Shown here: positions 1 through 64,000 of the stretch, piece after piece
Numbering within the stretch: position 1 is the first letter of the stretch
Layout of the letters: each line of letters begins with the position of its first letter
Source of the DNA: Spirochaetota bacterium
GTDB lineage: Bacteria > Spirochaetota > GWE2-31-10 > MWDO01
Length of the DNA: 64,000 nt
Assembly: GCA_031549085.1 (NCBI GenBank)
Contig: JAVBQL010000001.1
Span: 119,486-183,485 of the forward strand
Reading direction: 5' to 3'
Translations under genes and position numbers: made by a program
Notes under the pieces: model-generated
The model's input: the letters and a program-made list of their open reading frames with translations, nothing else
Databases searched by the model: none
What the model was told of the DNA's origin: nothing

Positions 1-1000
1 ATCTATAATAGTACCAGTTATCAATAGCAGCACCAACAATAGCAAATCCATCTTTGAAAGGGCCTATATCAGTATATTTTGGCTTAACAATCTCACGACC
101 TTTTTTGTCTATAAGTCCATAAATAGAAAATTCCAATATAAAGCCAGTATACATTTTAGTTTTTACAAAGCCGTCATCAAAATCATATATATAATCATAT
201 TTTGGAGGAATAAATTGCTTTCCACTCTTATCAATAAGACCATATTTGCCATTAAGTGTTACTTTCTTAAAGCCCGCCTCATCAAAGTAGTCATAAACAG
301 CGTCATATTTTACACCATTTATAACCACTCCACTTAAATCTATTACAAACTTTTGATCTCTATAAATATTATAATTTCCTACAATGTATTTTCTATTTTC
401 TTTAACCTCAAAAGAATCATATTCAGTTGCAACAACCTCAACTCCTTTTTCATTGATAAAACCCCAAAAAGGATTGTGAATTTGATATGCCCTCTCTACC
501 ATTGCAAAACCATTATAAAAATCTCCAATTCTAGTATATTTTGGTTCAAAAATTATTTTTCCATTTTTATCTTTAAGCCCATATCCCATTGAATATTTAT
601 CTTTTTGAAATCTTACAAAGCTATCATTGACTTCAGGATTGCCATATCGATCTTTTGTTGCCTTTCTATCATTCTCATCAATATAGAACCACTCATCTTT
701 AAATTTTACATAGGCAAAACCATCATTAAAATTCTTAACTTCATCATATTTAAAAGGGATAATGACCTTCCCATTTTTGCCAATAAAGCCCCACTTGCCA
801 TAGAATTTTACGGCAGCGAGACCATAACTAAAATCACTGGCCTCATCATATTTAAAGGGGATAACAACTTTGTTGTTGCTATCAACATAGCCCCACTTTG
901 AGTTCTCTTTTTTGGGAGTTAATTCATTACTCTCCTCACTACTATTTAAGATGGCAGTGGTAAAAAAAAGAAAAAGTGATAGGCAGATAATTTTTCTCAT
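1..1000 (-). CDS. WG (KWG Leptospira-type) repeat-containing exported protein, 3' end truncated by the window edge
   Basis: Not in the ORF track. Manual translation from ATG at 1000 gives MRKIICLSLFLFFTTAILNS (signal-peptide-like). Repeats follow: KWGYVDSNNKVVIPFKYD, KWGFIGKNGKVIIPFKYD, FWGFINEKGVEVVATEYD, KYGLIDKSGKQFIPPKYD. The frame stays open to base 1. Confidence 0.9.
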   Translation of the reverse strand, partial: MRKIICLSLFLFFTTAILNSSEESNELTPKKENSKWGYVDSNNKVVIPFKYDEASDFSYGLAAVKFYGKWGFIGKNGKVIIPFKYDEVKNFNDGFAYVKFKDEWFYIDENDRKATKDRYGNPEVNDSFVRFQKDKYSMGYGLKDKNGKIIFEPKYTRIGDFYNGFAMVERAYQIHNPFWGFINEKGVEVVATEYDSFEVKENRKYIVGNYNIYRDQKFVIDLSGVVINGVKYDAVYDYFDEAGFKKVTLNGKYGLIDKSGKQFIPPKYDYIYDFDDGFVKTKMYTGFILEFSIYGLIDKKGREIVKPKYTDIGPFKDGFAIVGAAIDNWYYYR

Positions 1001-1104
1001 ATAGAATCTCTCTCTATAAAAAACATATTTAAAAAGCTATTTTACGATTTTGTTGATTGGGGTGTCAACTTAATTATGAAAATTGGATTTTAAACAAATA
1101 TATA

Positions 1105-1435
1105 GTTTTTTATATAACTCTGTTGTTATAAACATACTATTAATATCAAATTAGCAGTACAGTTATCTATTTAGTTTACTTGTCAGTAAGAAGGGATATA
1201 ATTAGCGAATGGTACTTAAAAAAGAAAAAAAAAGAAAAAGTAAAAATGTATAGGGCGGGATTTTATCCCCCCTATACATTTTTATTCTCTCTCTTTCTCT
1301 TTTTTTGAGTAGTGTTCGCTCGTTATATATCTATTTAATGATAAGTAATACAAAGGCTACAATTTTAACAACCCATTAACACTTGGATAGGATTAATTAT
1401 AATATAGAGTAATACAAAACCTTTTATAGCTATGA
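1105..1435. repeat. Family A foldback element, copy A1 (core palindrome about 1195-1331)
   Basis: Arms GCGAATGGTACTTAAAAAAGAAA...GTAAAAATGTATAGG and CCTATACATTTTTATTCTCTCTCTTTCTC...GAGTAGTGTTCGC surround a GGGAT-TTT-ATCCC tip. Flanks CTATTAATAT and TTGGATAGGATT are shared with the other copies. Confidence 0.9.
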
Positions 1436-1440
1436 GTATG

Positions 1441-2670
1441 CTATTTCTTCTTTCCAGCGTCCCGTTTAATTCTATCTGCAAGAGCAAGCAGGTCATCACC
1501 TTTCAATGCCCCGCCAATAAGCTCTGGCAATCTATTTGGTGTACAGGCAAAGCATGGAATACCAAGATTGCTAATCTTTTTCCCCAGCCTCTCATCATAG
1601 GCAGGTGTACCTCCGTCAGCCAAGGCAAGAAGCACCAAGACCGTCACACCTGACTCCCTCATCTCATCAAGCTGTCTTAAGAGGCCAGCCTCAACACCAC
1701 CCTCATAGAGATCTGATATAAGTATAAACATTGTCTTCTTTGGAGTCTTCACAAACTCACGACAATATTTGACTGATTTATTTATATCAGTTCCGCCTCC
1801 AAGCTGGACACCAAAGAGGATATCAACAGGATCAGTCCCGCAGGTCTCCGTTAGATCAACAACCTCTGTATCAAAAGCGACTATCCTTGTATCGATTGCT
1901 GGCATAGAGGCAAAGATTGAGCCCATAATTGATGAGTAGATAATACTATCAGCCATAGAGCCGCTCTGATCCATGTCGAGAATAATAGTCCACTCATTTG
2001 ACACACGCTTTCTCTCAAAAAAATAGAATTTTTCTGGGATAATACGTTTTTTATCTCTATCATAATTCTTTAAGTTTTTTTGGATTGTCTTTTTCCAGTC
2101 AGTGTTTGGCAGTGATGGAATCGGAGAGTGCCTCTTTCTGTTTAGAGCCCCTGTTACAGCCCTCTTTATGTCGTTCTCCATATACTGCATAATCTCATCA
2201 ACCAACGCCTGCACAATCTGTCTGGCCTGCTCTTTTGATTTCTTTGGTATATGTCCCTGAAGCGAGATGATGGTACTTACCATATTTATATCGGGCTTAA
2301 CATTAGCCAGTGTCTCCGGTTCAAAGAGAAGCTGTTTAAGCCCCTTCTTCTCTATTGCATCACTTTGGATAACACTTACCACATCTGTTGGAAAGTAGGT
2401 TCTGATATCAGCAAGCCACTTGGCAATATTTGGATATGATGGACCAAGCCCCGCACTTCGCCCTTGAGACTTTCCATCATCCATTGTATTATCATAGATA
2501 GCCGCCAACGCTTCATCCATAATAGAATCACTCTCACCAAGCAGACTTGCTCCACCGCACATAGAAGAGAGCTTCTCCTCTGAAGATTTTCCAAGGATCA
2601 GTCGCCATCTTTTTAAGCGAATACTGTTATCCTGTGCTGCATTTTTCTCATCTAATCTATTATCACTCAT
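1441..2670 (-). CDS. VWA domain protein (YehP/CoxE-like)
   Basis: RLKRWRLILG N-terminus; MIDAS DMDQSGSM, GGGTDI and LISDLYEG; last gene of the AAA operon. Confidence 0.9.
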   Translation of the reverse strand: MSDNRLDEKNAAQDNSIRLKRWRLILGKSSEEKLSSMCGGASLLGESDSIMDEALAAIYDNTMDDGKSQGRSAGLGPSYPNIAKWLADIRTYFPTDVVSVIQSDAIEKKGLKQLLFEPETLANVKPDINMVSTIISLQGHIPKKSKEQARQIVQALVDEIMQYMENDIKRAVTGALNRKRHSPIPSLPNTDWKKTIQKNLKNYDRDKKRIIPEKFYFFERKRVSNEWTIILDMDQSGSMADSIIYSSIMGSIFASMPAIDTRIVAFDTEVVDLTETCGTDPVDILFGVQLGGGTDINKSVKYCREFVKTPKKTMFILISDLYEGGVEAGLLRQLDEMRESGVTVLVLLALADGGTPAYDERLGKKISNLGIPCFACTPNRLPELIGGALKGDDLLALADRIKRDAGKKK

Positions 2671-5033
2671 ATAGAATCTCCAAAATCAAAGTCATTCAAG
2701 TCATCAAGAACCGACTCCTCCTCTTTTGTAAGCTCCTCTTGTAGAAACTCTGCGGCACTGTTTGAGTCAACTCCCCATAACTCCGCAAGTATTTCACAGA
2801 TACCGCTCTTCTCTGATGGTTCGAATGATGAGAAGGCACGTCTTAAACTTACAAGGGCGTGAGAGAACTCCTCATCATCAAGTATATTAAGATAGCCATC
2901 AAGCTCCCTCCATAGTGCAGCCCGTGACAAGAGGACATATCTGTTTCTTTTGCTTAGTCCCTCAAACCATAACGCCCCAGCCTCTGGCGTGTTCCCTTTT
3001 GAGAGGTGTCTTGAGACCTCCGTTGAGAGATCATTCTCTGTAACTTGATTTCTCTCAAGCAAAATAGAGAATGCAAATCCACAGAGGAGCGGATTTTTCT
3101 CATCAGACTTTGCAAGCGTAGTTAGCTCCTTAAGCCATATCTCATCGTTTACAATATCATAGTTCTCCTGTGATATATGGTGCATATTTGCAATGTCAGA
3201 AGCCATCTCTTTCGCCGCACTCTCATTGCATGATGATGCGGAGAGAAGCAGAAGCGACGCCTTTAGAAAGAGCTCTTTAAGTATAGGGATAACAAGCTTT
3301 GTATCAAACTTGCGGATAGTTCCATACTGAACGAGAAATGAGATCTCCCTTGCAGCCTTTGCTGAGTCGGAAAAGCTCTCAGAATCGGAGGCTAAAGACT
3401 GAAGCTTCTTAACAGCATCATGGATAGAGTCTGGAAGCTTGCACTCGCAGGCCTTTCTAACAAGTGAAGCGACCTCTATTACATCGTTGCTCTTTTCAAG
3501 CCTCTCCTTAAGTGCATATGCAGAGGCAGCCTCAATTGAGTCCCCATATAGCACAGACTCAACAAGCTCAATCTCAACCTCTGGTGTCCAGCACAAAATC
3601 CAATTTTCTGCCCATGAAGCACCCTCTCTCTTTCCAGCAGGCTTACCAAAATTTATATTAAGAAGTGTAAGTCTATTTAAAAATATCGACCGATCCAAAT
3701 CAAGAAAGGCGGCCTCATCACTCTGCACCCTTCTATTTTCGCGAAGGTCAAGAACCAGTGTCTCGGCAACAGTAGTCTTATATTTTGTTAACTTAAGCCT
3801 CTTAAGCTGGTAGTTCATATCGTCCTGTATAGGTGTTTGGCTTACTCCATCAGGAAGCGAGCCTATCCTTGTGCCAACATCAAGAGAGGCAAAGGCTGTT
3901 GCTGTCTCTGTTATAACTCCATTTCCCATTGTTGCAACGGCAGCATCATGCAAGTCTGAAAGTGTAGGTAAAATTCCGCCATGCAGATATTGAAGAGAGT
4001 TTGCAAGGCGAACCGCCTCTATAACGGTTGCAGTAGAGGCATAGCCATTCTTCTTTCGCAAAAGCTGATTAAGTTCTGAGAGATACTTTGATGGCAATGT
4101 TGAAAGGTTATCCCTCTCCATTGCATTAAACATCATCTCATAGTAGTATGGTGCATGGTTTCCAGCCCCATAGCCCGAGTGGGTGGAGAGCTTGTAATAT
4201 GAGTAGGGCATCAGTGTCATCTTCGTCTCTGCCTTTGGAAGCCCTTTTATCTCGCCATCACTCATAGGCTCATTTTCCATTAAGCCCTTAACATGGTATG
4301 CCCCTGTTATCACAACGATCTTCTCCGGAGCAAACCCCTCCTTGATGGCTTCTTTTATCTGCCGTTTCATATAGGCCTCCCTTAAGGTATTTATAGAGGA
4401 GCTTAGCGAGTCTGCCTCTCTCTCCTCATCCTCTGTAAGAAGCCTCATCTCTTTTGAGTGTGTTGCAACGCCATTCATATAGACATCTGTTGTAAGGTTA
4501 TGTTCAAAGTGGCGCTCCCAATAGGTATCATAATCTGTCTCCCCGCCAATTTTAGCTATTTTTTCATAGAGGTTATTACTATACTTATAGTATTCAATTC
4601 GCTTTTCAATCTCTTCTGGGAGCTCCTCCGTTTCACTTTCAAGTGCCTCATTTTTCAAATTGTTATGTTTTACGCGCTCCCTCTCCTGAAATCTATAGAG
4701 CGGCGCCTTTACATATGAGGGAAGATCTATAAAACGACAAATCTTTTTCTTCTTATTTGCCCAAAGAAGCGCCTGATACTCAGGTGAGTATAGTGCAAGA
4801 GGGTAGACTATTGAGTAGGCTGGTATCTCTGTGGTATAGCACAACACTGCTATTGGAGGCTTAACCCCACTCTTTGCAATATCGTTTATAAGAGCTGTTG
4901 TGTCTGAAGGCATCTCAATCAAAACGCAATCAGGCTTCACACTCTCCAAAAACCTCTTTATATGCCAAGCCCCAGCGGCAGAGAGGTGCCTAATACCAAA
5001 TAGCTTTACACCCTCTTTTGTAGTCCACTCCAT
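2667..5033 (-). CDS. DUF5682 / YehM-like protein
   Basis: GIRHLS, VLIEMP, YSPEYQAL, VVITGAYH and YGAG motifs. Start set at ATG 5033 (MEWTTKEG); ATG 5084 is an alternative that overlaps the upstream gene. 4-nt overlap with the VWA gene. Confidence 0.85.
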   Translation of the reverse strand: MEWTTKEGVKLFGIRHLSAAGAWHIKRFLESVKPDCVLIEMPSDTTALINDIAKSGVKPPIAVLCYTTEIPAYSIVYPLALYSPEYQALLWANKKKKICRFIDLPSYVKAPLYRFQERERVKHNNLKNEALESETEELPEEIEKRIEYYKYSNNLYEKIAKIGGETDYDTYWERHFEHNLTTDVYMNGVATHSKEMRLLTEDEEREADSLSSSINTLREAYMKRQIKEAIKEGFAPEKIVVITGAYHVKGLMENEPMSDGEIKGLPKAETKMTLMPYSYYKLSTHSGYGAGNHAPYYYEMMFNAMERDNLSTLPSKYLSELNQLLRKKNGYASTATVIEAVRLANSLQYLHGGILPTLSDLHDAAVATMGNGVITETATAFASLDVGTRIGSLPDGVSQTPIQDDMNYQLKRLKLTKYKTTVAETLVLDLRENRRVQSDEAAFLDLDRSIFLNRLTLLNINFGKPAGKREGASWAENWILCWTPEVEIELVESVLYGDSIEAASAYALKERLEKSNDVIEVASLVRKACECKLPDSIHDAVKKLQSLASDSESFSDSAKAAREISFLVQYGTIRKFDTKLVIPILKELFLKASLLLLSASSCNESAAKEMASDIANMHHISQENYDIVNDEIWLKELTTLAKSDEKNPLLCGFAFSILLERNQVTENDLSTEVSRHLSKGNTPEAGALWFEGLSKRNRYVLLSRAALWRELDGYLNILDDEEFSHALVSLRRAFSSFEPSEKSGICEILAELWGVDSNSAAEFLQEELTKEEESVLDDLNDFDFGDSI

Positions 5034-5044
5034 AGAGGATGTCT

Positions 5045-6142
5045 CTAGACCATCTCCCTGCATGCTTTGTATAGCCCCTGCCATGACAATCCTCTCTTTT
5101 TCATAATATTTTCAAGATACTCTATCCAAGCAGCTCTATCTTTATCCTCATCTTTTATAACTGCCCCAAGTAGTCCCGCTGCAATATCATTTTCACTGAC
5201 ACTTCCGTCTCCAAAAGATGAGGAGAGTGCCATCGCATTTGTTAGCAGTGATATCGCCTCGGCAGTTGATACAACTCCGCTTGGACTCTTAATCTTCTGC
5301 TTTGCATCGAGTGTCTGTCCGCTTCTAAGCTCTCTAAATATTGTAACAACTCTTGTTATTGCATCATCATGCGGCATCTTTGATGTTATCTCATAGTTGG
5401 ATGAAATCTCAGCAACACGCTTCCTAACAATCTCAATTTCTGTCTCAATATTTGCAGGAGAGGGAAGAACAACGATATTAAACCGTCTCTTTAGGGCAGC
5501 TGACATATCATTTACACCCTTGTCCCTAGTGTTTGCTGTTGCAATTATAGAGAATCCCCTTTGGGCAGAGACCTCTCTTGAGAGCTCATTAACAGCGATT
5601 GTCTTCTCTGACAAAATTGATATCAAGGCATCCTGAACCTCAGACTGACACCTTGATATCTCCTCAATTCTAGCAATTCCGCCAGCCTCCATAGCAATCA
5701 TAACAGGGCTCTTTATCAGTGCCTTGTCAGATGGGCCCTCTGCCAAGAGGAGTGCATAGTTCCATGAGTAGCGGATCTGCTCCTCACTTGTCCCCGCAGT
5801 ACCCTGAACAACTTTGGTAGAGTCTCCATAGATTGCAGCAGAGAGATTTTCCGAAAGCCAAGATTTTGCTGTACCGGGCTCCCCAATAAGAAGAAGTGCT
5901 CTGTCTGTGAGGAGTGTCGCAATTGCAACCTCAACAAGTCTGTCATTACCTATATATTTTGGAATGATATCAACTCCGCCTGCCTTTCCGCCAACAATAA
6001 ATTTTCTAACCTGCATAGGAGACATCTGCCACCCTGTTGGAATATCCCCCTTATCCTCACTTTTTAGTGCTTCAATCTCATGAGCATAGAGCTTCTCTGC
6101 TGGAAGTCTTAGAATCTCACTCTTTGACTCTTTTTTAGCCAT
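5045..6142 (-). CDS. MoxR-type AAA+ ATPase, YehL-like
   Basis: Walker A GEPGTAKS, Walker B-like IEEISR, IIATANTRDKGVNDMSAALKRRF. Confidence 0.92.
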   Translation of the reverse strand: MAKKESKSEILRLPAEKLYAHEIEALKSEDKGDIPTGWQMSPMQVRKFIVGGKAGGVDIIPKYIGNDRLVEVAIATLLTDRALLLIGEPGTAKSWLSENLSAAIYGDSTKVVQGTAGTSEEQIRYSWNYALLLAEGPSDKALIKSPVMIAMEAGGIARIEEISRCQSEVQDALISILSEKTIAVNELSREVSAQRGFSIIATANTRDKGVNDMSAALKRRFNIVVLPSPANIETEIEIVRKRVAEISSNYEITSKMPHDDAITRVVTIFRELRSGQTLDAKQKIKSPSGVVSTAEAISLLTNAMALSSSFGDGSVSENDIAAGLLGAVIKDEDKDRAAWIEYLENIMKKRGLSWQGLYKACREMV

Positions 6143-6182
6143 TTTATCTCCTTAATTTGTTTTTATCCTTTATTCTACCATC

Positions 6183-6215
6183 ACCCCTACCCTCTTCCTT
6201 CAAAGGAAGAGGGAG
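6183..6215. repeat. Family C short hairpin
   Basis: CACCCCTA leader, then CCCTCTTCCTT-CA-AAGGAAGAGGG; TTCAAA at the tip as in other copies. Confidence 0.7.
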
Positions 6216-6330
6216 ATAATAAAAATTTTGATTAAATTAACATTAAATATATATAATGGTTTTACATAGGGTATTTAAGTCAATTTTTGTTAACAACACA
6301 AGCGATAAAAAAAATCTTCACTATTAAAAG

Positions 6331-6407
6331 GGGGCATACAACGTAAGATAAGTCGATTCTATTGTACAAGTAAGATAGAATCTTTGTTATCTTACGTTGT
6401 ATGCCCC
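6331..6407. repeat. Family B nested hairpin, copy B1
   Basis: Perfect 21-bp stem GGGGCATACAACGTAAGATAA/TTATCTTACGTTGTATGCCCC, internal loop GTC/TTTG, inner stem GATTCTAT/ATAGAATC. Confidence 0.85.
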
Positions 6408-6432
6408 TTATCGCCATTAAATCCTAAACAAC

Positions 6433-8118
6433 CTAATTTGTATTATATTTTATAATCTTATCAAGAGACTCCTTTGTTTTTTCATCACTTTCATCTTCAT
6501 ATGCTTTCTTAAAGGCATCCATAAGCTTCTCATTAAACTTGATCATCTCAAGATCTTCACTTGGATATCCTACCTTAAGAAATTGAACAAAATATTTTTC
6601 TGAATCTCTATGGCCAATTTTTAGAGCTGTCTCCAGCACCTCTGCATAAAATGGAGGCTTATATTTCTTTGAGACCTCTTTAAGAGAAAGCTCTAAGATC
6701 TTGTTCCATGTCTTCTCATCATCATCATAGACAAAACTGTATGCAACATTTGCATTTTTTTTGTCTGCAAAAAATTCACCCCATCTTCTATCCCACTTTT
6801 TTTCGCTATCAGGGATTCTCTTATCCCTATTATAATAGTAGCTATACATATCATAGGCCTGATAGAGAGCATTTGACAAATGGTAGTCCTGCTTAAAATT
6901 ACCGCTAAGCTCCTTGTAAATATCTTCAGGAGGCAAAATTCTTACTCCAACAAGAGCTTTATAGTGTATAAGATCACTATTATTCTTTGATATTTCATAG
7001 AGAGCTCTATCCTTTTTATCACTTTTGCTATCATAAAGAATACGAACAATGTCATAAAGATCAAGCGAATAGCTATAATCACTAAAGAACTTTTTATTGG
7101 ACATAATTTTAGTTATTAAATCAATGCCCTCATCTTCGTTGCGTGAAGCAGCAGCACTTAGAAGCACCTTAAGCTTGCTTGACTTCTTGTTTGGATCATC
7201 AAGAGCCTTGTTTATCTCCTCATAAACTTTCTTAATTATTCTTTCATCATCTGTCTCAACAAGAAATTCTGCAATATCGCCAAGGGTTGCTTTTTCCAAA
7301 GCAGCAAGAGCAATATCATTTCCTTTCTGAGATTTCATCTTGCCAAGAGCCGCAAAGGCAGCCTGTCTAATCTCTTTCTTTTTATCCTTGGCATATTGAA
7401 GAAGCAGATCTTCATACTTTGGATCCTCACCCAAGCTATATATAGCCTCCACAAGAACCAGTGGAGAGCCCTCCTCAAAGACCTTCATTGATAGGGGTAT
7501 TATATCTTTGCCCTTTAGAGAGTATAGAACCTTGAATAGTCTTGCATCTCTCTTTGTTCCGTTTATATTCAAAGCCTCCTCAATAAAAGGAATCATCTCC
7601 TTGCCAATTGCTGGGACTATTGTCTCTGCAACATAGTTTGAAATATATGAACGATTTTCAGTAATCGCCTCACAGTAGTATGGATACAATCTTGGGTCAT
7701 TATAGAGATTTCTCTTGAATAGATCCTCAATTTCGGTCTCATGAGTCTGTGTGCCCGATGTCAAAAGTTCAACAAGTCTATACAAGCTTGAGTATGGAAT
7801 CCTATTTACAGAGAGGGGTCTATCTTTGTACTCTAGCTCCTTAACCTCCTCATCAGCATCAGTTCGCCCCTGCGTGTAGATGAGAGAGTAGAGAAGCATC
7901 CCTGCCTCCATCAAGTTTTCTGGAGACTTTTTATCATCTCCCTCTGTAAGCTCTGTAAGTTTTGAGGCTAAAGAGTTAAAAACAGGTGCCTTTTCGCCAA
8001 GCTTCTTAAGCGGAGCTATATATTTAACAACCCTTGGATCTCCTTTTGAGAGAGAACTTCCAGCCACATACAATCTTTTAAGCTCTTCATTTAATTCATT
8101 TAAAATAGGTATACCCAT
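6433..8118 (-). CDS. HEAT-repeat domain protein
   Basis: Alpha-helical repeats such as VLVEAIYSLGE and IRQAAFAALGKM; lies between the SWIM and AAA genes. Confidence 0.8.
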   Translation of the reverse strand: MGIPILNELNEELKRLYVAGSSLSKGDPRVVKYIAPLKKLGEKAPVFNSLASKLTELTEGDDKKSPENLMEAGMLLYSLIYTQGRTDADEEVKELEYKDRPLSVNRIPYSSLYRLVELLTSGTQTHETEIEDLFKRNLYNDPRLYPYYCEAITENRSYISNYVAETIVPAIGKEMIPFIEEALNINGTKRDARLFKVLYSLKGKDIIPLSMKVFEEGSPLVLVEAIYSLGEDPKYEDLLLQYAKDKKKEIRQAAFAALGKMKSQKGNDIALAALEKATLGDIAEFLVETDDERIIKKVYEEINKALDDPNKKSSKLKVLLSAAASRNEDEGIDLITKIMSNKKFFSDYSYSLDLYDIVRILYDSKSDKKDRALYEISKNNSDLIHYKALVGVRILPPEDIYKELSGNFKQDYHLSNALYQAYDMYSYYYNRDKRIPDSEKKWDRRWGEFFADKKNANVAYSFVYDDDEKTWNKILELSLKEVSKKYKPPFYAEVLETALKIGHRDSEKYFVQFLKVGYPSEDLEMIKFNEKLMDAFKKAYEDESDEKTKESLDKIIKYNTN

Positions 8119-8134
8119 AATATTCTCTCCTTAA

Positions 8135-9592
8135 TTAATAGTTAAATCTTATAATTCCATCATCATTGACAAGAGCCATAGGGACAGCATAGAGTAGATC
8201 TGTCTTCATATCTTGAGTAAATCTGCAAATCATAGTCTGTCCAACAATCTGCTCTTTTGAGAGCTTTTTAATAAGAAAACCAAAGTTCTCAGGCTTCAAG
8301 ACAATCTGTGTCCCCTTCTCATCATAGATAACTAAAAAATCTTTACCTGATGCAGCTTTGCTTACAACAACAGCCGCAATTGGATTTTTGTCAGAGAGAG
8401 GATTCTTTATTTGTGCTTTGATTTTTTTGATAAGATCGGCAAAATCGGTTTTTCCAGCCTTTTTTGCTTTGGCTAAATCGCCCTTTGTTACATCTCTATG
8501 GTCAAACCTCTCCCATCTAACCCTTGGGTTTAGCTCGCCCGGGTATATAGAGAGTTCGCTTGTTGTAAGAAGTGAGAAGAAGCTATCCTCCTGCTTTATA
8601 TACTTCAAAGCATTATATGGGCGGAAATTTTTTGTAAGATAGATGTTTCCGCTCTCAAGCTCTATCCAGCAACCCTCATCAACATACTGCTTTTTTGCAC
8701 TATCATCATAGGAGTCAAAACTGACCTGAAGCAGTTCAGCATTCTCTTTAAATAGCCCCCTCTCTTTAAGTTCAGAGAGTTTCCACGCATAGCCAATCTG
8801 CTCCTCTATTGCGGAGTGGAGCATTGCATCAAGAGAGGTGGTTGTCATCTCAGGGAAAGCAAGATAATCATTTTTCTTTGCCTCAAGATATGCTTTGCTC
8901 TTTTTAAGAAGAGCATATATATAGTTTACACTATCAATTGCAGAACCATAGTGCTGCTCTTTGCTTGCCTCTGTTATTTCAGAAAAGAGCTCATAAAATG
9001 AGGCCTCAATTCCATCAATATAGTAGCTTCCAAGCCCCTTTACCTGCTCTCTATATATCTTCTCATTTTTTTTATCAAAACTATGGAGACCTGCTGATAT
9101 TATATTATGAAGAATCTTTTCGGAAAGCTCAATTCCCTCAATTTGTGCGCTGCACTTTTTTGCGGCAGCTGTTGCCTTTGCTTTTGTCATAACTGAAGAT
9201 TTTGCTTCGCTGCCTTCACTATCATCGCCGCTTTTTTCGGCCCTATCCTTTTTCTTCTCTATCTTGCCCCTTTTTGATACTATATCTTCAGGCACCTCTT
9301 TTTTCTTGAACTCCTTTTTTTGAAGTTTACAGAATAGAAGACCAACAGCATGTTTACATGGAAGCTGTCTGCTTGGACAGTTACATCTTGCAATAGGTTT
9401 TTCGTTATCGATAAAGTCGACAGAGCAGACATATGGATCTTTTCCGCTTCCTGCACAGCTTCCAAAGAGCAGTGTCTCATCATCACTTATAAAGAGCTCT
9501 TTAAAGCTTCCTTTTGCAGCGAGGCTCTTGCCGTTTGAGACTGTTGATGGATTTCCAGTAAAACTAATGATGAAATCTTCACTTATATTCAT
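8135..9592 (-). CDS. SWIM zinc-finger protein (YehQ-like)
   Basis: CNCPSRQLPCKH matches the SWIM CxC...CxH motif; preceded by GSCAGSGKDPY; first gene of the operon. Confidence 0.9.
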   Translation of the reverse strand: MNISEDFIISFTGNPSTVSNGKSLAAKGSFKELFISDDETLLFGSCAGSGKDPYVCSVDFIDNEKPIARCNCPSRQLPCKHAVGLLFCKLQKKEFKKKEVPEDIVSKRGKIEKKKDRAEKSGDDSEGSEAKSSVMTKAKATAAAKKCSAQIEGIELSEKILHNIISAGLHSFDKKNEKIYREQVKGLGSYYIDGIEASFYELFSEITEASKEQHYGSAIDSVNYIYALLKKSKAYLEAKKNDYLAFPEMTTTSLDAMLHSAIEEQIGYAWKLSELKERGLFKENAELLQVSFDSYDDSAKKQYVDEGCWIELESGNIYLTKNFRPYNALKYIKQEDSFFSLLTTSELSIYPGELNPRVRWERFDHRDVTKGDLAKAKKAGKTDFADLIKKIKAQIKNPLSDKNPIAAVVVSKAASGKDFLVIYDEKGTQIVLKPENFGFLIKKLSKEQIVGQTMICRFTQDMKTDLLYAVPMALVNDDGIIRFNY

Positions 9593-9744
9593 GAATAGAG
9601 CTCCTTAAAAAGAAGAATATTAAAGAGATATTGTACGATTTTGTCAATTATGATGTCAATTAAATTTGGAAAAAAAGCTGATATTGGGAAAATATATCTA
9701 TTTTTGGTTATTTTTAGTAACATTTTGTCATTATATATGTATAT

Positions 9745-10075
9745 GGTTTTTTGTATAGTTCTGTTATCACAAATATACTATTAATATCAAACTAGCAGTA
9801 CAATTATCTGTCTAATTTACTTGTCAGTATGAAGATATAAAATGAGTAAATGCTACTCAAAAAAAAGAGAAAGAGAGAGAATAATTTTATATAGGTTGGG
9901 GTTATACCCCACCTATATAAAATTACTTTTTTTCTTTTTTCTTTCTTTTAAGTAACATTCGCTCGTTGTATATCCACTTAATGATATGGAAACCAGAAAA
10001 TAGGTACAAATCGCTTATTAAAGACTGGATAGGATTGTTTATAGTATAAAAGCTAAATAAAACCTTTTATGGTTA
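9745..10075. repeat. Family A foldback element, copy A2 (core about 9834-9974)
   Basis: Same flanks and orientation as A1 (ATACTATTAATATCAAA...TGGATAGGATT); tip GGGG-TTATA-CCCC. Confidence 0.9.
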
Positions 10076-10178
10076 TAAATTTACTATAATAATATAAAAA
10101 ATATAAAATTAAAAAAAGCTTTACAAAAAATTTTTAATAAATTAGCCTGCTTAAACAAACAATAAAGGACAGGCAAAT

Positions 10179-11483
10179 ATGGACGACTACAAAAAGCTAA
10201 TCAAACTCTCGCTCCCAGTAATAGTTACCTACCTCTCATTTCACCTAATTGGTATAACCGATATGATTATGGTTGGCAGGCTTGGAAAAGAGGCAATCGC
10301 AAGCGTTGGACTTGCAATCACTGTTTGGATAGTTATCTTTTTTCCGCTTGAGTTCTTTTTCGAAACCGTTGTAATTCTCCTCTCCCGCGCCTTTGGAAAG
10401 GGGGATAAAAAACTATTTAAGAGCTACTACTATACAGAGATAATAATTGCATTGGTACTTGGATTTATTGCTCTCTTTTTTTACTTTCCACTAAAGATTA
10501 TTCTTGGATTTTTAACAAAAGATCCAGTGATATTAAAAATGGCAACACTATACCTCCTAACCGCAATGTTAAGATCTATTCCATTCACACTTGGACAAGT
10601 TTTTTCAAGAACCTTTATGGCCATACAGAGACCAAAATATATCACATACATATCAATCGCAACTACACTATTAAATATATTTCTAAACTATATCTTGATA
10701 TTTGGTAAACTTGGCTTTCCAAAACTTGGTGTCGTTGGTGCGGGAATTGCAAGCCTCATTGCAAGCATTTTTCAAGCAGGGATGCTATACTTATTCCTAA
10801 GAGTAAAGGTACGCCCCTTTATTAGTGATGATAAATTCACCCTCTCAAAACCGATGGTCAAAGAGATATTCAAGCTTGGAACACCATTGGCAGAGCTGAG
10901 CTTTTTAGAATCAATCTCTTGGGTAATATTTATAAGATTTATATCTCAATTGGGGGTGGCTCCATATGCCTCTCATGAGATTGCAATGAAGATCAAAGAT
11001 ATTGGTTTTCTGATGGGCTATGCTGTTGCGACAGTCTGCGGCTCCCTCGTTGGTGCATCGATGGGACAGAGTGATGAGAGCAGTGCAAGGAGGCTGACAA
11101 ACAAGTCGGTAATATTGGCAACTATATTTATGGTCGCCTTTGGTGTGCTATTTTTTATATTTCCAGATATCTTTACCTCCATGTTCACAGACGACAAAGA
11201 GGTAATTTTGATAAGCAGAAATATACTTAGAGTTATGGCTCTCTACCAAATTGCTGATGCTATATATCTTGTTTTTAGAAGCAGCCTCAATGCGATGAAG
11301 GATACAAAATTTGTTAGAAATATAAGCCTTATTGGGCTTTGGTGTCTGATGATTCCAGCAACATTTCTATTTGTGAATGTTTTTAAGATTGGTGTTATTG
11401 GTGCATGGATTGGACTAACTTTTCATGTTGCCTTTTGTGCGATCCTTTTTTGGCAAAGGTTTACAAAGAAGAGCTGGTCATAA
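10179..11483 (+). CDS. MATE family efflux transporter
   Basis: About 12 hydrophobic segments; TDMIMVGRLGKEAIASVG, FGKLGFPKLGVVGAGIAS and GVIGAWIG. Confidence 0.93.
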   Translation: MDDYKKLIKLSLPVIVTYLSFHLIGITDMIMVGRLGKEAIASVGLAITVWIVIFFPLEFFFETVVILLSRAFGKGDKKLFKSYYYTEIIIALVLGFIALFFYFPLKIILGFLTKDPVILKMATLYLLTAMLRSIPFTLGQVFSRTFMAIQRPKYITYISIATTLLNIFLNYILIFGKLGFPKLGVVGAGIASLIASIFQAGMLYLFLRVKVRPFISDDKFTLSKPMVKEIFKLGTPLAELSFLESISWVIFIRFISQLGVAPYASHEIAMKIKDIGFLMGYAVATVCGSLVGASMGQSDESSARRLTNKSVILATIFMVAFGVLFFIFPDIFTSMFTDDKEVILISRNILRVMALYQIADAIYLVFRSSLNAMKDTKFVRNISLIGLWCLMIPATFLFVNVFKIGVIGAWIGLTFHVAFCAILFWQRFTKKSWS

Positions 11484-11519
11484 TTTTTTAAGCAGCATTC
11501 ATCTATTTTACTCACAGTG

Positions 11520-11830
11520 ATATAAGGACTTGTACAGCTTTTATATTATTAATAATCCTATCCAATATAAAATGAGTTATCAAGTCTGTTCTCTAGGTTA
11601 CTGGTCAGTAGTAGCAGATATAATGAGTGAATGGTACTCAAAAAAAAGAGAAAGAAAAAAGAAAAAGTAAAAATGTATAGGGGGGATAAAATCCCACCCT
11701 ATACATTTTTATCCTCTCTCTTTCTCTTTTTTTTGAGCAGCGTTTTCTCGTTGTATATCTTCGTACTGACTAGGAAACTAGAAAGTAAAATGTACTAATA
11801 GTTTAATATTAATAGTATATTTATAACAAG
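11520..11830. repeat. Family A foldback element, copy A3 (reverse orientation; core about 11617-11759)
   Basis: Left flank AATCCTATCCAA and right flank ATATTAATAGTATAT are the reverse complements of the A1 flanks; tip GGGAT-AAA-ATCCC. Confidence 0.9.
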
Positions 11831-11884
11831 TAAGCTTTTTGTGTAGCTTCATATTAATGATAATTAAATACAAGTAATCAAAAT

Positions 11885-11921
11885 AAAAAAAGTGAGGTTA
11901 AAAAATAACCTCACTTTTTTT
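11885..11921. terminator. Intrinsic terminator, probably bidirectional, after the GatA-AspRS gene
   Basis: AAAAAAAGTGAGGTTA-AAAAA-TAACCTCACTTTTTTT, about 15 nt from the stop codon at 11936. Confidence 0.8.
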
Positions 11922-11935
11922 ACTTTTTTTTAAAT

Positions 11936-14743
11936 TTATGGAGAAACTCTACCTATATCTCTTGGGAATAGACACGCCTCTCTGACATTTGATAGTCCAA
12001 GTAGTTTCATAGTAAATCTTTCAAGTCCCATCCCCAATCCGCCATGTGGACACATTCCAAACTTGAATACACTTAGATACTCTTTAAAGCTCTCGGGATT
12101 TACTCCAAAATCAATCATATTGTTCTTTAGCATCTCATATTCATGAATTCTCTGTCCGCCTGTTGTTATCTCAAGCCCCTTATACAAAAGATCAAAAGAT
12201 CTAGTATAGCCTGGCAATCTCTCATCAGGCATTGCATACACTGGTCTCTTTTTTATAGGGTAGCCAAGGATATAGACAAAAGGAGAATCATATCTCTTCT
12301 GTATATAGTCACATACAGTTCGTTCGCCCTCAGGAGAGAGATCTCCGTCAAGATCCTTAACTCCCTCACGAGCAGCAATATCAAGCGCCTCTATAAAGTG
12401 GATCTTTGGAAATTTCTCAGGGATAACAATATCTTCACCAAATACATCTTTTATCAATGTACCATATTTTTCTTTAATATTGGTAAGAATATATTTAATT
12501 AAAGATTCTTGTATATTAACAAGTGTTAGTTCAGAATCTATGAAGCCCATCTCAAAATCGAGAGATACATACTCATTTAGATGTCTAATCGTATTGTGAA
12601 TCTCTGCCCTAAAGACCGGCCCAACCTCAAACACCCTCTCAAAACCACTTCCAACCATAGTCTGCTTATAGAACTGCGGAGATTGTGCCAAGAAAGCCGC
12701 TCTATCAAAGTATTTCAACTCAAAAACGTTACTTCCCCCCTCTGTCCCGCTTGATACAATCTTTGATGTCTTTATCTCTGTGAAGTCATTATTTCTCAAA
12801 AACTCACCGAATAGTCTAACTATTTCACTCTGTATCTTAAAGACTGTCAAAATCTTTGGCATTCTAACACTGATCATTCTATCATCTAGAAGTACTGGAA
12901 GGCTTATCTCCTCATATTTACCATTTATAGAGATTGGAAGCTCTGCATTTGAGTGTCCTAGAATCTTAATTTTTGAAGCTCTAACCTCGATGCCATTAAA
13001 TGGACTCTTTGGCTCTTTGACAACAGTGCCATGAACATCAATAACTGTCTCAAGGTGAAGCTTCTCTGAAAGATTGTTCTCAAAGACAACTTGAGTAAAA
13101 CCACCTCTGTCACGCAGAACAATGAATTCTATTCCGCCAAGCTTTTGAATTTTATGAATCCAACCCTTAACAACAACCTCTTTTCCAATATATTCTGGAA
13201 GCTTTGAAGACAACACTCTTCTGCTATCAACAATTGGAGCATTATAAGAGTCTGATATCTTTTTAATATCATCTGAACTATATTTTATTGACTCTTTTAC
13301 CTCTTCAAACTCTTTTTTTTTGATTATTACTCTCTTCTCTCTCTTTTTAAGAGCCTTTATCTTTTTTGGATCAATATTTTTATCTATTTTAACCTCTGAA
13401 AAGATCTTATCAGCAGCACCAATAACAGTTAGGTCTGAAAACTGCTTTCCAACAAGCTCTATTCCAAATGGAGTATCATCAATGGTATCCACTGGAATCG
13501 CAGCTGACGGTGAACCAATTAGGTTTGCTATCAAAGATGAAGCAACTGATGGATAATCAACATTAGAGAGATTTAGGTCATTAAAAGCAGGAAGAATAAC
13601 AAGATCATACTTCTCAAATATAGCATCAAACTTCTGCTTGATTAATGTTCTAACCTTTTGTGCCTTTTTGAAATATTTATCATAGTTGACACTGCTTAAC
13701 ATCAAGTTTCCAAGCATAATCTCTCTCTTTACATCAAAACCAAAGCCCTGATCTCTTGTATCAAAGAGCATATCATTGTATGTCACTTGGTTTGATGCTC
13801 TAAAACCATAGTTTACACCATCATACTTGCCCAAACTTGATGAACTCTCAGCAAAAGCTATTATCTTATATGTAGCAACCAACTCTGAAACAAGATCAAA
13901 ATCAACCTCATCAACAGTTATACCCATATTTTTAATAAGAGAGAGTGCTTTGTTAAATGAGTTTTTCACTTTGGCATCCAAAGGAAGACTCTTTATTGAT
14001 GCGATCTTTAATGACTTAAACTCTTTAGCAGGAGACAGCTTTAGATTATCAGCTCCATATGTAGAAGAGTCATATCTATCCTCTCCCTTTAAGATATTTA
14101 ACAACGTGGCAGCTCCTGATAGATCTGAAGAGGCAAAAGAGACTCTATCCAATGATGGAGCATTGCTTACAACACCATTGCCCGAAACCAAAGATGGTGT
14201 TGGCAAGAAAGATACTTGATTATTTGAAGTAATAAAAAATCTGTTTTTACCAGTATCAAGAGAGACACTTAACACCCCCATATCCAAAGCAACACCACTT
14301 GCTGCACCTATTGTTGAGAGCTTTGTGTTATATGGGTTTACTGATATATGTTCTGTTGAACCAAAATCAAACTCCAAAGTTGTTGACTTTCCAACAACAA
14401 TTCCGCCAGCCTCTTTTATCCTCTTTACTATAGTAGATTCAAAGATTGGCATATAGTCAGAGAGCATTTTGCTTCCGCATGTTGTTGGATAGTTCATATC
14501 ATGTATGTTGTCAGCTATGATAATAGGAAGCCCATCGATATCGCTTAATGGCTTGTTCTCTCTCCATCTCTTATCTGATAGAGCCGCTCTATTAATTAAT
14601 TCATCTTTATTGCCGAAAATCACAAAGGACTCTAAAAAGATATCAAACTCCTCGATTTGATTGAGAGTCTTTTTCATAATCTCTTCACAAGAAGTTTTTT
14701 TAGACTTTAAGTCTTCTTTCAATTGATAAAAACTCTTTTCCAT
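11936..14743 (-). CDS. aspS: Fusion of a GatA-like amidase domain (catalytically degenerate, aa ~1-450) and a short-type, probably non-discriminating aspartyl-tRNA synthetase (aa ~508-935)
   Basis: N half shows GatA signatures (AESSSSLGKYDGVNYG, GFGFDVKREIMLG, YFKKAQKVRTLI). C half shows the OB fold KGWIHKIQKLGGIEFIVLRDRGG, LAQSPQFYKQ, motif 2 FRAEIHNTIRHLNEY and motif 3 PHGGLGMGLERF. One uninterrupted ORF. Confidence 0.92.
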   Translation of the reverse strand: MEKSFYQLKEDLKSKKTSCEEIMKKTLNQIEEFDIFLESFVIFGNKDELINRAALSDKRWRENKPLSDIDGLPIIIADNIHDMNYPTTCGSKMLSDYMPIFESTIVKRIKEAGGIVVGKSTTLEFDFGSTEHISVNPYNTKLSTIGAASGVALDMGVLSVSLDTGKNRFFITSNNQVSFLPTPSLVSGNGVVSNAPSLDRVSFASSDLSGAATLLNILKGEDRYDSSTYGADNLKLSPAKEFKSLKIASIKSLPLDAKVKNSFNKALSLIKNMGITVDEVDFDLVSELVATYKIIAFAESSSSLGKYDGVNYGFRASNQVTYNDMLFDTRDQGFGFDVKREIMLGNLMLSSVNYDKYFKKAQKVRTLIKQKFDAIFEKYDLVILPAFNDLNLSNVDYPSVASSLIANLIGSPSAAIPVDTIDDTPFGIELVGKQFSDLTVIGAADKIFSEVKIDKNIDPKKIKALKKREKRVIIKKKEFEEVKESIKYSSDDIKKISDSYNAPIVDSRRVLSSKLPEYIGKEVVVKGWIHKIQKLGGIEFIVLRDRGGFTQVVFENNLSEKLHLETVIDVHGTVVKEPKSPFNGIEVRASKIKILGHSNAELPISINGKYEEISLPVLLDDRMISVRMPKILTVFKIQSEIVRLFGEFLRNNDFTEIKTSKIVSSGTEGGSNVFELKYFDRAAFLAQSPQFYKQTMVGSGFERVFEVGPVFRAEIHNTIRHLNEYVSLDFEMGFIDSELTLVNIQESLIKYILTNIKEKYGTLIKDVFGEDIVIPEKFPKIHFIEALDIAAREGVKDLDGDLSPEGERTVCDYIQKRYDSPFVYILGYPIKKRPVYAMPDERLPGYTRSFDLLYKGLEITTGGQRIHEYEMLKNNMIDFGVNPESFKEYLSVFKFGMCPHGGLGMGLERFTMKLLGLSNVREACLFPRDIGRVSP

Positions 14744-14883
14744 AAAAAACCGTCCTTTTTAAATAAAATTATTTTTTAAACTACTTTTATAAAAATACTA
14801 TTATATAAAATGTTAGTTCAATAAATCTCTCAAATAACACTTAAGGCAATTTCAAAAAAAAATCGACTCTACATAATTCCCTT

Positions 14884-14954
14884 GTAGGATAGAAGGCGAA
14901 AATCAAAGCTTTTTGTATTGCGTAGCATTAACAAAAAGCGGCATTTTTACCTAC
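14884..14954. repeat. Family B nested hairpin, copy B2 (variant)
   Basis: AAAAT-CAAAG-CTTTTTGT...ACAAAAAG-CGGC-ATTTT, closed by GTAGG/CCTAC. Confidence 0.6.
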
Positions 14955-14990
14955 TCAAACTATACCAAAAAAATCAAGTCTTTTACCTAA

Positions 14991-15100
14991 TTTTTGCATA
15001 TAGAGTATCAGTGGTATTGTCACAAAGATTTTTTCTTAATTGCTGAAAGCAATTTCAAAAAAATCGACTGACAATATTGCTGGTGCTCTATATGCAAAAA
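14991..15100. repeat. Family B nested hairpin, copy B3
   Basis: TTTTTGCATATAGAG/CTCTATATGCAAAAA outer stem, then TATTGTCA-CAAAG-ATTTTTT...AAAAAAAT-CGAC-TGACAATA. Confidence 0.8.
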
Positions 15101-15163
15101 TCGTAATATCCACAAGCAATGTTCTCTTTTTTTGATAAACAAAGCCTTTTATTCTATAATAAC

Positions 15164-15204
15164 CCCTCTTCTTGAACCCCCTTTATGTAAAGGGGACAGG
15201 GGGA
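15164..15204. repeat. Family C short hairpin (minus orientation, after folE stop)
   Basis: CCCCTTT-ATGT-AAAGGGG followed by ACAGGGGG; the core is the reverse complement of the 22760 copy. Confidence 0.7.
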
Positions 15205-15216
15205 TTAGTAATAAAA

Positions 15217-15762
15217 TTACTTCTTTGCAATAAGATTCAAAAACTCATTTCTTGTTCTGCTGTCAGATTTGAATCTCCCCTTCAGAGCACTTGTCATTGC
15301 ATAGCTATTTTGCTTTTCTACTCCCCTCATCATCATACAGAGGTGACTTGCCTCAAGGACAACTCCAACCCCAATTGGCTCTAATATCTCAACTATGGAC
15401 TCTGATATCTGTGTCGTAAGTCTCTCCTGAACCTGCAGCCTTCTTGAAAAATGTTCAACAATACGAGCAAGTTTTGACAAACCCAATATCTTCTTATTTG
15501 GTATATATCCAATGTGACACTTCCCAAAAAATGGCAGAAGATGGTGTTCGCAGAGTGAATAAAACTCTATATCTTTCACAATAACCATCTCATTATTTTC
15601 TGTCTCAAAGAGAGCCCCATTAATAACCGTTTTAAGATCGTCTCTATACCCTTTTGTCAAAAACTTGTATGCCTTCTCAACTCTACTTGGTGTTTTTAAA
15701 AGCCCCTCCCTATCAGGGTCTTCACCTATCTTAACAAGAATCTCTCTAATCAGCTTTTCCAT
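15217..15762 (-). CDS. folE: GTP cyclohydrolase I
   Basis: [46 protein letters not shown] and HLCMMMRGV. Start set at ATG 15762 (MEKLIRE). Confidence 0.97.
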
Positions 15763-16109
15763 ATATATTAAACATACTTCCTTAAAAAACATATTAAAAA
15801 ATAACTTAACAAAAATGTATACTATAATAAAAGTATACCCTCTAAAGCCATAATACTAAAACTATTTCGAGTTGTCAAAAAAATAATAGCTAAATTTAGT
15901 GGACTTTTACCTATCTTTTTTATTAAACTATATATATACACTCAAACTGAACAATAAGGGGCAAAATAGATATAAAATAATTTAACATTAATATACAATT
16001 TTATATAAACAAATAATTTGACATATTCAAATATATTTATTATCTTTTGTTTAAAGAAAGTGTTGTTTGCTAAATATATAAAGTATAAAATATGATTTTG
16101 GAGGTTTTT

Positions 16110-17234
16110 ATGAAAAAAACTTTGGTGTTCATATTTTTGATGTTTGCAGTTACATTTGTTACCTTTTCCAGCGAAAAAGTAAGAGGTGTAACTTCTACAA
16201 AGGTTTTAGTTTTGCCATTCACTATAGGTGAAGGGGTCAGCAAAGAGTACTCAAATATTGCTAATGAGGCCTTCTCTATCGCAATATCAAAATCTAAAAA
16301 ATTTGAGATTGTCCTAACAAAGACAGAGCAAACAGCAAAGAGAAATGATCTTGGCGAGGTTGAACAGAAGAACAACGATTCAATCAATACTGAGCTTGCG
16401 AAATTTTATGGGGCAAAAATTGTCTTCTCTGGAAGCATAAATGAGATTGATGGTGCATACAGCATCATAATCAAGGGGATAGAGATAGAGACAAAGCTTC
16501 TAAGGTATGCTGAACGTGGTATGTGTGCAAGCCAAGCAGAGATAATATCCACTGTAGAGACTATTGCGTATAAAATTGCAAATATATCTCCATCTAGAGA
16601 GAGCTTTAATGAGATGTCAAAAGATGAGATAATAGAGAGAGCTGATGAAGTATATAGAGGAGAGACAGTAGTAGAGCCAGAGGCAACTCTGCCTAAAGAG
16701 AAAGAACAATCTTATCATGATGCAAACTATATAACAAGCTTCAACAACAGTGATAAAAAATATATAAGAAAATATATAGATCCAACGGGAACTGATATAT
16801 TTGACCTTGATGCAATGAGAAAACTTCATAAAAAACATCTAAATGCTGGAAATGCACTTTTAGGTTGGGGTATTGCATTCTCTATCATTGGGCAAGTTGC
16901 TCTAGTTGGTTTGATTGGGCTTAATGTTTATCAATATCGTTATGGATACTACTACTATGATGATTATGGAAACAGCAATAGCTACAATCGAAGAAATATG
17001 GCCTACTATATAGATGGAGGAAAAGTTGCACTATCAATTATAACTCCTATATTTCTAGTTCTATCACTCTTCTTTATGCCATTCTCATCAATTCCATACT
17101 GGCATGCAAACAAGGTAAAGAGGATCGCCCTAAAAGCAAATGGAAAAAATAGCTGGTCATTCTTGGAGAACAGTGCTCCATTTATTAACTACTCTGATGA
17201 TAAAATTGGGATTGGACTAACTGTTAGAATATAA
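16110..17234 (+). CDS. Exported/membrane protein, paralogue 1 (N-terminal CsgG/TolB-N-like alpha/beta domain plus hydrophobic hairpin)
   Basis: GAGG RBS before ATG 16110; signal peptide; VLVLPF...FSIAISKSKKFE; module shared with the next two genes. The domain call is by resemblance only. Confidence 0.75.
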   Translation: MKKTLVFIFLMFAVTFVTFSSEKVRGVTSTKVLVLPFTIGEGVSKEYSNIANEAFSIAISKSKKFEIVLTKTEQTAKRNDLGEVEQKNNDSINTELAKFYGAKIVFSGSINEIDGAYSIIIKGIEIETKLLRYAERGMCASQAEIISTVETIAYKIANISPSRESFNEMSKDEIIERADEVYRGETVVEPEATLPKEKEQSYHDANYITSFNNSDKKYIRKYIDPTGTDIFDLDAMRKLHKKHLNAGNALLGWGIAFSIIGQVALVGLIGLNVYQYRYGYYYYDDYGNSNSYNRRNMAYYIDGGKVALSIITPIFLVLSLFFMPFSSIPYWHANKVKRIALKANGKNSWSFLENSAPFINYSDDKIGIGLTVRI

Positions 17235-17256
17235 AAATAGATAATATAATATCAAC

Positions 17257-17293
17257 AAAAAAAGCTTCTTGAAAAGAACAAGAGGCTTTTTTT
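17257..17293. terminator. Intrinsic terminator
   Basis: AAAAAAAGCTTCTT-loop-AAGAGGCTTTTTTT downstream of the stop at 17234. Confidence 0.75.
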
Positions 17294-17401
17294 ATTATAC
17301 AAGTTGTAATTGTAAAAATTGTTGACTAAAGATCAATGATAATGGATAATGAGCTTATATCTAAAAAAAAATGGTATCTAATTTGGAGATTACCCTTTAT
17401 T

Positions 17402-17938
17402 ATGCATAAAATTTTGTTGTCTGTTTTTATTATACTTTTATTTACTGGCAAAATTTTTGGTAGTGAAAAGAGTGATAATAGAGAGAATGAAGAACCCTCA
17501 TACATTAATATAAAATTTAGTGATAGTGAAGAAAAGTATATAGAAAAATATTTGAAGCCTAAAGGTGTTGAACTATCTGATGTACCAAAACTATGGGATC
17601 TATATAGAAAACATAAGATTATGGCTGGAATATTTTTGGGTTTTGGAATATTTTTCACCGCAGCAACACAAATTGCAACGTTTGGACTAATTTTAGTCTT
17701 ATTTTTTAATGTAATAATTTTTGCTTCAGTTATAGCAGTTCTAGTCACGTCCCTTGCAGCCTCTATAATATTTATCGTTGCAGCCGCAATAAACTATTGG
17801 TGTGCTGGTCAAAACAAAGCAATCTCTAAAAAAGTTAGAAGGGCCAAAAGGACAATGACACTTTGGGATGAGAGAGACACTTTTATGAATTATAGTTACA
17901 ATAAAATTGATTTTGAAATATTATCTATCAATTTATAA
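17402..17938 (+). CDS. Exported/membrane protein, paralogue 2 (lacks the N-terminal domain)
   Basis: GGAG before ATG 17402 (MHKILLS); FSDSEEKYIEKYLKPKG module, long hydrophobic stretch, NYSYNKIDFEILSINL end. Confidence 0.75.
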   Translation: MHKILLSVFIILLFTGKIFGSEKSDNRENEEPSYINIKFSDSEEKYIEKYLKPKGVELSDVPKLWDLYRKHKIMAGIFLGFGIFFTAATQIATFGLILVLFFNVIIFASVIAVLVTSLAASIIFIVAAAINYWCAGQNKAISKKVRRAKRTMTLWDERDTFMNYSYNKIDFEILSINL

Positions 17939-17973
17939 TAAAAAAATTTAAAATAGGTTTTATGGAGGAGTAT

Positions 17974-19035
17974 ATGAAAAAGATACTTGTATCTATCTGT
18001 ATAATATTTGTGATTATGCCAGCTCTTTTTGGTAATGAAAAATCAAAAAACAGCTCATCAGTAAAGGTTCTAATATTACCATTCTCAACAGGAGGCAATG
18101 TAAATAAACAGTATGGGGAGATTGCTGAAAAAACGTTCTCATCATCAATTTCAAAATCCAAAAATTTTGAAGCCATTACATTTAAAGATGAGAACATTGA
18201 AAATAGTGAAAAGCAGGAGCAAAACGACTCTACAAATATAGATATTGCTAAATTCTATGGAGCAGAAATTCTCTTTTATGGTGATATAAACAATCTTAAC
18301 AACAGCTACACAATAACAGTACGTGGAGTGGATGTCAATTCAAAAACAACTGATTACATAGAGAGGGGGGTCTTCTCTAATAAAGATGAGCTAATCTCTG
18401 TTACTGACTCCATTGCAAAAAAGATAAACAGCAATTTTATTGCTAAAAATAGCAAAACAGCAGATAAATTTTCACTGCAATCTGAAAATGACTATGAGCT
18501 CTACAAACAGGAGAAGGCATCAGGCAAACTTCAAAACGATACAGATTTTAATAAGAGTGAAAAGACCTATATAAGAAAGTACCTATACCCTGCTGATGTA
18601 AATATCTTTGATATAGATGAGATGGAGGGGCTCTATGTTAAACAGAAGAGAGCAGGAAATGGTCTCTTGGCTGGAGCAATCATATCCTCTGCTGTTGGAC
18701 AGCTGGCACTTGTTGGATATATTTTTACAAGTATATTTACACCTATGTCATATGGTATGCCTATTGCCTACCTATTTATGGTTGCTTTTACCAGCCCTGT
18801 ATATGGACTTATGATAATTGGCAATTTGCTGTTGGGACTTATGGCCTTTACACTGATGACACTTCCATTTGTTCTTATTCCACTTGCAGCAGTTGCCTAC
18901 TGGCATGCCAATAATATTAAGAAGATTACTGAAAAAACTCATGGAGAGGATATCTTCTCTGGTCTAGAGAAGAGAAACCTACTTATAAATGATAGTGATA
19001 AGATAAGTTTTGATATGTTCTCTGTTAGGTTATAG
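17974..19035 (+). CDS. Exported/membrane protein, paralogue 3
   Basis: GGAGGAG RBS before ATG 17974; VLILPF...FSSSISKSKNFE; FNKSEKTYIRKYLYP; YWHAN. Confidence 0.8.
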   Translation: MKKILVSICIIFVIMPALFGNEKSKNSSSVKVLILPFSTGGNVNKQYGEIAEKTFSSSISKSKNFEAITFKDENIENSEKQEQNDSTNIDIAKFYGAEILFYGDINNLNNSYTITVRGVDVNSKTTDYIERGVFSNKDELISVTDSIAKKINSNFIAKNSKTADKFSLQSENDYELYKQEKASGKLQNDTDFNKSEKTYIRKYLYPADVNIFDIDEMEGLYVKQKRAGNGLLAGAIISSAVGQLALVGYIFTSIFTPMSYGMPIAYLFMVAFTSPVYGLMIIGNLLLGLMAFTLMTLPFVLIPLAAVAYWHANNIKKITEKTHGEDIFSGLEKRNLLINDSDKISFDMFSVRL

Positions 19036-19054
19036 TTGATTACGAAGAAATAAC

Positions 19055-19092
19055 AAAAAAAACGAAGAGCGTTTTTAGCCTCTTCGTTTTTT
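19055..19092. terminator. Bidirectional terminator between convergent genes
   Basis: AAAAAAAACGAAGAG-loop-CTCTTCGTTTTTT. Confidence 0.85.
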
Positions 19093-19124
19093 ATACTCTG
19101 TTTTATATATACATTTTTTTTATT

Positions 19125-20948
19125 CTAATGCTTTTTCAACGCTTCAAGTTTGTCTGATGTGTGGCTAAGCTCTGATATATATGTATCTATTGCAGGAAGT
19201 GCCTGACCAAGCTTTGTTGTTATGGTTTCATAATTTCTAGCACTGCTCTTAAGATTATCCATTGTCGTTGTTGCAGCAATTACATCTGTTGTAATTGATT
19301 GAACTATTGGAACAATTTTTTCAGTCTCATCTTTAGTCTTATCTGCAAGCTTTCTAATCTCTGAAGATACAACAGCAAACCCCTTTCCCATCTCTCCGGC
19401 ACGAGAGGCCTCAATTGCTGCGTTTAATGACAGGAGGTTTATCTGCTGAGATATCTCTGTAATTGCAGAGACTATTGGAGAGAACTCTTCTGCCCTCTCT
19501 CTGTTTGCATCATTAGATTTTATTATATCATCAATGAACTTTAATACTGTCTCAAAAGATTTTTTTGCATCTGATATCAAGGAGATTATCTGATTGTTTG
19601 AACCCTTGAGCTCATCAATTATCTTTACTATCTCTCTTGAACTCTCAATACTGTTATCGTAATACTCCGTTAAGGTTGACTCTTTATAGAACCTACAGTT
19701 TAGATTTACATTAAGCTTATATTTTAATGCTGTATGGAATCCTTGACATGTTTCATAACCGCATGATTGACAATTTAAGAAATCTCTAGGCCCCTTCTTA
19801 TTTGTTTGAGGAATGGTATCTCCAAGTTGCTCTTTTGGCAATATATAGAGCGGCTTTGCAGTATCAGAAAAGTAGATTCTCTCAAAATCCACATCGCTGT
19901 TATCATCCATAAACTTATCTATTGCCTTTTGTGCTTTTATAGGACTCTTATAGTGACTTATCCCCTCCTCCTCATAGTTCTCTATTCTCCAGAACATATC
20001 CTCGAATGAGAGCCCCGGAGCCTGTCCCGGCCCTCTAAAACAGCCTCCATCACAACTCAACACATCATACATTATAGGAAAACCTTTAAATTTATTCTCA
20101 ATTCCTTTGGCAACATCATCAAAAAATTTCTTATATAAAATAGAACCCTCTAGGGAATGAATCTTTGCATTGTCATATGTACGGTTTGCAATATTCTTGA
20201 ATCCGCCCGGTCCGCAGAATACCTCTCCGCGTTCAGCAGGGATGAGATCAAATTCGCCCTCTTTATATGATGTTAAATCAACCTTGTGGTTGTCCATATA
20301 TTTTTTCAAGCTATCAAGCGTTATATTGTATTGGACAACACCATCAGTGTCAGGATCTTTAAACTCTCTTCTTTTCGATATACATGGACCTATATAGACA
20401 ATGTTTCCCTCAAAATTTAATTTCTCTCTTATAATTTTTGCCATTATTACCGCTGGAGAGTGGATTGGAGGAAGATAGTCGATTAGTTCTGGTTTATATA
20501 TTTTTATAAAATCGACAACAGATGGACACTGCTGGCTTATCACTGGAATAGCACTGCTTCTCTTTATATATTGGATATATTTTGATACTGCAATCTCCGC
20601 TCCAAGCGCCTCATCATAGACACCTGTCAAAACAAAAGACTCTTTAAGCCATCTAAGAAGCTGTTTAAAGTGATTTTTGAATAGGACAACTGCCGCTGGA
20701 GAGAGTATAACAGAGCTTTTTATACCCTTATTAATAGAACTGATAAATTCACTAAAGTCATCAACAAGATGTATCGCATCATGTTTACACATAGGAAGAC
20801 ACTTTCCACAGCCAATACATAGGTCATGATTGATTTTTGTACTATTTTTATCAACAGTAAAACAAAATTTTACGGGACAAGCGGAAATACAAGAGAAACA
20901 ATTTACACATTTACTCTCATCAATTTCTACAACCTTGCAAAAAGCCAT
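19125..20948 (-). CDS. Putative sensory [FeFe]-hydrogenase (group C type) fused to a methyl-accepting chemotaxis signalling domain
   Basis: Two ferredoxin motifs ([22 protein letters not shown]); H-cluster-like [14 protein letters not shown] and [11 protein letters not shown]; Fe-S motif CQSCGYETC; MCP core [36 protein letters not shown] 20954 is an alternative start. Confidence 0.88.
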
Positions 20949-21230
20949 AATCACACACCGCCTTAAATGAACTCTCTCTATTTTTTAAATAGGTATATTC
21001 CAAATGGATATAATTATAGTATTATATCGAAATAAACTCTATAAAATATTACATGTTTTGCAGTAAAAGTTTCCTTCTTTGTCTTAAATTAAGTTATCTT
21101 TTAATAAATTTAAGACGTTACTTAATAAATAAAGTAGAAAGAGATTTTGACATATATTTTTTTTTATTATATTTTAAAATATTGGATTTCTTACAAAGTT
21201 TTTTAGTAGGGTGAGATTGTTTTTTCTAAA

Positions 21231-21257
21231 CCCCTAACCCCCTTTTCAAAAAGGGGG
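21231..21257. repeat. Family C short hairpin
   Basis: CCCCTAA leader plus CCCCCTTTTCAAAAAGGGGG, a 20-mer identical to the one at 39110. Confidence 0.8.
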
Positions 21258-21283
21258 CTTTAAGGAAAATGAAATAGTGTTCA

Positions 21284-21316
21284 GTTTATCTTGTTGTGGT
21301 AAGCAACAAGATAAAC
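21284..21316. other. Isolated 13-bp inverted repeat in a divergent intergenic region
   Basis: GTTTATCTTGTTG-TGGTAAG-CAACAAGATAAAC; function unknown. Confidence 0.6.
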
Positions 21317-21436
21317 CTATTCACTAAAGCAATAAAACTCTATATATAAATTGAAAGATAAAAGTGTATAATGAATTTATTTTTTGTCATACTTAACAGT
21401 ATATAAAAGAAGAGTGAACAATAGACTTTTAAGGAG

Positions 21437-22744
21437 ATGGATATGAGAAGAGAGTTGGTTCCAATTGGAGCATCTGCTCTATCTTATGAGATTAGAGAGA
21501 TTGTCATAGTTGCTAATCAGTTGAAGCAGATGGGACTAAATTTAATATATGAAAATATTGGTGATCCTGTGGCCAAAGGTGAGAAGCTACCAATCTGGAT
21601 TAAGGATATTCTAAAAAACCTAATCAATGATGATATAAGCTATGCCTACTGTGATACCCAAGGAATCCCCTCAACAAGAGAGTTTGTTGCAAATATGACC
21701 AATGCAGAGGGGGGGATAAATATCACTGCAGGCGATGTCTACTTTTTCAATGGACTTGGAGATACAATTGCTAGGATGTTCAACTTTCTAAAGAGGGAGG
21801 CTCGCGTCATTGGACCAACCCCTGCCTACTCAACTCATAGCTCAGCAGAGGCAGCACACTCTGGATATGAACACCTAACATACCATCTTGATCCAGATAA
21901 TAACTGGCAGCCAAATGTTGATGAGATATATAACAAAGCAAAGTATAATGACTCAATCGCAGGAATACTCTTGATAAACCCTGGTAATCCAACAGGTTCT
22001 GTTATTGAACATAAAATATTGAAAGATATATGTGAAATTGCTGATGAGCTTGATCTATTTATTGTTTGTGATGAGATCTATTCGGAGATAGTCTATTCAA
22101 CTGCAACAAGAACAAAGCTCTCAACAGTTATTGGCAATGCTTGTGGTCTAAGCCTTAATGGTATAAGCAAGCAGATTCCATGGCCAGGTTCAAGGTGCGG
22201 CTGGATGGAGGTCTACAACAAAAAGAGTGACAAAGAGTTTGCAAAATTCATTGATACAATAATAAAGGCAAAGAGGCTTGAGGTGTGCAGTACAACTCTG
22301 CCGCAGATGGCTCTTCCTCTAATATTGGGAGACCCAAGGTATAAAAACCATCTAAAAGAGCGAAGCAATAAGTATGAAATGCGTGCAAAAGAGGCTGCTG
22401 CAATTTTTGGCGGTCATGAGGGGATAAAGTTCATTGAGCCAAAGGGGGCCTTCTATATGTCTATACTCTTTGATGAATCAAAACTCAAACCAAATCAAAC
22501 ACTTAAGATAGACAATGAGCAGATACGATTAAAGGTTGAGGAGCTCTGCAAAAAAGATATTGAGCTTGATAAGAGATTTGTCTACTATCTTTTAGGAAAG
22601 AGTGGGATAATTGCTGTGCCCCTAACAGGATTCTATTCAAAGATCAGAGGATTTCGAATAACCCTATTAGAAGAAGATGATCATAAGAGAATTAGGGTTT
22701 TTGAGACAATAAGAGATTGTATGCTTGAATATTTAAACAGCTAG
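21437..22744 (+). CDS. PLP-dependent aminotransferase class I/II (AlaA-like)
   Basis: YEIREIV, ENIGDP, LINPGNPTG, CDEIY, NGISKQIPWPGSRCGW. Confidence 0.9.
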   Translation: MDMRRELVPIGASALSYEIREIVIVANQLKQMGLNLIYENIGDPVAKGEKLPIWIKDILKNLINDDISYAYCDTQGIPSTREFVANMTNAEGGINITAGDVYFFNGLGDTIARMFNFLKREARVIGPTPAYSTHSSAEAAHSGYEHLTYHLDPDNNWQPNVDEIYNKAKYNDSIAGILLINPGNPTGSVIEHKILKDICEIADELDLFIVCDEIYSEIVYSTATRTKLSTVIGNACGLSLNGISKQIPWPGSRCGWMEVYNKKSDKEFAKFIDTIIKAKRLEVCSTTLPQMALPLILGDPRYKNHLKERSNKYEMRAKEAAAIFGGHEGIKFIEPKGAFYMSILFDESKLKPNQTLKIDNEQIRLKVEELCKKDIELDKRFVYYLLGKSGIIAVPLTGFYSKIRGFRITLLEEDDHKRIRVFETIRDCMLEYLNS

Positions 22745-22756
22745 AGTTTTTTTCTA

Positions 22757-22780
22757 CCCCCCCCTTTACATAAAGGGGGT
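22757..22780. repeat. Family C short hairpin after a stop codon
   Basis: CCCCCTTT-ACAT-AAAGGGGG about 15 nt after the stop at 22744. Confidence 0.7.
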
Positions 22781-22973
22781 GAGTTTTTTAGTTTTTAAAT
22801 TTAGAAACTAAAAATTTTTTCTTATACAAGATATTGATCAGAAAGGACGTGGCACTTAAAAAAAGAAAAAAAAGGTTACCGCTTGGATGCAGCGGTATAC
22901 AAGCTATAAACTTTATCACACAAGTAAATAATGAATTAAACGAATACAAAACCCAAAAGAGGTCTAATTAAAA

Positions 22974-23456
22974 ATGCCATTCGAAAACATAATAATAGCT
23001 GGTGCAAAGGGTGTTGGAAAAAGTATCTATGGAAAAAATTTAGCCATTAGAACAGGCAGAACTTTTTTTGACACTGATACTCTAATTATGAAAAAGTTCT
23101 CTTTTGATACTATTGGAGAACTTTTCTCATCTGTTGGAGAGAAAAAGTTTAGAGAGATTGAGAGAGAGTGCTTTCTTGAAGCCATCAATGACAATAGAAA
23201 AAAGGTAGTCTCCACAGGGGGCGGTTTTTTTTACTCTGAAGAGAGCATAAAATTGCTTCCCTCCGATAGTATAGTATTGTCCCTCTATTTAGAGCCAAAT
23301 CTCCTATGGGAGTTAAACTGCAAAAAGAGTAATCTGCCAGCCTACATAAAAAACTCGCCAAATGGAAAAGATGAGTTTATAAATAGAGTAACTATTATTA
23401 ATAGAAACCTTAAGGATATCTCTCTATTAATTAATATAGAAAAATATATTAATTAA
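22974..23456 (+). CDS. aroK: Shikimate kinase-like protein
   Basis: P-loop GAKGVGKS, FFDTD, FREIE, STGGG. Confidence 0.8.
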   Translation: MPFENIIIAGAKGVGKSIYGKNLAIRTGRTFFDTDTLIMKKFSFDTIGELFSSVGEKKFREIERECFLEAINDNRKKVVSTGGGFFYSEESIKLLPSDSIVLSLYLEPNLLWELNCKKSNLPAYIKNSPNGKDEFINRVTIINRNLKDISLLINIEKYIN

Positions 23457-24637
23457 TCTAAAGTGGATTTTCTCTCTATTCTTGATCTATAAAACTTGTT
23501 CTCAATAGTGATATTAAATAGATCTAGCTTTTTAAAACTATTTAGAAGTTTAAGATTACCTAAATCTGTGCTATCAAAATTTCTCTCTTTAATTATATCA
23601 AGGACTGTTATGAAGTAGTAATAAAATTTGTCTCTCTTAAGTTGGTTAAAAATATTAATTAATTCTTCATATCTATCAACAAAATAATTAAAAAGTTTCT
23701 CTCCAACAAAAAAGATCTCTTTCTCAATAACACTACTCTCTCTAATCTCATACATTTTGTAGAGTGATAAAAGAGTGTTTTTTAGGTGGTTAAAATATTT
23801 TTCGTCTTCGGGGTTAAATGGCTTGTGCTTTCTATTTTTTTTAAGCTTTTCAAAATTGGAAATATATTTTTTTAGTTCATCATTAAAATAGCGGCTGGAG
23901 AACTCCTCCATTATTTTGAGAACCGTTCTCTTTTTTAGATGAGTTTTATCTTTTTTATAGTAACTGTAATCTCTAAAGCCATCAATAACAAGTTCGTAGG
24001 CAGAAAAATAGAAAATATCTCTATTATTAATTAATGAATCTATTGCAACCCGCAAAATTGCCTTGCTTAATGAGTTTTCTTCAGGGTTATTTATGTTATG
24101 TCTTACTGGAGAGAGGGTTAGAATAATTTTTATATTTGGAATATGTTCTTTTAGGAGCGATATAGTTTTCGTGATAAACTCTATATTCTCTTCAACAGAG
24201 AGCATCTCTTTTGTAAATAGAGCCTCATTAAGCTTGTGGCAGTTGGCAACAATTTTGCCGCTCTCTTTTAGCCTATATACAACACTTGTTCCAAAGGTAA
24301 TTATTACTATATTAGATTTTAACAATTTTTCTTTGGAGTTTGAGGCACTGTTTATAAGTTTGTTTTTTAAGTTTTGATAAATATCTGACTCAAAAAGTGT
24401 AGATGAATTAAAAGAGACAAACTTGCCATCTATTTCAGTGATCTCACTCTCTTCAAAGAGACCATCATCTTTTGATAGCACTATTGTCTCTATATTTTTG
24501 TATATAGAATAGCTATTATATATAGTTCCAAATGGATTAACAAGAGAATCAATGCCATTTCTTTTTAGATACCTATTTATTTCTAATGCAAAGCATGAGC
24601 CAATTGAAAAAATATTATCATTAATGTTGATAACCAT
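23453..24637 (-). CDS. GSCFA domain-containing protein
   Basis: Literal IGSCFA motif, NPFGTIYN, ANCHK, LTLSPVRH and YFSAYEL; 4-nt convergent overlap with aroK. Confidence 0.92.
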   Translation of the reverse strand: MVININDNIFSIGSCFALEINRYLKRNGIDSLVNPFGTIYNSYSIYKNIETIVLSKDDGLFEESEITEIDGKFVSFNSSTLFESDIYQNLKNKLINSASNSKEKLLKSNIVIITFGTSVVYRLKESGKIVANCHKLNEALFTKEMLSVEENIEFITKTISLLKEHIPNIKIILTLSPVRHNINNPEENSLSKAILRVAIDSLINNRDIFYFSAYELVIDGFRDYSYYKKDKTHLKKRTVLKIMEEFSSRYFNDELKKYISNFEKLKKNRKHKPFNPEDEKYFNHLKNTLLSLYKMYEIRESSVIEKEIFFVGEKLFNYFVDRYEELINIFNQLKRDKFYYYFITVLDIIKERNFDSTDLGNLKLLNSFKKLDLFNITIENKFYRSRIERKSTLD

Positions 24638-24757
24638 ATATCTGAAAATAGCACTTTTTTAAATATATGCCTACTATAATTATTCATATAAAAGCTTATA
24701 TTATTTTAGGCTATTTAAGAGGTGTTTAACAAAAAAGAATCTATATTTCAAAGATAG

Positions 24758-24793
24758 ACTCCTAACTCCCCTCCCATAGCAAGGAGAGGGAGT
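24758..24793. repeat. Family C-related short hairpin
   Basis: CTCCTAACTCCCCTCC-CATAGCAA-GGAGAGGGAGT near the rlpA stop; more divergent than the other copies. Confidence 0.55.
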
Positions 24794-24816
24794 TTAAGAA
24801 GAGAGGTGTAAAAGCA

Positions 24817-25566
24817 CTACTCCCCTAGGTTATTTTTCTTTTTCTTAACAAAGTGATCTATATTATTTTTGTTCAATAGCTCTAAATATCTATCAACCTC
24901 TGCCTTCGTAAGGTTTGGGATAATGACACGATACATATCAACATTATTTATATTAACATTGGTTATAATTGGCTTAACATTCATAAGCTTGTCAACTTTT
25001 ACTGTTAGATCCTGTGCATAGTGATAGGTCTTAAAAGATCCAAGCTGAAGGTCATAGATGTATTCATCTGTTATAGTAATTTTAATATCTGCCGTTGTGC
25101 TGCCAGTAGTTATACTATCAGTGGTTGTGATTATGTGTGTAGAGTCATCAGCTGGAGCAATTTTAAGCTCAATAGCCTTCCCAACCAAATCTTCCATCAT
25201 TACTGGCTCATTGTCATTAGGCCTATGGATAGCAATTTTTACATTCATAACACCCTGATTGATAAGACCAAGCTCATTGGCAGCCGCCTTTGAAAGGTCT
25301 ATTATTCTTGACTCTGCAAATGGGCCTCTATCATTAATTCTAACAATTACCTCTCTTCCATTCTCAACAGAGATAACCTTCACATAAGTACCAAATGGAA
25401 GTGTTTTATGAGCTGCTGTATAGTCATATGTATTAAATATCTCACCACTTGCTGTCTTTTTTCCATGAAAATTTGGCCCATACCATGATGCAAGCCCTGT
25501 CTCTTCATAACTATTCATAAAAAACAGAACATTAAACAGCAGAGCCACAAATAATAATCTTTTCAT
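24817..25566 (-). CDS. rlpA: Septal ring lytic transglycosylase RlpA with C-terminal SPOR-like domain
   Basis: GLASWYG..FHGKKTASGE, TAAHKTLPFGT, VRINDRGPF and IIDLSKAAA; C-terminal LQLGSF. Confidence 0.95.
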   Translation of the reverse strand: MKRLLFVALLFNVLFFMNSYEETGLASWYGPNFHGKKTASGEIFNTYDYTAAHKTLPFGTYVKVISVENGREVIVRINDRGPFAESRIIDLSKAAANELGLINQGVMNVKIAIHRPNDNEPVMMEDLVGKAIELKIAPADDSTHIITTTDSITTGSTTADIKITITDEYIYDLQLGSFKTYHYAQDLTVKVDKLMNVKPIITNVNINNVDMYRVIIPNLTKAEVDRYLELLNKNNIDHFVKKKKNNLGE

Positions 25567-25716
25567 AATCTATCTTCTCCTAAACATAAAACTTACATAA
25601 AAAGATCTTTAGAAAAAAATTATACTTTTTTGATATAAAAAAAAGATCTTAATCTAAATGATCGGAACTTGGAGAAAGATCTTTATAAAAGTAGATTGAA
25701 GTTAAAAAAAAGTAAT

Positions 25717-26721
25717 CTATATTTTTAGCAGTTTATATTTATCTCTATTGATCAGTAGATAGTAACCACCCTCTATTTTCATTAATTTCTTAAATTCTTC
25801 CCTGTTTTTTTCTATTTGTATCAATTTTTCTTTTGCTATTTTATCTGTCAATTTAATTGAATAGAGAGCATCCTCTTTTAAAACCAGCAAAGTATCATCT
25901 ATTAGGCATATGTCCAAAACTTTATAAAAATCTCTGTCAACTCCGGGAAGCGCATCGAATTCTCCTCTTCCCCACCCATAGTAGAAACCAAGAGAGTTCT
26001 CTCTTTTCCAGTTTTCATCTTTTCCTACAATTGAAAGATGAGCATAATCGCCAAAGCGCCCCCAACTAGATGAGAAAAGCACTACCCAATTTTCACTTAT
26101 ATCGCCCTTAATTATATGCTCATATGAGCCATTATTTTGCAGTTCACTTGTCTTTTTATGTTTTGGTTTATTTGGAGTAGTAATATCATATTTTAATATG
26201 TATTTTGGAAACACTAAATTATCAACCAAATACAATGCATTATCTCTTATCAAGATATCATCTATTGATTTCCCTTTCATTTTTTTAATTGGGAGAAAAA
26301 TTTTATTTATTATAGAATCAAGTTTTGTTAAATCAATAAATGAGAAGAGCTCATTTTCTTTCTCATATTGTCCACCAAGATAAACAACATTGCCCTTGAA
26401 ATTTATTGAATCAAATTTATATTCAGTTTTTTCGAATATTTTCTTCCCATGCTCATCAGATATGATTAGTTTTCTATCTTTAGCCTCCTCACCAAAACAT
26501 AGTGATACAAATAGAAGATTCTCTAAAAAGACGCTCTTTGATGGGTAGGGAATATCAATTTTTCCTACCTCTTTGATTGAATTATTCTCAAATTGGGCAA
26601 TAATGCTGGAGCTATCTTGAGGGATTATGAATTTACGATTCTCTATATTTTGTCCACTCACATATAGTGGAACAAATAGCATAACCAAAGCAATGTATAC
26701 TATTTTTATCTCATTTTTCAT
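25717..26721 (-). CDS. Hypothetical exported protein (beta-rich)
   Basis: 334-aa ORF with an N-terminal hydrophobic signal; no motif recognised. Confidence 0.7.
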   Translation of the reverse strand: MKNEIKIVYIALVMLFVPLYVSGQNIENRKFIIPQDSSSIIAQFENNSIKEVGKIDIPYPSKSVFLENLLFVSLCFGEEAKDRKLIISDEHGKKIFEKTEYKFDSINFKGNVVYLGGQYEKENELFSFIDLTKLDSIINKIFLPIKKMKGKSIDDILIRDNALYLVDNLVFPKYILKYDITTPNKPKHKKTSELQNNGSYEHIIKGDISENWVVLFSSSWGRFGDYAHLSIVGKDENWKRENSLGFYYGWGRGEFDALPGVDRDFYKVLDICLIDDTLLVLKEDALYSIKLTDKIAKEKLIQIEKNREEFKKLMKIEGGYYLLINRDKYKLLKI

Positions 26722-26997
26722 TTTAAGTCCTTAATCCATTTGTTAAGTTTTTTTTTCAATAAAGTTTTTTCAAATATTAAATCTATCTCTTTTATCAAAT
26801 ATTTATAGCATGATTGCATAGCCAATAGCAAAGTTTTTTGTCAGCATCAATCTAAAAGATATTTTCTTTAATTTTACAAGAACTTCTTTTGACAAGTTTC
26901 AAACTTTTTAGTATCAATAAAACTACGAGATTTTATATTTAAAAATAACTATGACTTTTATAAGTCAAGAAATAGATTATTTTTTTTGGAGGTAAAT

Positions 26998-27552
26998 ATG
27001 AACGAAGAAATTCTACAGGTGGCAATTCGCATAAAGGCACTGCGAGAGATTGAGGGATTATCTACTGAACAAATTTCAAAAGAGCTTGATGTTTCAAAAG
27101 AGGAGTATGAAAATTATGAGAATGGGAAGGCTGATATTCCTGTAAGTTTTCTATATGCTCTTGCTAACAGATATAAAGTGGAGCTTACAGAGATTCTAAC
27201 TGGGGAGTCTCCAAGACTAAAAGTATATGAGCTTGTAAGAAAGGGTGAGGGAATTGGTGTTGATAGAAGAAAAGCCTATAAGTATCAGAGTTTGGCATAC
27301 AATTTTACACACAAAAAGATTGAGCCATTTATTGTAATTGCAGAGCCAAAGGATAGCAACTTGCCTATAGAGTACAACTCTCACAAGGGGCAGGAGTTTA
27401 ACTATCTACTTGAGGGAAAGCTTGCTTTCTATATAAATGGAAAGGAGCTCATTCTAAACGAGGGAGACTCTATCTACTTCGACTCTGGCGTTGGACATGC
27501 CCATAGGGCATTGGATAATAAAAATGCTAAATTTTTAGCAATTATTCTATAA
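26998..27552 (+). CDS. XRE-family HTH regulator with C-terminal cupin domain
   Basis: RIKALREIEGLS...YENYENG HTH; HKGQEFNYLLEG and LNEGDSIYFDSGVGH cupin; GGAGG before ATG 26998. Confidence 0.92.
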   Translation: MNEEILQVAIRIKALREIEGLSTEQISKELDVSKEEYENYENGKADIPVSFLYALANRYKVELTEILTGESPRLKVYELVRKGEGIGVDRRKAYKYQSLAYNFTHKKIEPFIVIAEPKDSNLPIEYNSHKGQEFNYLLEGKLAFYINGKELILNEGDSIYFDSGVGHAHRALDNKNAKFLAIIL

Positions 27553-27585
27553 AATATTTTTATCCATCTACCTATTTAAGAGTAG

Positions 27586-27604
27586 TGTGAAATTTAGTTT
27601 CACA
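27586..27604. promoter_or_regulatory. Candidate operator palindrome upstream of the acyl-CoA synthetase
   Basis: TGTGAAA-TTTAG-TTTCACA, a perfect 7-bp dyad. Confidence 0.4.
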
Positions 27605-27679
27605 ACCTTAAAGTAGGCAAAAGAGTTAATACTCTTTAATAATCAACTTTTATAGAACTTTTTAGGGAGAGAAACAAAA

Positions 27680-29335
27680 ATGATACTTAATAAATTTTTA
27701 CCAAAGACAGACTTTAAGTCATATGATGACTTTGATGAAAACTTCAAATTAAATATACCTGACAACTTCAACTTTGCTTTTGATGTTGTTGATGTTATCG
27801 CTGACAAAGAGCCAAATAGAAAGGCTATCATCTGGACAGATGGCGAAAATGACAAGACAATAACCTTCAAAGAGCTGAAGGAGTATAGCAATAAGACTGC
27901 AAACTTTTTCAAAAGTATTGGAATAAAGAAGGGTGATAAGGTGATGCTTATACTAAAAAGAAAGCATCAGTTTTGGTATGCGATAATTGCGCTGCATAAA
28001 ATTGGAGCAATCGCAATACCAGCAACACACCTTCTAACAGAGAAAGATATTACATATAGAATTGATGCTGCTGGAATTGAGACAATATTGTCTGTTAATG
28101 AGTCTCCTATAATAGATGCTATTGATGAGAGCACAAAAAAATCTAAAATAATAAAAAATAGGATTGTTTTAGCAGATGAGAGAGAGGGCTTCTTAACATT
28201 CAACAGCGAAGTTGAGAAGCATAGTCCAATATTTAACCGCGGTACGGGAGCTGAGGATTGCGGCGGAAAAGAGCCAATGATTCTCTACTTCACATCTGGA
28301 ACAACAGGTCAGCCAAAGATGGCACTTCACAATTTTAACTACCCGCTTGGACATATCATCACAGCAAGATATTGGCATAATATAGAAGATGGTGATATAC
28401 ACCTAACAGTATCTGACACTGGCTGGGCAAAATCCCTATGGGGAAAACTCTATGGACAGTGGATCTGCGGCGGAGTTGTATTTGTATATGATTATGAAAA
28501 ATTTGCTCCAAAAAAGATGCTCGATATGATCTCAAAGTATAAGGTATCAACCTTCTGTGCACCGCCAACAATATATAGATATATTATAAAAGAGGATTTT
28601 ACAAAATATGATCTTTCTGGCTTAAAGTATGTTACAACAGCAGGAGAGGCTTTGAACCCTGAAATATTTACTCAATTTGAGCAGAAGACAGGCTTAAAAA
28701 TATATGAAGCCTTTGGACAGACAGAGCTTACACTTCTTTTAGGCACATTCTACTTTATGGAACCAAGACCGGGAGCTATGGGGCGCCCATCTCCGCAATA
28801 TGAGGTTGACTTGATAGATGAGAATGGAGAGACATGTGAGCTTGGAAAGACTGGGGAGATTGTTATAAGGACAGACAAGAAGATGCCTCCAGGGATCTTT
28901 TTGGGCTACTACAGAGATGAAGAGCTTACAAAAAAGGCGTGGAACAATGATGTCTACCATACAGGCGATCTTGCTTGGTGCGATGAAGATGGCTTCTACT
29001 GGTTTGTTGGGCGTGCTGATGATGTTATAAAGAGCTCTGGCTATCGAATTGGACCATTTGAGATTGAGAGTGTTCTATTGGAGCATCCATCAGTTCTTGA
29101 GTGTGCTGTTACTGGTGTTCCTGATCCAATGAGAGGGCAGACAGTAAAGGCAACTGTAGTTCTAAGCAATGGATATGAGCCATCTGAAGATTTGACAAAA
29201 GAGCTTCAGGATTTTGTTAAAAATATGACCGCCCCATATAAGTACCCAAGAATTATTGAGTATGTCAAGGAGCTTCCAAAGACAATAAGCGGAAAGATAA
29301 GAAGAGTTGAGATACGAGAGCATGACAAAAAGTAG
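27680..29335 (+). CDS. AMP-binding acyl-CoA synthetase (acetyl-CoA synthetase-like)
   Basis: YFTSGTTGQPK, YEAFGQTE, YHTGD, GRADDVIKSSGYRIGP, PKTISGKI. Confidence 0.95.
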   Translation: MILNKFLPKTDFKSYDDFDENFKLNIPDNFNFAFDVVDVIADKEPNRKAIIWTDGENDKTITFKELKEYSNKTANFFKSIGIKKGDKVMLILKRKHQFWYAIIALHKIGAIAIPATHLLTEKDITYRIDAAGIETILSVNESPIIDAIDESTKKSKIIKNRIVLADEREGFLTFNSEVEKHSPIFNRGTGAEDCGGKEPMILYFTSGTTGQPKMALHNFNYPLGHIITARYWHNIEDGDIHLTVSDTGWAKSLWGKLYGQWICGGVVFVYDYEKFAPKKMLDMISKYKVSTFCAPPTIYRYIIKEDFTKYDLSGLKYVTTAGEALNPEIFTQFEQKTGLKIYEAFGQTELTLLLGTFYFMEPRPGAMGRPSPQYEVDLIDENGETCELGKTGEIVIRTDKKMPPGIFLGYYRDEELTKKAWNNDVYHTGDLAWCDEDGFYWFVGRADDVIKSSGYRIGPFEIESVLLEHPSVLECAVTGVPDPMRGQTVKATVVLSNGYEPSEDLTKELQDFVKNMTAPYKYPRIIEYVKELPKTISGKIRRVEIREHDKK

Positions 29336-29363
29336 TGTGCAATTAAAAACTAAAGGGTCTGTT

Positions 29364-30605
29364 ATGAAGATTAGAGCAGTTCTATTCTCTATTTTTGTTC
29401 TTTCTCTGATTTTATCAAGCTGTGACTATGAAGTTGAAACCAATGCCAACGCCCCAAAATATGATTATATAGGTAGTTACTATGATGATCTGGCAATGGT
29501 ACGTCTAAATGGAAAATATGGTTTTGTGGATATATATGGAGAGGTAGCAGTTCCAATTATTTATGACACTGCTGATAGCTTTGAGAATGGCTTGGGCAAA
29601 GTGGGATTCTATAATGAAGATAGCTATAGCAACTATAAATATGGCTTTGTTAATAAAAAAGGTGAAGTGGTTGTTCCTATTATCTACAACTATGTACGAT
29701 GCTACACTAATGATGAAATCAAATTAATTTTTGTAAGTCTAAATGGAAAATATGGTTATCTTGATACAAATGGGCTTGAAGTAGTTCCTACTATTTATGA
29801 GAATATTTCCAGTTTTTATAATAAAAGAGCAGTAGTAAAACTAAACGGAAAGTATGGTATTATAGGTATTGCTGGAAATGTAATTATTCCCACTATTTAT
29901 GATTATATTTCAACCTTTGTTGATAGCAATCTAGTTGGTGTTGGGGTCAGCAATAAATATGGCCTTATAGATATGGATAATCAAGTGGTAATTCCAATTA
30001 TATATGATGATATATGGCTCTCTCCCCATGATCTAATAACAGTTGTTCAAAATGGCAAGTATGGACTTGTGAATAGAAGCCATCAAATAGTAGTTCCGAT
30101 TATTTATGATAATATGACTCTTTATGATAGCCTAATTCGTGTTAAACAAAACTATAAGTGGGGTTATTTAGACTTAAATGGAAATGTAATTCTTCCCATT
30201 ATTTATGATGGCATAGAGCCTTTCAGTTATGAGTTATCGAGAGTAAAACTTAAGGGTAAGTATGGTTATATAGATAAAAATGGACAGATAGTAATTCCTA
30301 TTATCTACAATGAAGCACAATATTTTAATGATGATGAGCTATGTTTAGTGAGGCTAATTGATAAGTGGGGATTTATTGATACAAGTGGAAATGAAATAGT
30401 TCCTGTTACTTATGATTTTGCAGATAATTTTTCAGGTGGATTGGCAAGAGTAAGATTAAATGATAAGTGGGGGTTTGTTGATAAAAATAGTGTAGTAATT
30501 ATCCCTATTAGCTATGATTATGCAAACAATTTTTCTTATGGTAGAGCTCTTGTAAATTTAGGTAATGACTCTTTCTATATTGATAAGGATGGCAATAAAA
30601 TATAA
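29364..30605 (+). CDS. WG-repeat lipoprotein
   Basis: Lipobox-like ILSSC after ATG 29364; about 10 repeats of (Y/W)G(F/Y/L)(I/V/L)D..G..(V/I)(I/V)P..Y. Confidence 0.92.
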   Translation: MKIRAVLFSIFVLSLILSSCDYEVETNANAPKYDYIGSYYDDLAMVRLNGKYGFVDIYGEVAVPIIYDTADSFENGLGKVGFYNEDSYSNYKYGFVNKKGEVVVPIIYNYVRCYTNDEIKLIFVSLNGKYGYLDTNGLEVVPTIYENISSFYNKRAVVKLNGKYGIIGIAGNVIIPTIYDYISTFVDSNLVGVGVSNKYGLIDMDNQVVIPIIYDDIWLSPHDLITVVQNGKYGLVNRSHQIVVPIIYDNMTLYDSLIRVKQNYKWGYLDLNGNVILPIIYDGIEPFSYELSRVKLKGKYGYIDKNGQIVIPIIYNEAQYFNDDELCLVRLIDKWGFIDTSGNEIVPVTYDFADNFSGGLARVRLNDKWGFVDKNSVVIIPISYDYANNFSYGRALVNLGNDSFYIDKDGNKI

Positions 30606-30724
30606 TCACCCCTATATTTACTGAACTTGATAAACTTTTTTTAAATTAAAAACTTACAATCCTTCTGTATAAGATATTTATCAGAAAGAAGGCACACATA
30701 AAAAAGAAAAAAAAGGAGTTTTTT

Positions 30725-31936
30725 ATGATTGACCAACAACTATTTTCAACACTCGCAAAGGGAATGAAGTCATCAAAAATACGAGAGCTTATGAAATATG
30801 CAACATCAAGTAATGTTATCTCATTTGGTGGTGGCTCTCCTGACAGTAAAAACTTCCCTTTTAAAGAGGTACAATCAATTATAAATGACTTTGACAGCAA
30901 AAAAATTGTGCAAGCCATGCAGTATGGTGCAACAAGCGGTTTTCCACCTCTAATTGAGGCACTAAAAACAAGATTAAATAAAAAAAATAGAATAGATCTA
31001 AACGAGCAAGAATTATTGATTACCACTGGTGGACAGCAAGCTATCTATCTCTTCTCAAAGATATTTATTGATAGCGGCGATGTTGTTCTAGTTGAGGAGC
31101 CCTCATTTATTGGAGCAATGGCTGCGTTTCTCTCAAATGGAGCTGAACTTGTTGGACTCCCTTTGGAAGATGATGGCGTCAATATCGAGAAGTTAGAGGA
31201 GACGCTGCTCTCTCTACGCAAAGCTGGTAAAAAGGTTAAATTCTTCTATACAATACCAAATTTTCAAAACCCATCAGGTGTAACTCTCTCTCAAGAGAAG
31301 AGAAAGAAGCTCTATGAGCTTTCACTAAAGCACAATCTTCTAATATTAGAAGATGATCCATATGGGGAGCTCTACTTTGAGGGAAAAGATGAGGATTATC
31401 TCCCTATAAAATCAATTGGAAGCGAGGCACCAATTACTTATATTGGCACATTTTCGAAGGTGCTATGTCCAGGCTTCAGAATTGGCTATACACTCTCAAA
31501 CAAAAAGATTGTAGAGAAGATGGAGCTTGCAAAACAGAGTAATGATGCCTGTTCATCATCATTTGGACAAGTGGTTGCCGCAGAGTATCTAAACAGAAAT
31601 TTGATTGAAGATTATATAAAAAAGATGAGGGTTATCTATAAAGAGAAGTGTGATTTGATGCTCTCATCTATAAAAGAGAATTTTCCAAAAGAGATTACCT
31701 ATAGCACTCCAAGGGGCGGATTTTTTATCTATGCAAACTTGGGCGGTAAAGTCAGTGCTAATGAACTTTTTACCCATGTAATAAAGCAAAATGTTGCCTT
31801 TGTTACTGGAGACCCCTTCCACACTGATGAAAAACTTGGAGACTGCCATATCAGACTCTCATTCTCAAGCAGTACAAATGAGCAAATTATCTCTGGAATT
31901 AAAATTATTGGAGAGGAGATAAAAAAACAGCTGTGA
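30725..31936 (+). CDS. PLP-dependent aminotransferase (LysN / 2-aminoadipate transaminase-like)
   Basis: SKIRELM, ISFGGGSP, YTIPNFQNPSG, EDDPYGEL, GTFSKVLCPGFRIG. Confidence 0.92.
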   Translation: MIDQQLFSTLAKGMKSSKIRELMKYATSSNVISFGGGSPDSKNFPFKEVQSIINDFDSKKIVQAMQYGATSGFPPLIEALKTRLNKKNRIDLNEQELLITTGGQQAIYLFSKIFIDSGDVVLVEEPSFIGAMAAFLSNGAELVGLPLEDDGVNIEKLEETLLSLRKAGKKVKFFYTIPNFQNPSGVTLSQEKRKKLYELSLKHNLLILEDDPYGELYFEGKDEDYLPIKSIGSEAPITYIGTFSKVLCPGFRIGYTLSNKKIVEKMELAKQSNDACSSSFGQVVAAEYLNRNLIEDYIKKMRVIYKEKCDLMLSSIKENFPKEITYSTPRGGFFIYANLGGKVSANELFTHVIKQNVAFVTGDPFHTDEKLGDCHIRLSFSSSTNEQIISGIKIIGEEIKKQL

Positions 31937-32811
31937 GAAAAATAAAGAGGGCCAAAGAGTGCTTTTTTCGGGATACAACCAATAAAAAATTCTTTGACTT
32001 TTCCTCTATTGATAATATCATAGGATACAGCAATAAAAAACTGACCCATGTTGTAAAAAACGGACTCTCATCAGCTTGGAATATAGAGAACAACTCTATA
32101 TATCATGGCCGGTTTGAATCCTTTATAAAAAAAGAGTTTGGAAGAGAGTATGTTCCTCTCTTTTTCAACTCCATTTATGAGCTCTTTCTCTATATAAAGA
32201 TAGTTTTTGAAAAAGATTACAGAATAAATATTAATAGTGATATGTTTAATCTCTTTTTAGAGGAGAGTGGTATAGTTTTTGATAAGGATATTAACAAACC
32301 ACAAATTGAAATTATTGATTATGCTTATAATACCCTATTTGAAAAGGAGATTATTGCAAAAGAAAATTCAATATTGAATTACTATCTCTATCCATCAACA
32401 GCTATTGACATCAAAGGCTCTCTATTTACTATTTTACCAAAAATATTTTCTGGAAACTTCAGCTATGTTACCCTCATAATAAAACAGGACTCTCCCATTT
32501 TTGATAAGCTTAAAAAACTATCAAAAGAGATTCCATCGCTCTATTTAATATCAAGTTTGAAAAATATATTTCTAGTTAGAGAGCAGGAAAAATTGAAGAA
32601 GGAAGTGCTATCCTTAGAGTCTAGTAAGATTATACAGAAAGGCAGATTATTTATTTTCAAAGATAGTGAGAAAGAAAATAACAACCTATCTGATCACCTA
32701 TATGAGAAGGGGATATTAATTAATAAAAAAGCACCATACTATAACTATCTTCCATTTTTGTTAAACGAACATCAAGAAAAACATATAAAGAAGGTTTTGG
32801 ATAACTTATAG
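31933..32811 (+). CDS. Hypothetical protein with degenerate class III aminotransferase-like N-terminus
   Basis: RAKECFFRDTTNKKFFDFSS...IIGY resembles the class III small-domain start; GTG start overlaps the upstream TGA. Confidence 0.6.
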   Translation: MRKIKRAKECFFRDTTNKKFFDFSSIDNIIGYSNKKLTHVVKNGLSSAWNIENNSIYHGRFESFIKKEFGREYVPLFFNSIYELFLYIKIVFEKDYRININSDMFNLFLEESGIVFDKDINKPQIEIIDYAYNTLFEKEIIAKENSILNYYLYPSTAIDIKGSLFTILPKIFSGNFSYVTLIIKQDSPIFDKLKKLSKEIPSLYLISSLKNIFLVREQEKLKKEVLSLESSKIIQKGRLFIFKDSEKENNNLSDHLYEKGILINKKAPYYNYLPFLLNEHQEKHIKKVLDNL

Positions 32812-32871
32812 TTGATTATGTAGCAATTGCTCCCTACCTAAACATTCGTTAAACTTAATTTTAGCAACTAC

Positions 32872-33160
32872 CCTATCAATATTTAATTGGTTGTGCTGTT
32901 TCATCTTTAGCTTACTTATAAGTACAAGAATATATAATGAGAAAACGCTACTTAAAAGAGAAAGAGAGAGAATTAAAATATATAGCGGGGTGTTACCTTA
33001 AGCCTATATATTTTAACTTTTTTTTCTTTCTTTTTTAAGTAGCGTTTTCTCGTTATATATGTTGCTAATGACCAGTAACTCAGAAAATAAGTTTAATAAC
33101 TCATTCAAGATTGGATAGGATTAATTATATAATAGAGATGTATGAAAAAGCATTATCTGT
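32872..33160. repeat. Family A foldback element, copy A4 (core about 32929-33060)
   Basis: GAGAAAACGCTACTTAAAA.../...TTTTAAGTAGCGTTTTCTC arms; right flank TTGGATAGGATTAATT. Confidence 0.9.
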
Positions 33161-33260
33161 ACATGATATCAAAATAAAATAGTGATAGTATAAAAAAGCT
33201 TCAAAGCTAATTTAAGCTCTGAAGCCTGTAAATATCTAAATCTATAATACTAAAACAATC

Positions 33261-34388
33261 TTATATAATGCACTTCTCTTCAACATTTCCAGTAGGTCCT
33301 GTAACAGGGTTTAGGTCAAAGAAATGTGCTTTTGCAATTTTAACAGTCAATTCAATTGGCTCACCAACTTTTGCAGCAACGTTTGGATTTGTTCTTGACA
33401 ATAGTTGAGAACCATCACTTGTTGATAAGTATAGATATGTCTCTGGACCCAATGGTTCAATAACATCAACAACAGCCTTGATCTTCTCCCCAGCAGAACC
33501 ATCCTCTCTAATTAGATCTTCTGGTCTTATACCAAAAGTTACATCTTTATTTGTATAAGGTTTTAGGGCAGCTTGCTGCTCTTTTGTTGGAGTAATAGCA
33601 AAATCTTTATGTCTTACAACAAGATTTCCGCTTGCAGAATCCATCTCAACTTTACAGTTTATAAAGTTCATTGGAGGAGAACCAATAAACCCTGCAACAA
33701 ATTTATTTGCTGGCTTATTATATAGGTTTAGAGGAGTATCTGCTTGTTGAACATATCCATTGTACATTACAACAATCTTATCAGCCATAGTCATGGCCTC
33801 TACTTGGTCATGCGTTACATAAACCATAGTATTTCCAAGTTTATGGTGAAGCTTTGATATCTCTGAACGCATAGTAACACGAAGCTTTGCATCAAGGTTT
33901 GATAGTGGTTCGTCAAATAAGAAAACTTTCGGTTTTCTAACGATTGTTCTACCCATAGCAACACGTTGTCTCTGTCCACCAGAGAGAGCCTTTGGCTTTC
34001 TATCTAGTAGACTTACTATATCAAGAAGCTTTGCAGCATCCATAACTCTCTTTTCAATATCCTCTTTTGGAAACTTTCTAATTTTAAGACCAAAAGCCAT
34101 ATTTTCATAAACTGTCATATGAGGGTACAAAGCGTAGTTTTGGAAAACCATACCAATATCACGATCTTTTGGAGGGACATTATTCATCAATTTATCATCG
34201 ATAAATAGCTCACCTCTTGTGATCTCCTCAAGACCAGCGATCATTCTTAGTGTAGTAGATTTACCACAACCAGATGGACCAACAAATACGCAGAACTCAC
34301 CATCAGCGATTTCAATATTGTTCTGTTTAACAACATGGACATTACCCGGATAGATTTTGTCGATGTTTTTTAATACTACTCGTGCCAT
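33261..34388 (-). CDS. Sugar ABC transporter ATP-binding subunit (MalK/MsmX/UgpC type)
   Basis: GPSGCGKST, LSGGQRQR, FLFDEPLSNLDAKLR and YVTHDQ; GGAG before ATG 34388. Confidence 0.95.
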   Translation of the reverse strand: MARVVLKNIDKIYPGNVHVVKQNNIEIADGEFCVFVGPSGCGKSTTLRMIAGLEEITRGELFIDDKLMNNVPPKDRDIGMVFQNYALYPHMTVYENMAFGLKIRKFPKEDIEKRVMDAAKLLDIVSLLDRKPKALSGGQRQRVAMGRTIVRKPKVFLFDEPLSNLDAKLRVTMRSEISKLHHKLGNTMVYVTHDQVEAMTMADKIVVMYNGYVQQADTPLNLYNKPANKFVAGFIGSPPMNFINCKVEMDSASGNLVVRHKDFAITPTKEQQAALKPYTNKDVTFGIRPEDLIREDGSAGEKIKAVVDVIEPLGPETYLYLSTSDGSQLLSRTNPNVAAKVGEPIELTVKIAKAHFFDLNPVTGPTGNVEEKCII

Positions 34389-34715
34389 TACTTGTTCTCC
34401 TAATAAACAATATAACCCATTATAAAACCTTTTTATAACAAAAGTCAACTTGATTTTTTTAATAATATTTTTTTTATTTTTTTTTATTTTTGCCTGCACA
34501 CTCTTTTTGATAAATATCTATTGAAAAATGTATTTTCAGTCTCTAATTGAAATATAAACTCCTTTCAAAAACAAGCTGCATAATTAAAAAAAAACTAAAA
34601 CATTAAAATTATTCCACCATAGCTATTTTTAAATTGATCTTTTATCTTTTTTTTGATAGAAACTTTTTAGTTTAGGATTAAATTGTTTTACTATCATTTT
34701 TTTGGAGATTTTTTT

Positions 34716-36038
34716 ATGGATAAATTCAGAGTTGCGATATTAGGCTGTGGTATTGTTGGCGGCGGGACTGCTAAAATTATGCTTGATTTAAAAAATGAGT
34801 TAAAAGAGGCTGCGGGCAAAGAGGTTGAACTTGTAAAAATATTGGATCTCTTTCCAAAAAGATCAAGCAGCAAGCATAATATTCCAATTTCACTCTTTTG
34901 TGGTAATGGAGAGAACCTAACCATTGATGAGGCAAATGGATACACAAAAGAGATCTTAAGTGATAAAGATATAGATTTGGTAGTTGAAACAATAGGCGGA
35001 AGCAATGAGAATATATTAAACACTGCAATTGGTATACTTGAAAATAAGAAACATCTTGTTACTGCAAACAAGGCTCTGCTTGCTAAACATGGTGAAAAAA
35101 TATTTTCAACTGCTGAAAAAAATTCTAAAACCATAGGCTTTGAGGCTGCTGTTGGCGGTGCGATCCCAATTATAAGGGCAATAAAAGAGGGTTTTACTGG
35201 TGATGTTGTTGAAGCTATAATGGGAATACTCAATGGAACAAGCAACTATATCCTAACTGAGATGAGAGACTCCGGGCTCTCATTTGATGCTGCATTGAAA
35301 CTTGCACAAGAGAAGGGATATGCTGAGGCTGACCCTACACTTGATATAAGCGGAGGGGATACATCTCATAAGCTTGCTATACTTATGAAGCTTGCTTTTG
35401 GTCTTAATATAAATATTGAGAGTCTATCTGTTGCAGGAATAGAGAATATAACAAAAGATGATCTTCTTTTTGCAGAGGAGATGAACTCTACTATAAAACT
35501 TATCTGTTTTGCGAAGAGAGAAAATGATAATATCTATGCAGCAGTACGCCCTATGCTTGTAAAAAAGAATAATCTCCTCTCCAATGTTAGCGGCTCGACC
35601 AATGCTGTTAGAGTTTTAAACAGATACTCTACTGAACATGTGCTTATTGGAAAGGGGGCTGGCTCGCTTGAGACAGGTACAGCGATTGTTGGTGATATTG
35701 TCTCTATTGCAAAATACTCCAGCACCTCTTCTAGTGCAATGACATTGAAAAATAATAAAAATCTTACTTTGAAAAATATTGATGATATCTATCTTCCATA
35801 TAATATTGTTTTTGAGACAGTTAATAAACCAGGGATTACGGGTATTGTTACAACTGCCATAGGCAATAATAGTATCAACATAGATACCGTTAGTCATAAT
35901 AGAAACAATTCTGATAGGGCTATTTTTTCCGTTGCAACAATGCCATGCCAGCTAACCTCAATAAACAGAGCGATAGCAGAGATAAAGGGTAAAAATATAT
36001 TGATTAGTGATGCAAAGATAATGCCTATTCTATATTAA
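34716..36038 (+). CDS. hom: Homoserine dehydrogenase with C-terminal ACT domain
   Basis: LGCGIVGGG, VTANKAL, FEAAVGGAIP, GILNGTSNYIL, GYAEADP; ACT-like NKPGITGIVT. Confidence 0.95.
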   Translation: MDKFRVAILGCGIVGGGTAKIMLDLKNELKEAAGKEVELVKILDLFPKRSSSKHNIPISLFCGNGENLTIDEANGYTKEILSDKDIDLVVETIGGSNENILNTAIGILENKKHLVTANKALLAKHGEKIFSTAEKNSKTIGFEAAVGGAIPIIRAIKEGFTGDVVEAIMGILNGTSNYILTEMRDSGLSFDAALKLAQEKGYAEADPTLDISGGDTSHKLAILMKLAFGLNINIESLSVAGIENITKDDLLFAEEMNSTIKLICFAKRENDNIYAAVRPMLVKKNNLLSNVSGSTNAVRVLNRYSTEHVLIGKGAGSLETGTAIVGDIVSIAKYSSTSSSAMTLKNNKNLTLKNIDDIYLPYNIVFETVNKPGITGIVTTAIGNNSINIDTVSHNRNNSDRAIFSVATMPCQLTSINRAIAEIKGKNILISDAKIMPILY

Positions 36039-36044
36039 GTTGTA

Positions 36045-36430
36045 GTTGGCATACATACAGAAAATGCTTTTTCATACATCTTTATTATATCAATAATCTC
36101 ATCCAAGCTTTAATAAGTAGTTAGGTATCGTTTTTGTGTTACTTGTCATTACGTAGAGCTATAACGAGAGAACGCTACTCAAAAAAGAGAAAGAAGAGAG
36201 AATAATTTTGTATAGGTGGGGGGGGTAATCAAAAAAAGAGCCTAATTTTAAAAATATGAAAATAAAACAAAAAGGACGTGGCACGCAAAAAAAGCCTATA
36301 CAAAATTACTTTTCTTTTTTTTCTCTCTTTTTTAGGTACCATTCGCTCATTATATCTGTTCGTGCTGATAAGTAAACTAGGTATAAGGTTTTAATAGCTT
36401 GTTTAATATTAATAATACACTCATAATAAC
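36045..36430. repeat. Family A foldback element, copy A5 (reverse orientation, enlarged loop of about 78 nt)
   Basis: AACGCTACTCAAAAAAGAGAAAG...TATAGG and CCTATACAAAATTAC...GGTACCATTCGCTC arms; flanks ATCTCATCCAA and ATATTAATAA. Confidence 0.88.
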
Positions 36431-36568
36431 TAAGCTACCCTAATAATTAAATAGTATAAAATTGCTAAGCTAAAAGAGAGAAAAATAAAGAGTCAAAAAG
36501 TTAAATAGTAAAATGGCCAATTCCGATAAAACCACTATATACAACTAAAGGGTCTCTGCAAAAATAAA

Positions 36569-39085
36569 ATGAAAACTAATGGAAAAAAAATAAGATTTTT
36601 AACAATCTCTGCTTTTGCAACATTTTTTCTCTTCTCACTATTCCTAATTGTTGATAATGACTTTCTAAAGAATAAATTCTTTGCAAACTTTTCTATCTCC
36701 TACAATAGCTTTCTAAACCGAATCTTTGGAAGCTTTGGAGAGCTATATATAATTTTGGGACTCTTTATATGTGTTGTATTACTTATAAAAATTAAGCGTT
36801 ATAAAAAAATATCTCTATTTTTTGGAATAACACTGCTTCTTTTATTCATATCATCATTCACAGAGTTTTTAGGTGCAAAAATATATAATGGCGGTCTACT
36901 TGGGAAAAATCTCTCAAAATTACTCTTAACAGAGACTCCTTTTCTCAATTTTTCTATCTATTTTTTATGGGGAACAGCATCATTGTTTTTAATTTTACTA
37001 CCAATAAAAAATATTTTGGTAAAGGGATTAACATATATAACCTTTTCTATAATTCAATTTATTGAGAAATTAAAAGATTACTTTGGGGCATATAAAAATG
37101 AGCTCTCTAAAGAGCGAGCCAGTGTCCCTTTTATATCTAAAATTGTGTATGAAGATGATAATAAAATAACTGAAATACCTATATTTTCCATCAAAAAAAA
37201 TGATAAGCCTAAAAAATTTGTCTATAAAGAGGAGACAAATACAAGTGTATATTATGAAGAAGAAAAAGATAATCAAGGCAATAGAGGAAAAGCAGAGAAA
37301 AAAGTAGATAGTACCAATAGTACAGAGGAGTATTTCAAAAAACTAAAGGAGCACTGGCCAGAAAAGTGGAAACATGAAGAGAATAATGAAATTGTTATTG
37401 AAGATTCATCATTGGTAAATAAAAATGAACCAAACAAGAGAGATATTCAAAAAATGGATAGCGAAAAAATCCTATATTATAATGAAAGCAACTTTGCTAA
37501 TAAGTTTAATAATAGAGAGGAAGAATTTAAAAATAGCTATATAAAAAGTGAAATAGACAATATATATATAGAAGCTGACGATCTTGATATAAGTATAGAT
37601 GATGAGTATGACGAGGAGAATTATGATATCTCTCATGAAGCTATTTTAAACAAAAAAGATCATGAGGTTTTAAATAAATTTCCAAACTCAGCGATTCTAT
37701 CAAAACAGCTAAGTTTTGATAATGGCTCTTCAAAAGAGGAGGAGGCAGAATCTTCAAGAATATTGGAGGCAACTCTCTTTGAATTTGGTATAAAAGCAGA
37801 GGTTGTAGATATAATCCATGGGCCAGTGGTTACACTATATAAACTTATCCCAGCACCAGGTATAAAACTCTCAAGAATTGAGGGGCTCTCAACAAACCTT
37901 GCGCTGCGCCTTGCTGCACAATCTATAAGGATTATTGCTCCAATCCCAGGAGAAAAAGTTGTTGGAATAGAGATTCCAAATAGAATTAGAGAGCTGGTTA
38001 GCTTCAGCGATATAATAAACAGTAAAGAGTTTAAAAATAGCAAATATAATATTCCAATAGGTCTTGGAAAAGATATCTATGGAAACACAATAGTTGCGGA
38101 TCTATATAAGATGCCTCACATCTTGATAGCAGGGGCCACTGGAGCAGGTAAATCTGTCTGTGTAAATGGCTTTATCTCATCAATACTATTCTCAAAGAGC
38201 CCTGAAGATGTAAGGCTTATACTTATTGACCCAAAAATTGTTGAACTTAAACCATATAACAATATTCCTCACCTTTTAACTCCAGTCATTACAGAGTCAA
38301 AAAAGGCATTGATGGCATTGAAATATCTACTATATGAAATGGAGAGAAGGTACTCACTTCTTGATGAGATGGGTGTTAGAGATATTGTTGAGTATAGAAA
38401 AATGAATAAGGTTAAGCCTCACTTTGAGAACCTGCCTTTTATAGTTGCATTTGTTGATGAATTTGCAGATCTAATGACAACAAGCGGAAAAGATGTAGAG
38501 ATTATCTTCTCTCGTCTTGCAGCAAAGGCTCGTGCCATTGGTATACTTCTAGTTTTGGCAACCCAGCGTCCATCAGCTGATGTGATAACTGGTCTTATAA
38601 AGGCCAATATTCCATCACGTATAGCATTTCAAGTTATCTCACTTCAGGATAGCAGAATTATATTGGATCAAAAGGGTGCTGAAAAACTTTTAGGGCAGGG
38701 AGATATGCTATATTTGGGCGGTTCGCAGCCCTTTCCTATCCGTGTCCAAGGAGCATATCTATCCAAAGATGAGGTTGATAATATTGCAAACCACTGGAAA
38801 GAGCTCTTTCCCCCTCAATATGTGAACATAGAGGAGATTATCTCTGAAGATGATGACGAAGAGGATAGCATCGACTTTGATGGCGAAAGCAGAGACCCTC
38901 TCTTTGATGAGGCTGTATCTATTGTGAAGCAGACAAGAAAAGCCTCCGCCTCATATCTACAAAGAAGATTAAGCATTGGCTACAACAGAGCTGCAAGGCT
39001 TGTTGAAGAGATGGAGGAGATGGGGATTGTTGGCCCACAGCGCGGAGCAAAGGCTAGAGAGGTCATTGGAAGCGATTTTGAATAG
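36569..39085 (+). CDS. ftsK: DNA translocase FtsK/SpoIIIE
   Basis: N-terminal TM segments, IRIIAPIPG, AGATGAGKS, LIDPK, VDEFAD, LATQRPS and gamma domain ASASYLQRRLSIGYNRAAR. Confidence 0.97.
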   Translation: MKTNGKKIRFLTISAFATFFLFSLFLIVDNDFLKNKFFANFSISYNSFLNRIFGSFGELYIILGLFICVVLLIKIKRYKKISLFFGITLLLLFISSFTEFLGAKIYNGGLLGKNLSKLLLTETPFLNFSIYFLWGTASLFLILLPIKNILVKGLTYITFSIIQFIEKLKDYFGAYKNELSKERASVPFISKIVYEDDNKITEIPIFSIKKNDKPKKFVYKEETNTSVYYEEEKDNQGNRGKAEKKVDSTNSTEEYFKKLKEHWPEKWKHEENNEIVIEDSSLVNKNEPNKRDIQKMDSEKILYYNESNFANKFNNREEEFKNSYIKSEIDNIYIEADDLDISIDDEYDEENYDISHEAILNKKDHEVLNKFPNSAILSKQLSFDNGSSKEEEAESSRILEATLFEFGIKAEVVDIIHGPVVTLYKLIPAPGIKLSRIEGLSTNLALRLAAQSIRIIAPIPGEKVVGIEIPNRIRELVSFSDIINSKEFKNSKYNIPIGLGKDIYGNTIVADLYKMPHILIAGATGAGKSVCVNGFISSILFSKSPEDVRLILIDPKIVELKPYNNIPHLLTPVITESKKALMALKYLLYEMERRYSLLDEMGVRDIVEYRKMNKVKPHFENLPFIVAFVDEFADLMTTSGKDVEIIFSRLAAKARAIGILLVLATQRPSADVITGLIKANIPSRIAFQVISLQDSRIILDQKGAEKLLGQGDMLYLGGSQPFPIRVQGAYLSKDEVDNIANHWKELFPPQYVNIEEIISEDDDEEDSIDFDGESRDPLFDEAVSIVKQTRKASASYLQRRLSIGYNRAARLVEEMEEMGIVGPQRGAKAREVIGSDFE

Positions 39086-39100
39086 AGTTATTTTTACTAA

Positions 39101-39131
39101 TCCCCCTCTCCCCCTTTTCAAAAAGGGGGAT
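39101..39131. repeat. Family C short hairpin after the ftsK stop
   Basis: CCCCCTCT leader plus CCCCCTTTTCAAAAAGGGGG. Confidence 0.8.
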
Positions 39132-39175
39132 ATTTTTATCAAATAGAGACAAAAATATTAAATAAGGTATTTAGA

Positions 39176-39272
39176 GGGAGTTGGGATAAGAGTATATAAG
39201 TCGATTTTGTTCGATTTTTGCTTCCTGCAAAAATATACAAAATCTTTGTTATATCCCCTTATCTCAACTCCC
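39176..39272. repeat. Family B nested hairpin, copy B4
   Basis: GGGAGTTGGGATAAG/CTTATCTCAACTCCC outer stem with TAAGTCGATTTT...AAAATCTTTGTTA core. Confidence 0.82.
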
Positions 39273-39404
39273 AACCAACTAAAGTCTGCTCTAATATTTG
39301 CAATAAACTAACTTTTTATTTACCCACCATAGTTGGAAAGACAATATCATTTTTACATAAAATATATGTCCAAAAGGACATCACACGCAAAAAAATAAAA
39401 AAAA

Positions 39405-40280
39405 TTATACATCAACTCCAAGAAATTTTTTAACTGCCACTCCTATCAAGAAAGATAAAATCATTACGCTTGATGTAATTATTGCCATCTCCAAAAATCT
39501 CCTTCTGAAAGGAAGATCTTTTGCAACTGATATATAGTAATTAAAAGCCAATATTATAACAAAAACCATCGCAAGCATTATTATTAGCGCCTCTATATAC
39601 ATATGTTTAGGAAGAAGACAATATGGAAGTATCAACAACACAAGAGTAGAAAAATAGGCAAGCCCTGTGGAGAGCCCAGATCTTACTGCATGAGGCTTTC
39701 CCTCTGCACGGCTTGACAAATACTCACTTGATGTCATAGAAAAGACTGCCGCCATACCAGATATAAGTGTTGTCATTGCGGTAAAATGGGTGTTTTGATA
39801 GGCAAAGGTAAAACCAACAAGAGTCCCAGATATACCAATAAGAGCATCATTAAGCCCAAGTATTATTGAGCCAACAAATTTCAGACGCTCTTCATCAATC
39901 AGTTCAATAAACTCAACTTTGTGATTTAGCTCATCTGTAAGTATAGTTGAAGCCTCTGGAATAAGCTCTATTAACTTTTTAAAAGTTTTCTCATCTTTCA
40001 AAAAATCATCTGTCATATTCTCTAAAAATTTTATTACAAAAGTATACCCCAAAAGATGAGATAAAAAAACAAACCAATTAATTGCAAAATAGTTGGGTTT
40101 AACATCAACTTTTGTATAGCTCTTCCATATATTGTAGTGTTTTCCCTCCTCATTTGCCATCTCTTCCAATATTTTTCTATCTCTCTCCCCTTTAACACTA
40201 GATTTTATTTTAAGAATAATATTTTGTTCAGTAATCTCTCTTTTCTGCAGTTTTTTAACAAATTTAAGCATCTTATCCAA
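39405..40280 (-). CDS. VIT1/CCC1-family transporter with rubrerythrin-like N-terminus
   Basis: QKREITE, EEGKHY, GLNDAL, MTSSEYLS and FRRRFLEM; TTG start with GGAGG RBS. Confidence 0.9.
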   Translation of the reverse strand: MDKMLKFVKKLQKREITEQNIILKIKSSVKGERDRKILEEMANEEGKHYNIWKSYTKVDVKPNYFAINWFVFLSHLLGYTFVIKFLENMTDDFLKDEKTFKKLIELIPEASTILTDELNHKVEFIELIDEERLKFVGSIILGLNDALIGISGTLVGFTFAYQNTHFTAMTTLISGMAAVFSMTSSEYLSSRAEGKPHAVRSGLSTGLAYFSTLVLLILPYCLLPKHMYIEALIIMLAMVFVIILAFNYYISVAKDLPFRRRFLEMAIITSSVMILSFLIGVAVKKFLGVDV

Positions 40281-40424
40281 AGTATTAAGCCTCCATTTCC
40301 CACTTCAATTTCATTGAATCTTTATATCATTTTTTTATCAATTTATAAAACTTTTAAAATATAACTTTTTGTGAAAATAAGTATCTATAGTAATGATAAA
40401 ATTTTATACTTAATGACAGGTACG

Positions 40425-40735
40425 TGTAAAATATTAATACCAAGCCGGATGTAGAGCTTTATACTTAGTTTGCTAGTCAGCACGAAAATATACAACGAGA
40501 AAACATCACTCAAAAAAAGAGAAAGAGAGAGAATAAAAATATATATGAGCAGGAGCTTCGCTCCTCTCATATATATTTTTACTTTTTCTTTTTTCTTTCT
40601 TTTTTGAGTAGCGTTTTCTCGTTACATCTGTTACTAATGACAAGGAAGCCAGAAAGTAAGTTTAATATAGCTCATTATAACTTGGATAAGTCTATTAGAA
40701 TAATAGAGCTATTTGAAAAGCGGTGTCAGTATGAA
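40425..40735. repeat. Family A foldback element, copy A6 (core about 40487-40628)
   Basis: AACGAGAAAACATCACTCAAAAAAAGAGAAAGAGAGAGAATAAAAATATATATGAG and CTCATATATATTTTTAC...GAGTAGCGTTTTCTCGTT arms; tip GGAGC-TTC-GCTCC. Confidence 0.9.
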
Positions 40736-40800
40736 TAGTCTAAAAATCAGCTATTTTTAATTTTGACATTTATTATTCCTTTTGCTATAAAACTTCTAAT

Positions 40801-41460
40801 ATGGATAGACTTTTGAAAGTAGAAAACTTGAAATTTGGTTATTTAAAAGATAGGCAAATTTTAGATATAACAGATCTAAATATAGAAAAAAACAAGATAT
40901 ATCTTCTCTTGGGACAGAATGGAAGCGGAAAAACAACACTTCTAAAAATATTGGCTGGACTCTTAAAAGCAAATGATATAAAAATAGAGACTGAAAACAA
41001 CAAAGAAAGCAAAAAGCCTTATGAAGTTTTTAAAAAAAAATCTGTCTATGTACATCAGCACCCTGTTATGTTGTATGGGACAGTCCTCTATAATATTGCC
41101 TATCCACTTAAAATTGCAGGTGTTAATAAAGATAGAATAGATTCAGAAGTAAATAGTATAATGAAGAGGCTATCCATAGAAAATCTCTCTAATAAAAACA
41201 GCAGAGAGATATCAGCTGGAGAGGCTCAAAAGACAGCAATTGCAAGAGCTATTACAACAGAGAGGGAGCTTATATTACTTGATGAGCCAATAGCCAACAT
41301 AGATAAAAATAGTCTTGTTCTAATTGAAGATCTCCTCTTAGAGCTTAAAAAGGAGAGAACAATTATATTAAGCTCTCACAACTCTTTCTTAAATTATAGA
41401 ATGTGTGATTACATTATTACATTAGAGAATGGAAAAAATAGTTTTAGCAAAATAGGTTGA
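40801..41460 (+). CDS. ABC transporter ATP-binding protein (TupC/ECF-like)
   Basis: GQNGSGKTT, ISAGEAQK, LLDEP and SSH; no permease adjacent. Confidence 0.88.
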   Translation: MDRLLKVENLKFGYLKDRQILDITDLNIEKNKIYLLLGQNGSGKTTLLKILAGLLKANDIKIETENNKESKKPYEVFKKKSVYVHQHPVMLYGTVLYNIAYPLKIAGVNKDRIDSEVNSIMKRLSIENLSNKNSREISAGEAQKTAIARAITTERELILLDEPIANIDKNSLVLIEDLLLELKKERTIILSSHNSFLNYRMCDYIITLENGKNSFSKIG

Positions 41461-41461
41461 A

Positions 41462-43000
41462 ATGAAAAAAAAGATATTAATTCTACTATACATCACACTC
41501 TCCATAAGCCTCTTCGCTATAAAATTTAATATACAAACAAAAAATGAGAGTATAATATCCTTTGCAACAAGATTTGAGCTTGGAGCACAGCTTGAAGGTG
41601 TGGCAGATCTCTTTGGAACAAGTGACTATAAAACCTTCTATTTTACAACATCTTTTGAAATTTTTAAATTTGCAATTGGTTTTGACTTAAAGTTTAGATT
41701 TAAGACATTTCCCGGACGAATGGAGTTTTATATATATGATTGGACTTCAAGAAGAGGGGGACTTGATACTGTTTTTCTATATCTTGATAAGATAGATTTT
41801 ATAAGATATGGAACACTTGATGATTTTATCTACTTTACAACAGGAGAGATCCCCTTTATAAACTTTGGAGCTGGATTAATTACAGAAAATTATCACAACA
41901 GGTTTTTTGTTCCAATTTTACGTGAAAATGGTCTCTTTTTTAGATTTAATGGTGAAAACTTTGATACAATAGGACTAAAAAGATTTCCACTCTCATTCAC
42001 ATTTTTTGTTACTGACCTCTTAGACCCCGATACATTTGGATTTGATTTGCAATTTTCACCTCTAAAACTCACAAGATTCACAAATCGTTTTGACTTTGAT
42101 ATAATGTTCAGCGGTGCTTTTGATTTAAACGCGAATGAAAATAATAGACTATCCACTACTGACTACCCCCTTATTGACAAGGGTAATTATAGAAATATGC
42201 AATATGTAGGGGTCACAACAAGCATGTCCCTCTTTTCTAATACTTTAAAGTTCATATGGAGAACAGATTATACAAAATTAACTGTTTTTAATGAGATAGG
42301 TTTTTTAGCAAGTTTTGAAAATAATGATAATATAGACAACAGGTTTGGCATTGGAAACAAGGCTGGAGCTGAAATAAGGGCAGTAAAAGTTAATCCTGAG
42401 TGGGATCCACTTCTTGGGATTAGTGCATCTTTTGTAGTAAACTCTGATAATTTTTCTGTAGGCTACTTCAGTTCCAACTATGAAGTTAAGAGGCAGGAAC
42501 AATATTACAATTTATCCTCTCAAACAATTCTTGCATTCGATTTGGGACTCTCCGTTTATGCCCTAAATGATGATTTTAGATTTAATGTGTCTGTTCTGCT
42601 TCCAGTAAATATGGGGGATTTCTATATGAAACTTAGAGCATCTATATTCTTAGATAAGTTAAGTATTCCAACATCAGCCAAAATACCAGAACTATACCTA
42701 TTTATGCTATTTGAAAATGGTCTAAATAATTATTTAGACTACTTTGAAGAGAATGGTGTTACAATGAAATATGGAAATTCTAATGCAGGATATACAATGG
42801 ATCTTCTTATACGTAATTTCAGATTCTACACAGAGTTGGGATTCAAGTTTTATGCAGCAAAGATAGGGTTCATATTTGGATATGCCTATCCAGCCTCTCT
42901 TAAATATACATACACCGATAGTAATAGAACAATTAATATGGAAATACTGAATAGTGATCTTCAGAAATTTATTGGATTATCTGCATCTTTTAGTTTATAA
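41462..43000 (+). CDS. Hypothetical exported protein, probable outer-membrane beta-barrel
   Basis: Signal peptide; many alternating aromatic/hydrophobic strands; ends in FIGLSASFSL. Confidence 0.7.
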   Translation: MKKKILILLYITLSISLFAIKFNIQTKNESIISFATRFELGAQLEGVADLFGTSDYKTFYFTTSFEIFKFAIGFDLKFRFKTFPGRMEFYIYDWTSRRGGLDTVFLYLDKIDFIRYGTLDDFIYFTTGEIPFINFGAGLITENYHNRFFVPILRENGLFFRFNGENFDTIGLKRFPLSFTFFVTDLLDPDTFGFDLQFSPLKLTRFTNRFDFDIMFSGAFDLNANENNRLSTTDYPLIDKGNYRNMQYVGVTTSMSLFSNTLKFIWRTDYTKLTVFNEIGFLASFENNDNIDNRFGIGNKAGAEIRAVKVNPEWDPLLGISASFVVNSDNFSVGYFSSNYEVKRQEQYYNLSSQTILAFDLGLSVYALNDDFRFNVSVLLPVNMGDFYMKLRASIFLDKLSIPTSAKIPELYLFMLFENGLNNYLDYFEENGVTMKYGNSNAGYTMDLLIRNFRFYTELGFKFYAAKIGFIFGYAYPASLKYTYTDSNRTINMEILNSDLQKFIGLSASFSL

Positions 43001-43037
43001 TAAAAAAGTTAAAGACTATTTTTAGTAAAGGAATATT

Positions 43038-43847
43038 ATGACTTTAGATTTAATAATAAAAAAATTATGGATAAGGGCTACTCCAAAATTTGTTAAAGAC
43101 TATTGGGAAAACCACATAAAAAATAGAACAAAAAATGCTGTTATTTCAGAACTGACAATGGAATATGATAGTGAATCCCTGCCATACTCAAAATTTGCCC
43201 GTGTCTTTTTCTCCCAATTTGGAGAGGACGCTGTTTTATTATCACTATTCTCTAAATGTGAGTTCAAACAGAGTGGCTTTTATGTTGATATTGGTGCTCA
43301 CCACCCTGTACATTTGTCAAATACTTATATTTTCTACTTGAATGGTTGGAGTGGTATAAATGTGGATGCAATGCCAGGAACAATGAAACTGTTTGATGAA
43401 ATTAGAAGTCGTGATATCAATTTAGAGATGGGAGTTGTTTCTAAAGAGAGTGCTGGAAAAGAGATGAACTTTTATGTCTATAAAAATGGTGCACATAATA
43501 CTTTCTCAGAAGATCTTGTTAATAAAAGAGATTTCAAACCAGATAAAAAAATCCAAATAAAAACAGATACGCTATCTTCTATTTTAGACAAATACCTACC
43601 TAAAGACAAAAATATAGATTTTCTATCTATAGATGCAGAGGGGTTTGATCTTGAAATCTTGGAGTCCAATGATTGGTCAAAATATAAACCAACATACATA
43701 TTGGTAGAAGATCATTCAATTACTAATATTGACGAAATAACAAACTCAAAAATATATCAGTTTTTATTAAAACAAGGATATAAACTAATATCAAAAACAA
43801 TACTTACACTAATATTTGGATTAGAGCCAATTAAAGAAGAACAATAG
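43038..43847 (+). CDS. FkbM-family SAM-dependent methyltransferase
   Basis: SQFGED, FYVDIGAHHP, GWSGINVDA and DFLSIDAEGFD. Confidence 0.92.
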   Translation: MTLDLIIKKLWIRATPKFVKDYWENHIKNRTKNAVISELTMEYDSESLPYSKFARVFFSQFGEDAVLLSLFSKCEFKQSGFYVDIGAHHPVHLSNTYIFYLNGWSGINVDAMPGTMKLFDEIRSRDINLEMGVVSKESAGKEMNFYVYKNGAHNTFSEDLVNKRDFKPDKKIQIKTDTLSSILDKYLPKDKNIDFLSIDAEGFDLEILESNDWSKYKPTYILVEDHSITNIDEITNSKIYQFLLKQGYKLISKTILTLIFGLEPIKEEQ

Positions 43848-43850
43848 TGT

Positions 43851-44540
43851 CTATTTTTTTATAAACTCTTCATATCCTCTTTTTCTAAGTAGGCAGGCTG
43901 GACATTTGCCACATCCAAATCCAAACTCATTCTTTGTCATATCTCCATTGTAGCATGTAATAGTCTCATTAATAATGAAATCAAAACAATCAAGCCCCTT
44001 TGCCAATCCAAATATATCACTCTTTGTAAGAGAGATAAGTGGAGTTATAACATTTATGCCATCATCTAAACCAATAGCCAGTCTAAATGTTGATTCAGCT
44101 GACTTAATAAATTCTCTTCTGCAGTCTGGATAGCCTGAATAGTCAGCATCACTTACACCTATAACTAGATTGTTAGTTCCAATAACAGTTGCATAGCTTG
44201 CTGCAAGAGTTAAAAATATAAGGTTGCGGTATGGAACAAAGCTTGATGGCAGTGAACTATTTAGAGGATGAGAAGTTGATATCTCCTTTTTTGAACTATC
44301 AAAAAGGTCTGAACTAACCAAGCTGTCCAAAAAAGAGATATCAACTATTTTTTGATTTATGTTAAGTTTTTTACATATGTTTTTTGCAATATCAATCTCT
44401 ATAGAGTGCCTCTGTCCATAAAAAAAGCTTATTGCATAGACATTCTTAAAATTTCTTAATGCCCAAAACAGTAGGGTTGTAGAGTCCTGCCCTCCACTAA
44501 AAAGCACCAAACAACTCTCATTATTCTCTTTATGATCCAT
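43851..44540 (-). CDS. queC: 7-cyano-7-deazaguanine synthase
   Basis: LFSGGQDSTT, YGQRH, VPYRN, GYPDCR and TCYNG...CGKCPAC; start set at ATG 44540. Confidence 0.97.
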   Translation of the reverse strand: MDHKENNESCLVLFSGGQDSTTLLFWALRNFKNVYAISFFYGQRHSIEIDIAKNICKKLNINQKIVDISFLDSLVSSDLFDSSKKEISTSHPLNSSLPSSFVPYRNLIFLTLAASYATVIGTNNLVIGVSDADYSGYPDCRREFIKSAESTFRLAIGLDDGINVITPLISLTKSDIFGLAKGLDCFDFIINETITCYNGDMTKNEFGFGCGKCPACLLRKRGYEEFIKK

Positions 44541-44541
44541 T

Positions 44542-45207
44542 TTAAATACCCTCTTTTTCATCTCCCCATATCAATTTGTGAAGTTGAATTGAAATATTAA
44601 TATCCAATCTATTTTTTAAAATAAATGATGCAAGCTCTTTTAGACTAATTTTATTAAATTGTGGAGAGATATATAACTTTATTAGTGGGTTTACTTTATC
44701 TCTTGTTTTGATCTTATCTATTAGCCAATCAAAATCGGAGGAGGCGACTACACATTTGATAATGTCCGTTTTCGCTCGCATATATTTAAGGTTATCTAAA
44801 CAAAAATCTGCCCTAATCTCTGTTAAAGAGGAGGGAGCTTTCCAATCAACCACATAGTATAAGTTGGGTAGAGAAAAGTTCTTAATTTTTATAGTTCCAT
44901 TGGTCTCTACATAAAAATCTATATTACTCAATTGAGTTGCTATGCTAATTATATCATCTTGTCTTTCGTTTAGAAGCGGCTCTCCGCCAGTAAAGAGAAC
45001 TTTTAGTCTTGGATAATCTTTGGTTACCTCAATAATATTATTAATTAATTCATCTCTTGATAGGAGCTCATTGACCTCATCTTTTTGAAATGTATCACAA
45101 TAGGAGCAGTTGATATTACAGTGAGAGAACCTTATAATATAGATTGGCTCTCCCATTGTTGGAGCTTCACCACTTATAGTAATAAATTTTTCTACAATTT
45201 CAAGCAT
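44542..45207 (-). CDS. queE: 7-carboxy-7-deazaguanine synthase (radical SAM)
   Basis: ISGE, IRFSHCNINCSYCDT, FTGGEPLL, VETNG and QLHKLIW. Confidence 0.95.
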   Translation of the reverse strand: MLEIVEKFITISGEAPTMGEPIYIIRFSHCNINCSYCDTFQKDEVNELLSRDELINNIIEVTKDYPRLKVLFTGGEPLLNERQDDIISIATQLSNIDFYVETNGTIKIKNFSLPNLYYVVDWKAPSSLTEIRADFCLDNLKYMRAKTDIIKCVVASSDFDWLIDKIKTRDKVNPLIKLYISPQFNKISLKELASFILKNRLDINISIQLHKLIWGDEKEGI

Positions 45208-45216
45208 AGCTATCTC

Positions 45217-45576
45217 TTAAAAATCCCCTGCTTCGCAGTATGAACCTTCACCTATGATCTTCTCATAGACTCTAACCTTAAATAGTAGATTCTCAAAATC
45301 ACTTTTTAGCTTTTGAAAAACATAGATAGTTATATTCTCTGCGGTTGGGTTTTTCTTTAAAACATCGTTAAGTATCTTATGATCAAGACCATCTAATATC
45401 TTTTTCAAATTGGTGAAGTCCCAGAGAAGACCAATTTTATCAAGCTGACTGCTATCCCCTCTAACCCAAACAGCAATCTTCCAAGTGTGTCCATGAAGAT
45501 TGGAACATTTTCCATCATAATTTTCTAAAAAATGGGCAGAATCAAAATAGTTTTCTGTATATAGTGTTAGTGTCAT
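45217..45576 (-). CDS. queD: 6-carboxytetrahydropterin synthase
   Basis: FDSAH, KCSNLHGH, LDHKILN and PTAEN. Confidence 0.95.
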   Translation of the reverse strand: MTLTLYTENYFDSAHFLENYDGKCSNLHGHTWKIAVWVRGDSSQLDKIGLLWDFTNLKKILDGLDHKILNDVLKKNPTAENITIYVFQKLKSDFENLLFKVRVYEKIIGEGSYCEAGDF

Positions 45577-45697
45577 ATAGCTCCAAAAATAGATTTCTTT
45601 TTAATATTTTTTTGTTAATGAAATATACAATATAATATAGTTTTTTTCAATGATTAAAAATATGATTATCCAGCTAATACAAACAATAAAAATAGTG

Positions 45698-46084
45698 CTA
45701 ACTATAAATATGTTTAAAAATTGTTGAAGAGAGAATGAATCCTAAAATCACACCAATTAGACATACTAAAAAACTAATAATTGTATAATAAAAAAATAGA
45801 TCATATCTACCAATCTTCAATAATAAAAAGTTATCATATGAAAAAGTTGAAAAGGTTGTAAAACCTCCGCAAAAACCAGTAACACCAAAATATATTATAT
45901 TTGAATGGAGCTTTTTTACGCTATCTATTCCATAGATAAACCCTATTAAAAAACAACCAATAATATTAACAAGCAGTGTGCCTATTGGAAATTGAGTACC
46001 ATTTTTTGTAAAAAAATAGAGCAAAAATCTTAATATAGATCCCAAAGCTCCGCCAGCACCAACCAAAAGAATATTTTTATACAT
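45698..46084 (-). CDS. crcB: Fluoride efflux channel CrcB/FluC
   Basis: GGALGSILR, FPIGTLLVNIIGCFLIG and GFCGGFTTFSTF. Confidence 0.96.
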   Translation of the reverse strand: MYKNILLVGAGGALGSILRFLLYFFTKNGTQFPIGTLLVNIIGCFLIGFIYGIDSVKKLHSNIIYFGVTGFCGGFTTFSTFSYDNFLLLKIGRYDLFFYYTIISFLVCLIGVILGFILSSTIFKHIYS

Positions 46085-46100
46085 AATTTATATAGACTCT

Positions 46101-47339
46101 CTATTTCTTAAAAAACCACTCCAAACCACTTACAAGTGTATCTTTCCACAACCCCCAGCTGTGTCCTGCATGATAAACCCTCTGCTCCACATCTGTTATA
46201 TTTGGATTTCTCTTTAAAGCATTATAGAACATTTGATTCCCTTGAACAAAGTCTGCACCAGCAACATTTGTCTCATAGCTTCCAGTAACCAGATACCACT
46301 TTTTGGTGGTTGTCTTCATCCTATCTATTCTGTCTAAAAATGGCTCTAATTTTACTTTTTTATTGAATAGATTAAACGTTTTTATATTACTAAAAATAAA
46401 TGCTCCAGATTGGGATAGAACTCCGCCAAAAATATTTGGATATTTATAGACTATATATCCAGAGATAAGCCCCCCTAATGAGTCTCCTATAATTATTTTA
46501 CTTTCAGGACTCTTTTTAATAGAGTAGTTCATCATTACAAACTTCATCATCTCAAGGACAAAATAGTTTGCATAGCTCTCATTTGTCAGATAATCTATCT
46601 CTCTGGGGTTTGGTTCTACAAAAACTGCGATAACTGAAGGAATTTTCTTTTCATATATCAAATTATCAAGTGTCGTTACTGCATTAGCATATTTTATATA
46701 CTCACTTCCATCTTGAAAATAGAGAGTGCCATACTCCTTACTTGGATCATAATCATATGGGGTATAGACCTGTATAAGACGTGTTTGCTTCATATACTTA
46801 CTATATATTGTATGTTGTGTAATATCTCCATATTTTATATCAGGATTAAGTTCACTGTCAGACTCTTCAATATAGTTTGGCATAGCAAAGTAGGAATTTA
46901 GACCAAATCCACCCAGAGCAGTTTTACTATTTAAAGGATCCAAAATCCAATTTCCATCAGCAACAAACTTATAGTCAAATCTCGCATCAATTGGACACTG
47001 ATAGGTAAGATAGAAAAAATCTGTACCTGGAATATTGATAAACTCACTTCTATAGATCCATTGTGTCATATCTCCTGCCAAAAATAGCTCCTTACAATCT
47101 CCTCTATAGATAAAAGTAACATTTTCACTATCTATTATAGGAAATTGATTGCTATTTTTTATATCGCTATATTTGGAATCAATGAAATTTTGTCTCTCAC
47201 TTTCAGGAAAAGAGAGAGCTTGTTCAATAAAGTCTGAAATCATAATCTGCTCCAAACTAAAGCTATTAAAAGAGAAAAAGAGAATAAACAACAACATCAA
47301 ATAGACTTTTTTTAATACTTTGAAAATAGTATGCTCCAC
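46101..47339 (-). CDS. Exported alpha/beta-hydrolase (Fes/esterase family) with N-terminal CBM48-like domain
   Basis: LAGDMTQW, YKFVADGNWILDPLN, VYTPYDY, nucleophile GDSLGG and GHSW. Confidence 0.88.
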   Translation of the reverse strand: MEHTIFKVLKKVYLMLLFILFFSFNSFSLEQIMISDFIEQALSFPESERQNFIDSKYSDIKNSNQFPIIDSENVTFIYRGDCKELFLAGDMTQWIYRSEFINIPGTDFFYLTYQCPIDARFDYKFVADGNWILDPLNSKTALGGFGLNSYFAMPNYIEESDSELNPDIKYGDITQHTIYSKYMKQTRLIQVYTPYDYDPSKEYGTLYFQDGSEYIKYANAVTTLDNLIYEKKIPSVIAVFVEPNPREIDYLTNESYANYFVLEMMKFVMMNYSIKKSPESKIIIGDSLGGLISGYIVYKYPNIFGGVLSQSGAFIFSNIKTFNLFNKKVKLEPFLDRIDRMKTTTKKWYLVTGSYETNVAGADFVQGNQMFYNALKRNPNITDVEQRVYHAGHSWGLWKDTLVSGLEWFFKK

Positions 47340-47343
47340 AATC

Positions 47344-49149
47344 TTAAGAACCTGTCCTATTATAGATAACCAAATCTTTCTTGTTTTTTATCTTTAAAGT
47401 ATCATTGTCCTTAAATTTATATTTTATCATATAAGGATCATGCGAATCCTCTCTATCCAAGAATATTTTATCCTTATCAACCCTATACATATAGGAGGTC
47501 TCTTCATTATTTCTTAAAACATTAACATTATTATTGAAGTCAAATTCCAAAATATTTCCATTTTCAGACTCCCACTTCCCTATTAAAAACCCCTCTCTAA
47601 CTGTAAGTGGTGGATCTACTTTATTATCATAGAACATCTTTATTGGTTTCTCTTTTGGACGCTCCTTTACAAGCAAGAGCCTCTTTCCATCTTCATATAT
47701 TTCATAACGATACTTCTCATTTTTTCCCAATGTTATATAGTTTTTATCTATTGTATATTTATCTGTTACAGGTTCGCTCATCATAACCTCAATTGGAGAG
47801 CTTCCGCTCTTCCTAATATAGGTGTTGTTATTTTGCAAGGTTATGGAGTCCATACTTCCATCAGAGTGAGAGATCTCCCACTTTCCAACAATAGATGGTT
47901 TCTCTATAAACCACAAACTAAGCTCTGGGACATATGTTATTATTATAAGTGATATGAATGAGAGCCCAATAAAAAGAACAACCGATTTATATATATCAAC
48001 AATAGGCCGATTAAATCTTAAAGATGAGATAAAGAGATTCATTCCAACAGGAGGGGTTAGATATCCAATCTCCAAGTTTGTTAGGAATATAATTCCCAAG
48101 TGAATTAAATCAACATTATAGGCCCTTGCTATTGGAATGATCAGAGGAACAACAATCATCAGTGCCGAATAGATGTCCATTATACAGCCAACTATCAGAA
48201 GAAAAATATTTAGAACGATAAGAAAGAGCATCTTACTTGTTATAATTCCCTCTATCATAGCAAATAGCTTTTGCGGAATCTCCTGCTCTATCAAGAGGTT
48301 TGAGGTTGCTCTTGAACATGACAATATTATTAAGATAGCACCAACCAGTACCATGCTCTCTTTTATTATTGATGGAAGCTGCTTAATCTTTATATCTTTC
48401 TGTATAAAGACCTCAACAATTACTATATAGAGAGCTGTGAATGCTGCTGCATCAGAGATTGCAAGCTTTCCAGAGTAGACCCCAGCAAATAGAAGTATAG
48501 GAAGAGGAATCTCAAATTTCATCTCCCACATTGCATCTAAAAGCTCTTTAAATGAAAATTTTGTTGTTGGGATCCTACTTTTATAACTTATCAAAGACGA
48601 ATAGATTGCAAACACTAGAATTATTAATATCCCCGGAAGTATACCTGCAATAAACATCTTATCTATGCTTGCTTGTGATACTACGCCAAACATTATTATT
48701 GGAAGACTTGGTGGAAACAGAAGCCCTACACTTCCTGCAGTGGTAACAAGTCCATAGCTAAACTTCTCTTTATACCCTTCTGAGAGAAGAGCTGGAAGTA
48801 AAAAACCACCTAATGCAACAATGGTTACCCCTGATGCTCCAGTAAAAGCTGTAAAGAGAGCACATGTTATAAGGGTTACAATAGCCAATCCACCGGGCAT
48901 CCAGCCAAGGGCAGCCTTTGTCAAGCGAACAAGTCTCTTTGAGGTATTGCTATATGCAAGGACATAGCCAGCAAAAGCAAAGAGTGGAATACTGTATAGA
49001 AGCTGCATATCAGTGATACCAGCAATCTCCAGTGCAACATTCGTTAGAGGTGTGCCTGTTCCCAAAAAACCAGCTATGGCAATTCCTGCAATAACTGCAA
49101 AGAGCGGTGTACCTATTATGGCAATAATTATTAGAACAACTGTTTGCAT
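47344..49149 (-). CDS. dctM: TRAP transporter large permease with a soluble C-terminal extension of about 185 aa
   Basis: IPLFAFAG, FTAFTGASGVT, GLLFPPSLP, GYLTPPVGMNLF and YVPELSLW, followed by two GKWE-containing beta modules. Confidence 0.92.
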   Translation of the reverse strand: MQTVVLIIIAIIGTPLFAVIAGIAIAGFLGTGTPLTNVALEIAGITDMQLLYSIPLFAFAGYVLAYSNTSKRLVRLTKAALGWMPGGLAIVTLITCALFTAFTGASGVTIVALGGFLLPALLSEGYKEKFSYGLVTTAGSVGLLFPPSLPIIMFGVVSQASIDKMFIAGILPGILIILVFAIYSSLISYKSRIPTTKFSFKELLDAMWEMKFEIPLPILLFAGVYSGKLAISDAAAFTALYIVIVEVFIQKDIKIKQLPSIIKESMVLVGAILIILSCSRATSNLLIEQEIPQKLFAMIEGIITSKMLFLIVLNIFLLIVGCIMDIYSALMIVVPLIIPIARAYNVDLIHLGIIFLTNLEIGYLTPPVGMNLFISSLRFNRPIVDIYKSVVLFIGLSFISLIIITYVPELSLWFIEKPSIVGKWEISHSDGSMDSITLQNNNTYIRKSGSSPIEVMMSEPVTDKYTIDKNYITLGKNEKYRYEIYEDGKRLLLVKERPKEKPIKMFYDNKVDPPLTVREGFLIGKWESENGNILEFDFNNNVNVLRNNEETSYMYRVDKDKIFLDREDSHDPYMIKYKFKDNDTLKIKNKKDLVIYNRTGS

Positions 49150-49751
49150 TACACAATCTCCTTATTGTCAGAAGATTCATCTGCACTATTAGAATTAATT
49201 TGAGTATCTTTGTCATTAGATACTCTATTTAAAATGAAGTCTTTTAAGTCTCTTATAGTAAAAAGTAGATACTTTATAGCCATATTAAAAAATGAGAATG
49301 GGACAATTAGAAGAAGCACCCATCTGGGGATATTAAGAAATGGCCTTGCAGCAGTTGATGTGTACTCTATTTTTACCAAATAGATAATAAAATAGATAAA
49401 AACAATGGTACATACAATAAAGGCAGAAAGATTCGCAAAAAATGAGAGCAATTTTCCTCCACGTCCCTTAACAAATCGTCCAACCAAATCTATCTTAATT
49501 TGCTTATCTTCAGAGGTGGCAATATTAGCAGCAATCAGCCCAACCCACAAAACTGAATATTTAAGCAATGTTTCAATCCATGGGATACCACTGCCAATAA
49601 CATGCAGAACTATCTGAACTGAGGCAGCCACGAATATTATTGCAAAGATAAATATAAGCAGAAAAAGTTCTATTTTTGTAAAAATCTTATTTATTGTCTT
49701 AAATAGAGTTTTCACAAATGTTGCCTCCAAATTTATTTTTTTTCTAGCCAT
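49149..49751 (-). CDS. dctQ: TRAP transporter small permease
   Basis: Four hydrophobic segments, W.E.L.KY..LW, IKIDL; 1-nt overlap with dctM. Confidence 0.88.
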   Translation of the reverse strand: MARKKINLEATFVKTLFKTINKIFTKIELFLLIFIFAIIFVAASVQIVLHVIGSGIPWIETLLKYSVLWVGLIAANIATSEDKQIKIDLVGRFVKGRGGKLLSFFANLSAFIVCTIVFIYFIIYLVKIEYTSTAARPFLNIPRWVLLLIVPFSFFNMAIKYLLFTIRDLKDFILNRVSNDKDTQINSNSADESSDNKEIV

Positions 49752-49946
49752 CTCCCTTATAAACCTACTTTAATATAAAAGAGAGCGGAGTGCTTTTTAA
49801 TTTTTTTAGCCACATTCTTTCGAAAATACATATCTTATTTTAAATATGTATACTTGTCTAACTTTAGATTTCCTTATCCAATTTTTGTTCTATAATCAGC
49901 TCTCTAAAAATTATAACTCACCCTCCTAAGCTTCGCAAGAAGTCTA

Positions 49947-50948
49947 CTATTTATTTCCTTTTCTATACTCTTCTACAGTGTTTTGTACTTTTATTAAAAG
50001 GTCTCTTGAATACTCTTTTTCTGTTAAAGATTTGTAGACATTATCGCAAGCATTTTGAAATACTTCCTTCTCTTTATCAGCAACAGGAAGATATTTAATT
50101 CCATATTTCTCAAGTGCCTTCTTAGAATCAACATCATCTTGTCTTACTTTTTTTGATAGGGCCTTAAATTTGCTAGCAAATTGATCTCTCATCATAGTTT
50201 GATAGTTCTTTGGCATACTTTCAAATATTTTTTTATCAACAACTATTGCTCCAATCATAAGTGTAATTGGAAAATCTGCTCCATAGGCAACTCTTGTATA
50301 CCATTGAGTTGCAATTAGAGTATAGTATGAGGAGAAAACTGTATCGATCATTCCTGTCTGCAAAGAGGTAACGATATCCGCCATCTGTAGTGGTATAGGT
50401 TTTATGCTGAACTCATCAAACATTGCTTTACTAACAACATCTCCCTCCAGTAGAAATGGCTTTGATGTCTTTAGGGTTGCAAGGGAGTTTACCTTCTTCT
50501 TTGAAAAAACATAGATTAGACCAACCTCTGTCCAAGCTAAGAGAACAAAACCATTCTCCTCTATCTTGTCTCCAACATAAGAGCCAAGCTTCTCTATTGT
50601 ATAGTCATACTCATCATATGTTCTAAATATTAGAGGAAATCCCAATACACCAAAGTCTTTATAAATCAGCTGCATTCCACCGCTGCTTAAGCCAGCACCA
50701 TTTAGCTGACCAATTTTCATCTTATTTACAACAGTGTTTTGATCTCCCATAGTGCTGGCAGGGTAGACCTTTATATCTATCTCCCCATTAGTCGCTACTT
50801 TCATCTCTTTATTAATCTCATCTAAACAGTTGATCCATGCTGACTTATCAGGTGCGTCGGTTGCAATTTTAAAAAAGTATTTCGCTTTAGATTGGGAATA
50901 GGCAAAAAAAGATAGAAACATTAACAAAATTATGAAAGCTTTTTTCAT
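49947..50948 (-). CDS. dctP: TRAP substrate-binding protein (TatP_T type)
   Basis: KIATDAPDKSAW, TNGEIDIKVYP, GDQNTVVNKMKIGQL and SLQTGMID. Confidence 0.92.
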   Translation of the reverse strand: MKKAFIILLMFLSFFAYSQSKAKYFFKIATDAPDKSAWINCLDEINKEMKVATNGEIDIKVYPASTMGDQNTVVNKMKIGQLNGAGLSSGGMQLIYKDFGVLGFPLIFRTYDEYDYTIEKLGSYVGDKIEENGFVLLAWTEVGLIYVFSKKKVNSLATLKTSKPFLLEGDVVSKAMFDEFSIKPIPLQMADIVTSLQTGMIDTVFSSYYTLIATQWYTRVAYGADFPITLMIGAIVVDKKIFESMPKNYQTMMRDQFASKFKALSKKVRQDDVDSKKALEKYGIKYLPVADKEKEVFQNACDNVYKSLTEKEYSRDLLIKVQNTVEEYRKGNK

Positions 50949-51016
50949 AAAAGGCTCCTTTAAAGTAAGTGAAAGCTATATATAAAAATCAAAGGTCAGT
51001 AAACAACTGCCTTTTA

Positions 51017-51892
51017 TTAGAAAAGACTATCCGCATTTTTAAGCAGTTTAACTGCCTCTTCTTGAGTAATCAAGTTCAACAATCTGTTCTCTGGACAAGA
51101 ATCAAGGTCATAATCCTCAATCTCTTTCAAGGTCTTTTTGAATTCCTCTTTTTCATGCTGCGGTTTTAGATAGAACATTGCATAGAACATCTTTGCCATT
51201 AGGAGTTTATCTCCATTTTTTTCAATAACATAGTTAAACTCATTTTTAGCTTTGCTTATATCTCCGCCAATATCTTTTGGAAACGCAGCATAAAATACAC
51301 CATAAAAAAGATGAGGAGCACTGTAGTAAAAATCTCCATCAACAACATAGACCCTATCAATTATCTGCTTAACGATTCCAAGGTCCATAAGACCATCTAT
51401 TGTATCAAGATTATCAAGTATCCACATAATCCAAGCATATGATGCCCAAAAAACATATGGAACCTCAACCTTATTTATGCTTTTTATAAAGGAGTTAAAG
51501 GCTCTATTTTTTTTCTCTATATCTCTTGATTTTTCATAAGCTGCAAATTGAGGATAGGTCATAAGAAGCTGTTTTCCCCAGTTTTTACACTTGTCAGAAA
51601 ATATCTTTTTTCTTACAGGATCATCAACAAAGGCACTGGAGTAGGCAGTAAAGGTCTGTATACCAATTTGAAGAAATGTTCTATTTTTTGGATCAGAAGA
51701 GATGAGACCCTCTATAAGAAGAAGGTATGCAGGAGCTCCATCATTTACAAGCTTGACATCTTTTTGAGAAAATAGAGATTTTGCAAGTCCATCAAACATA
51801 GAGCTGCATGATGTAAAAGTAAATGAGATAATCATTACTACTATAACCATTATAGTAATAACACTGCTATTTTTGTCTGCTCTGCCTTTCAT
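51017..51892 (-). CDS. TRAP transporter TatT component (lipoprotein)
   Basis: Lipobox FTSC, DVKLVNDGAP..LLLIEGL, GGDISKAK..F and NRLLN; directly upstream of dctP. Confidence 0.88.
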   Translation of the reverse strand: MKGRADKNSSVITIMVIVVMIISFTFTSCSSMFDGLAKSLFSQKDVKLVNDGAPAYLLLIEGLISSDPKNRTFLQIGIQTFTAYSSAFVDDPVRKKIFSDKCKNWGKQLLMTYPQFAAYEKSRDIEKKNRAFNSFIKSINKVEVPYVFWASYAWIMWILDNLDTIDGLMDLGIVKQIIDRVYVVDGDFYYSAPHLFYGVFYAAFPKDIGGDISKAKNEFNYVIEKNGDKLLMAKMFYAMFYLKPQHEKEEFKKTLKEIEDYDLDSCPENRLLNLITQEEAVKLLKNADSLF

Positions 51893-52113
51893 GTGTTTTG
51901 TCCTTAAAATATTTTTATGTGTAATTTAAAAAAAATAACATACTTATAAAAAAATTTTCAATTTCAACTTTAAAACTTCCAAACTTAAGTAAATATTGTT
52001 TAAAAGCTTCTCCATCATATTCAAGTCTATAATTTTTTAAAAATAGAGTCAACAATAAAAACTTAAATAAACTCAATAATTATACTTTTTTTAATTTTTT
52101 TTAATAATATTTT

Positions 52114-55100
52114 TCATTTTAGCAGATCTTTCTCAAATATAGCCCTGCCATTATTAAAATAGACTCCGCTCCTGTTTCCATATTTTTCAAGCTGTTTTGA
52201 TGCTCTTCCTCTTAAATAGAGGTATATAATCCCACCAAAATGGCTCTCAAAAGAGAACTCCTCACCAAAATAGCTCTTTAGCCACTTAATAAGTGCTACA
52301 AAATATATTTGATACTGCATAGAGTAGTCTTTCTCCACAAGTTTATAGAACTCATCTCCGCTATAGGTCTCACAAGCGTTGGATTTCCAGTCAAGAATAT
52401 AGAATTTATTTTCATAAGAAAAGATCATATCAATAGAGCCTGTCATATAACCCTTTTTATTAATATCACCAATTTTGGCTATATCAACACTATCCAAAAT
52501 TTCATCGATTACCCCCTCTTTTGAATAGGTAAACTTAAGTTCATTAATTTTTAAATTTTTGTTTATACTGCTTAAAAGAAGCCTGCTCTCCCCAAAATCC
52601 TCCCTCTCTCTAAATTCTATGGGCACATTTAGGGTATTAAATATAATCTCATTTATAGAGAGGGCCATCTTCTCTATAATCAAGCCACTCTCTTCACCTT
52701 TGGATAACTTCTCAATCTTCTCTCTCGTCATGTTGGATAGGATATTATGGTCAATTGCTCTCTCAATTTGTTCTCTAATCCTTAAAATTGACTCCTCTTT
52801 GCTGCTGTTAAGTTCATCTATTGAGCCAATTTCCCCAAATTTATTAAAATCTATCTTTTCAAAGGCTTTATGAAACATATTTCCCAAATTTGTTCCATAT
52901 GGGAGTATTCTATCATTATTCTCATCTATTTTTTTAAAATCTCTCTCTTTTAAAGGCTCCCCATCAGTAAGGCTCTTTGAGAGGCTTGTAAATGATGATG
53001 TTGAGAAGACTCTGCTCTCGATATTTATAAGTTTTTCTCTTGATATGCTCTCAAAGGTCTCTCCTCCAGTTCCATCAGTTGTGGAGCTGCTGCAATTGCT
53101 AGAGTCTCTCTCATCATAGTGGTTGTAGAGACTCTTCTCAAATCTACTGCTATGAGCTCTCGAGAGCCCATCTATATCTATATGCTCTCTTATAAGCATC
53201 AGCAGAGGCTTTGTATTTTTTTCTGGGGTAAAAAAGGGGATAAAAATTTTTAGCTTTGCTCTGGTCAATACAACATAGAAGAGGCGCTTCTCCTCGTCCT
53301 CCTCCCTCTCTCTATGCAGCCTCTTGTGCTGCTCCCTCTTTGTAAGGTCAAATACATTTTTTGTATCATCTTTTTTGTCATAAAAGTTATAAAATTTATC
53401 TTTGCTGCCCCTTGAGAAGCCTCCAGCAACATAGACAATTGGGAATTCAAGCCCCTTGCTGCTGTGCATTGTCATTATCTTTACCTTTTTTTTATCACTC
53501 TCAAGACGCTGGAGATCTATCTCCTTTGTAAAGTCAGACTCCCTTATGTATCTCTCCAAAAGCTCAACAATACCTATAATGTTCAATCTCTTTTTAGTCG
53601 CCTCCTTCAAGAGGTTTCCAAATATATGCTCATAATTTGTTATCTTTCTATCATAATCATTGTTGATAGAGCTGCCCTCTTTGTCAATGGTCTCATTAAA
53701 GATAAGATATGAATTTACAATGATAGAGTGAAAAAGCTCCGAAAATTTATATGTGCCTGCAAGGTAGAGCCACTCTTGAAAGAGGCGATATATCTTGCTC
53801 TCCTCACTTGTAACATCAACTTTTGAGAGTTTTTCTATATCAAAGCCAATAAATCTTGTTAATAGCAGAGCTAAAAAATTGCCATTATCTTCAGGGTAGG
53901 CAATTGCTTTCAAAAGGTAATATATATTATATGCCTCTTTTGTCTCATAGAGACCATCTTTATTGTAGAATGAGTATGGAATTCCACTCCTTTTAAATAG
54001 ATTCTCTATAGGTATTGCATCACTTCTGCTTCTAACCAGCACACATATATCATCATACTCAATTTTTCGGCTTTGCTCCTCTTTTTTGTCTGTAGTTACT
54101 CTATATTTACTATTAGGAGATGTTATCTCACTTACTGATTTTGATATAAAATTTGCATATCTATTTTTTGAGTTTGTGGCATTAATTTTTGCGTCTCTAT
54201 GGTTAAGATCAACAAAGGTCACTGGAGCAACCTCACTATAACTATCCTCACTAGACTCAATTTTAATAGAGAGGCTGTTATCTGCTGGGGAGTCAACAAA
54301 CTCCTCTCTATTGAAGTAGCTCTTGCTATTTAGGACAATATTGGCCGCATCTATAAACTCTTTTGATGAGCGATGGTTTGTTTTTAGGGAGTCAGTAGTG
54401 CTCCCTCTCTCCTTAAGGATTGCCACCGCACTCTCATAGACCCTAACATTGGCTTTTCTAAAGCCATATATGGCCTGCTTTGGATCACCAATCACTATTA
54501 TATTATGCTCTTTAGAGTCAACAAATATCCTCTTTAATATACTCCATTGGGTAGAGTCTGTATCCTGAAACTCATCTACAATCAGATAGCTATAATTTGA
54601 ACGAAGCTCATTTAGAAGGATTTCACTACTATCCACAGAGTCATCAACTATGGTAAGCAGATCATTAAAACTCACCAAGTGCTTCTCTCTCTTATATCGC
54701 TCCATCTCTATGATAAGCTCGTCAACAACAATTGGAAAGATAAGTGTCTCAAGATGAGCAATATTAACAAATATTCTCTCAAGTCGCTCTGTACACTCCC
54801 TTATCTCATCATCAATTTTTGCCAAGTTTTTATATTTAGGATAGGTCGCAGCCTCTAACCAATCTTCAAATTTATCTTTATTAGTCCTTATATTTTCTAT
54901 TTCAGAGCTAGACTCTATATCTGCAGAGAGAATTTCATTAATTTTATCCAACAGCTTTATTATCTCTCCAATATCTCTTTTCCCAAGCTCTATAGATAGA
55001 TTAACAACAGTTTTTGTCCCATTTAAATTCTCTTTTAGATATTGATAGTCATTGGTAACCTCTCTCTCCATCTTTTCAACAAGCTCTATATACTCCCAAC

Positions 55101-55683
55101 TCTCTTTTGCACCACTCTTTGGCAAGATGATATCCCCATTTCGCTTATCATAGATCTTAATAAGCTGATAGATGGTGGATTCCCAAATATTTTCACCTGT
55201 AAGAAAATCACTTTTGCTTGAAAAATCAGAGTAGATAAGAAGCTTTTTTATCAACTTTTCACTATATCTTTTATATATTTCACTGTTCAAAACTCTATAT
55301 AGGCACTTTTTATATAACTTTGAGTCATCTATAACATCATATTGAAAATCGCTCTTTGTCTCTATTGGATACTTGTCTATCACAAGCTTGCAGAAGGAGT
55401 GTATTGTGAATATAGAATTGTTATCAAAATTCTCATAGGCATCTTTAAACCTATTTATAGTAGTCCTATCATCCTCTTCACTGTTATCTATGATATCTTT
55501 TAGCCTTCCCCTCACCCTCTCCTTAAGCTCATTTGTTGCAGCCTCTGTAAAAGTTAGAACCAAGATTTTTGATAGATCTGTCTCCCCATTTTTCAAAATC
55601 TCAACAATTTTATTGATAATTGTATATGTCTTGCCAGTCCCTGCACTGGCCTCTATTATTAGATTATAGTTATTTTTGTCCAT
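52114..55683 (-). CDS. recB: RecB-like helicase/nuclease (exodeoxyribonuclease V beta)
   Basis: EASAGTGKT, LTFTEAA, IFTIHSFC, VDEFQDTD, IGDPKQAIYGFR, MTMHSSKGLEF and nuclease GSIDMIF...ILDWKSN. GTG 55698 is an alternative start. Confidence 0.92.
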   Translation of the reverse strand: MDKNNYNLIIEASAGTGKTYTIINKIVEILKNGETDLSKILVLTFTEAATNELKERVRGRLKDIIDNSEEDDRTTINRFKDAYENFDNNSIFTIHSFCKLVIDKYPIETKSDFQYDVIDDSKLYKKCLYRVLNSEIYKRYSEKLIKKLLIYSDFSSKSDFLTGENIWESTIYQLIKIYDKRNGDIILPKSGAKESWEYIELVEKMEREVTNDYQYLKENLNGTKTVVNLSIELGKRDIGEIIKLLDKINEILSADIESSSEIENIRTNKDKFEDWLEAATYPKYKNLAKIDDEIRECTERLERIFVNIAHLETLIFPIVVDELIIEMERYKREKHLVSFNDLLTIVDDSVDSSEILLNELRSNYSYLIVDEFQDTDSTQWSILKRIFVDSKEHNIIVIGDPKQAIYGFRKANVRVYESAVAILKERGSTTDSLKTNHRSSKEFIDAANIVLNSKSYFNREEFVDSPADNSLSIKIESSEDSYSEVAPVTFVDLNHRDAKINATNSKNRYANFISKSVSEITSPNSKYRVTTDKKEEQSRKIEYDDICVLVRSRSDAIPIENLFKRSGIPYSFYNKDGLYETKEAYNIYYLLKAIAYPEDNGNFLALLLTRFIGFDIEKLSKVDVTSEESKIYRLFQEWLYLAGTYKFSELFHSIIVNSYLIFNETIDKEGSSINNDYDRKITNYEHIFGNLLKEATKKRLNIIGIVELLERYIRESDFTKEIDLQRLESDKKKVKIMTMHSSKGLEFPIVYVAGGFSRGSKDKFYNFYDKKDDTKNVFDLTKREQHKRLHREREEDEEKRLFYVVLTRAKLKIFIPFFTPEKNTKPLLMLIREHIDIDGLSRAHSSRFEKSLYNHYDERDSSNCSSSTTDGTGGETFESISREKLINIESRVFSTSSFTSLSKSLTDGEPLKERDFKKIDENNDRILPYGTNLGNMFHKAFEKIDFNKFGEIGSIDELNSSKEESILRIREQIERAIDHNILSNMTREKIEKLSKGEESGLIIEKMALSINEIIFNTLNVPIEFREREDFGESRLLLSSINKNLKINELKFTYSKEGVIDEILDSVDIAKIGDINKKGYMTGSIDMIFSYENKFYILDWKSNACETYSGDEFYKLVEKDYSMQYQIYFVALIKWLKSYFGEEFSFESHFGGIIYLYLRGRASKQLEKYGNRSGVYFNNGRAIFEKDLLK

Positions 55684-55720
55684 TAATACTCTTCTCACTC
55701 TAAATACTTTAACAATTTAA

Positions 55721-55816
55721 GAGGTTTGTCAAGATAGCAAAAACAAAGTTTTTTGTATTAAACCGCTTGGCACTTTTCCAACAAAAAACGACTTTTTTAA
55801 TGTCTTGGCAAATCTC
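55721..55816. repeat. Family B nested hairpin, copy B5
   Basis: GAGGTTTGTCAAGATA/TGTCTTGGCAAATCTC outer stem (three G.T pairs); ACAAAG-TTTTTTGT...ACAAAAAA-CGACT core. Confidence 0.8.
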
Positions 55817-55851
55817 TCTCCCCTATTTAACGCTTGAGAGACTCCTCTTAA

Positions 55852-55881
55852 ACCCCTTTTTGAAAAAGGGGTAGGGGGGGT
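55852..55881. repeat. Family C short hairpin (minus orientation, after the recC stop)
   Basis: CCCCTTTTTGAAAAAGGGG followed by TAGGGGGGG. Confidence 0.78.
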
Positions 55882-55891
55882 AGAGAAATCT

Positions 55892-58800
55892 CTACTCTAG
55901 ATATTTAACACCGCTAAAAGCCAACTTAAATCTTTCATCAATTATATCTTGCAGCTCCTCTTCTCTTAAAAGAGGAGACTCCAAAATGGCCGCTAATGAG
56001 AGGGAATCGGCTTCGCTCTTATCCATCTGCTCAAGGTATTTACCAAAATTAAAAGTGTCTGTCTTAAGAGTGTAGAGCTTATTTACCATATCAAAATCTA
56101 CACTATCAAAGTTTTTATCATCAAACATATAATATATCAAATTATTCAAGAATTTTTCTGCCTCATCTCTAACCGCAGAGAATTCCAGTCTCTTAACAAC
56201 ACCATCTTTGTAGATTATCGTAGTAACAATTTTCTCTTGAAACCCATCAATGGTCACCAGTGCAGAGAAAAAGAAGAGAAGAGGCTCCAATATGTGGTGT
56301 GTTATATATTGCTCTTCCCTTTTTGGCTCGCCAGACGTAGAGAGCACCAATATCTCATAGATTCCACTCTCTTTATCTTGAAAGAGAGATAGGTTATATC
56401 TACCAGTAAGTCCTATATTTAAAGTTTTTGAATCATCTTTTTTTAATTTAAACTCTATTGGCTTCATACGAAATATATTATCTCTCTTTTCATCAGTAGA
56501 GTCTGTGAACTCTACTGCACTATATGAGATAAAATTTCTATATCTCTCTTTAAGTGGCTCTATCACCCCTGCATAGGTAGAAAAACTCTTAGCCAACTCC
56601 TCTCTTGAGATCTCTAACAATGGTTTTGTTGCAGGTGTTTTTGCTGTTAATAGGCTATATTTAAAATATCTATCAAAATTATTCTCGATAAATTCACTCA
56701 AATCAAAGTTTTTATCCTCATCTAGAGAATTTTTATCAGAAGCTCTCTTCATACCAAAATATTTAGAGATATATTCACTTATAAAGGGGTGAACAATCTC
56801 CCAATTTGTTAATCTATCTACATAGATAGGTCTAAAATCGATCTTTTCATGCTCTCTCTCCTCAAAAATGTTAAAGAGCTTGCTAAACTTTGTCTCTATA
56901 GGATATCTAATAAGCCTCTTCAAATCAGCAATGGTTATGCTTCTCTCATCAGTTTCATTCAAATTAATATCATCTTTTTTAGTTTGATTCTTCTTAACGA
57001 GAGGGCTCTCTCCTCTACTCATAATCTTAAAAACCATATAGTCCATATAGCTATAGTTATTAAATAGATCTGTTATCGAAACATAGCTCTCTCTTCGCCT
57101 ATCTTTACTGTCAAAATAGAGCTCATCATAGCCCTTTAGGGGAATCCGAATCTCTCTAAACCTACTTCTCTTGCCATTTTCACCATAGGGCAAAAGATTC
57201 TCTTCTATATATTGCTTAAGATTGTGAAGCACTGATGAGTGATAGAGCTTTTTCTCTTTAACAATATCATCTCCACAATATGAGAGGTAGAGCCTCTCTT
57301 CAACAGATAGGAGAAGCTCCATAAATAGGTTTTTGCTCTTATCAATGGGCATAACATCATTTTCACTCCTATCCAAAGTTCTGATATCCAAAATATTATC
57401 GATATTTTTTTTAGGAAAGAGATTATCATTCAATCCAATAAGGTAGACAATCTTTTTTGGAATAGATCTAAAATTATCAAGTGTAGAAATTGTGATCCCC
57501 TCCGCTCTGCTGCCTCCTACACTCTCTTCAATACTTATATTTGAGAGAAGATCTTTTAAAAACTCTACTGCCTCTTTAAGAGTAAAGGGGGGGGTAAGTT
57601 TATCATTAAGGGAACTACCCCTCCTGCCTATGCTTTTGAGATTTTTGATTACTTCAATGCAGAGACTACTCTCCCGTATAATCTCTCTATCTTTTATATT
57701 TTTATCTTTTATATTAAAAAATTTATCTATAAACTCTCTAAACTTTTCACACCACTCTATAAGTTTGAAAGATGCCCTATCCTCTCTCAAATCCCACACA
57801 TATTTCAATACCTCATACAGCAGGGGTATACTCTTTTCAATAGCGTCCCTCTCAAAACCCATATCATAGGGGATAATTTTTGTTTCACCATCTATCTTAC
57901 TGTATGGAGGTATTGGCAATATTTTTGAGAGTGCAACCCTCTCTATCCCATAAACAATCGAGTAGGGGGAGTCCCTATCACTGAAGTCAAACCCCTCAAT
58001 ACTCTTTAACTCTCGAAGCACACCTATCAAAACCTTTGCCTCTCTCTGCTTAAGATTATTGCACTTTAAGAAGAATCTATTTTGAAAAAGTTTTGCTATA
58101 TCATCAAAGATTGTGTCCCTATCTATACCTAAAATAGTAATAAGAGCATCACCAAAGAGGGTATCAACGCCTGATAGACTTAAATTATTGTAGGTTAGTA
58201 TCTTTCTAAATCTTCGCTCTCTTGGTCTCTCTAAAAAATTGCTGTTGCCAAGCCACTCTCTATCAAAAACAGCCTTTATTGCTGTGCCATACTGCTCCAT
58301 ATCGGAGACAAAGATAGCCACATCACTCTGTTTTAGTCTATCATCAGCGCTTAGGTTATAGATTATACTATTAAAAACTGTCTCAACCTCCCTCTCTACT
58401 GTTGGAGAGTTAAAAATTTGCAGGCTCTTATCTTGAGCAATTTTCTCCTCTATCTTATACCCATTTATGCTATTCTTCAGATAGGCAAGCAGAGTTCTCT
58501 CATGGAGCTCTTTTGGCTCTGCTCTCTCAAAAGATATAGTTGGCTTAAGAGCAGCCTCACTTCTCTTTGACTCTCTCTCCAAAAAGAGTGTCGTATTTTT
58601 GATATTCACCATCGCAAGACTCTTTAGAAGTCTATTCTCTGGCTGACAAATTGTGCCATCTTTCATATATCTAACAGGAAAAGTTGGATTAAAGAGATCG
58701 ATATGAAAAAATTTAATCTTATAGAAGCGGCTTATCTTCAATAGTATATTGTAGTGCTCTTGAGAGATCTCGGAGAAACCAAAAAAGTAGACAATCTTTT

Positions 58801-59458
58801 TTGAAATGTCTGGCCTATACTTATCTTCATTATCTATATCAGATATATAGTTCATAAGAGTGGTAAGATTATCATTCTCCTCTATAATCTCCAATATCTT
58901 TTGATAGATAAATCTCTCAAGCCTCTCTATCTCATCGATAGATGCCATGTGTAATTGACTATTTTCAAAGCTATATCTCTCTCCTTTTCGCCAGCTCTCT
59001 ATCATATCTACCCGCTGAAACTCATAGTCTCTAAAGAACATAGCAAGCTTTTTTGCTGCCAAATATAGCCTTGTGTTCTCACCACTGCCTATATATCGCT
59101 CTATTATGGAGAGGCTATCCTCTATTCCAATATACTTCTTCAAGATAGAGAATATAATATCCTCATACTCACTCTTATTTTTGTTGCTTCCAAGAAATAT
59201 ATATCTTTTTTTATCCTTTTTTATCTCTCTCACAAGTTTTATAATCACGCTCTCTAAAAAATCAAACTCTATATTTATAGAGATCCCCACCTTTTTCAAA
59301 AAAAATCGCTCTAAATAGGTTCTTAATTCTTTGTTTTGAATGACAATCGTTGGTTTGTAGAATATTCCCTCCATTTTTCTATCTTTTGCTAGCTCTTCAA
59401 AGAGCATAGAGGAGAGAGGTTCAAGGTTTGCAGCAGAGTAGAAAGTAAAATTATCCAT
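55892..59458 (-). CDS. recC: RecC-like protein (exodeoxyribonuclease V gamma)
   Basis: F.FYSAANLEPL start, FRDYEFQR.DMI.SW, SPTVEREVE, DVAIFV.D...Y, LIGLND..FP and LYLSYCG; 1188 aa, upstream of recB. Confidence 0.88.
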   Translation of the reverse strand: MDNFTFYSAANLEPLSSMLFEELAKDRKMEGIFYKPTIVIQNKELRTYLERFFLKKVGISINIEFDFLESVIIKLVREIKKDKKRYIFLGSNKNKSEYEDIIFSILKKYIGIEDSLSIIERYIGSGENTRLYLAAKKLAMFFRDYEFQRVDMIESWRKGERYSFENSQLHMASIDEIERLERFIYQKILEIIEENDNLTTLMNYISDIDNEDKYRPDISKKIVYFFGFSEISQEHYNILLKISRFYKIKFFHIDLFNPTFPVRYMKDGTICQPENRLLKSLAMVNIKNTTLFLERESKRSEAALKPTISFERAEPKELHERTLLAYLKNSINGYKIEEKIAQDKSLQIFNSPTVEREVETVFNSIIYNLSADDRLKQSDVAIFVSDMEQYGTAIKAVFDREWLGNSNFLERPRERRFRKILTYNNLSLSGVDTLFGDALITILGIDRDTIFDDIAKLFQNRFFLKCNNLKQREAKVLIGVLRELKSIEGFDFSDRDSPYSIVYGIERVALSKILPIPPYSKIDGETKIIPYDMGFERDAIEKSIPLLYEVLKYVWDLREDRASFKLIEWCEKFREFIDKFFNIKDKNIKDREIIRESSLCIEVIKNLKSIGRRGSSLNDKLTPPFTLKEAVEFLKDLLSNISIEESVGGSRAEGITISTLDNFRSIPKKIVYLIGLNDNLFPKKNIDNILDIRTLDRSENDVMPIDKSKNLFMELLLSVEERLYLSYCGDDIVKEKKLYHSSVLHNLKQYIEENLLPYGENGKRSRFREIRIPLKGYDELYFDSKDRRRESYVSITDLFNNYSYMDYMVFKIMSRGESPLVKKNQTKKDDINLNETDERSITIADLKRLIRYPIETKFSKLFNIFEEREHEKIDFRPIYVDRLTNWEIVHPFISEYISKYFGMKRASDKNSLDEDKNFDLSEFIENNFDRYFKYSLLTAKTPATKPLLEISREELAKSFSTYAGVIEPLKERYRNFISYSAVEFTDSTDEKRDNIFRMKPIEFKLKKDDSKTLNIGLTGRYNLSLFQDKESGIYEILVLSTSGEPKREEQYITHHILEPLLFFFSALVTIDGFQEKIVTTIIYKDGVVKRLEFSAVRDEAEKFLNNLIYYMFDDKNFDSVDFDMVNKLYTLKTDTFNFGKYLEQMDKSEADSLSLAAILESPLLREEELQDIIDERFKLAFSGVKYLE

Positions 59459-59685
59459 CTTTTTATTTTAATAGTATCTATATTTTAGTTGTTATAATTA
59501 ATCATTAAATATTTTATATAAAAAAATAGATAATGTCTAATAATATTTATAATTAAAAATTATTGAATATCTAACAAAAGAGTTGGCATATTACTTTATT
59601 TTTTGAACTCATATTCCGTAAATTCATCTGAATCGCAATATCTTTTATAAAAAACTAAATAAAACTAACAAATGGAGTCTTTTAG

Positions 59686-60444
59686 ATGGTATCTAATATA
59701 GATGAAGCCTTTTTGCTCTATGAGAAGAGATACAATCTCTCAAAAATTGCACTAGAGAGCGGAATATATGATGAGGATTTTAACAGCCTAAATTCTAAAG
59801 ATAAATTTCTTCTTCTTGCATACAAACTAAAGGAGTCCAATAAGTTAAATCTTGCATCATTCTTCTTTGGAAAACTATTTGAGCTTACATCAGATTTGGA
59901 AGCGCTAATAAATAAGATAGATTGTTTGATAGAGCTTACTGAATATGATGAGGCAAACAGACTAAACAACCTTGCTTTTGAGTTATATCTTGAGGACCCT
60001 GCGATAAATACGCTTGAGGTGGAGAAAAAACTTAACTATCAAAAAGGCCTAATTGCTTTCTATACTGATAAGTTAAACTATACACAATGGATCTGTGAGG
60101 AGTCCATTGTACGCTATATGTCTGTTGAATTTTTCTATCTGCTCTGTGCAGTCTTTATCTCATTTTCTGATTATGAAAATGCGAGAAAGATCTATCACAA
60201 GTATGGCTCAAAGTTCACAACAAGCTTTGAATTCCTCTTTGAGGTTTTTCTTCTATTAATTAATATAGATAATATGAAGAAGGCCCTTGACTTTATAAGC
60301 ATGCTAACGAATGTAAGCGAGGAGCAGAAGAGTGAGCTTGTTAACTATGTATCAATCCACTATAATCTCTTCTCAAAGGATAGAGATAACTTAAAAAAAT
60401 GTTTTGAGAAGGTTTTTATTGATGGGGAAGTTCCATCTATATAG
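59686..60444 (+). CDS. Hypothetical TPR-like protein
   Basis: Helical repeats (ALINKIDCLIELTEYDEA, LCAVFISFSDYENA). Confidence 0.7.
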   Translation: MVSNIDEAFLLYEKRYNLSKIALESGIYDEDFNSLNSKDKFLLLAYKLKESNKLNLASFFFGKLFELTSDLEALINKIDCLIELTEYDEANRLNNLAFELYLEDPAINTLEVEKKLNYQKGLIAFYTDKLNYTQWICEESIVRYMSVEFFYLLCAVFISFSDYENARKIYHKYGSKFTTSFEFLFEVFLLLINIDNMKKALDFISMLTNVSEEQKSELVNYVSIHYNLFSKDRDNLKKCFEKVFIDGEVPSI

Positions 60445-60470
60445 TAAAGATGCTTTTTCCCTAATTCTAT

Positions 60471-60495
60471 CCCCCTCCTTTTCAAAAAGGAGGGA
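60471..60495. repeat. Family C short hairpin after a stop codon
   Basis: CCCCCTCCTTTTCAAAAAGGAGGG about 27 nt after the stop at 60444. Confidence 0.75.
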
Positions 60496-60660
60496 ATTAA
60501 AAAGAGGAAGATTTTATAATAAATTGCTATAGAAGTTTGACAGAATGTAAATGAGTTGATCTTTTTGTTATTTTTTGGCAAAGTAAAGAAAAAAATCTTT
60601 GCCTTTTGTATTCTGTCAAACCTCTTAAATAACAAAATAGATTTGTCTACTGGAGAGATA

Positions 60661-61020
60661 ATGTCTGCAAAGTTTTTTCTTATTTTTTCTATTATATTTA
60701 ATGTCTCTGCACAGCTCTCTATAAAGGCTGGGATTGGTAAGATTAAATCTATGGAGCTTTTAACAAGACTTGATAAGGCAATCTATCTTCTATTTAATCC
60801 ACTATTTATGCTTGGGCTTGTTTTTTATGGCTTTGGCTTTGCAACATACACCTATGTTCTTTCAAAGGTAGATTTAGGCGTTGCCTATCCAATTTCAAGC
60901 ATTGGCATACTAATTCTTATAACAATTCTCTCTATAATCTTTCTAAATGAGATAATAACAGTCTCAAAGATAGTGGGGATATCTCTCTGCATCATTGGAA
61001 TAATCTTTATTTTTAGATAA
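60661..61020 (+). CDS. SMR/EamA-family small membrane transporter (ArnE/F-like)
   Basis: AQLSIK, VLSKVDLGVAYP and FLNE.IT..KIVG; four TM segments; start set at ATG 60661. Confidence 0.88.
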   Translation: MSAKFFLIFSIIFNVSAQLSIKAGIGKIKSMELLTRLDKAIYLLFNPLFMLGLVFYGFGFATYTYVLSKVDLGVAYPISSIGILILITILSIIFLNEIITVSKIVGISLCIIGIIFIFR

Positions 61021-61360
61021 TCTCTCTTTAAACCTTAAGAAACACTCTTTTATCCTCCAAGTTATAACACAGTTCGTAATTTGTATTATAGTCAATTAAA
61101 GCATAAATATATTATTTTTTTATACATATAAATACTTTTTTTTAATTTACTATTATAAAAACATAATAACGAATATTATATAATGATAAAACAATATACT
61201 TATATATTTATAATAATGTTTACCAAATATCATTTAATAGATCACTATATAGTATAATTACAATAATATAGTATAAATTTATTGATATTTTTATATAATA
61301 ATATATATATTATTAACTTTTATTTTATATAAATATATATTATTTTTAGGAGGTTTTTAA

Positions 61361-64000
61361 ATGAAAATCAAAAGTTATCTTTTTTCTGTCTTTATGGGAC
61401 TACTCATATTTATGAGCGTCTCCTTTGGGTTTGTTGGGTGTGTTCCAATTGATGAACTAATAACAACTACAACAATCTCTAATGTGGTTAATCCAAATTT
61501 AATGGGAAGTTGGGATACAAGTGATGATCATCGTATTATCATAACAAATACTAACGTTAAAGTAATTACCAAGGTTACAGGGGCTGTGCAAATTTTTAAC
61601 ATTATCTCTGGTGATGGTGAAAAAATAGAGATAGCAGATGGAGGAGGCTTGCCACCAAATATAACTTGGTACTATACACTATCCAATAATAATAATGACT
61701 TAATTGTGACAGCAGATAGTGTTACTGCATTTAAAGCTACTAGAACTATCTCAAAAATTGAATCTTTTATATTGAAAACAAGCTTAAATAGCTGGATGAC
61801 TAATGGAAGCAATATTAATGGAGTAATCGATCAGACAACAAAAAAAATCAATATTGTAATATTTGATAATATTAATTTCGAAGCAGAAGATATCGTGGCA
61901 TCTATCTCATATAAGGGTGACTCTATAGATCCACCACTAACAACAAATACAAAAATTGGTGATACAGATCCTATTATTTTTAGTGGAGCTTCAAAAACAT
62001 TTACTATTGATGTTGATGGGGTTTTAACATCATACACAGTGAATATCTCTTTACATCCATCTGCTATTCCAACGACTACAACAACGACAACAATTAATGC
62101 TAGTCAAGTTAACCCAGATTTTTTTGGAAGCTGGGATACAACTGATGGTATCGATCGTATTATTATAACACCAACTGAAGTTAAGATCATAACAAAAGCT
62201 ACCAATTCCACAAGAACATTTACTATAATAGGCGGCTCTACAGCGACAGAGATAAAAACTTTAGATCCTAGTGGAGAGCATCCAAATCTAACTTTTGTAT
62301 GTACTTTAACCAATAGTAATAATAACCTGCATATAGTTGCTCATGACCTTTATGATAATAACGCCACAAGGGTCGTTGCAAAGATAACAGCTTTCTCATT
62401 TAAAAAAAGCTTAAACAGCTGGATCACAAGTGGAAGTGATATAATTGGAGATATAGATCAAACAAACAGAGAGATAACTCTTACTATATATAATGATATC
62501 AGTTTTAATACAATAGGCATTGTATCCTCTCTTACCTATACAGGTGACTCTATTGATCCATCACTAACTACATCAGCAAAGAGTGGAGAGACAAGCTCAC
62601 TTACCTTTACCGGAGCTACTAAAGATTTTACAATAAATATTGATGGGGTATATACAACATACAAAGTAAATATCAAAAAAGATATCTCCCCTATATGTGT
62701 CTCAACCACTGGGCTTGACACCAATGCTGGAGATGAATCTAATCCATTAAAAACTGTAACAAAAGCCTTAACAAAGGTTACAGGGGACAAAAATAGAATT
62801 CTTCTTGTTTCTGGAACTTATGAGGAATTAATTAATATATCAATTGTAAACCCTGTAATCATAAAGGGCGGATACAACTCATCATTTACAGTGCAAGATG
62901 TGAATAGCAAGAGTATTTTAAAAGCACCTTTAGCTGAAAACATAACTGTTAACCAAATAGGAAGAGTAACTGCAGCAGCAACATCAAATGTTACATTAGA
63001 TAATTTAAGTATAATGGGAGCAATAGCAACTGTAAGCGGAAATAAATATGCTTATGGTGTCTTTACTAAGGGAAATCTTACTTTAGATAAATGTGAAGTT
63101 ATGGCCTTATATGATCACACTCTAGTAAAAGAAACCTACACTATATGTGGAGCATCTGCCACCAAAACATTGACAATTTCAAATTCATCTATATATGGAG
63201 CTGGCAATGGAGTTAATACTGTTACAGTAACAAATGCCTATGGAATAAGAACAATGGGAGGAACAACTAATATATCTGGGTCAAACATATATGGAGCAAC
63301 AAAAGCTAATGTAGTTACAGCTATTGGTATATGGCACCATTCTGGAACACTTTCTATTTTTGGAGCTGTTAGTAATATATATGGTGCAGTAAATAGCTCT
63401 GCTGTTTCTGGCACAAACCTATTAACTACTGTTCCTGAAGGTTCTATAGGTATATTAAATGATGTAATAATCAATACAATAGCCAGTGCCAATATTTATG
63501 GAATATCGAGTTCTGCGAATGCTACGACTGTAAATGGAAATGCTATTGGTCTCTATAATAGAGGAACGCAAGTTACCTTTTCTAGCGGAAATATATATGG
63601 AACAAATACAACTCTATTAGGAAATGTATATGGTATATATAGTTACTCTGGCACAACAACAGTTACAGGTTCAAACTCTTATGTTTATGGAGCAAAGAGT
63701 GCATTTGTCTCTGGCCAAACCCACGGTGTCCGTGTAGAGAAAGGGTTATTTGAAGTTCTTAGTGGCGCAAAAGTCTATGGTGCAAGTGGAGCTACTGTGC
63801 AGGGAGTTTGTGGTATAAATATTAATAGTGGGTCTACTGCAATTACTAATGGGACTGTATATGGTGCCTCCACAACTACCGCAAAAGGATTTGTTTATGG
63901 TATACAAGATCAATATCAAAAGGGGACAATTAGTGTAAAATCAAGCTCTTCTATCTATGGTTCTTTTAGCTCTACCACCAGTGGAGTTGATGTTTATGGG
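61361..64000 (+). CDS. Large surface lipoprotein: duplicated beta modules, DUF1565-like motif and right-handed beta-helix repeats; truncated by the window edge
   Basis: Not in the ORF track. AGGAGG RBS, MKIKSYLFSVFMGLLIFMSVSFGFVGC lipobox, Thr-rich linkers, two GSWDT modules, VSTTGLDTNAGDESNPLKTV and many (I/V)YG repeats. Open for 880 codons. Confidence 0.9.
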   Translation, partial: MKIKSYLFSVFMGLLIFMSVSFGFVGCVPIDELITTTTISNVVNPNLMGSWDTSDDHRIIITNTNVKVITKVTGAVQIFNIISGDGEKIEIADGGGLPPNITWYYTLSNNNNDLIVTADSVTAFKATRTISKIESFILKTSLNSWMTNGSNINGVIDQTTKKINIVIFDNINFEAEDIVASISYKGDSIDPPLTTNTKIGDTDPIIFSGASKTFTIDVDGVLTSYTVNISLHPSAIPTTTTTTTINASQVNPDFFGSWDTTDGIDRIIITPTEVKIITKATNSTRTFTIIGGSTATEIKTLDPSGEHPNLTFVCTLTNSNNNLHIVAHDLYDNNATRVVAKITAFSFKKSLNSWITSGSDIIGDIDQTNREITLTIYNDISFNTIGIVSSLTYTGDSIDPSLTTSAKSGETSSLTFTGATKDFTINIDGVYTTYKVNIKKDISPICVSTTGLDTNAGDESNPLKTVTKALTKVTGDKNRILLVSGTYEELINISIVNPVIIKGGYNSSFTVQDVNSKSILKAPLAENITVNQIGRVTAAATSNVTLDNLSIMGAIATVSGNKYAYGVFTKGNLTLDKCEVMALYDHTLVKETYTICGASATKTLTISNSSIYGAGNGVNTVTVTNAYGIRTMGGTTNISGSNIYGATKANVVTAIGIWHHSGTLSIFGAVSNIYGAVNSSAVSGTNLLTTVPEGSIGILNDVIINTIASANIYGISSSANATTVNGNAIGLYNRGTQVTFSSGNIYGTNTTLLGNVYGIYSYSGTTTVTGSNSYVYGAKSAFVSGQTHGVRVEKGLFEVLSGAKVYGASGATVQGVCGININSGSTAITNGTVYGASTTTAKGFVYGIQDQYQKGTISVKSSSSIYGSFSSTTSGVDVYG

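Follow-up and report, generated by a model that had tools for sequence, protein, structure and literature searches.

A probable MITE-like foldback repeat with a terminator-like centre, confined to part of the chromosome of an uncultured spirochaete

Among the repeat systems described in bacteria, REP is a GC-rich palindrome, 20-40 nt in length, that goes together with a Y1 (RAYT) gene, and recognition of the REP and REPIN hairpins is supposed to be based on structure. The BOX element of S. pneumoniae is modular, of the form boxA-boxB-boxC, and we know of no case in which BOX brackets independent, promoter-driven RNA genes. Classical MITEs (Correia/NEMIS, ERIC, RUP, Nezha, RPE) are co-transcribed with their neighbours, some of them carrying promoter- or terminator-like motifs (PMC10969869, PMC3184786). 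TMECO (BoxC/PIT) is a GC-rich unit of ~35 nt that presents three consecutive triplex blocks on one strand (Holder et al. 2015, PMC4666352). SPRITE is an AT-rich, non-coding repeat with a long stem, a long T tract and A/T-run ends, situated near CDS 3' ends; it is found clustered and nested with other repeats, and neither a transposase nor a target duplication has been established for it (PMC3049150). Based on the collective evidence set out below, the repeat studied here, termed family A, is understood as a lineage-restricted, non-coding and modular MITE-like foldback repeat with a terminator-like centre, a spirochaete analogue of SPRITE, and we assign to this reading a probability of roughly 0.6.

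The window, i.e., the whole 64-kb stretch of DNA that was analysed, holds all six copies of the foldback family that an earlier note on this DNA had claimed. The repeat finder recovers six-copy families (D3, D4, D7) where that note had placed them, the copies align with one another over ~290 nt, and inverted arms are detected within the elements (I13, 67 nt, 78%; I20, 42 nt, 79%; I22, 40 nt, 80%); a profile search of the window returns no seventh copy. All six are intergenic, with two each in tandem, divergent and convergent spacers and with mixed strands, in agreement with the claim that both orientations and all spacer types occur. Copy 1 (1096-1429, plus strand; nhmmer 1118-1411, score 246.6) lies in a tandem spacer, its end 11 nt away from a stop codon, that of a minus-strand gene (1441-2670); its tip (1242-1284) reads AAAAATGTATAGGGCGGGAT-TTT-ATCCCCCCTATACATTTTT, that is, A run, hairpin and T run, and the 38-nt centre with this tip has a fold energy of -20.2 kcal/mol. 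Copy 2 (9740-10078, plus strand; nhmmer 9759-10053, score 248.9) occupies a divergent spacer and has a tip hairpin of the variant GGTTGGGG / CCCCACC (9880-9926; -20.7 kcal/mol). Copy 3 (11520-11860, minus strand; nhmmer 11537-11835, score 260.7), in a convergent spacer, shows the variant GGGGGGAT / ATCCCACCC (11667-11710, from sequence and fold); separate from it, the terminator scan finds a native bidirectional terminator at 11884-11922, an example of the genes beside family A that retain a terminator of their own. Copy 4 (32852-33160, plus strand; nhmmer 32852-33143, score 233.8), likewise in a convergent spacer, has a degenerate left terminal module and, by sequence and fold, a tip hairpin of the variant GCGGGGTG / CCTTAAGC (32973-33017), a close form of which, GGCGGGG / CCTTAAGCC, matches at 12 loci. 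Copy 5 (36055-36445, minus strand; nhmmer 36074-36435, score 231.8) sits in the tandem spacer between hom and ftsK and owes its extra length to an unrelated 68-nt repeat inside its tip (36226-36293, from sequence and alignment). The insert is a member of another dispersed repeat family, whose core, GGACGTGGCACGC, has 34 occurrences genome-wide (27 outside family A), and the tips of six other family A copies contain the insert as well. Copy 6 (40405-40735, plus strand; nhmmer 40418-40713, score 240.8), in a divergent spacer, again has a degenerate left terminal module, and its tip hairpin (40533-40580) is of the variant GAGCAGGAGC / GCTCCTCTC (-20.1 kcal/mol).

The element is built from short terminal inverted repeats (TTTTTGTATAGCTTTAT ... 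ATAAAGCTATACAAAAA, plus an extension of ~10-20 nt of two kinds), two inverted arms of ~85 nt and a central, GC-tipped hairpin of 17-22 bp with an A run on one side and a T run on the other. A second subfamily has the terminal inverted repeats AATGGTYAGTTTCAA / TGAAGCTAACCATT. The true ends lie beyond those given previously and bring the total to ~330-345 bp; across the family, which is non-coding and AT-rich, sizes range from 290 to 345 bp. A polypurine tract facing a polypyrimidine tract and the asymmetric outer sides (CTATTAATAT and TTGGATAGGATT), both part of the original description, are indeed present. The tracts are 20-25 nt long, and the two purine tracts of an element differ in type, P1 in one case and P2 in the other, P2 being the one that reads as the pyrimidine tract. 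In the centres of 68 copies the hairpin stem measures 15-22 bp, with most fold energies between -15 and -28 kcal/mol, and it has an A-rich and a T-rich tract beside it, each at least 20 nt long. The tips differ between copies and still pair, as had been noted, but their variety is limited to four or five discrete variants, each recurring in many copies. In a genome scan, 37/37 matches to four tip-variant patterns fall inside family A loci; the tips are therefore not borrowed host terminators, and since the variants never occur outside these loci, an origin by addition of arms to host terminators already in place is rejected. Where tandem copies abut, ...ATAAAG is followed directly by TTTTTTGTATAGC; the tips can have other repeats nested in them. 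By inspection, family A has no conserved reading frame; frames are not conserved in its pyrimidine tract or in the companion RNA family C (see below), which rules out a small conserved peptide in either of the two.

The genome-wide count that had been called for was obtained with a profile built from the six window copies and searched against the 2.68-Mb genome (an 88%-complete assembly). It gives 95 loci, all of them intergenic (95/95) and with unrelated flanks; together with the terminal inverted repeats and the nested or abutting copies, this bears out the earlier suggestion of a non-autonomous, MITE-like element. Family A falls within the MITE size range of ~50-500 bp, is like MITEs non-coding, multi-copy and intergenic, and has the terminal inverted repeats of a MITE; in the 88%-complete assembly, neither a transposase nor an autonomous IS whose ends match is found. 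That it is a dispersed, non-coding, non-autonomous repeat of MITE type is thus a supported conclusion. Copies have a median pairwise identity of 65%, nearest neighbours being 70-76% identical, and most of them are old and probably immobile. The median distance to a gene 3' end is 50 nt, that to a 5' end 134 nt; convergent spacers account for 27% of cases, above the 12% background, and the two orientations are about equally common, without bias. Copies are restricted to between about one third and one half of the chromosome; even where they are densest they fill just 14% of spacers, and half of the genome has none. Clustering is seen also within single contigs (C30, only 109-160 kb; C20, only 50-330 kb), and in their tetranucleotide profiles the A-rich contigs are intermixed with the A-free ones, observations by which a binning artefact is rejected as the source of the uneven distribution. 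Regional clustering of this strength is atypical for MITEs. Contig breaks fall inside family A copies.

As far as sequence collections reach, family A appears lineage-restricted, found only in this uncultured spirochaete, whose genus is represented by this one genome. It is absent from 40 relatives searched by BLAST, and scans with degenerate 22-mers over 185,579 species genomes and JGI metagenomes gave single chance matches, none of them profile-confirmed; plasmid and phage collections gave no match. Rfam returned no match for the window at the gathering threshold, and when three more loci were searched with a limit of E = 1 it returned only eukaryotic miRNA-hairpin models and weak chance matches, the sub-threshold hairpin models matching the foldback itself. 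Exact-protein look-ups for other strains point to a single run, SRR23967709, that holds these proteins. The hom, ftsK and malK genes are not linked in relatives, there being no synteny with the nearest of them, and no paralogous empty sites were found within the genome.

Regarding mobilisation, no transposase is present in the window or nearby, as had been stated, and the enzyme searches cover the whole of the 88%-complete assembly, which breaks at repeats. The HUH/Y1 domain (PF01797) has 0 matches in this genome, with 6/14 control genomes positive; DDE_Tnp_1 (PF01609) and the IS630-type DDE_3 (PF13358) have no matches, and TnpB (PF07282) stays below cut-off, so that no firm TnpB is found. The sole rve protein (PF00665) is a Mu-like phage transposase, MuA, adjoining a MuB-like ATPase, and the genome has no transposase-like multi-copy ORF family. 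HUH- or REPIN-type mobilisation, previously suggested for family A, is therefore unsupported: the 88%-complete assembly is devoid of Y1, RAYT and IS200 domains, and the element is AT-rich, ~300 bp long and equipped with terminal inverted repeats. No target duplication of 2-9 nt at offsets of 0-29 emerged from 17 copies anchored at both ends (best z 2.9 over ~1000 settings), the age of the copies and their AT-rich flanks reducing the power of the comparison, and none is seen at the two full young composites.

The pairing analysis separates the outer from the inner part of the element. Arm complementarity is 0.772 with the own partner and 0.771 with the arms of other copies, and arm pairing holds in 80.7% of cells vs 79.7% with shuffled partners and 45-52% when the arms are slid. 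In the tip hairpin, 87.7% of cells pair and 13/32 pairs show double changes. Covariation is real in the tip hairpin only; the arms pair in consensus, without copy-specific compensation, and constitute a DNA palindrome that is not supported as RNA structure. Since an arm matches its own partner no better than it matches the arms of other copies, a structured RNA that runs through both arms, as the earlier note had considered, finds no support, nor does it from Rfam; what stands of that proposal is the covarying tip helix.

Family A brackets two related, promoter-driven and structured RNA gene families, C with 16 copies and E with ~10. Their predicted RNAs would be 230-255 nt long; the families show strong covariation across ~26 copies, have no Rfam match and are absent from all relatives; C and E appear, judged from these comparisons, to be undescribed, lineage-specific RNA gene families that were copied until fairly recently. 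An arrangement of this kind could suggest that the foldbacks are the shell of an RNA-gene element composed of the arms and C or E, the 300-bp form being a cargo-less derivative in which a hairpin replaces the RNA gene. C indeed sits exactly between both arms at several loci (C9:94132, C5:95755, C5:96183 and C6:90745, as contig:position), and E is invariably placed between two family A copies in direct orientation. The copies flanking E are the youngest of the family (85-92% identical), and comparison of the youngest A-E-A composites, whose flanks are unrelated, gives 84-88% identity over E from locus to locus. Homology between C and E is shown by a local alignment score of 59 (26 +/- 4 when shuffled), and they share a conserved TTGAT(T/A)-16-TATAAT promoter and a T-run end. 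Still, we regard the shell as unlikely: ~70 of the 95 family A loci are without cargo, upstream arm/C junctions vary between loci, and one C copy (C13:76170) has no family A on its contig. In the two composites on contig C30, moreover, the C part is 95% identical and the A bodies only ~72%, hence C and A have separate histories there; and an unrelated repeat is also inserted in A tips, so that the tip may be a simple insertion hot spot. Very unlikely, in our estimate, is the further-reaching proposal that A, C and E form one protein-less mobile system with the C/E RNA active in copying, targeting or maintenance. The RNA would then serve as ribozyme, guide or partner of a host enzyme, which would explain the absence of a transposase. 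Guidance of insertion by pairing of the C/E RNA with family A ends was considered and has no support, the complementarity of 8-9 nt not exceeding that of shuffled sequences.

Other explanations do without the RNA genes. Family A could be a module kept by the host, a bidirectional terminator or a 3'-UTR hairpin (e.g., an RNase III substrate) that is selected rather than selfish; mRNA and terminator effects of this sort have been reported or proposed for REP, ERIC, Correia and SPRITE (PMC10969869, PMC3184786, PMC3049150). The position near stop codons on the 3' side, with 100-230 nt left before the next gene, the covarying tip hairpin and the conservation of arm G and C positions at 80-90% in a genome of 32% GC all speak for it. 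The sparse occupancy of spacers and the empty half of the genome are hard to reconcile with such a role, as are the lack of constraint on orientation or spacer type, adjoining genes with terminators of their own, outer arms that decay without compensation and relatives that all lack the element, and we therefore hold a host-selected module to be decidedly unlikely. Promoter-like sites in the arms of copy 1 (1175-1202) and copy 2 (9816-9843) might alternatively mark two convergent small-RNA genes, whose arm promoters (TTTACT-16-TATAAT) would give ~80-nt RNAs with purine-rich 5' parts and a common stop at the tip terminator; with a hairpin and U run behind an A-R-N-like purine tract, such an RNA would, we presume, resemble a small RNA of the Hfq type. 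Such genes are extremely unlikely given that a TAnAAT-type -10 box occurs in only 24% of 151 arms, that 34/61 paired elements have none in either arm, that the critical last T is replaced by C in about half of the arms and that Rfam gives no match; as a candidate, inward promoters making small RNAs are weak. Most improbable, too, is a function of family A as non-B DNA (cruciform or H-DNA) that marks or organises one chromosomal domain. The regional clustering, present even inside contigs and unexplained by binning, would suit it, as would the long foldback with its purine and pyrimidine tracts; local transposition and tolerance of insertion, however, account for the clustering equally well, orientation is unbiased, and the arms are only ~77% complementary and decaying. 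Triplex formation by the purine/pyrimidine arms, raised in the earlier note, is unlikely in its intrastrand form because just two of the three consecutive blocks required are present per strand, and the P1 and P2 tracts, being of different type, pair imperfectly.

The MITE-like repeat with a terminator-like centre remains the reading preferred here. Family A DNA would have been copied to ~95 sites by an enzyme supplied in trans and absent from the 88%-complete assembly, with a young subfamily, distinguished by a different terminal module, probably copied until fairly recently together with its cargo RNA gene. Copies would survive almost solely 10-60 nt behind stop codons, where the transcript of the upstream gene should then run into them, and the centre may stop or cap that transcript from either direction. 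The tip could stay paired while the outer arms decay, through selection for the transcript effect or through hairpin-templated repair of the palindrome, and recombination between arms may have reshuffled the centre. The statement that the elements are not simply terminators needs qualification: with an A-run/hairpin/T-run centre at a median of 50 nt after stop codons, family A is terminator-like in the SPRITE sense. The tips escape a simple terminator scan, their GC stem having a bulge and being set off from the T run by an AT-rich lower stem.

Lastly, family A enlarges the short list of terminator-like foldback repeats by one from a spirochaete, and it provides a clean case of outer palindrome arms that decay around a tip that stays paired, a contrast by which evidence for a DNA palindrome is separated from evidence of the RNA-structure type. 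Of specialist interest are the confinement of ~95 copies to part of the chromosome with no recognisable mobilising enzyme, and the tight coupling of family A to the C and E RNA genes. Should the C/E RNA be more than cargo, a new route for the spread of non-coding DNA in bacteria would be indicated; were it no more than cargo, there would still be a new multi-copy RNA family to describe. For annotation, family A matters in that it breaks the assembly and fills spacers otherwise taken for regulatory regions.

Compared with the known systems, family A shares with BOX its exchangeable modules, variable length, composite RNA structures and clustering with other repeats; the modules themselves are different, and BOX is without a long foldback with a terminator-like centre. 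REP/BIME and REPIN-RAYT resemble it as mosaic, modular intergenic palindromes that follow genes and occur as inverted pairs, but family A is AT-rich, ~300 bp long and resident in a genome without a Y1 domain. The purine/pyrimidine blocks around a hairpin, the intergenic location and the absence of strand bias recall BoxC/PIT/TMECO, which is sometimes regionally clustered like family A (PMC4666352); family A differs in having two AT-rich blocks per strand with a 40-nt hairpin between them. Like classical MITEs, it is small, non-coding, intergenic and strongly folded, has terminal inverted repeats and occurs in both orientations; unlike in them, neither a target-site duplication nor an IS whose ends match could be found for it, it is palindromic over nearly its whole length and not just at the ends, and its copies are far more diverged. 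The likeness to SPRITE extends furthest. Both have a stem and T-rich tract far longer than those of ordinary terminators, A-run/T-run ends, a position close to CDS 3' ends, clustering and nesting with other repeats, a narrow species range and mostly old copies, and for neither is a mobilising enzyme or target duplication established. There is no sequence similarity between the two, so the likeness is one of functional class and not of homology. Family A is, moreover, about twice as long (300-345 bp as against under 200 bp) and more numerous (~95 copies as against 30), and it stands apart from SPRITE by asymmetric outer modules with terminal inverted repeats of their own, by paired purine/pyrimidine tracts of two types, by its confinement to part of the chromosome and by the structured RNA genes that it brackets.

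Family A, the foldback repeat of about 300 bp, is present in the window in six copies at the places proposed by the earlier note: the repeat finder recovers six-copy direct-repeat families exactly there and joins the opposite-strand copies by long inverted matches. The copies are alignable across ~290 nt, and the profile made from the six matches the window at 1118-1411 (copy 1, +), 9759-10053 (copy 2, +), 11537-11835 (copy 3, -), 32852-33143 (copy 4, +), 36074-36435 (copy 5, -) and 40418-40713 (copy 6, +), with no seventh copy found in the window by profile search. Placement in every type of spacer, as described earlier, holds as well, since 6/6 copies lie between ORFs (two tandem, two divergent, two convergent). 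The genes alongside are ordinary ones (VWA/CoxE-like, MatE, a GatA-AspRS fusion, MalK, homoserine dehydrogenase, FtsK and a VIT-family protein). At 11936-14743 (-) a single ORF encodes 935 aa, with an amidase domain (GatA-like) at its N-terminus and, at its C-terminus, a class II tRNA synthetase domain of the Asp/Lys/Asn type that has an OB fold (Pfam). ORF 29307-30605 contains 7-8 tandem coding repeats of 102-105 nt each (29499-30539) in a pattern resembling WG (KWG-type) repeats; proteins like its product adjoin several A copies and form large paralogue families in the genome. Another repeat finder family (D8; 21219-21262, 39091-39134 and 60455-60498) shows a C-rich tract followed by a hairpin of the CCCCC-TTTTCAAAAA-GGGGG type.

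The family A consensus, built from 42 near-full copies, has as its outermost part a short terminal module TTTTTGTATAGCTTTAT, with the reverse complement ATAAAGCTATACAAAAA at the opposite end. The terminal inverted repeat is extended by a further 10-20 nt in two flavours, CCTTATATAG or GTGTTATCATTATGA, and the element thus comes to ~330-345 bp. The asymmetric sides reported before (CTATTAATAT, TTGGATAGGATT) are real, and the element is longer than was thought. Its interior comprises a pair of inverted arms (~85 nt each), a purine tract opposite a pyrimidine tract, and a tip hairpin. As complements the two tracts are inexact; triplex DNA, considered earlier for these arms, is unlikely. Wherever both tracts can be typed, each copy combines a P1 tract (AAAAAAGAGAAAGAGAGAGAATAA) with a P2 tract (AAAAGAAAGAAAAAAAGAAAAAGTAAA), with a single exception, and their sides relative to the outer ends are interchangeable (~15 vs 10 of 28 copies). 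The centre, consisting of A run, long hairpin and long T run, reads alike on both strands. The tips sort into four or five discrete variants, each recurring in several copies (TATAGGYKGGGG/CCCCRSCCTATA, GGCGGGG/CCTTAAGCC, TTTAGAGGGG/CCCCTCTAAA, GAGCAGGAGC/GCTCCTCTC and a form that carries an insert); their predicted fold energies are mostly -15 to -28 kcal/mol. Because all 37 genome matches to the tip-variant patterns fall within family A (37/37), the tips are the family's own, and capture of host terminators is ruled out.

Selection for structure within individual copies would make each left arm the best match to the right arm of the same copy. No better fit to the own right arm than to those of other copies was found (0.772 vs 0.771), and left-to-left arm identity between copies is 0.775. 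In an alignment of 28 copies, 80.7% of the cells of the full 88-pair hairpin are paired, compared to 79.7% with partners shuffled among copies and 45-52% with the partner slid by 1-3 columns; the pairing is thus a property of the consensus. These results speak against the structured RNA once suggested for the arms, and family A is understood as a DNA palindrome, not an RNA, the tip excepted. The outer helix is 76.8% paired, with about half of the copies unpaired at many positions; the tip-proximal helix is 87.7% paired, and 13/32 of its pairs have both partners changed (AU to UA, AU to GC). Two processes can give rise to this covariation, namely selection for a hairpin, or hairpin-templated correction of quasi-palindromes during replication, a mechanism described in E. 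coli genetics; the data are compatible with both.

Profile search of the genome gave 95 family A loci, ~70 of them with the centre, and 151 recognisable arms. Copies compared in pairs share a median 65% identity, and for most of them the closest other copy is only 70-76% identical, which makes the majority of copies old. Neither 40 relatives (five same-family genomes included) nor plasmid and phage collections yielded the family; pattern scans of one genome per species across 185,579 species and of the JGI metagenomes returned single chance matches only, all rejected by the profile. The source organism is a spirochaete; it has three paralogues of FlaB-type flagellin and also three FlaA sheath-protein genes, a kind of gene found in 0/14 control genomes. 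It is present in one public sequencing run only, and foldback centres are break points of that run's contigs.

All of the loci (95/95) are intergenic. Measured from the profile limits, hence without the terminal modules, the median distance is 50 nt between a stop codon and the nearer end of a copy, and 134 nt between the farther end and a start codon; with the modules included, many copies start within ~10-20 nt of the stop, and copy 1 ends 11 nt away. Convergent spacers are enriched (27% vs 12% background) and orientation is near random. Distribution along the genome is very uneven: ~1.3 Mb of contigs have no copy, contig C20 has 37, all at 50-330 kb, and contig C30, whose positions 119486-183485 are the window, has 11, all at 109-160 kb; in the densest zone 32/222 spacers are occupied. 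The tetranucleotide make-up of coding DNA does not split A-rich from A-free contigs, and the clustering is thus no binning artefact. Possibly the A-rich zone forms a separate part of the chromosome. Large A-free contigs (C15, C23) show strong uniform GC skew and the A-rich contigs mixed skew; gene orientation is mixed too in the three A-rich contigs with gene strands profiled (C20, C30, C17).

Many A copies adjoin family C, a GC-rich unit of ~270 nt of which there are 15 complete copies and a fragment. Copies lie at C30:110769-111044 (1770-2045 of locus L011), C30:117487-117785, C20:51707, C20:115998, C20:116660, C20:269222, C20:319868, C21:1582, C13:76170, C31:8973, C9:94132, C5:53690, C5:95755, C5:96183 and C6:90745. 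C is placed either between two full A copies or in the exact centre of one A between its arms. The unit has a conserved promoter (TTGATT-16-TATAAT), a predicted structured RNA of ~235 nt and a T-run end. The fold is significant on the promoter strand (z -4.2), double changes preserve pairing in 13 of the 47 pairs predicted by RNAalifold, and among copies read by eye there is covariation in a candidate alternative pairing of GCATGCCC with GGGCATGC, after which comes a U run. Rfam gave no match even at E = 10, and the family C covariance model had none in 19 other genomes of the order. The two inverted A-C-A composites of C30, 6.7 kb apart, share a 328-nt patch of ~95% identity made up of the A right end and the whole of C (L011 1700-2030 vs L011 8450-8780; C30:110700-111030 and C30:117450-117780), compared to ~72% for the A bodies, so the histories of C and A are partly separate; the patch has the look of a recent gene conversion event, or of C having moved on its own.

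A second unit, family E (~535 nt), came to light when paralogous flanks were sought. It is present in seven full copies plus contig-end fragments (L114 430-1020, L115 440-1010, L116 193-752, L117, L118, L119 and L120), with an invariant TTGATA-16-TATAAT promoter and a predicted structured RNA of ~255 nt. From their local alignment score (59 vs 26 +/- 4 for shuffles) and common motifs (RYATGCCYGC and ACCTTTGC...GGGCATRC, then a T run), families E and C are judged homologous. E is always flanked by two A copies of a young subfamily with the terminal module AATGGTYAGTTTCAA / TGAAGCTAACCATT; across loci, E units match the query copy at 84-88% identity, and the flanking A copies are 85-92% identical. 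The two complete A-E-A composites have 1.18 kb in common, with unrelated flanks and no duplication, and it is at such composites that the small contigs break. Family E is absent from 20 relatives, and complementarity of the C/E RNAs to A ends does not exceed that of shuffled sequence. These RNA families are the part most deserving of follow-up.

Past mobility of family A, as the MITE-like reading in the earlier note implied, is indicated indirectly by sharp ends and unrelated flanks, by tandem copies that abut at ...ATAAAG followed directly by TTTTTTGTATAGC, by a third dispersed repeat nested in seven A loci (the tip of copy 5 included) and by the young subfamily flanking E. This third repeat lies at window 36226-36293 and at C5:97733, C15:169117, C2:50972, C10:32230 and others; its near-palindromic core GCGTGCCACGTCC has 34 genome matches at <=2 mismatches: 7 within A loci, chiefly at the tip, and 27 elsewhere, contigs without A included. 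No target duplication is detectable at A copies, the two complete A-E-A composites included. HUH mobilisation, raised earlier as a possibility, is not supported, the 88%-complete assembly having no Y1/HUH domain; DDE_Tnp_1, DDE_3 and any transposase-like multi-copy ORF family are likewise absent from it, and a TnpB zinc-ribbon gave a sub-threshold match only. The assembly's sole rve protein is a Mu-like transposase beside a MuB-like ATPase. Around C17:51005-51340 (L089), this transposase (rve, DDE_2, Mu-transpos_C) and the MuB-like AAA protein adjoin a sigma-70 region 4 protein, in what is probably a prophage of the Mu type, unlinked to family A.

Among known systems, the pneumococcal SPRITE is described by its authors as terminator-like, with stem and T tract far longer than those of normal terminators, and as lying near CDS 3' ends, clustered and nested with other repeats, without known transposase or target duplication (PMC3049150; review PMC10969869). 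Family A resembles it in the architecture of A run, long hairpin and long T run and in placement just behind stop codons, and by this analogy its centre may have a terminator-like role. The tips escape a simple terminator scan, since their GC stem is bulged and the T run lies beyond an AT-rich lower stem; some genes adjoining A copies retain a terminator of their own (e.g., 11884-11922). Family A is new in sequence, and its size, its two-type tracts, its confinement to certain regions and its link with structured RNA genes are unusual. The MITE-like reading describes it best, and SPRITE is its closest functional analogue.

Follow-up and report, generated by a model that had tools for sequence, protein, structure and literature searches.

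A palindromic repeat family in a Spirochaetota draft genome with flanks, arms and tips of unlinked polarity

Results

The window, a stretch of 64,000 nucleotides from a Spirochaetota bacterium, contains six copies of a repeat that we call family A, each built with two types of arm, as the initial annotation had reported. The element is an imperfect palindrome of ~330 bp, non-coding, AT-rich and multi-copy, and as a whole it forms an inverted repeat. nhmmer placed ~96 family A loci, 51 of them full length, in the 2.68-Mb draft genome, a metagenome-derived assembly that is 87.8% complete and in which several contig ends fall within family A copies. All 96 loci are intergenic, and none of 58 typed copies has its centre within an ORF of at least 90 aa. 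In a comparison confined to occupied sites, conservation wanes gradually past ~±170-215 nt from the dyad centre, and the element has no sharp boundary. Small ORFs lying between paired elements upstream of the window had no Pfam match.

Every copy is layered. From the outside inwards, a half-element consists of a flank unit, ACTY, a 23-nt purine tract, a variable inner stem and a GC-rich tip, so ordered that two inward-facing flank half-units of ~150 bp each enclose a core of purine tract, hairpin and pyrimidine tract. The purine tract exists in two discrete forms, A and B, which lie six A<->G transitions apart; it is of low complexity, and its length varies by slippage. The GC-rich tip stem is 8-10 bp long, and the tip carries a one-base pyrimidine bulge. 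One flank half (Q/S) is marked by ACTATTAATAT plus CAGTAC-GAAAATAT and the other (P/T) by CCTATCCAAG plus CATTAA-GTAGATAT, and each copy was oriented by these markers. Half-elements were analysed separately, because an iterated nhmmer model took in both strands, which gave the whole element a symmetric appearance. Flank polarity was taken from motif-based calls, a flank score dominated by one subfamily being uninformative for the main subfamily. The copies in the window are as follows.

1097..1441: A1, full element (nhmmer locus C30:120582-120926; dyad centre 1262/1263), with Q/S as its left flank half and P/T as its right, + strand reading A-tip-B'
1214..1240, + strand: A1 left arm, ACTT and the type A purine tract AAAAAAGAAAAAAAAAGAAAAAG
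1241..1284: A1 inner stem TAAAAATGTATAGGG / CCCTATACATTTTTA and tip GGGCGGGATTTTATCCCCCC, the left side of which has a bulged C
1285..1310, + strand: A1 right arm, type B' pyrimidine tract TTCTCTCTCTTTCTCTTTTTTT and GAGT
9740..10076: A2, full element (centre 9903/9904), Q/S left and P/T right like A1, but B-tip-A'
9855..9881, + strand: A2 left arm, ACTC and the type B purine tract AAAAAAAAGAGAAAGAGAGAGAA
9926..9953, + strand: A2 right arm, type A' pyrimidine tract CTTTTTTTCTTTTTTCTTTCTTTT and AAGT
11510..11848: A3, full element (centre 11689/11690), flanks and loop the reverse complements of those of A1, + strand arm order A...B' like A1
11636..11667, + strand: A3 left arm, ACTC and a hybrid purine tract of 28 nt, B-like on the outside (AAAAAAAAGAGAAAG) and A-like on the inside (AAAAAAGAAAAAG)
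11712..11738, + strand: A3 right arm, type B' pyrimidine tract and GAGC
32835..33154: A4, full element, B purine tract at 32954-32972, A' pyrimidine tract at 33017-33036, tip of GGCTTAAGG type
36064..36452: A5, with a 69-nt asymmetric tip insert at 36226-36294
36181-36202 and 36309-36333: A5 arms, B tract on the P/T side and A' tract on the Q/S side, respectively
40432..40735: A6, full element, B tract at 40512-40533, A' tract at 40582-40605, tip of GAGCAGGAGC type with a bulged C

A1 is predicted to fold as DNA at -39 kcal/mol (z = -9.0). When every copy is turned so that its Q/S half comes first, two of them (A1 and A5) read A-tip-B' and the other four (A2, A3, A4 and A6) B-tip-A', as first described. 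The central comparison of the initial annotation likewise holds: along the + strand the arms of A1 and A3 come in the same order, although loops and outer flanks of the two copies are reverse-complementary (two loop-pattern matches against 0.00 expected), and the arms alone have changed sides. The exchanged piece is shorter than the ~70 nt first proposed, amounting to ~45 nt per arm in A1 and A3, where it comprises s2, ACTY and the purine tract, and to ~27 nt (ACTY and the purine tract) across the family. What did not extend to the family is the idea that loop and flanks stay co-oriented, since bulge side against flank polarity stands at 9:8 among copies of the main subfamily and at 5:11 among those of the C/D subfamily.

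Almost every element is heterotypic. One A arm is paired with one B arm in 43 of 47 typed copies, the remainder being two AA and two BB (one-sided binomial ~1e-9; the copies are related by descent, and such p-values overstate their independence), and an independent classifier gave 44/4/3. The diagnostic columns that separate A from B (239-282) are inherited together, with |r| of 0.8-1.0, but against the flank block (88-230) and the tip block (302-306) |r| is near 0. The flank is itself coherent, Q going with S and P with T (odds ratio 10, p = 7e-4). Arm and flank polarity combine at 7:6 and 5:10, and at 9:4 in the C/D subfamily, and arm polarity against bulge side stands at 23:14; family-wide, A/B polarity is unlinked to the polarity of flank or tip.

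The points at which linkage is lost are sharply placed. The two arms of a copy are nearly identical in two stretches only, the ACTY+A-run at the outer edge and a 15-20 bp inner stem, and linkage breaks exactly at these peaks of arm-to-arm identity. Dividing the copies into flank, arm and loop and mapping breakpoints, as had been suggested at the outset, placed them in the ACTY+A-run and the inner stem. Although its sequence varies, the inner stem pairs perfectly (0 of ~50 copies heterotypic), with an arm-to-arm identity of 0.98 against 0.73 expected; columns only 4-8 nt away are heterotypic in 75-90% of copies. Close relatives agree in polarity in 45 of 48 informative pairs, so that flips are discrete, occasional events. 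Such inheritance speaks for sporadic events in the past and against rapid switching.

Pairwise comparison supplied examples of four kinds of event. The whole core has flipped between C30_117324 and C30_117961, in which a core of ~80 nt is 100% identical when reversed while the flanks, ~85% alike, align directly and the junctions lie within the A-run. The tip alone is turned in C21_1210: its 69-nt insert is inverted relative to arms and flanks, as judged against four of the six other insert copies, and a leftover asymmetric tip stem (GGTTGGG) moves together with the insert. Arms alone are swapped in two pairs, A1/A3 and C20_279170/C20_319678, where the arms align directly and flanks and loop are flipped; the two pairs differ in inner stem, and the loops of both are of GGGTGGGATT type. 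Arms have been homogenised in C16_742 (B/B') and C19_6425 (A/A'), whose flanks and tip are ~99% identical.

Parts of the element also occur outside complete copies. Flank half-units are found solo, adjoining ordinary genes and ending at ACTY + A-run, where linkage breaks; core-like matches have one flank or none (C17:101898, C29:18855). A 69-nt unit sits inside the tip of seven copies in either orientation, a 24-nt unit lies inside the B arm of five copies and elsewhere, and tip types are common to subfamilies with unrelated flanks.

Judged by its sequence, family A is a new, lineage-specific repeat family in a host whose genome carries spirochaete FlaA genes. A BLAST search of 40 relatives with the family A core returned low-complexity purine matches only. 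Exact-pattern scans gave three matches in 185,579 species genomes and five in the JGI metagenomes, none of which fits the family A HMM and all of which are thus chance, the pattern being strict enough that diverged relatives could escape it. In exact-protein look-ups for other strains, the MatE and VWA proteins led to sample SRR23967709 alone and GTP cyclohydrolase I had no match. Rfam had no match at the gathering score across the whole window; at E <= 1 it returned generic long-hairpin (miRNA precursor) matches, far under threshold.

Discussion

On balance, family A is probably a selfish or neutral mosaic repeat, like a MITE, BIME or Correia element, whose layers have been turned by homology-guided symmetric exchange. 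Its founder would have been asymmetric at three nested layers: the flanks (Q/S versus P/T), the arms (A versus B) and the tip, the last through its pyrimidine bulge and an asymmetric loop. An exchange guided by the ACTY+A-run or by the inner stem would reverse everything inside the exchange point, so that the former would flip arms plus tip and the latter the tip alone. Two nested flips would leave the arms swapped with loop and flanks unchanged, as would a single conversion in flipped register by a donor with its tip already inverted. Arms-only swaps are most simply explained in one of these two ways, and two such pairs are somewhat more than expected if two independent events were always required. 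Because symmetric exchange retains one A and one B arm in each element, heterotypy would persist, and occasional one-sided template switching would give rise to the A/A' and B/B' copies.

Exchange could follow either of two routes. It may be an inversion within one element, through recombination of its own arms or template switching during replication, or it may be gene conversion by another copy aligned in flipped register, an alignment that a near-palindrome allows. We infer both the enzymology and the division between these routes, and individual pairs point in different directions. The opposite-direction homogenisation of C16_742 and C19_6425 directly suggests template switching within the element, in keeping with reports that switching between the arms of an inverted repeat homogenises arms and inverts spacers and loops (PMC8604942, PMC8794818). 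A core that is 100% identical inside flanks only 85% alike favours conversion, and the event separating C30_117324 from C30_117961 looks like transfer between copies, not within one; tip types held in common by subfamilies with unrelated flanks would likewise need between-copy transfer. The original proposal of repeated strand exchange within the element is thus borne out insofar as whole arm blocks were exchanged, more than once, and insofar as the homogenised pair is concerned, but not for the C30 pair, and the copies bear no specific sign of the folded single-stranded DNA intermediate that it invoked.

Some of the same observations would arise if family A were a mosaic assembled like nested Russian dolls, with flank half-unit, core and tip separately mobile and each inserted centrally in the next in either orientation, so that the layer polarities would be independent from insertion onward. 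We regard this as unlikely, although several observations fit it. Solo half-units end at the very point where linkage breaks, the 69-nt and 24-nt units are found in tips, in B arms and elsewhere, an identical core sits within diverged flanks, tip types cross subfamilies, and core-like matches exist with one flank or none. Against it, a free core or tip with target-site duplications was not found, and the tip stem that travels with the insert of C21_1210 fits inversion at the inner stem better than fresh insertion. Hybrid arms and homogenisation in opposite directions are products of exchange, not of insertion. Nor was a transposase candidate found: a search for the Y1 transposase (PF01797), which found matches in six of 14 control genomes, gave none at E <= 0.01 in the window's own 87.8%-complete assembly, and, PF01797 being the one family searched for, no transposase was recognised in passing among the genes beside solo half-units.

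A perfectly paired inner stem so close to mostly heterotypic columns is a sharp contrast that calls for explanation. It may reflect selection on pairing and perhaps on the mismatches themselves, a selection that symmetric exchange does not require. An improbable extension is that the six A.C/G.T columns and the tip pyrimidine bulge form a selected strand code marking the active strand of the palindrome, in which case the mismatch pattern, present in ~90% of copies, would be read by a hairpin-reading enzyme or an RNA-level process. Extrahelical bases mark the active strand in integron attC sites and IS608 ends. If this were true, the turning of layers would amount to regulated, heritable reprogramming of each copy.

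Quite improbable, too, is programmed inversion, by which a site-specific recombinase would flip core or tip as a phase-variable switch acting as promoter, terminator or determinant of RNA stability. A similar role has been proposed for Correia elements (PMC10969869), and the element has features that would suit it. The S-type flank half contains TTTACT-N16-TATAAT, where the T-type half usually has TATAAC, and the B->A' strand has the better U-tract, its RNA fold being the modestly more stable one in 32 of the 43 copies compared (average difference ~3.8 kcal/mol, p = 0.002). However, arm polarity is unrelated to the direction of neighbouring genes (15 matching and 11 opposed in tandem contexts) and to local GC skew as a measure of replication direction (Fisher p = 1.0). 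The TATAAT half is co-directional with the downstream gene in 16 cases and opposed in 22, and promoter-consensus matches in family A are no commoner than in shuffled sequence; a simple terminator scan called no terminator. Close copies inherit their polarity stably, moreover, and two assemblers recovered one configuration per locus. No function was tied to family A and no link to the direction of transcription or replication was found, and we infer that polarity is without function.

It is very improbable that a short-read assembler produced the pattern by mis-joining near-identical arms within or between copies, a concern that the initial annotation had raised and that an 88%-complete metagenome draft, with contigs ending in family A copies and long exact words among C/D copies, makes reasonable. 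All layer boundaries lie within ~100 nt, so that single reads span each of them. For A1, A2, A4, A6 and most copies of the main subfamily, no 41-mer within ±110 nt of the centre is repeated elsewhere in the assembly. A3 shares four 41-mers, and at k=55 no shared word is left in A3 or in most copies. Two Logan contigs (SRR23967709), made by a different assembler though probably from the same reads as the draft and so not fully independent of it, match the junctions of A1, A2 and A3 base for base. One (L020) joins the P/T flank of A1 to the B arm; the other (L011) is identical through the B arm, tip, A' arm and P/T flank of A2 and confirms the flank, A arm and tip of A3.

That independent point and homopolymer mutations made A-like and B-like arms separately in each copy, a second concern raised at the outset, is scarcely credible even though each of the six A/B differences is a purine transition and the tract is of low complexity and prone to slippage, because the diagnostic columns are inherited as a block, exactly one A and one B arm recur in nearly all typed copies, one swap would take ~12 coordinated transitions, and the reversed core is identical throughout.

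If homology-guided exchange is the right reading, family A would be a natural archive of palindrome-centred exchange within one genome. Work on template switching and recombination at inverted repeats usually takes one engineered locus at a time; here tip inversion, core inversion, arm swapping and homogenisation have breakpoints that can be mapped in 10-20 bp stretches of identity, and ~96 copies with three independent polarity markers could yield relative rates and tract lengths and reveal whether conversion between palindromic repeats runs in both registers. Practical weight is limited, since the organism has not been cultured and no function came to light. The family nevertheless enlarges the sparsely described repeat content of spirochaetes, and it warns annotators that the 'orientation' of a palindromic repeat is not one single property.

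Small, non-coding, multi-copy and mostly intergenic, family A is in these respects like a MITE, and its behaviour recalls several known systems. Among these are the Correia elements of Neisseria (CREE/nemis), which are also multi-copy, non-coding, intergenic inverted repeats with alternative end variants (symmetric and asymmetric copies), a directional core, promoter-like end hexamers and long RNA hairpins, and for which inversion in situ has been reported (PMC2649163; Elbeyioglu et al. 2017, as cited in PMC10969869). At ~330 bp family A is twice as long as CREE (104-157 bp), without the sharply defined 26-bp terminal repeat or a demonstrated TA duplication. Its asymmetry is nested in three layers where CREE has ends plus core, and its arms are nearly always heterotypic, whereas in CREE the ends occur in every combination. 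CREE are further defined by a conserved core containing an IHF site; the sequences are unrelated and the host is a spirochaete, not Neisseria, so the likeness is one of behaviour only. With the BIME, REP (PU) and REPIN elements of proteobacteria, family A shares a mosaic build, in which a few short modules alternate in orientation and occupy intergenic gaps, a high copy number per genome, and imperfect palindromes whose mismatches or bulges are conserved. It does not belong to the REP/REPIN-RAYT group, with its short GC-rich palindromes of about 20-40 nt: it is AT-rich and ~10x longer than the 35-40-nt REP, has purine/pyrimidine arms and no conserved GTAG head, and the assembly yielded no RAYT/Y1 transposase.

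A mechanistic parallel comes from the template-switch mutations of inverted repeats, whose described outcomes match those in family A: homogenised arms, multi-base compensatory change, inverted loops or spacers, and breakpoints where the arms are identical over a short distance (PMC8604942, PMC8794818). The published cases are single events in genes or RNA stems, whereas family A shows three nested depths over ~96 copies and part of its signal resembles conversion between copies. The ITRs of parvoviruses and the telomeres of poxviruses have flip/flop hairpin termini that are inverted in each round of replication by hairpin transfer or resolution. Like family A, these are imperfect palindromes whose asymmetric interior can face either way with respect to the outer sequence, giving two reverse-complement forms, but they are the ends of linear replicons, whereas family A is internal to the chromosome, its polarity is heritable and more than one of its layers flips.

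The TMECO, BoxC and PIT repeats resemble family A in having purine/pyrimidine blocks in intergenic repeats. In inverted pairs of E. coli TMECO, type A always occurs with type B (PMC4666352), which parallels the heterotypic arms described here. The triplex motif of that study has three consecutive blocks (pyrimidine-purine-purine or its mirror) with short loops between them (PMC4666352), and a triplex reading of family A was rejected because it has two blocks only; with one purine and one pyrimidine arm, a hairpin or cruciform is possible and that triplex is not. Beyond its purine and pyrimidine tracts, the sequence of family A (ACTY, s2) is mixed.

Genomic context and anatomy of family A

The window (C30:119486-183485, C30 being contig JAVBQL010000001.1) belongs to a draft genome of 2.68 Mb in 33 contigs, with 32% G+C and an estimated completeness of 87.8%. 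FlaA flagellar-sheath genes, a hallmark of spirochaetes, number three in this genome and are absent from 14/14 control genomes. The genes around the first three copies of family A, a palindromic repeat of ~330 bp, are ordinary bacterial ones (a MoxR-AAA/DUF5682/VWA/SWIM operon, a MatE pump and an amidase-AspRS fusion), and the copies occupy the gaps between them. The five-gene minus-strand operon at window 1441-9592 (VWA CoxE-like, DUF5682, MoxR-type AAA, HEAT-repeat and SWIM zinc-finger proteins) is flanked by A1 and A2, both with the same flank orientation.

Family A copies in the window
Window 1097-1441, copy A1
Window 9740-10076, copy A2
Window 11510-11848, copy A3
Window 32835-33154, copy A4
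Window 36064-36452, copy A5
Window 40432-40735, copy A6

BLAST and nhmmer searches with A1 as query located ~96 loci in the genome. Among these are 51 full-length copies with a clear dyad centre and seven copies with a 69-nt asymmetric tip insert; the remaining loci are half-units or fragments, and all typed copies are intergenic. No Rfam family matched, a search of 40 relatives found no comparable counterpart, and strict pattern scans of 185,579 species genomes and JGI metagenomes returned chance matches only, so that within reach of these searches family A is lineage-specific. The repeat limits assembly of the genome. Six contig ends lie within copies (C4:23492-23715, C26:12293-12471, C27:1-178, C29:1-191, C31:1-216 and C32:22604-22798), mostly of a highly similar subfamily, C/D, which is located on small contigs of slightly higher G+C; this part may represent a replicon of its own or a region dense in repeats.

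Splitting every copy at its dyad gave 102 halves, which we aligned together. From the outside to the centre, a half consists of an outer flank carrying ACTATTAATAT (Q) or CCTATCCAAG (P); a segment s1, either TACTTGTCAGTAC-GAAAATAT-ATAA (S) or ..CATTAA-GTAGATAT.. (T); a segment s2, CGAGCGAATGCT; ACTT or ACTC (ACTY); a 23-nt purine tract; an inner stem of ~15 nt that starts with TA and varies between copies; and a GC-rich tip. Two forms of the purine tract occur, A (AAAAGAAAGAAAAAAAGAAAAAG) and B (AAAAAAAAGAGAAAGAGAGAGAA), which differ in the half alignment at six positions, all A/G. With A' and B' as the pyrimidine complements, the hairpin of a B...A' strand has four G.T(U) wobbles and two A.C mismatches, and that of the opposite strand the reverse. 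In the C/D subfamily, a strongly divergent C-type half (..CAGCAAGTTGCACTTAA..) lies opposite a D half.

One side of the tip stem nearly always has an additional pyrimidine (T, sometimes C), whatever the tip sequence type: GGCTGGGG against GGCGGGG, GGGTGGGAT against GGGGGGAT, GAGCAGGAGC against GAGAGGAGC (examples at window 1253-1272, 9895-9912 and 11680-11699). A recurring tip variant has TTAAGG in place of TGGGG (GGCTTAAGGTA). In the copy at C5:101398-101611, the A and B' arms are linked by TAAATATATATTA alone, without the GC-rich tip; the tip was either deleted or never present.

The inner stem alone behaves as a co-evolving hairpin would: where its columns are polymorphic, the arms of one copy always agree (0/~50 heterotypic), and arm-to-arm identity reaches 0.98, where column composition across the family would predict 0.73. 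Outside it, the two arms of a copy are as dissimilar as random halves of the family, and at some columns they systematically differ.

Layers of the element change sides independently

The initial annotation held that arms had been swapped between copies while loop and outer flanks stayed co-oriented. The arm swap is borne out in the window and extends to the whole family: once every copy is turned so that its Q/S half comes first, the order is A-tip-B' in A1 and A5 and B-tip-A' in the other four (A2, A3, A4 and A6). In alignments of A1 with A3 in both orientations, outer flanks and asymmetric loop (GGGYGGGATTTTATCCCCCC) match if A3 is flipped, and the arms and s2 match if it is not; the exchanged segment is ~45 nt per side rather than ~70 nt. 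Co-orientation of loop and flank applies to A1-A3 and to most copies of that loop type, but is not a family-wide rule.

An assembly artefact could imitate such mosaics, and A3 does share four 41-mers with other sites. None of these recurs at k=55, where most copies are without recurrence, and the 41-mers around A1, A2, A4 and A6 are not repeated elsewhere in the assembly. All layer boundaries fall within read length. Contigs built by a different assembler (Logan, SRR23967709), probably from the same reads, are identical across the A1 junction of P/T flank and B arm, over the whole B-tip-A'-flank stretch of A2 and over the flank-A-tip stretch of A3. On present evidence an artefact is therefore unlikely.

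Across the family, 43 of 47 typed copies have one A and one B arm, with two AA and two BB (44/4/3 with a second classifier), a departure from the 50% expectation that we calculate at ~1e-9, a value that overstates independence as copies share descent. The flank layers are mainly heterotypic as well (P/Q 14/16, S/T 16/21). Scoring, for each column, which arm carries which allele revealed three linkage blocks: flank (columns 88-230), purine tract (234-282; internal |r| 0.8-1.0), and tip bulge with loop (302-306). At the element level Q pairs with S and P with T (odds ratio 10, p = 7e-4, subject to the same shared descent), and between blocks linkage is essentially nil. Flank against arm polarity gives counts of 7:6 and 5:10, with 9:4 for the C/D subfamily; arm polarity and bulge side stand at 23:14 by hand tally. 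Flank polarity and bulge side, also tallied by hand, stand at 9:8 in the main subfamily and 5:11 in C/D, hence the failure of loop-flank co-orientation as a rule. The breakpoints of linkage are the ACTY + A-run and the inner stem, the only stretches of near-identity between a copy's two arms.

Close relatives largely retain their phase: 45/48 pairs callable by alignment for flank and arm orientation are concordant, and most of the seven tip-insert copies have the same combination of phases. Flips are thus discrete and heritable, and the missing family-wide linkage reflects a build-up of occasional flips, not constant switching.

Individual exchange events

A short way upstream of the window, two copies separated by 637 bp, C30_117324 and C30_117961 (named by contig and position), differ by a core flip. 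Their left inner flanks and right flanks align directly at roughly 85%, and the ~80-nt core is 100% identical solely with one copy reversed, with junctions within ACTY|AAAAAA on both sides. The core being more alike than the flanks indicates recent copying between the two in flipped register. Other discordant pairs are C30_110578/111218 and A1/117324. In C21_1210 the tip alone is flipped: judged against 4/6 other insert copies, the 69-nt insert and the leftover asymmetric tip stem are inverted relative to arms and flanks, bordered by the 14-15 bp inner-stem repeat. The arms-only swap of A1/A3 has a second case, with a different inner stem, in C20_279170/319678. Finally, C16_742 and C19_6425 have ~99% identical flanks and a 100% identical tip, one being B/B' and the other A/A'; the A/A' copy retains an outer B-like remnant that marks the tract end. 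One-sided template switching in opposite directions would produce this pattern.

In the simplest account, the two stretches of arm identity would guide exchange, and all sequence inside the exchange point would be reversed, which would retain one A and one B per copy and randomise phase between layers. This could occur within one element, by recombination or replication template switching between its arms, or by gene conversion from another copy paired in flipped register, as a near-palindrome would allow. An arms-only swap would take a pair of nested events or else a single flipped conversion, the donor in that case having its tip inverted beforehand; copies of either phase class are present as potential donors. 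Among the published outcomes of template switching at inverted repeats are homogenised arms, inverted spacers or loops and compensatory changes of several bases (PMC8604942, PMC8794818). The initial interpretation is partly supported, as to exchange of arm blocks; nothing here bears on the folded single-stranded DNA intermediate that it invoked.

The spacers at C30:110905-111111 and 117435-117641, 2-9 kb upstream of the window, are mutually inverted and 93% identical over 207 nt, each enclosed by a family A pair ~640 bp apart. Their small ORFs (89 and 72 aa) have no Pfam match. The arrangement resembles two oppositely oriented copies of a composite [A]-spacer-[A] unit.

Function and classification

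No function was found from gene direction, GC skew, motif side or RNA stability. Arm polarity is unrelated to the direction of neighbouring genes (15:11), to GC skew, or to the side with a TTTACT-N16-TATAAT motif (16:22, counted for the motif half against the downstream gene). The B->A' strand folds modestly more stably as RNA in 32/43 copies, by ~3.8 kcal/mol. The motif, sigma-70-like and inward-facing, lies in the S-type flank half (1175-1202 in A1, 9816-9843 in A2, and the family consensus); at the matching place in the element's T-type half, the sequence is usually TATAAC. This T/C column is heterotypic in 30/41 copies and linked to the flank block, not the arms. An always-paired inner stem beside always-mismatched arm columns, together with the conserved bulge, leaves room for selection on structure. 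On these same features rests an improbable reading of the fixed mismatches and bulge as a selected strand code.

Among known repeats, TMECO/PIT triplex repeats are rejected since family A has two blocks only, and REP/RAYT elements since no Y1 transposase was found in the assembly and size and composition do not fit. Correia elements have variant ends and a directional core (PMC2649163; PMC10969869), and their inversion has been reported (Elbeyioglu 2017, as cited in PMC10969869); we reject them too as the identity of family A. It behaves like a MITE/BIME-type mosaic repeat. Family A is a new palindromic repeat, lineage-specific and unusual in its flip-flop architecture of three layers, and its value is as a natural record of palindrome-centred exchange.

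Inserted modules and solo half-units

Solo half-units terminate at ACTY + A-run, and with the small modules found in arms and tips they support a modular picture of family A. In seven copies (window 36226-36294 in A5; C20:53973, 63619, 217453, 219084 and 329529; C21:1341), the 69-nt insert (TAATCAAAAAAAGAGCC...GGACGTGGCACGCAAAAAAAG) takes the place of half of the tip stem. The final ~25 nt of the insert (CAAAAAGGACGTGGCACGCAAAAAAA) are a small CGTG-N-CACG hairpin flanked by A-runs, a unit present at at least 15 further genome sites, sometimes immediately past a family A pyrimidine arm. Five C/D-subfamily copies have a 24-nt insertion (TAAGCAGAGCTTGTTACTTCGTAAT) within the purine arm of the C-type half (C26:11622-11661, C6:91156-91195, C6:118643-118682, C19:184-222 and C4:22831-22869), with near-identical copies at other loci on C5, C20, C9 and C2. 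A duplicated short reading frame on C5 is immediately preceded by solo flank half-units (C5:95640-95767 and 96056-96244). Their truncated purine tract, AAAAAAAGAGGGGAG, resembles a ribosome-binding site, with an ATG 8 nt further on, and the half-unit might derive from, or act as, a promoter and leader.

Follow-up and report, generated by a model that had tools for sequence, protein, structure and literature searches.

Small non-coding hairpin repeats with a conserved asymmetric tip and copy-specific arms, present in about 100 copies in a Spirochaetota genome

REP, BIME and REPIN elements are lineage-specific, non-coding, hairpin-forming repeats that lie at gene ends in approximately 100 intergenic copies, and BIMEs are mosaics with a second unit. 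REP elements of proteobacteria, whose RAYT is a Y1 HUH enzyme, have conserved stems and a flanking GTAG-type tetranucleotide, and are presumably recognised as a folded single strand. Bacterial MITEs, e.g. Correia/CREE of Neisseria, RUP, ERIC and Nezha, are approximately 100-150 nt long and form a hairpin from their inverted ends. MITEs have conserved terminal inverted repeats, a variable centre and target-site duplications; their insertion enlarges intergenic junctions, they nest, and they can be present or absent at orthologous sites. Integron attC sites are two-stem hairpins whose central spacer is unpaired and whose terminal structure varies; their stem sequence is free, recognition is specific to a single strand and they are positioned at gene 3' ends. 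For IS200/IS605 ends and PATEs, TnpA (Y1) and/or TnpB are expected. Template-switch (quasipalindrome) mutation is a process, not an element. It has been documented to create, perfect and lengthen hairpin arms, and it accounts for compensated multi-base changes made in one step, for loop 'correction' in both directions and for outward arm growth (PMC8794818, PMC3820800, PMC13100816).

The hairpins considered here, referred to as family B, were first noticed in a 64-kb stretch of spirochaete DNA (the window) and belong to a non-coding family with about 100 small copies, an undescribed and unusual variant of selfish repeats of the REP/MITE type. With REP, BIME and REPIN elements family B has in common the copy number, the hairpin form, the intergenic position at gene ends, the restriction to a lineage, the mosaic arrangement with a second unit and presumed recognition as a folded single strand. 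In contrast to REP, it is the internal loop and tip that are conserved, the arms being copy-specific and 20-40 bp long, and unlike REPINs there are no inverted doublets. Length, hairpin form, enlargement of junctions, nesting and presence or absence at orthologous sites are as in MITEs, whereas family B has a conserved centre, variable ends and no target-site duplication. A conserved asymmetric tip with free arms is the reverse of the classical MITE/REP layout. The likeness to integron attC extends to every attC feature given above; however, family B has no RYYYAAC/GTTRRRY boxes, cassette arrays or integron integrase, and its outer stems are far longer. The copies and associated units within the window are as follows, with covariance-model scores in bits.

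6169..6215, minus strand: variant GC-rich unit CTCCCTCTTCCTTTGAAGGAAGAGGG TAGGGGTGATGGTAGAA, downstream of B1
6331..6407, minus strand: hairpin B1 (C30:125821-125887, 64.5 bits)
14846..14868, plus strand: solo right half-site GCAATTTCAAAAAAAAATCGACT, the remnant of a long-core copy
14884..14954, plus strand: B2, a degenerate copy with CAAAG ... CGGC and an eroded outer stem
14990..15101, plus strand: hairpin B3, 33-bp arms (65.4 bits)
15177..15209, plus strand: GC-rich unit CCCCCTTTATGTAAAGGGGACAGGGGGATTAGT, which follows B3 at a distance of 76 nt
39096..39129, minus strand: GC-rich unit paired with B4
39176..39272, minus strand: hairpin B4, 24-bp arms, long core (74.8 bits)
55720..55817, plus strand: hairpin B5 (37.5 bits)
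55853..55884, plus strand: GC-rich unit paired with B5, adjoining the RecC-like stop codon
60531..60625, minus strand: sixth copy, degenerate, GGCAAAG ... GATCAAC, 21-bp outer arms (43.6 bits)

The five hairpins B1 to B5 of the initial annotation are all present at the coordinates it gave, as is the half-site that it had placed at about 14847 (14846-14868); the sixth copy (60531-60625, minus strand) had been missed. The internal loop of the family, annotated as CAAAG...CGACT, is an asymmetric motif as described, but the true loop is 5 nt of CAAAG opposite 4 nt of CGAC because the T pairs with the A preceding CAAAG. B2, reported as a variant copy, does read CGGC but is degenerate, with a broken outer stem and a score under the model threshold; it is similar to C17:6205-6284. 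Read on the minus strand, B1 consists of a 21-bp perfect arm, CAAAG, an ATTCTAT inner stem, the loop, CGAC and the second arm, and it lies 26 nt beyond the stop codon of a HEAT-repeat ORF (6433-8118, minus strand). B3 has the long core with an apical AATTGC-TGAA-AGCAATT, and the reported G.T pairs are there: five G.T/T.G wobbles in B3, all on the plus (CAAAG) strand, and a mixed set in B4. B4 is flanked by the terminator-like sites of convergent ftsK and VIT-family genes, and on the plus strand its GC-rich unit is a terminator-like hairpin with a T tract about 10 nt past the ftsK stop (39085). B5 occupies a 193-nt spacer between a RecC-like gene (55892-59458, minus strand) and a RecB-like gene (52114-55698, minus strand), antisense to both. 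The TTAG end of the unit at 15177..15209 adjoins the stop of the GTP cyclohydrolase I gene (ORF 15217-15792, minus strand), and the variant unit at 6169..6215 adjoins the RBS and start of ORF 5045-6142 (minus strand).

The genome, a metagenome bin that is 88% complete, was scanned for CAAAG..CGAC with at least 5/6 pairs in the inner stem and at least 10/12 in the outer stem. This strict scan found 43 copies, where 239 permuted word pairs gave 0.05 on average and never more than 1, in agreement with the proposed enrichment over controls, and 57 copies when one motif mismatch was permitted. The covariance-model scan that the initial annotation had suggested (model R1) covered 2.68 Mb and gave 98 matches, which fall at 96 distinct loci. 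Copies are scattered among housekeeping genes, and 17 contigs are free of the repeat; the 57 scanned copies lie without exception between genes, and 43 face a gene 3' end. Strand bias had been raised with respect to both replication and transcription: hairpin orientation is fixed relative to gene ends but does not follow GC skew (40 copies against 56, mixed even inside contig C30), and a replication-strand rule was rejected on this count. GC skew in this spirochaete genome mostly follows the coding strand. A GC-rich unit accompanies many hairpins. Such units lie on the same strand, 35-207 nt downstream of a hairpin, in 49 of 83 cases, 44 of 50 hairpin-unit distances fall within 35-115 nt, and the layout is a single arrangement bar a mirrored version seen four times. 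The unit is terminator-like and sits immediately behind stop codons, its end being 9-15 nt from one, and some neighbouring units fit an intrinsic terminator.

The conserved part of each copy is the tip, a heritable unit of about 45-90 nt that comprises a proximal stem of 8-20 bp, the CAAAG/CGAC loop, an A/T inner stem of 6-8 bp and an apical mini-hairpin of one of two classes, short or long two-stem. The stems had been described as unrelated, and the arms do differ, but not wholly, since subfamilies have the proximal 8-21 bp in common. Among 24 pairs with cores at least 95% identical, distal-arm identity was 0.37 against 0.28 for random sequence. Sharing is limited to the tip and the 8-20 bp of stem next to it, distal-arm identity otherwise lying at 0.29-0.41. 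One identical 29-nt core occurs in seven copies with unrelated arms, and cores of 29-40 nt are identical between loci. Conversely, an arm type (AGAGTAT..TG/..TATTGCAGATACTCT) is found with two core types, and the chimeric copy C20-144027 is joined exactly at CGAC; tips and arms reassort. Solo left halves were found within 250 nt upstream of hairpins in 12 cases (about 0.8 expected), nine of them at 19-31 nt, and nested copies fold as two-tier hairpins. In related pairs similarity ends at an equal distance on both arms. Arms are unique within the genome and match only themselves and their partner, and copying of arms from other genome sites was rejected on that ground. Sequence flanking the foot of the hairpin differs between copies, the conserved words (CAAAG, CGAC) being internal. 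Terminal inverted repeats are not conserved, the arm ends being copy-specific, and an alignment of 55 copies gave no RYYYAAC...GTTRRRY consensus at the arm ends. Target-site duplications were not found: the longest direct k-mer that the two flanks share measured 3.89, vs 3.96 +/- 0.13 when partners were shuffled.

Asymmetric parts of the hairpin have been overwritten by the mirror image of the opposite arm. In five copies the loop has been converted to perfect pairing, from either side (GTCG/CGAC, CAAAG/CTTTG, CGAAG/CTTCG), and two neighbouring copies approximately 3 kb apart differ by a compensated 4-nt block. Copies have also been gained or lost between close relatives. The geneX-Band_7 junction measures 15 nt in relative L024 (88% amino acid identity) vs 514 nt with two hairpins here, so that the repeats remodel gene junctions, in this case an operon-like one. 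At the DUF212-4HBT junction L009 has a hairpin and L018 lacks one, and this genome has an additional ORF there. Elsewhere the family was absent from 40 relatives, and a 23-base pattern gave six chance matches, all without arms, in 185,579 species genomes and one true member, L009, in JGI metagenomes. BLAST against phages and plasmids found nothing. The strain itself is also present in samples SRR23967707 and SRR23967709.

These observations are best explained, with somewhat better than even confidence, by a lineage-specific mosaic repeat of REP/BIME/MITE-like type, with template switching as the process that builds its arms and maintains their perfect pairing. The long copy-specific arms would be plain DNA palindromes that intrastrand template switching, in the course of replication or repair, has lengthened and keeps free of mismatches. 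Tips may have passed from hairpin to hairpin, older hairpins receiving them at their own tips, by template switching between elements anchored on the conserved loop, or alternatively by an enzyme missing from the assembly. In view of the conserved loop and of the wobble bias beside it (given below), the CAAAG strand is taken to be the strand that folds and is recognised. Much of the stem covariation would then reflect mirror copying at the DNA level and core swapping rather than selection on pairing; the initial annotation had called for a test of covariation, and the first inner pair does covary (A-U, U-A, C-G, G-C), whereas much of the rest is better explained in this way. Perfect copy-specific stems can mimic textbook covariation, which calls for caution in RNA-motif discovery pipelines, and the family offers a compact model for work on bacterial template-switch mutation. 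Template switching alone does not explain how a first copy arrives at a new intergenic site, nor the spread to new loci or the conserved asymmetric loop. The loop is kept in most copies (57 within one mismatch) though correction would erase it, so selection or an enzyme is needed. That tips are always in hairpins would also fit their insertion into palindromes already present, of which the genome has many (323 stems of at least 11 bp with loops of at most 12 nt outside the family). If the cell benefits, for instance from an insulator or a barrier to RNA ends between genes, that effect would be secondary.

The most plausible of the alternatives, itself unlikely, holds that the CAAAG strand gives rise to structured RNAs. 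These would be cis-antisense or stand-alone sRNAs, or else gene-end elements for stability or for processing by a double-strand RNase of the RNase III type, in which the asymmetric loop would bind a protein or direct cleavage. It draws on the strand asymmetry of the element. Within 12 bp of the loop, wobbles of the G.U type fall on the CAAAG strand by 68:7, counts that are inflated by shared ancestry within subfamilies; by position the GU:AC ratio is 14:2 (1-6), 54:5 (7-12), 13:4 (13-18) and 18:17 (beyond 18). The CAAAG strand is also the more stable in 61 of 96 copies, and on average it folds better by 2.3 kcal/mol. The covariation of the first inner pair, the frequent GAA, GAAA or GNRA apical loops and the fixed orientation relative to gene ends would suit an RNA as well, and stems of 25 bp are of RNase III size. 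However, the asymmetry is restricted to the element proper, the distal arms being without strand bias. The hairpin lies past the terminator-like unit of the adjacent gene, in the weaker orientation, and B4 sits between two convergent terminator-like sites. A promoter scan of the element found nothing conserved, and T is not enriched past the hairpin, the two strands having 3.8 and 3.4 T per 10 nt vs a background of 3.4, which also led to rejection of the hairpin as a terminator. Rfam 15, searched in both modes, returned nothing at the gathering threshold and weak matches to long-hairpin plant-miRNA models at E<=1. Identical cores on unrelated arms, chimeras, nesting, and gain and loss are the behaviour of repeats, not of genes.

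Next in plausibility, and quite doubtful, is a role of the folded CAAAG strand as substrate of a dedicated single-stranded DNA enzyme, a HUH/RAYT-like transposase or an attC-type tyrosine recombinase, which would cleave at the loop and transfer the tip between hairpins. Such an enzyme would recognise structure plus a short motif and leave stem sequence free; the strand asymmetry, the lack of target duplications, the position of tips in the tips of older hairpins, the join exactly at CGAC and the reassortment of tips and arms are all consistent with it. On the other side, the 88%-complete assembly yielded no RAYT-type Y1 HUH transposase (Y1_Tnp, PF01797; control positive in 6/14 genomes), no Y2_Tnp (the Y2 control was uninformative), no IS110, TnpB, DDE_Tnp_1 or RT, and no parent IS for the repeats; the Y1 TnpA and TnpB expected for IS200/IS605 ends and PATEs are among these. 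Its tyrosine recombinases are just four, each single-copy, beside one rve gene, and none is an integron integrase (TIGR02249), the best match scoring 70 bits vs a cut-off of 265. Cassette arrays are absent, and lagging-strand transposition of single-stranded DNA predicts an orientation by GC skew that the 40 against 56 copies do not show. The structure-plus-motif site first proposed is partly supported by the conserved asymmetric loop, the inner-pair covariation and the wobble bias, whereas its HUH or other dedicated recombinase partner was not found in this 88%-complete assembly. A recombinase or RNA-protein site is no more than a candidate; if an enzyme does recognise the loop, it would represent a new structure-specific DNA or RNA activity.

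Lower again, and improbable, ranks the tip as a structure-addressed mobile cassette, a unit of about 50 nt delimited by the CAAAG/CGAC loop that would be excised or copied while folded as a single strand and put into other hairpin tips by an enzyme of an unrecognised family. This would amount to an attC-like or HUH-like single-strand system without integron or known transposase, with arm growth following. That the copies are common intrinsic terminators, or palindromes that arose by chance in an AT-rich genome and have short words in common, can scarcely be the answer, for despite hundreds of long palindromes in the genome and the location of copies at gene ends, this reading is refuted by the permuted-word controls (0.05 vs 43) and the identical 29-40 nt cores shared between loci, and no T tract follows the hairpin.

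The genome has 20 palindromes with zero loop and arms of at least 11 bp, a shuffled version of it 2. These palindromes are located upstream of genes or resemble terminators, and with none beside a GC-rich unit they gave no support as empty or excision sites. Logan contig L025 joins C20:143406-143984 to C24:36794-35613 via a shared 36-nt hairpin segment and is likely an assembly chimera, not evidence of recombination. In the orthologue search around the RecC-like gene beside B5, the nearest homologue was just 45% identical.

Five family-B hairpins had been reported in the window, and all five are present at those positions. A half-site, said to repeat the right half of B3, was likewise confirmed, and a sixth, degenerate copy was found:

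6331-6407, family-B hairpin B1
14846-14868, family-B half-site
14884-14954, family-B hairpin B2
14990-15101, family-B hairpin B3
39176-39272, family-B hairpin B4
55720-55817, family-B hairpin B5
60531-60625, sixth family-B copy, degenerate

On the CAAAG strand, all five hairpins have the same order: outer stem, CAAAG, an A/T inner stem of 6-8 bp, apical loop or mini-hairpin, returning inner stem, CGAC and returning outer stem. The conserved internal loop of the initial annotation stands, but not its 5-nt CGACT side; the loop has 5 nt facing 4 nt because the T is paired with the A preceding CAAAG. The CGGC variant is present in B2, but B2 is a decayed copy with a broken outer stem. Conservation is confined to the tip. 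The cores fall into two classes, short (e.g. ATTTTATCTCGTTATTACGCCAATAAAAT, identical in seven copies) and long two-stem (ATTTTGT-AT-ATTTTTGC-loop-GCAAAAAT-CGA-ACAAAAT and relatives), and the apical loop is GAA or GAAA in about a quarter of copies (23/96). Median outer-stem length is 25 bp (range 12-42 bp). The description of these stems as unrelated was too broad, as the proximal 8-21 bp are common to the members of a subfamily; in subfamily pairs, both arms diverge at equal distance from the loop (e.g. 21/21, 20/20 and 18/18).

The source genome is a metagenome bin (2.68 Mb in 33 contigs, 32% GC, 88% complete), and the window covers positions 119486-183485 of its contig C30. Under strict criteria (CAAAG..CGAC, at least 5/6 inner-stem and 10/12 outer-stem pairs), a scan returned 43 copies vs an average of 0.05, and never more than 1, for 239 permuted word pairs, bearing out an excess of the motif in hairpins over controls; 57 copies were found when one motif mismatch was permitted. 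A covariance model built from an alignment of 55 copies gave at least 98 matches at at least 96 distinct loci genome-wide, a census that is a lower bound, with 150 of about 8000 candidates scored. The stems also show apparent covariation, with changes on both sides in 16/16 outer and 4/6 inner pairs of the alignment. Its pairing cells amount to 95.9%, vs 63% once shuffled and 37-52% for slid partners, a rate that is partly built in because copies were chosen for pairing; the stem diversity is not built in.

The pattern of differences among copies is the chief new result of the analysis. Cores and arms are uncoupled. In 24 copy pairs with at least 95% identical cores, arm identity is 73% at positions 1-8 and 37% at positions 9-20, where the random-sequence baseline is 28%, and one arm type (AGAGTAT..TG../..TATTGCAGATACTCT) is found with two different core types. 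The copy C20-144027 is a chimera, its left arm and core resembling C20+171639 and its right arm being that of another copy, with the join exactly at CGAC. Nesting is frequent. In 12 cases, vs about 0.8 expected, a solo left half (CAAAGNTTTT) lies upstream of a hairpin of like orientation at a distance of up to 250 nt, which is 19-31 nt in nine of them. Several short-core hairpins occupy the tip of a long-core element, giving a two-tier fold. In five copies, a mirror image of one side has taken the place of the asymmetric loop (GTCG/CGAC, CAAAG/CTTTG, CGAAG/CTTCG, AACAAG/CTTGTT and ATAAG/CTTAT); one of these events is recent, since that copy has the seven-copy core. A compensated block of 4 nt distinguishes two neighbouring copies separated by about 3 kb. 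No match to the arms, as an outside source, was found elsewhere in the genome, nor any target-site duplication at family-B copies. The uncoupling, chimera, nesting, overwritten loops, block change, unique arms and lack of duplication together bear the marks of template switching, both intrastrand and inter-element, a documented route by which hairpin arms arise, become perfect and grow longer (PMC8794818; PMC3820800; PMC13100816).

The outer stems are also asymmetric between strands: the CAAAG strand has 99 wobbles (G.T/T.G) vs 28 A.C/C.A pairs, the latter being would-be wobbles of the opposite strand; both counts are inflated by shared ancestry.

Outer-stem wobbles by distance from the loop (GU, AC)
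1-6 bp: GU 14, AC 2
7-12 bp: GU 54, AC 5
13-18 bp: GU 13, AC 4
beyond 18 bp: GU 18, AC 17

Counted per copy, 37 are biased to the CAAAG strand vs 4 reversed, and this strand is the better folder in 61/96 copies (mean advantage 2.3 kcal/mol). Given the near-loop wobble bias and the fold-energy advantage, the element proper is therefore strand-specific, and in the distal arms the behaviour is that of symmetric DNA palindromes.

Family B fits best as a mosaic repeat like REP, BIME and MITE elements, but with the layout inverted, the tip being conserved and the arms free. Arms would be produced by mirror copying, and tips would spread and reassort from hairpin to hairpin. The asymmetric loop persists despite correction and strand-biased wobbles adjoin it, which argues that something may recognise the CAAAG strand in its folded form. 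Such recognition would fit either of two rival roles, as a structured RNA or a site for RNase III, or as the substrate of a dedicated single-strand DNA enzyme. In the 88%-complete assembly, no Y1 HUH, IS110, RT, TnpB or DDE_Tnp_1 gene was found, and a Y2 search gave no match, its positive control being likewise silent. There are four tyrosine recombinases, each single-copy and none an integron integrase, and one rve gene; the 25 largest families of multi-copy proteins include no evident transposase-like gene. The sole sizeable paralogous family comprises proteins of about 550 aa, with as many as 9 paralogues sharing ≥60% identity (C7:47123-47860, C9:123990-127537, C29:2929-4581 and C30:35730-37235, among others).

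All 57 scanned copies are intergenic, and 43 have a convergent gene as their downstream neighbour, read in the CAAAG direction. Between the hairpin and that gene sits a second repeat, CCCCCTTTTTGAAAAGGGGGCAGGGGGATTAGAAAAA, the GC unit (CCCCCTTT..AAAGGGGG-N-GGGGGATTAGAAAAA), which is GC-rich and terminator-like and has about 83 copies genome-wide. Those in the window are:

6169-6215 (-), GC unit
15177-15209 (+), GC unit
21225-21257 (-), GC unit
22753-22779 (-), GC unit
39096-39129 (-), GC unit
55853-55884 (+), GC unit

Forty-nine of the 83 units (59%) follow a same-strand hairpin at 35-207 nt, 44/50 distances being 35-115 nt; apart from four mirrored cases, no arrangement other than this fixed one was found among the 83. 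The TTAGAAAAA end is 9-15 nt away from a stop codon. The unit is terminator-like on the sense strand of its gene (at B4, 3' of the ftsK stop), which places the hairpin past a terminator-like unit and in its weaker orientation relative to the mRNA. B4 is flanked by two convergent terminator-like sites, and no T tract was found after family-B hairpins. A check for strand bias relative to replication gave none, as hairpin orientation does not track GC skew (40:56, mixed within C30, the contig of the window). Genes beside hairpins are housekeeping (FtsK, RecB-like, RecC-like, GTP cyclohydrolase I). At 52114-59458 (-) in the window, a 1188-aa ORF is RecC-like (PF04257) and a 1194-aa ORF RecB/UvrD-like, and an rpoB/rpoC identity for the two was rejected; their junction contains B5 plus a GC unit, and the closest RecC homologue among 5.8 billion proteins searched is only 45% identical. 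A third small repeat (marker CCACGTC[AC]TTTTT, 39 copies, e.g. window about 36281 (-) and C24:37030-37100) splits the GC unit at several loci, between the C-run hairpin and the GGGGGATTAG tail. A group of 17 contigs (C13, C28, C33, C12 and C1 among them), totalling 653 kb or 24% of the bin, holds 0/96 hairpins, 3/83 GC units and 3/39 third repeats; these contigs may be mis-binned or separate replicons.

The covariance model had no match in 40 related genomes, drawn from the same family, order and phylum (none from the same genus). A 23-base pattern gave only chance matches, without arms, in 185,579 species genomes, and one true member in JGI metagenomes, on contig L009, from a relative whose proteins are about 79% identical at an orthologous locus. 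At the DUF212-4HBT junction, L009 has a hairpin and a GC unit, the relative contig L018 has 79 nt with the hairpin absent, and this genome has an extra ORF. A third contig, L024, is 88% identical to this genome in Band_7 and 79% in the upstream gene; the junction of the two is 15 nt there vs 514 nt here, comprising two hairpins, one GC unit and the third small repeat. Gain or loss of copies therefore takes place on the time scale of species divergence. A further contig, L025 (Logan SRR23967707), joins C20:143406-143984 (98.6% identity) to C24:36794-35613 (100%) in a segment common to two hairpins, and is an assembly chimera formed at the repeat or else a genuine recombinant. Another, L026, ends within both hairpins flanking the Band_7 gene.

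Eight zero-loop perfect palindromes with 16-21 bp arms (C20:16602-16643, C2:14119-14158 and C15:125714-125751, among others) were found vs none expected. All are intergenic, several lie directly upstream of ORF starts, operator-like, and no link between the eight and family B was found. The purine-rich family-A foldbacks (AAAGAGAAAGAGAGAGAATAA...TATAGGGGGG or the mirror) are a separate hairpin repeat, located in the window at:

1219-1306, family-A foldback
9859-9948, family-A foldback
11645-11734, family-A foldback
32912-33078, family-A foldback
36190-36321, family-A foldback
40512-40603, family-A foldback

Follow-up and report, generated by a model that had tools for sequence, protein, structure and literature searches.

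Transamidosomes are a textbook case of substrate channelling, by which the genetic code is guarded against mis-charged Asp-tRNA(Asn), and to our knowledge every one that has been studied is a non-covalent assembly scaffolded by tRNA. The window analysed here, a stretch of 64,000 nucleotides from a bacterium of the phylum Spirochaetota, raises the question of whether such a complex can be wired covalently. It holds one uninterrupted frame of 935 aa (11936-14743, reverse strand, as are all parts of the gene given below) in which a pseudo-GatA domain is followed by a linker and an archaeal, non-discriminating (ND) type aspartyl-tRNA synthetase (AspRS), and which the initial annotation had read as a fusion that hard-wires AspRS to the amidotransferase.

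The single frame is real, and the extents first assigned to its halves (ca. 14743-13400 and ca. 13220-11936) agree with the Pfam and NCBIfam domains. An Amidase domain covers residues 21-440 (13424-14683; E 2e-57) and takes up positions 1-444 of the 445 of the Pfam model, and it is followed by tRNA_anti-codon at residues 523-595 and by tRNA-synt_2 at residues 618-929 (E 3e-77). With the NCBIfam models, the AspRS half scored 529.4 bits for NF003483 (aspartate--tRNA(Asn) ligase; residues 508-935, cut-off 353) and 417.1 bits for TIGR00458 (cut-off 368.4), and residues 9-449 scored only 299.3 bits for TIGR00132 (gatA), below the equivalog cut-off of 481.1.

A search for this domain architecture across genomes showed that it recurs in at least 66 further protein clusters, which belong to uncultured Spirochaetota, Ca. 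Uabimicrobium and Chrysiogenales, the organism names being those given by the protein-cluster search only, and the fusion was present in 30 of the 301 genomes sampled from the phylum Spirochaetota. The family was defined from 67 sequences, the window protein and 66 homologues, and the window protein qualifies as a member by its colinear Amidase, linker, OB-fold and class II core in one frame with the linker motif. Its homologues, e.g. those of Ca. Uabimicrobium amorphum and Spirochaetes bacterium GWF1_31_7, are 42-53% identical to it, and in trees it branches within the fusion clade, beside same-family genomes. Since the 66 full-length homologues align colinearly with it over the junction and share the linker motif, the join is no assembly artefact. 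No published description of a GatA-AspRS fusion was found in a literature search, and to this extent the initial remark that none was known still stands, but the architecture is already present in public databases (NCBI, JGI) under the label 'GatA', and this label hides the fusion as well as the loss of activity described below. The GatA-AspRS fusion family is conserved but apparently unstudied.

The AspRS half opens with an OB-fold anticodon-binding domain (residues 523-595; 12959-13177), delimited by Pfam and alignment. Alignment to the structures 1b8a and 1n9w places His530, in GWIHK (13151-13165), at the position of Thermococcus kodakarensis W26, and Pro581, in EPKSPFNG (residues 577-584; 12992-13015), at that of K85. 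The Pro of EPKSPFNG had been pointed out before as a mark of ND enzymes, and it does occupy the K85 position, accompanied by the His at W26. This pair we take to be the ND-type residues that confer acceptance of tRNA-Asn, and anticodon-recognition residues of this kind have reportedly been tied to such acceptance. The class II catalytic core (residues 618-929; 11957-12892; Pfam) keeps 130 of the 135 family-invariant columns; the aspartate-binding QSPQ motif (residues 684-694; 12662-12694) was located in it, as were motif 2 (GPVFRAE, residues 708-714; 12602-12622) and motif 3 (GGLGMGLERF, residues 901-910; 12014-12043), both of them intact, as first described. The best solved relative of this half is the ND-AspRS2 of Thermus thermophilus (1N9W; 343 bits). 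With these features, the AspRS half is a complete, archaeal-type enzyme of predicted non-discriminating type.

The other half is predicted to have kept the fold of GatA. Its AF2 model, whose input alignment consisted of active homologues, a bias in favour of the GatA fold, superposes on Staphylococcus aureus GatA (2df4_A; Foldseek, TM 0.86, rmsd 2.8 A) and on the GatA of the T. thermophilus Asn-transamidosome 3KFU (TM 0.85-0.86). The model served for fold assignment only: it is confident over most of the GatA-like domain and poor in part of the AspRS core, because it is a monomer of an obligate dimer and the alignment is shallow.

The active site, on the other hand, has been lost. In alignments to S. 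aureus GatA and the homologues, the catalytic Lys (S. aureus K79) is replaced by Ala77 (14513-14515), in the context IIIADNI; the cis-Ser loop GGSSGGS(A) has become STIGAASG (14294-14317), with a 4-residue deletion and Thr144 in the place of the cis-Ser (S154); and GSDTGGSIRQP has become SLDTGKN-RF (14237-14263), with Asn167 in the place of Ser178, the nucleophile of the S. aureus enzyme (PMC2330236). Among the residues with a described role in glutamine binding (PMC4027206), the Arg that binds the carboxylate (S. aureus R358, yeast R334) is Glu341, in the context DVKREIM (13715-13735), and the loop of the Asp (S. aureus D425, yeast D418) carries an 8-residue deletion after residue 396, with Val400 in the place of the Asp (13520-13555). 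The triad stretches K / GGSSGGS / DTGGS are present in all 66 fused homologues, and the window protein, with A / STIGA / DTGKN, is the sole exception among the 67; the standalone GatA of the same genome also retains the K/S/S triad. The databases gave no close relative in which the GatA domain is dead in the same way, so that the lineage is a singleton. With all three triad residues (Lys, cis-Ser, Ser) substituted, the Arg and Asp that bind glutamine likewise, and its active-site loops deleted, the window copy, judged from its residues, cannot work as an amidotransferase subunit or supply ammonia. An active GatA that hydrolyses glutamine and channels the ammonia to GatB holds for the 66 homologues, which have intact triads and in many loci an adjacent gatC-gatB, but for the window copy it is refuted at the sequence level by these five replacements and by a gatA score far under the cut-off, and we consider it very improbable there. 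What remains of the GatA half is no more than a structural appendage or a relic.

The linker between the halves (residues 446-515; 13199-13408; alignment and AF2) is rich in Lys and Glu and of low model confidence. Within it, a conserved KYSSDDIKKISDSY helix (13244-13285) lies directly before AspRS, and residues I493, S497, Y500, R509 and L515 of the linker motif are conserved in the alignment of the 67 sequences. A Shine-Dalgarno-like (SD-like) AAGGA is located 9 nt upstream of the ATG of the fusion gene (14753-14757). An internal start for a stand-alone AspRS was considered and rejected, the only candidates in or near the linker being GTG510 and TTG511, both of them without an SD-like motif; since there is no in-frame, SD-preceded start in this region, AspRS would be translated as part of the full-length protein. 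Past the 3' end, a bidirectional intrinsic terminator hairpin with a perfect stem begins 10 nt beyond the stop codon (11880-11926) and is followed by a convergent MATE gene, an arrangement that leaves the fusion gene without a co-transcribed downstream partner in the window. Promoter-like sites around the gene did not exceed shuffle expectation, and no T-box or other RNA leader was found by an Rfam scan of 11400-15400. The same scan gave only miRNA-family hairpin look-alikes, at 11634-11744 and 14990-15101.

In eight of 15 related loci, a gene for a GatC-GatB fusion lies directly downstream of the GatA-AspRS gene, so that all four parts are carried by two polypeptides; ca. 95 clusters of GatC-GatB fusions exist, and many of them share contigs with GatA-AspRS fusions. 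Family members with an intact site and such a neighbour would amount to a two-polypeptide, covalently wired Asn-transamidosome. The hard-wiring proposed at the outset for the window protein thus suits its family, with its intact triads, GatC-GatB downstream and ND-type His and Pro, but not the window copy itself, in which GatA is dead. The window copy shares domain order, linker motif and ND-type AspRS with the other fusions and is alone in lacking the triad. Unlike many of them, it also lacks a gatC-gatB directly downstream, although that neighbour is frequent and not universal in the family.

Neither gatB nor gatC is present in the window, as had been noted before, and both are encoded elsewhere in the genome. 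An inventory of asnS, aspS and the gat genes gave a separate GatA, GatB and GatC, a GatC-GatB fusion gene on another contig (C17:10167-11960) and a second AspRS, as in Thermus. The standalone GatA is intact (494.6 bits for TIGR00132, against the cut-off of 481.1), and tRNA-Asn(GTT), tRNA-Asp(GTC) and tRNA-Gln are each encoded by a single gene. AsnRS (asnS), GlnRS (glnS) and AsnB (asnB) were not found in the genome, a fragmented draft of 33 contigs whose 88% completeness makes their absence less than certain. For Asn as well as Gln, the genome is predicted to depend still on transamidation.

The two halves of the protein have diverged very unevenly. The GatA half keeps 82 of 135 family-invariant columns (61%), against 96% for the AspRS half (Fisher p = 1.6e-13), and its identity to the homologues is 37.5%, where pairs of equal AspRS divergence have 61% (minimum 54%). 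Its terminal branch measures 3.3 vs 0.15 for the sister (22-fold), that of the AspRS half 0.50 vs 0.22; the excess over the sister is 2.3-3.8-fold for AspRS and both GatBs, and the standalone GatA is fast-evolving too (1.46 vs 0.14). Seven in-frame deletions in the GatA half remove 27 residues in total and 8 at most each; of the six internal deletions, four fall at active-site loops. The 53 invariant columns that have changed include all five residues for catalysis or glutamine binding (p = 0.008), and the changes are concentrated in the amidase signature (27/52 vs 23/76, p = 0.017); 39% of the invariant GatA columns have changed overall and 30% outside the signature region, while slow sites are retained at 70% and fast sites at 43%. 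The fragmented state of the draft might suggest that mis-assembly or sequencing errors made the join or the dead site. Besides the colinear junction and its conserved linker motif, however, the dead site consists of dozens of substitutions and the seven in-frame deletions, which are not isolated errors, and the AspRS half, GatB and GatC-GatB of the genome all branch in trees beside the same sister genome; such an origin is scarcely credible. Taken together, we are highly confident of a real fusion with a dead glutaminase and an intact AspRS.

What maintains the dead domain is a more delicate matter. The full-length Pfam match, the TM of 0.86 of the model, the few and short deletions and the better retention of slow sites are evidence for a fold that is still constrained. 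The changed columns and the seven in-frame deletions would also be expected of a decaying domain, and the open frame alone proves no function, because AspRS lies downstream of it without an internal start. The main rival reading, to which we give a lower but considerable probability, is that of a relic: the standalone GatA-GatB-GatC made the fused glutaminase redundant, so that the N-terminal domain has lost all function and drifts, AspRS is untethered and GatC-GatB pairs with the standalone GatA. The 22-fold branch, set against the 2.3-3.8-fold excess of AspRS and the GatBs, would fit such drift, as would the extent of change in the invariant columns and the deletions, and the lack of an internal start would explain the maintenance of the frame. 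Moreover, an intact standalone GatA is at hand, itself fast-evolving as might follow adaptation to a second partner, and gatC-gatB no longer shares an operon with the fusion gene, whose stop codon is closely followed by a terminator. However, divergence at the level of the family implies that neutral change would be saturated, yet 61% of the invariant columns remain, and so does the entire signature of the fold; the deletion bias of bacteria should shrink a useless segment of 1.4 kb, of which only 27 codons have been lost, mostly at active-site loops; the changes prefer the active site instead of being uniform; and the sister genome is equally redundant, yet its fused GatA stays of the active type.

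We see about an even chance that the protein is a working ND-AspRS with a pseudo-GatA retained for docking or for structural reasons. It descends from the GatA-AspRS family, whose other members have an intact glutaminase site; in the window lineage, the GatA moiety lost the triad, both the Arg and the Asp that bind glutamine, and four loops of the active site, and AspRS stayed fully conserved. The AspRS half would still make Asp-tRNA(Asn), and perhaps also Asp-tRNA(Asp), a function the genome could not do without, as it has neither AsnRS nor an asparagine synthetase. The dead domain, presumably under relaxed but real purifying selection, may occupy the position of GatA on GatC-GatB, or at least stabilise the fusion, and would thereby hold AspRS on its tether to the GatB kinase/transamidase. 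Nitrogen for the amide could be supplied by the intact GatA that is encoded separately or by free ammonia; a glutaminase-impaired AdT carries out NH4Cl-driven transamidation in vitro (PMC4027206). More tentatively, the docking module and GatC-GatB might form a glutaminase-less, tethered Asn-transamidosome that runs on ammonia, free or from another source, with the separate GatA/GatB/GatC serving Gln-tRNA(Gln). A precedent for the docking of a non-glutaminase GatA-like protein on GatB/GatC is Tse8 of Pseudomonas aeruginosa, an amidase-family GatA look-alike that reportedly enters the transamidosome as a non-cognate component, replacing GatA (10.1101/733030). Tse8 differs in being a secreted inter-bacterial toxin that is not fused to AspRS, and it is distant (35.8 bits to the structure 6te4).

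A remodelled pocket could also bind some other ligand or partner, for instance as a nitrogen-status sensor that regulates AspRS, with no docking on GatB/GatC. Pseudo-enzymes often turn into regulators, and the fold has been kept while all catalytic and glutamine-binding residues were replaced and the loops of the pocket reshaped. But positive evidence for a new function is lacking, a new conserved motif cannot be defined in a singleton lineage, and the substitutions look degenerate and not convergent on a new site; we deem this unlikely.

The logic of the system is that of the T. thermophilus transamidosome, in which an archaeal-type ND-AspRS2, GatCAB and tRNA-Asn are combined and Asp-tRNA(Asn) is handed to GatB. 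There the components associate non-covalently, with tRNA holding them together (PMC3367201), whereas here AspRS is covalently joined at the GatA position and, in the window copy, GatA is catalytically dead. GatA-AspRS with GatC-GatB would give a stoichiometrically fixed complex of two chains, ideal for structural and kinetic study of the hand-over of the acceptor end. The window copy is a natural experiment on it, with the same tether, the glutaminase off and a genome still needing transamidation, and it raises the question of whether it is the tether that selection keeps, and not the source of ammonia, and whether GatB is run on free ammonia. If the dead domain does dock, this would be a natural case of an enzyme subunit turned into a tether within the translation apparatus, and one derived from an undescribed transamidosome of two polypeptides, GatA-AspRS and GatC-GatB.

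Other covalent links between AspRS and the amidotransferase exist. The bifunctional AspRS-GatC (NF009460, PRK12820) has an AspRS of bacterial type with GatC at its C-terminus, and the window protein scores only 100 bits for this profile, against a cut-off of 1379. In six genomes of Clostridia the profile found only ordinary AspRS, and in 250 further genomes it gave nothing at E <= 1e-220, a threshold that was probably too strict. GatB-AspRS fusions (ca. 957 aa), in Oscillospiraceae and Ruminococcus, are a covalent link as well, but to GatB and not GatA; they were observed directly (proteins P0075-P0093; loci L058, L090, L093 and L097). A scan of the contigs of other genomes gave, for the most part, Clostridia in which aspS-gatA-gatB are separate genes, besides some GatB-AspRS fusions; the spirochaete fusions were not among the results. 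A dead GatA as a general trait of gatA genes linked to aspS was ruled out, since, in the clostridial loci analysed, 44 of 46 gatA genes that adjoin an archaeal-type aspS retain the triad.

A single unbroken ORF of 935 codons occupies positions 11936..14743 on the minus strand of the window, and the junction of GatA-like and AspRS halves in it is a real fusion. By Pfam, residues 21-440 match the Amidase domain over its full length; an OB-fold anticodon-binding domain follows at residues 523-595, and residues 618-929 form a class II D/K/N catalytic core. The ATG is preceded by a Shine-Dalgarno-like AAGGA, no credible internal start was found in the linker, and a strong bidirectional terminator hairpin (11880-11926) lies 3' of the stop codon. 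A residue-level check of the ORF reproduced the coordinates, the motifs and the EPKSPFNG loop described in the initial annotation. Among NCBIfam models, residues 508-935 match aspartate--tRNA(Asn) ligase NF003483 (529 bits, cut-off 353) as well as TIGR00458 (417 bits, cut-off 368), and residues 9-449 reach only 299 bits against gatA TIGR00132, below its cut-off of 481. The protein has the attributes of a non-discriminating (ND) type AspRS, and departs from GatA proper in the catalytic triad, the glutamine-binding residues and the HMM score. Two long, mutually unrelated hairpins are located on either side of the gene, one at 11645-11734 (41-nt arms, 8-nt loop) and the other at 14990-15101, between folE and the fusion gene (33-nt arms, 46-nt loop); both match miRNA-precursor models merely as generic hairpins.

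The GatA-AspRS architecture is that of a conserved family, no accident. The search for this domain combination that had been proposed at the outset was carried out on 5.8 billion proteins and rendered about 70 clusters with the identical three Pfam domains, 66 of them full length, at 42-53% identity to the window's protein, with no closer relative. Their source names include Spirochaetes/Spirochaetota MAGs, Candidatus Uabimicrobium amorphum and Chrysiogenales; in the genome collection, most genomes of the window's order carry the fusion, and of the 301 genomes sampled from the phylum 30 have it, spread over 16 of 125 genera. Known transamidosomes are non-covalent, tRNA-scaffolded assemblies (PMC3367201), whereas in this family GatA is covalently joined to AspRS. 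Databases do contain proteins in which AspRS is covalently linked to GatC (NCBIfam NF009460) or to GatB (protein clusters P0075-P0093; loci L058, L090, L093 and L097), but NCBIfam has no model for GatA-AspRS. The claim that no GatA-AspS fusion is known holds for the literature searched, reviews included, in which we found no description, but not for the databases, where members are present at NCBI and JGI under the plain label 'GatA'.

A gene encoding a GatC-GatB fusion is the next one downstream, just 3' of the GatA-AspRS gene, in 8 of the 15 related loci examined (L006, L007, L008, L009, L011, L015, L017 and L018). In these proteins of ca. 590 aa, GatC comes first and runs in frame into GatB, and both the R-x-D motif of GatC and the Mg/ATP motifs of GatB are present. 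About 95 clusters of them were found, labelled only 'GatB' in databases and often sharing contigs with GatA-AspRS proteins. This adjacency indicates an ancestral module of two genes that encode the four protein parts of the Asn transamidosome in two chains. The earlier idea of a hard-wired transamidosome is therefore well supported by gene context for the family, but not for the window's copy, whose triad is lost. In Clostridia loci L042-L119, from dozens of Lachnospiraceae/Oscillospiraceae genomes, an archaeal-type aspS directly precedes gatA-gatB, leaving space for gatC, and the triad is kept in 44 of the 46 gatA genes.

Judging from an alignment of the GatA half with S. aureus GatA (2df4) and the 66 full-length homologues, the N-terminal domain of the window's fusion is a pseudo-amidase with a dead glutaminase. 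IIIADNI stands at the Lys site where all others have KDN, STIGAASG, with a 4-residue gap, replaces GGSSGGSA in the cis-Ser loop, and SLDTGKN-RF replaces GSDTGGS(I/V)RQP in the loop of the nucleophile Ser (Ser178, whose role in the triad is described in PMC2330236), so that all three residues of the triad are gone. Glutamine is held by yeast R334/D418, an Arg and an Asp conserved in bacteria (PMC4027206), and these are also lost (R341E, D400V, plus an 8-residue loop deletion); it is very improbable that this GatA half is active. Near-invariant homologue columns are kept at 82 of 135 positions in the GatA half vs 130 of 135 in the AspRS half (Fisher p = 1.6e-13), and identity of the GatA half to homologues is 34-42%, compared with 61% (minimum 54%) in other pairs of equal AspRS divergence. 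In the tree of the GatA-like domain, the window's protein falls inside the fused clade, beside genomes of the same family, with a terminal branch of 3.3 vs 0.15 for its sister; the corresponding values are 0.50 vs 0.22 for the AspRS half and 0.57-0.58 vs 0.15-0.16 for both GatBs of the genome, which points to a ca. 6-10-fold speeding up of the GatA-like domain beyond a lineage-wide 2-4-fold acceleration. That the join or the dead site is an artefact is scarcely credible. Across lineages, the fusion seems to decay by different routes.

Partners of the fusion are encoded elsewhere in the genome (2.68 Mb in 33 contigs, 88% complete), and the organism depends on transamidation. The inventory advised in the initial annotation identified a standalone GatA with an intact triad (contig C23:176932-178320, minus strand, 494.6 bits), a standalone GatB (C10), a standalone GatC (C31), a GatC-GatB fusion outside the window (C17:10167-11960, minus strand; GatB 620 bits, with N-terminal GatC) and a second archaeal-type AspRS (C17:86300-87679, minus strand, 495.6 bits). 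No AsnRS, GlnRS, bacterial-type AspRS or AsnB was found in this 88% complete genome, so that transamidation would be needed for both Asn and Gln; tRNA-Asn(GTT), tRNA-Asp(GTC) and tRNA-Gln(TTG) have one gene each. Among relatives, G004, G007 and G010 bear the fused set and a neighbouring standalone gatA-gatB, and in G002 and G008, where neither standalone GatA nor GatB was found, the fused set is apparently the only amidotransferase. The sister G004 is redundant in the same way, yet its fused GatA is of the active type, with the triad kept; redundancy thus allowed the loss without making it inevitable. By branch length and conserved columns, both GatA paralogues of the window's genome are evolving fast: the standalone one has a terminal branch of 1.46 vs 0.14 for its sister, keeps just 84 of 105 widely conserved columns and carries QGENNARIY in place of the GatA-wide SSGYYD.YY motif. 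In G001 (L124, G001:C87), of the window's family, a fused-type GatA ORF with DADGS in place of DTGGS stops after ..IPILN, at 490 aa, without an AspRS half, and in its congener G005 (L125, G005:C276) the fusion is intact, split across two contigs. Standalone GatB was not found in either, and each also has a 30%-identical class IIb synthetase match that might be AsnRS.

It is possible, if rather doubtful, that the GatA-like domain is a pure relic in decay: 39% of the invariant GatA columns are altered, the GatA half has suffered seven in-frame deletions vs one in AspRS, and its frame would stay open anyway because AspRS sits downstream without a start of its own. However, the HMM match spans the domain from end to end, and the predicted domain, in a model biased by its alignment, superposes on GatA with a TM of 0.86 and an rmsd of 2.8 A. 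The deletions remove 27 residues in total, with no block larger than 8, and four of the six internal ones lie in active-site loops. All five catalytic/binding residues are among the changed columns (chance 0.008), the amidase-signature stretch is enriched in changes (27/52 vs 23/76, p = 0.017), and outside the signature family-invariant columns are kept at 70%, compared with 43% for columns conserved among close relatives only. Moreover, between genera with 67%-identical AspRS, neutral sequence would be saturated, and eroded by bacterial deletion bias. From that expectation and the retention patterns, those of a singleton lineage, we consider it more likely that the fold of the dead domain is still under selection, though of a relaxed kind. 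Its recruitment to a new ligand-binding role is improbable.

The leading reading, at roughly even odds, is that the pseudo-GatA has been kept for a structural or docking role. It could still take the place of GatA on GatC-GatB, or lend the chain stability in some other way, and AspRS would thereby be kept beside GatB, with the amide nitrogen supplied either by the standalone GatA or as free ammonia. Such a module is feasible, since an amidotransferase with impaired glutaminase still transamidates using NH4Cl (PMC4027206), and the GatA look-alike Tse8 has been reported to be taken into the transamidosome as a non-cognate member (10.1101/733030).

The AspRS half is, by homology, intact and of the ND type. 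Its nearest solved relative is the ND AspRS2 of the Thermus transamidosome (1n9w/3kfu; 343 bits), and in the alignment His530 and Pro581 occupy the positions of T. kodakarensis W26 and K85, presumably the pair of substitutions by which a discriminating archaeal AspRS comes to accept tRNA-Asn. The standalone AspRS belongs to a distinct archaeal-type subfamily found order-wide (relatives at L021, L022, L024 and L025), with Gln, not His or Trp, at the W26 position and a Lys-rich L1 loop four residues longer (IKDKSIIPNNYE); it may be a discriminating partner of the fused enzyme. The two enzymes may plausibly divide their substrates, with the fused AspRS serving tRNA-Asn and the standalone one tRNA-Asp, as do the AspRS pairs of Thermus and Deinococcus. 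The genome also encodes a 697-aa lysyl-tRNA synthetase with a C-terminal HDIG/HD-domain extension (C15:147416-149533, minus strand), and a 95-nt tRNA-like gene for which ARAGORN calls a four-base anticodon (atgg) is located at C17:143202-143296; this could be a spurious prediction, or else a tRNA of an unusual kind.
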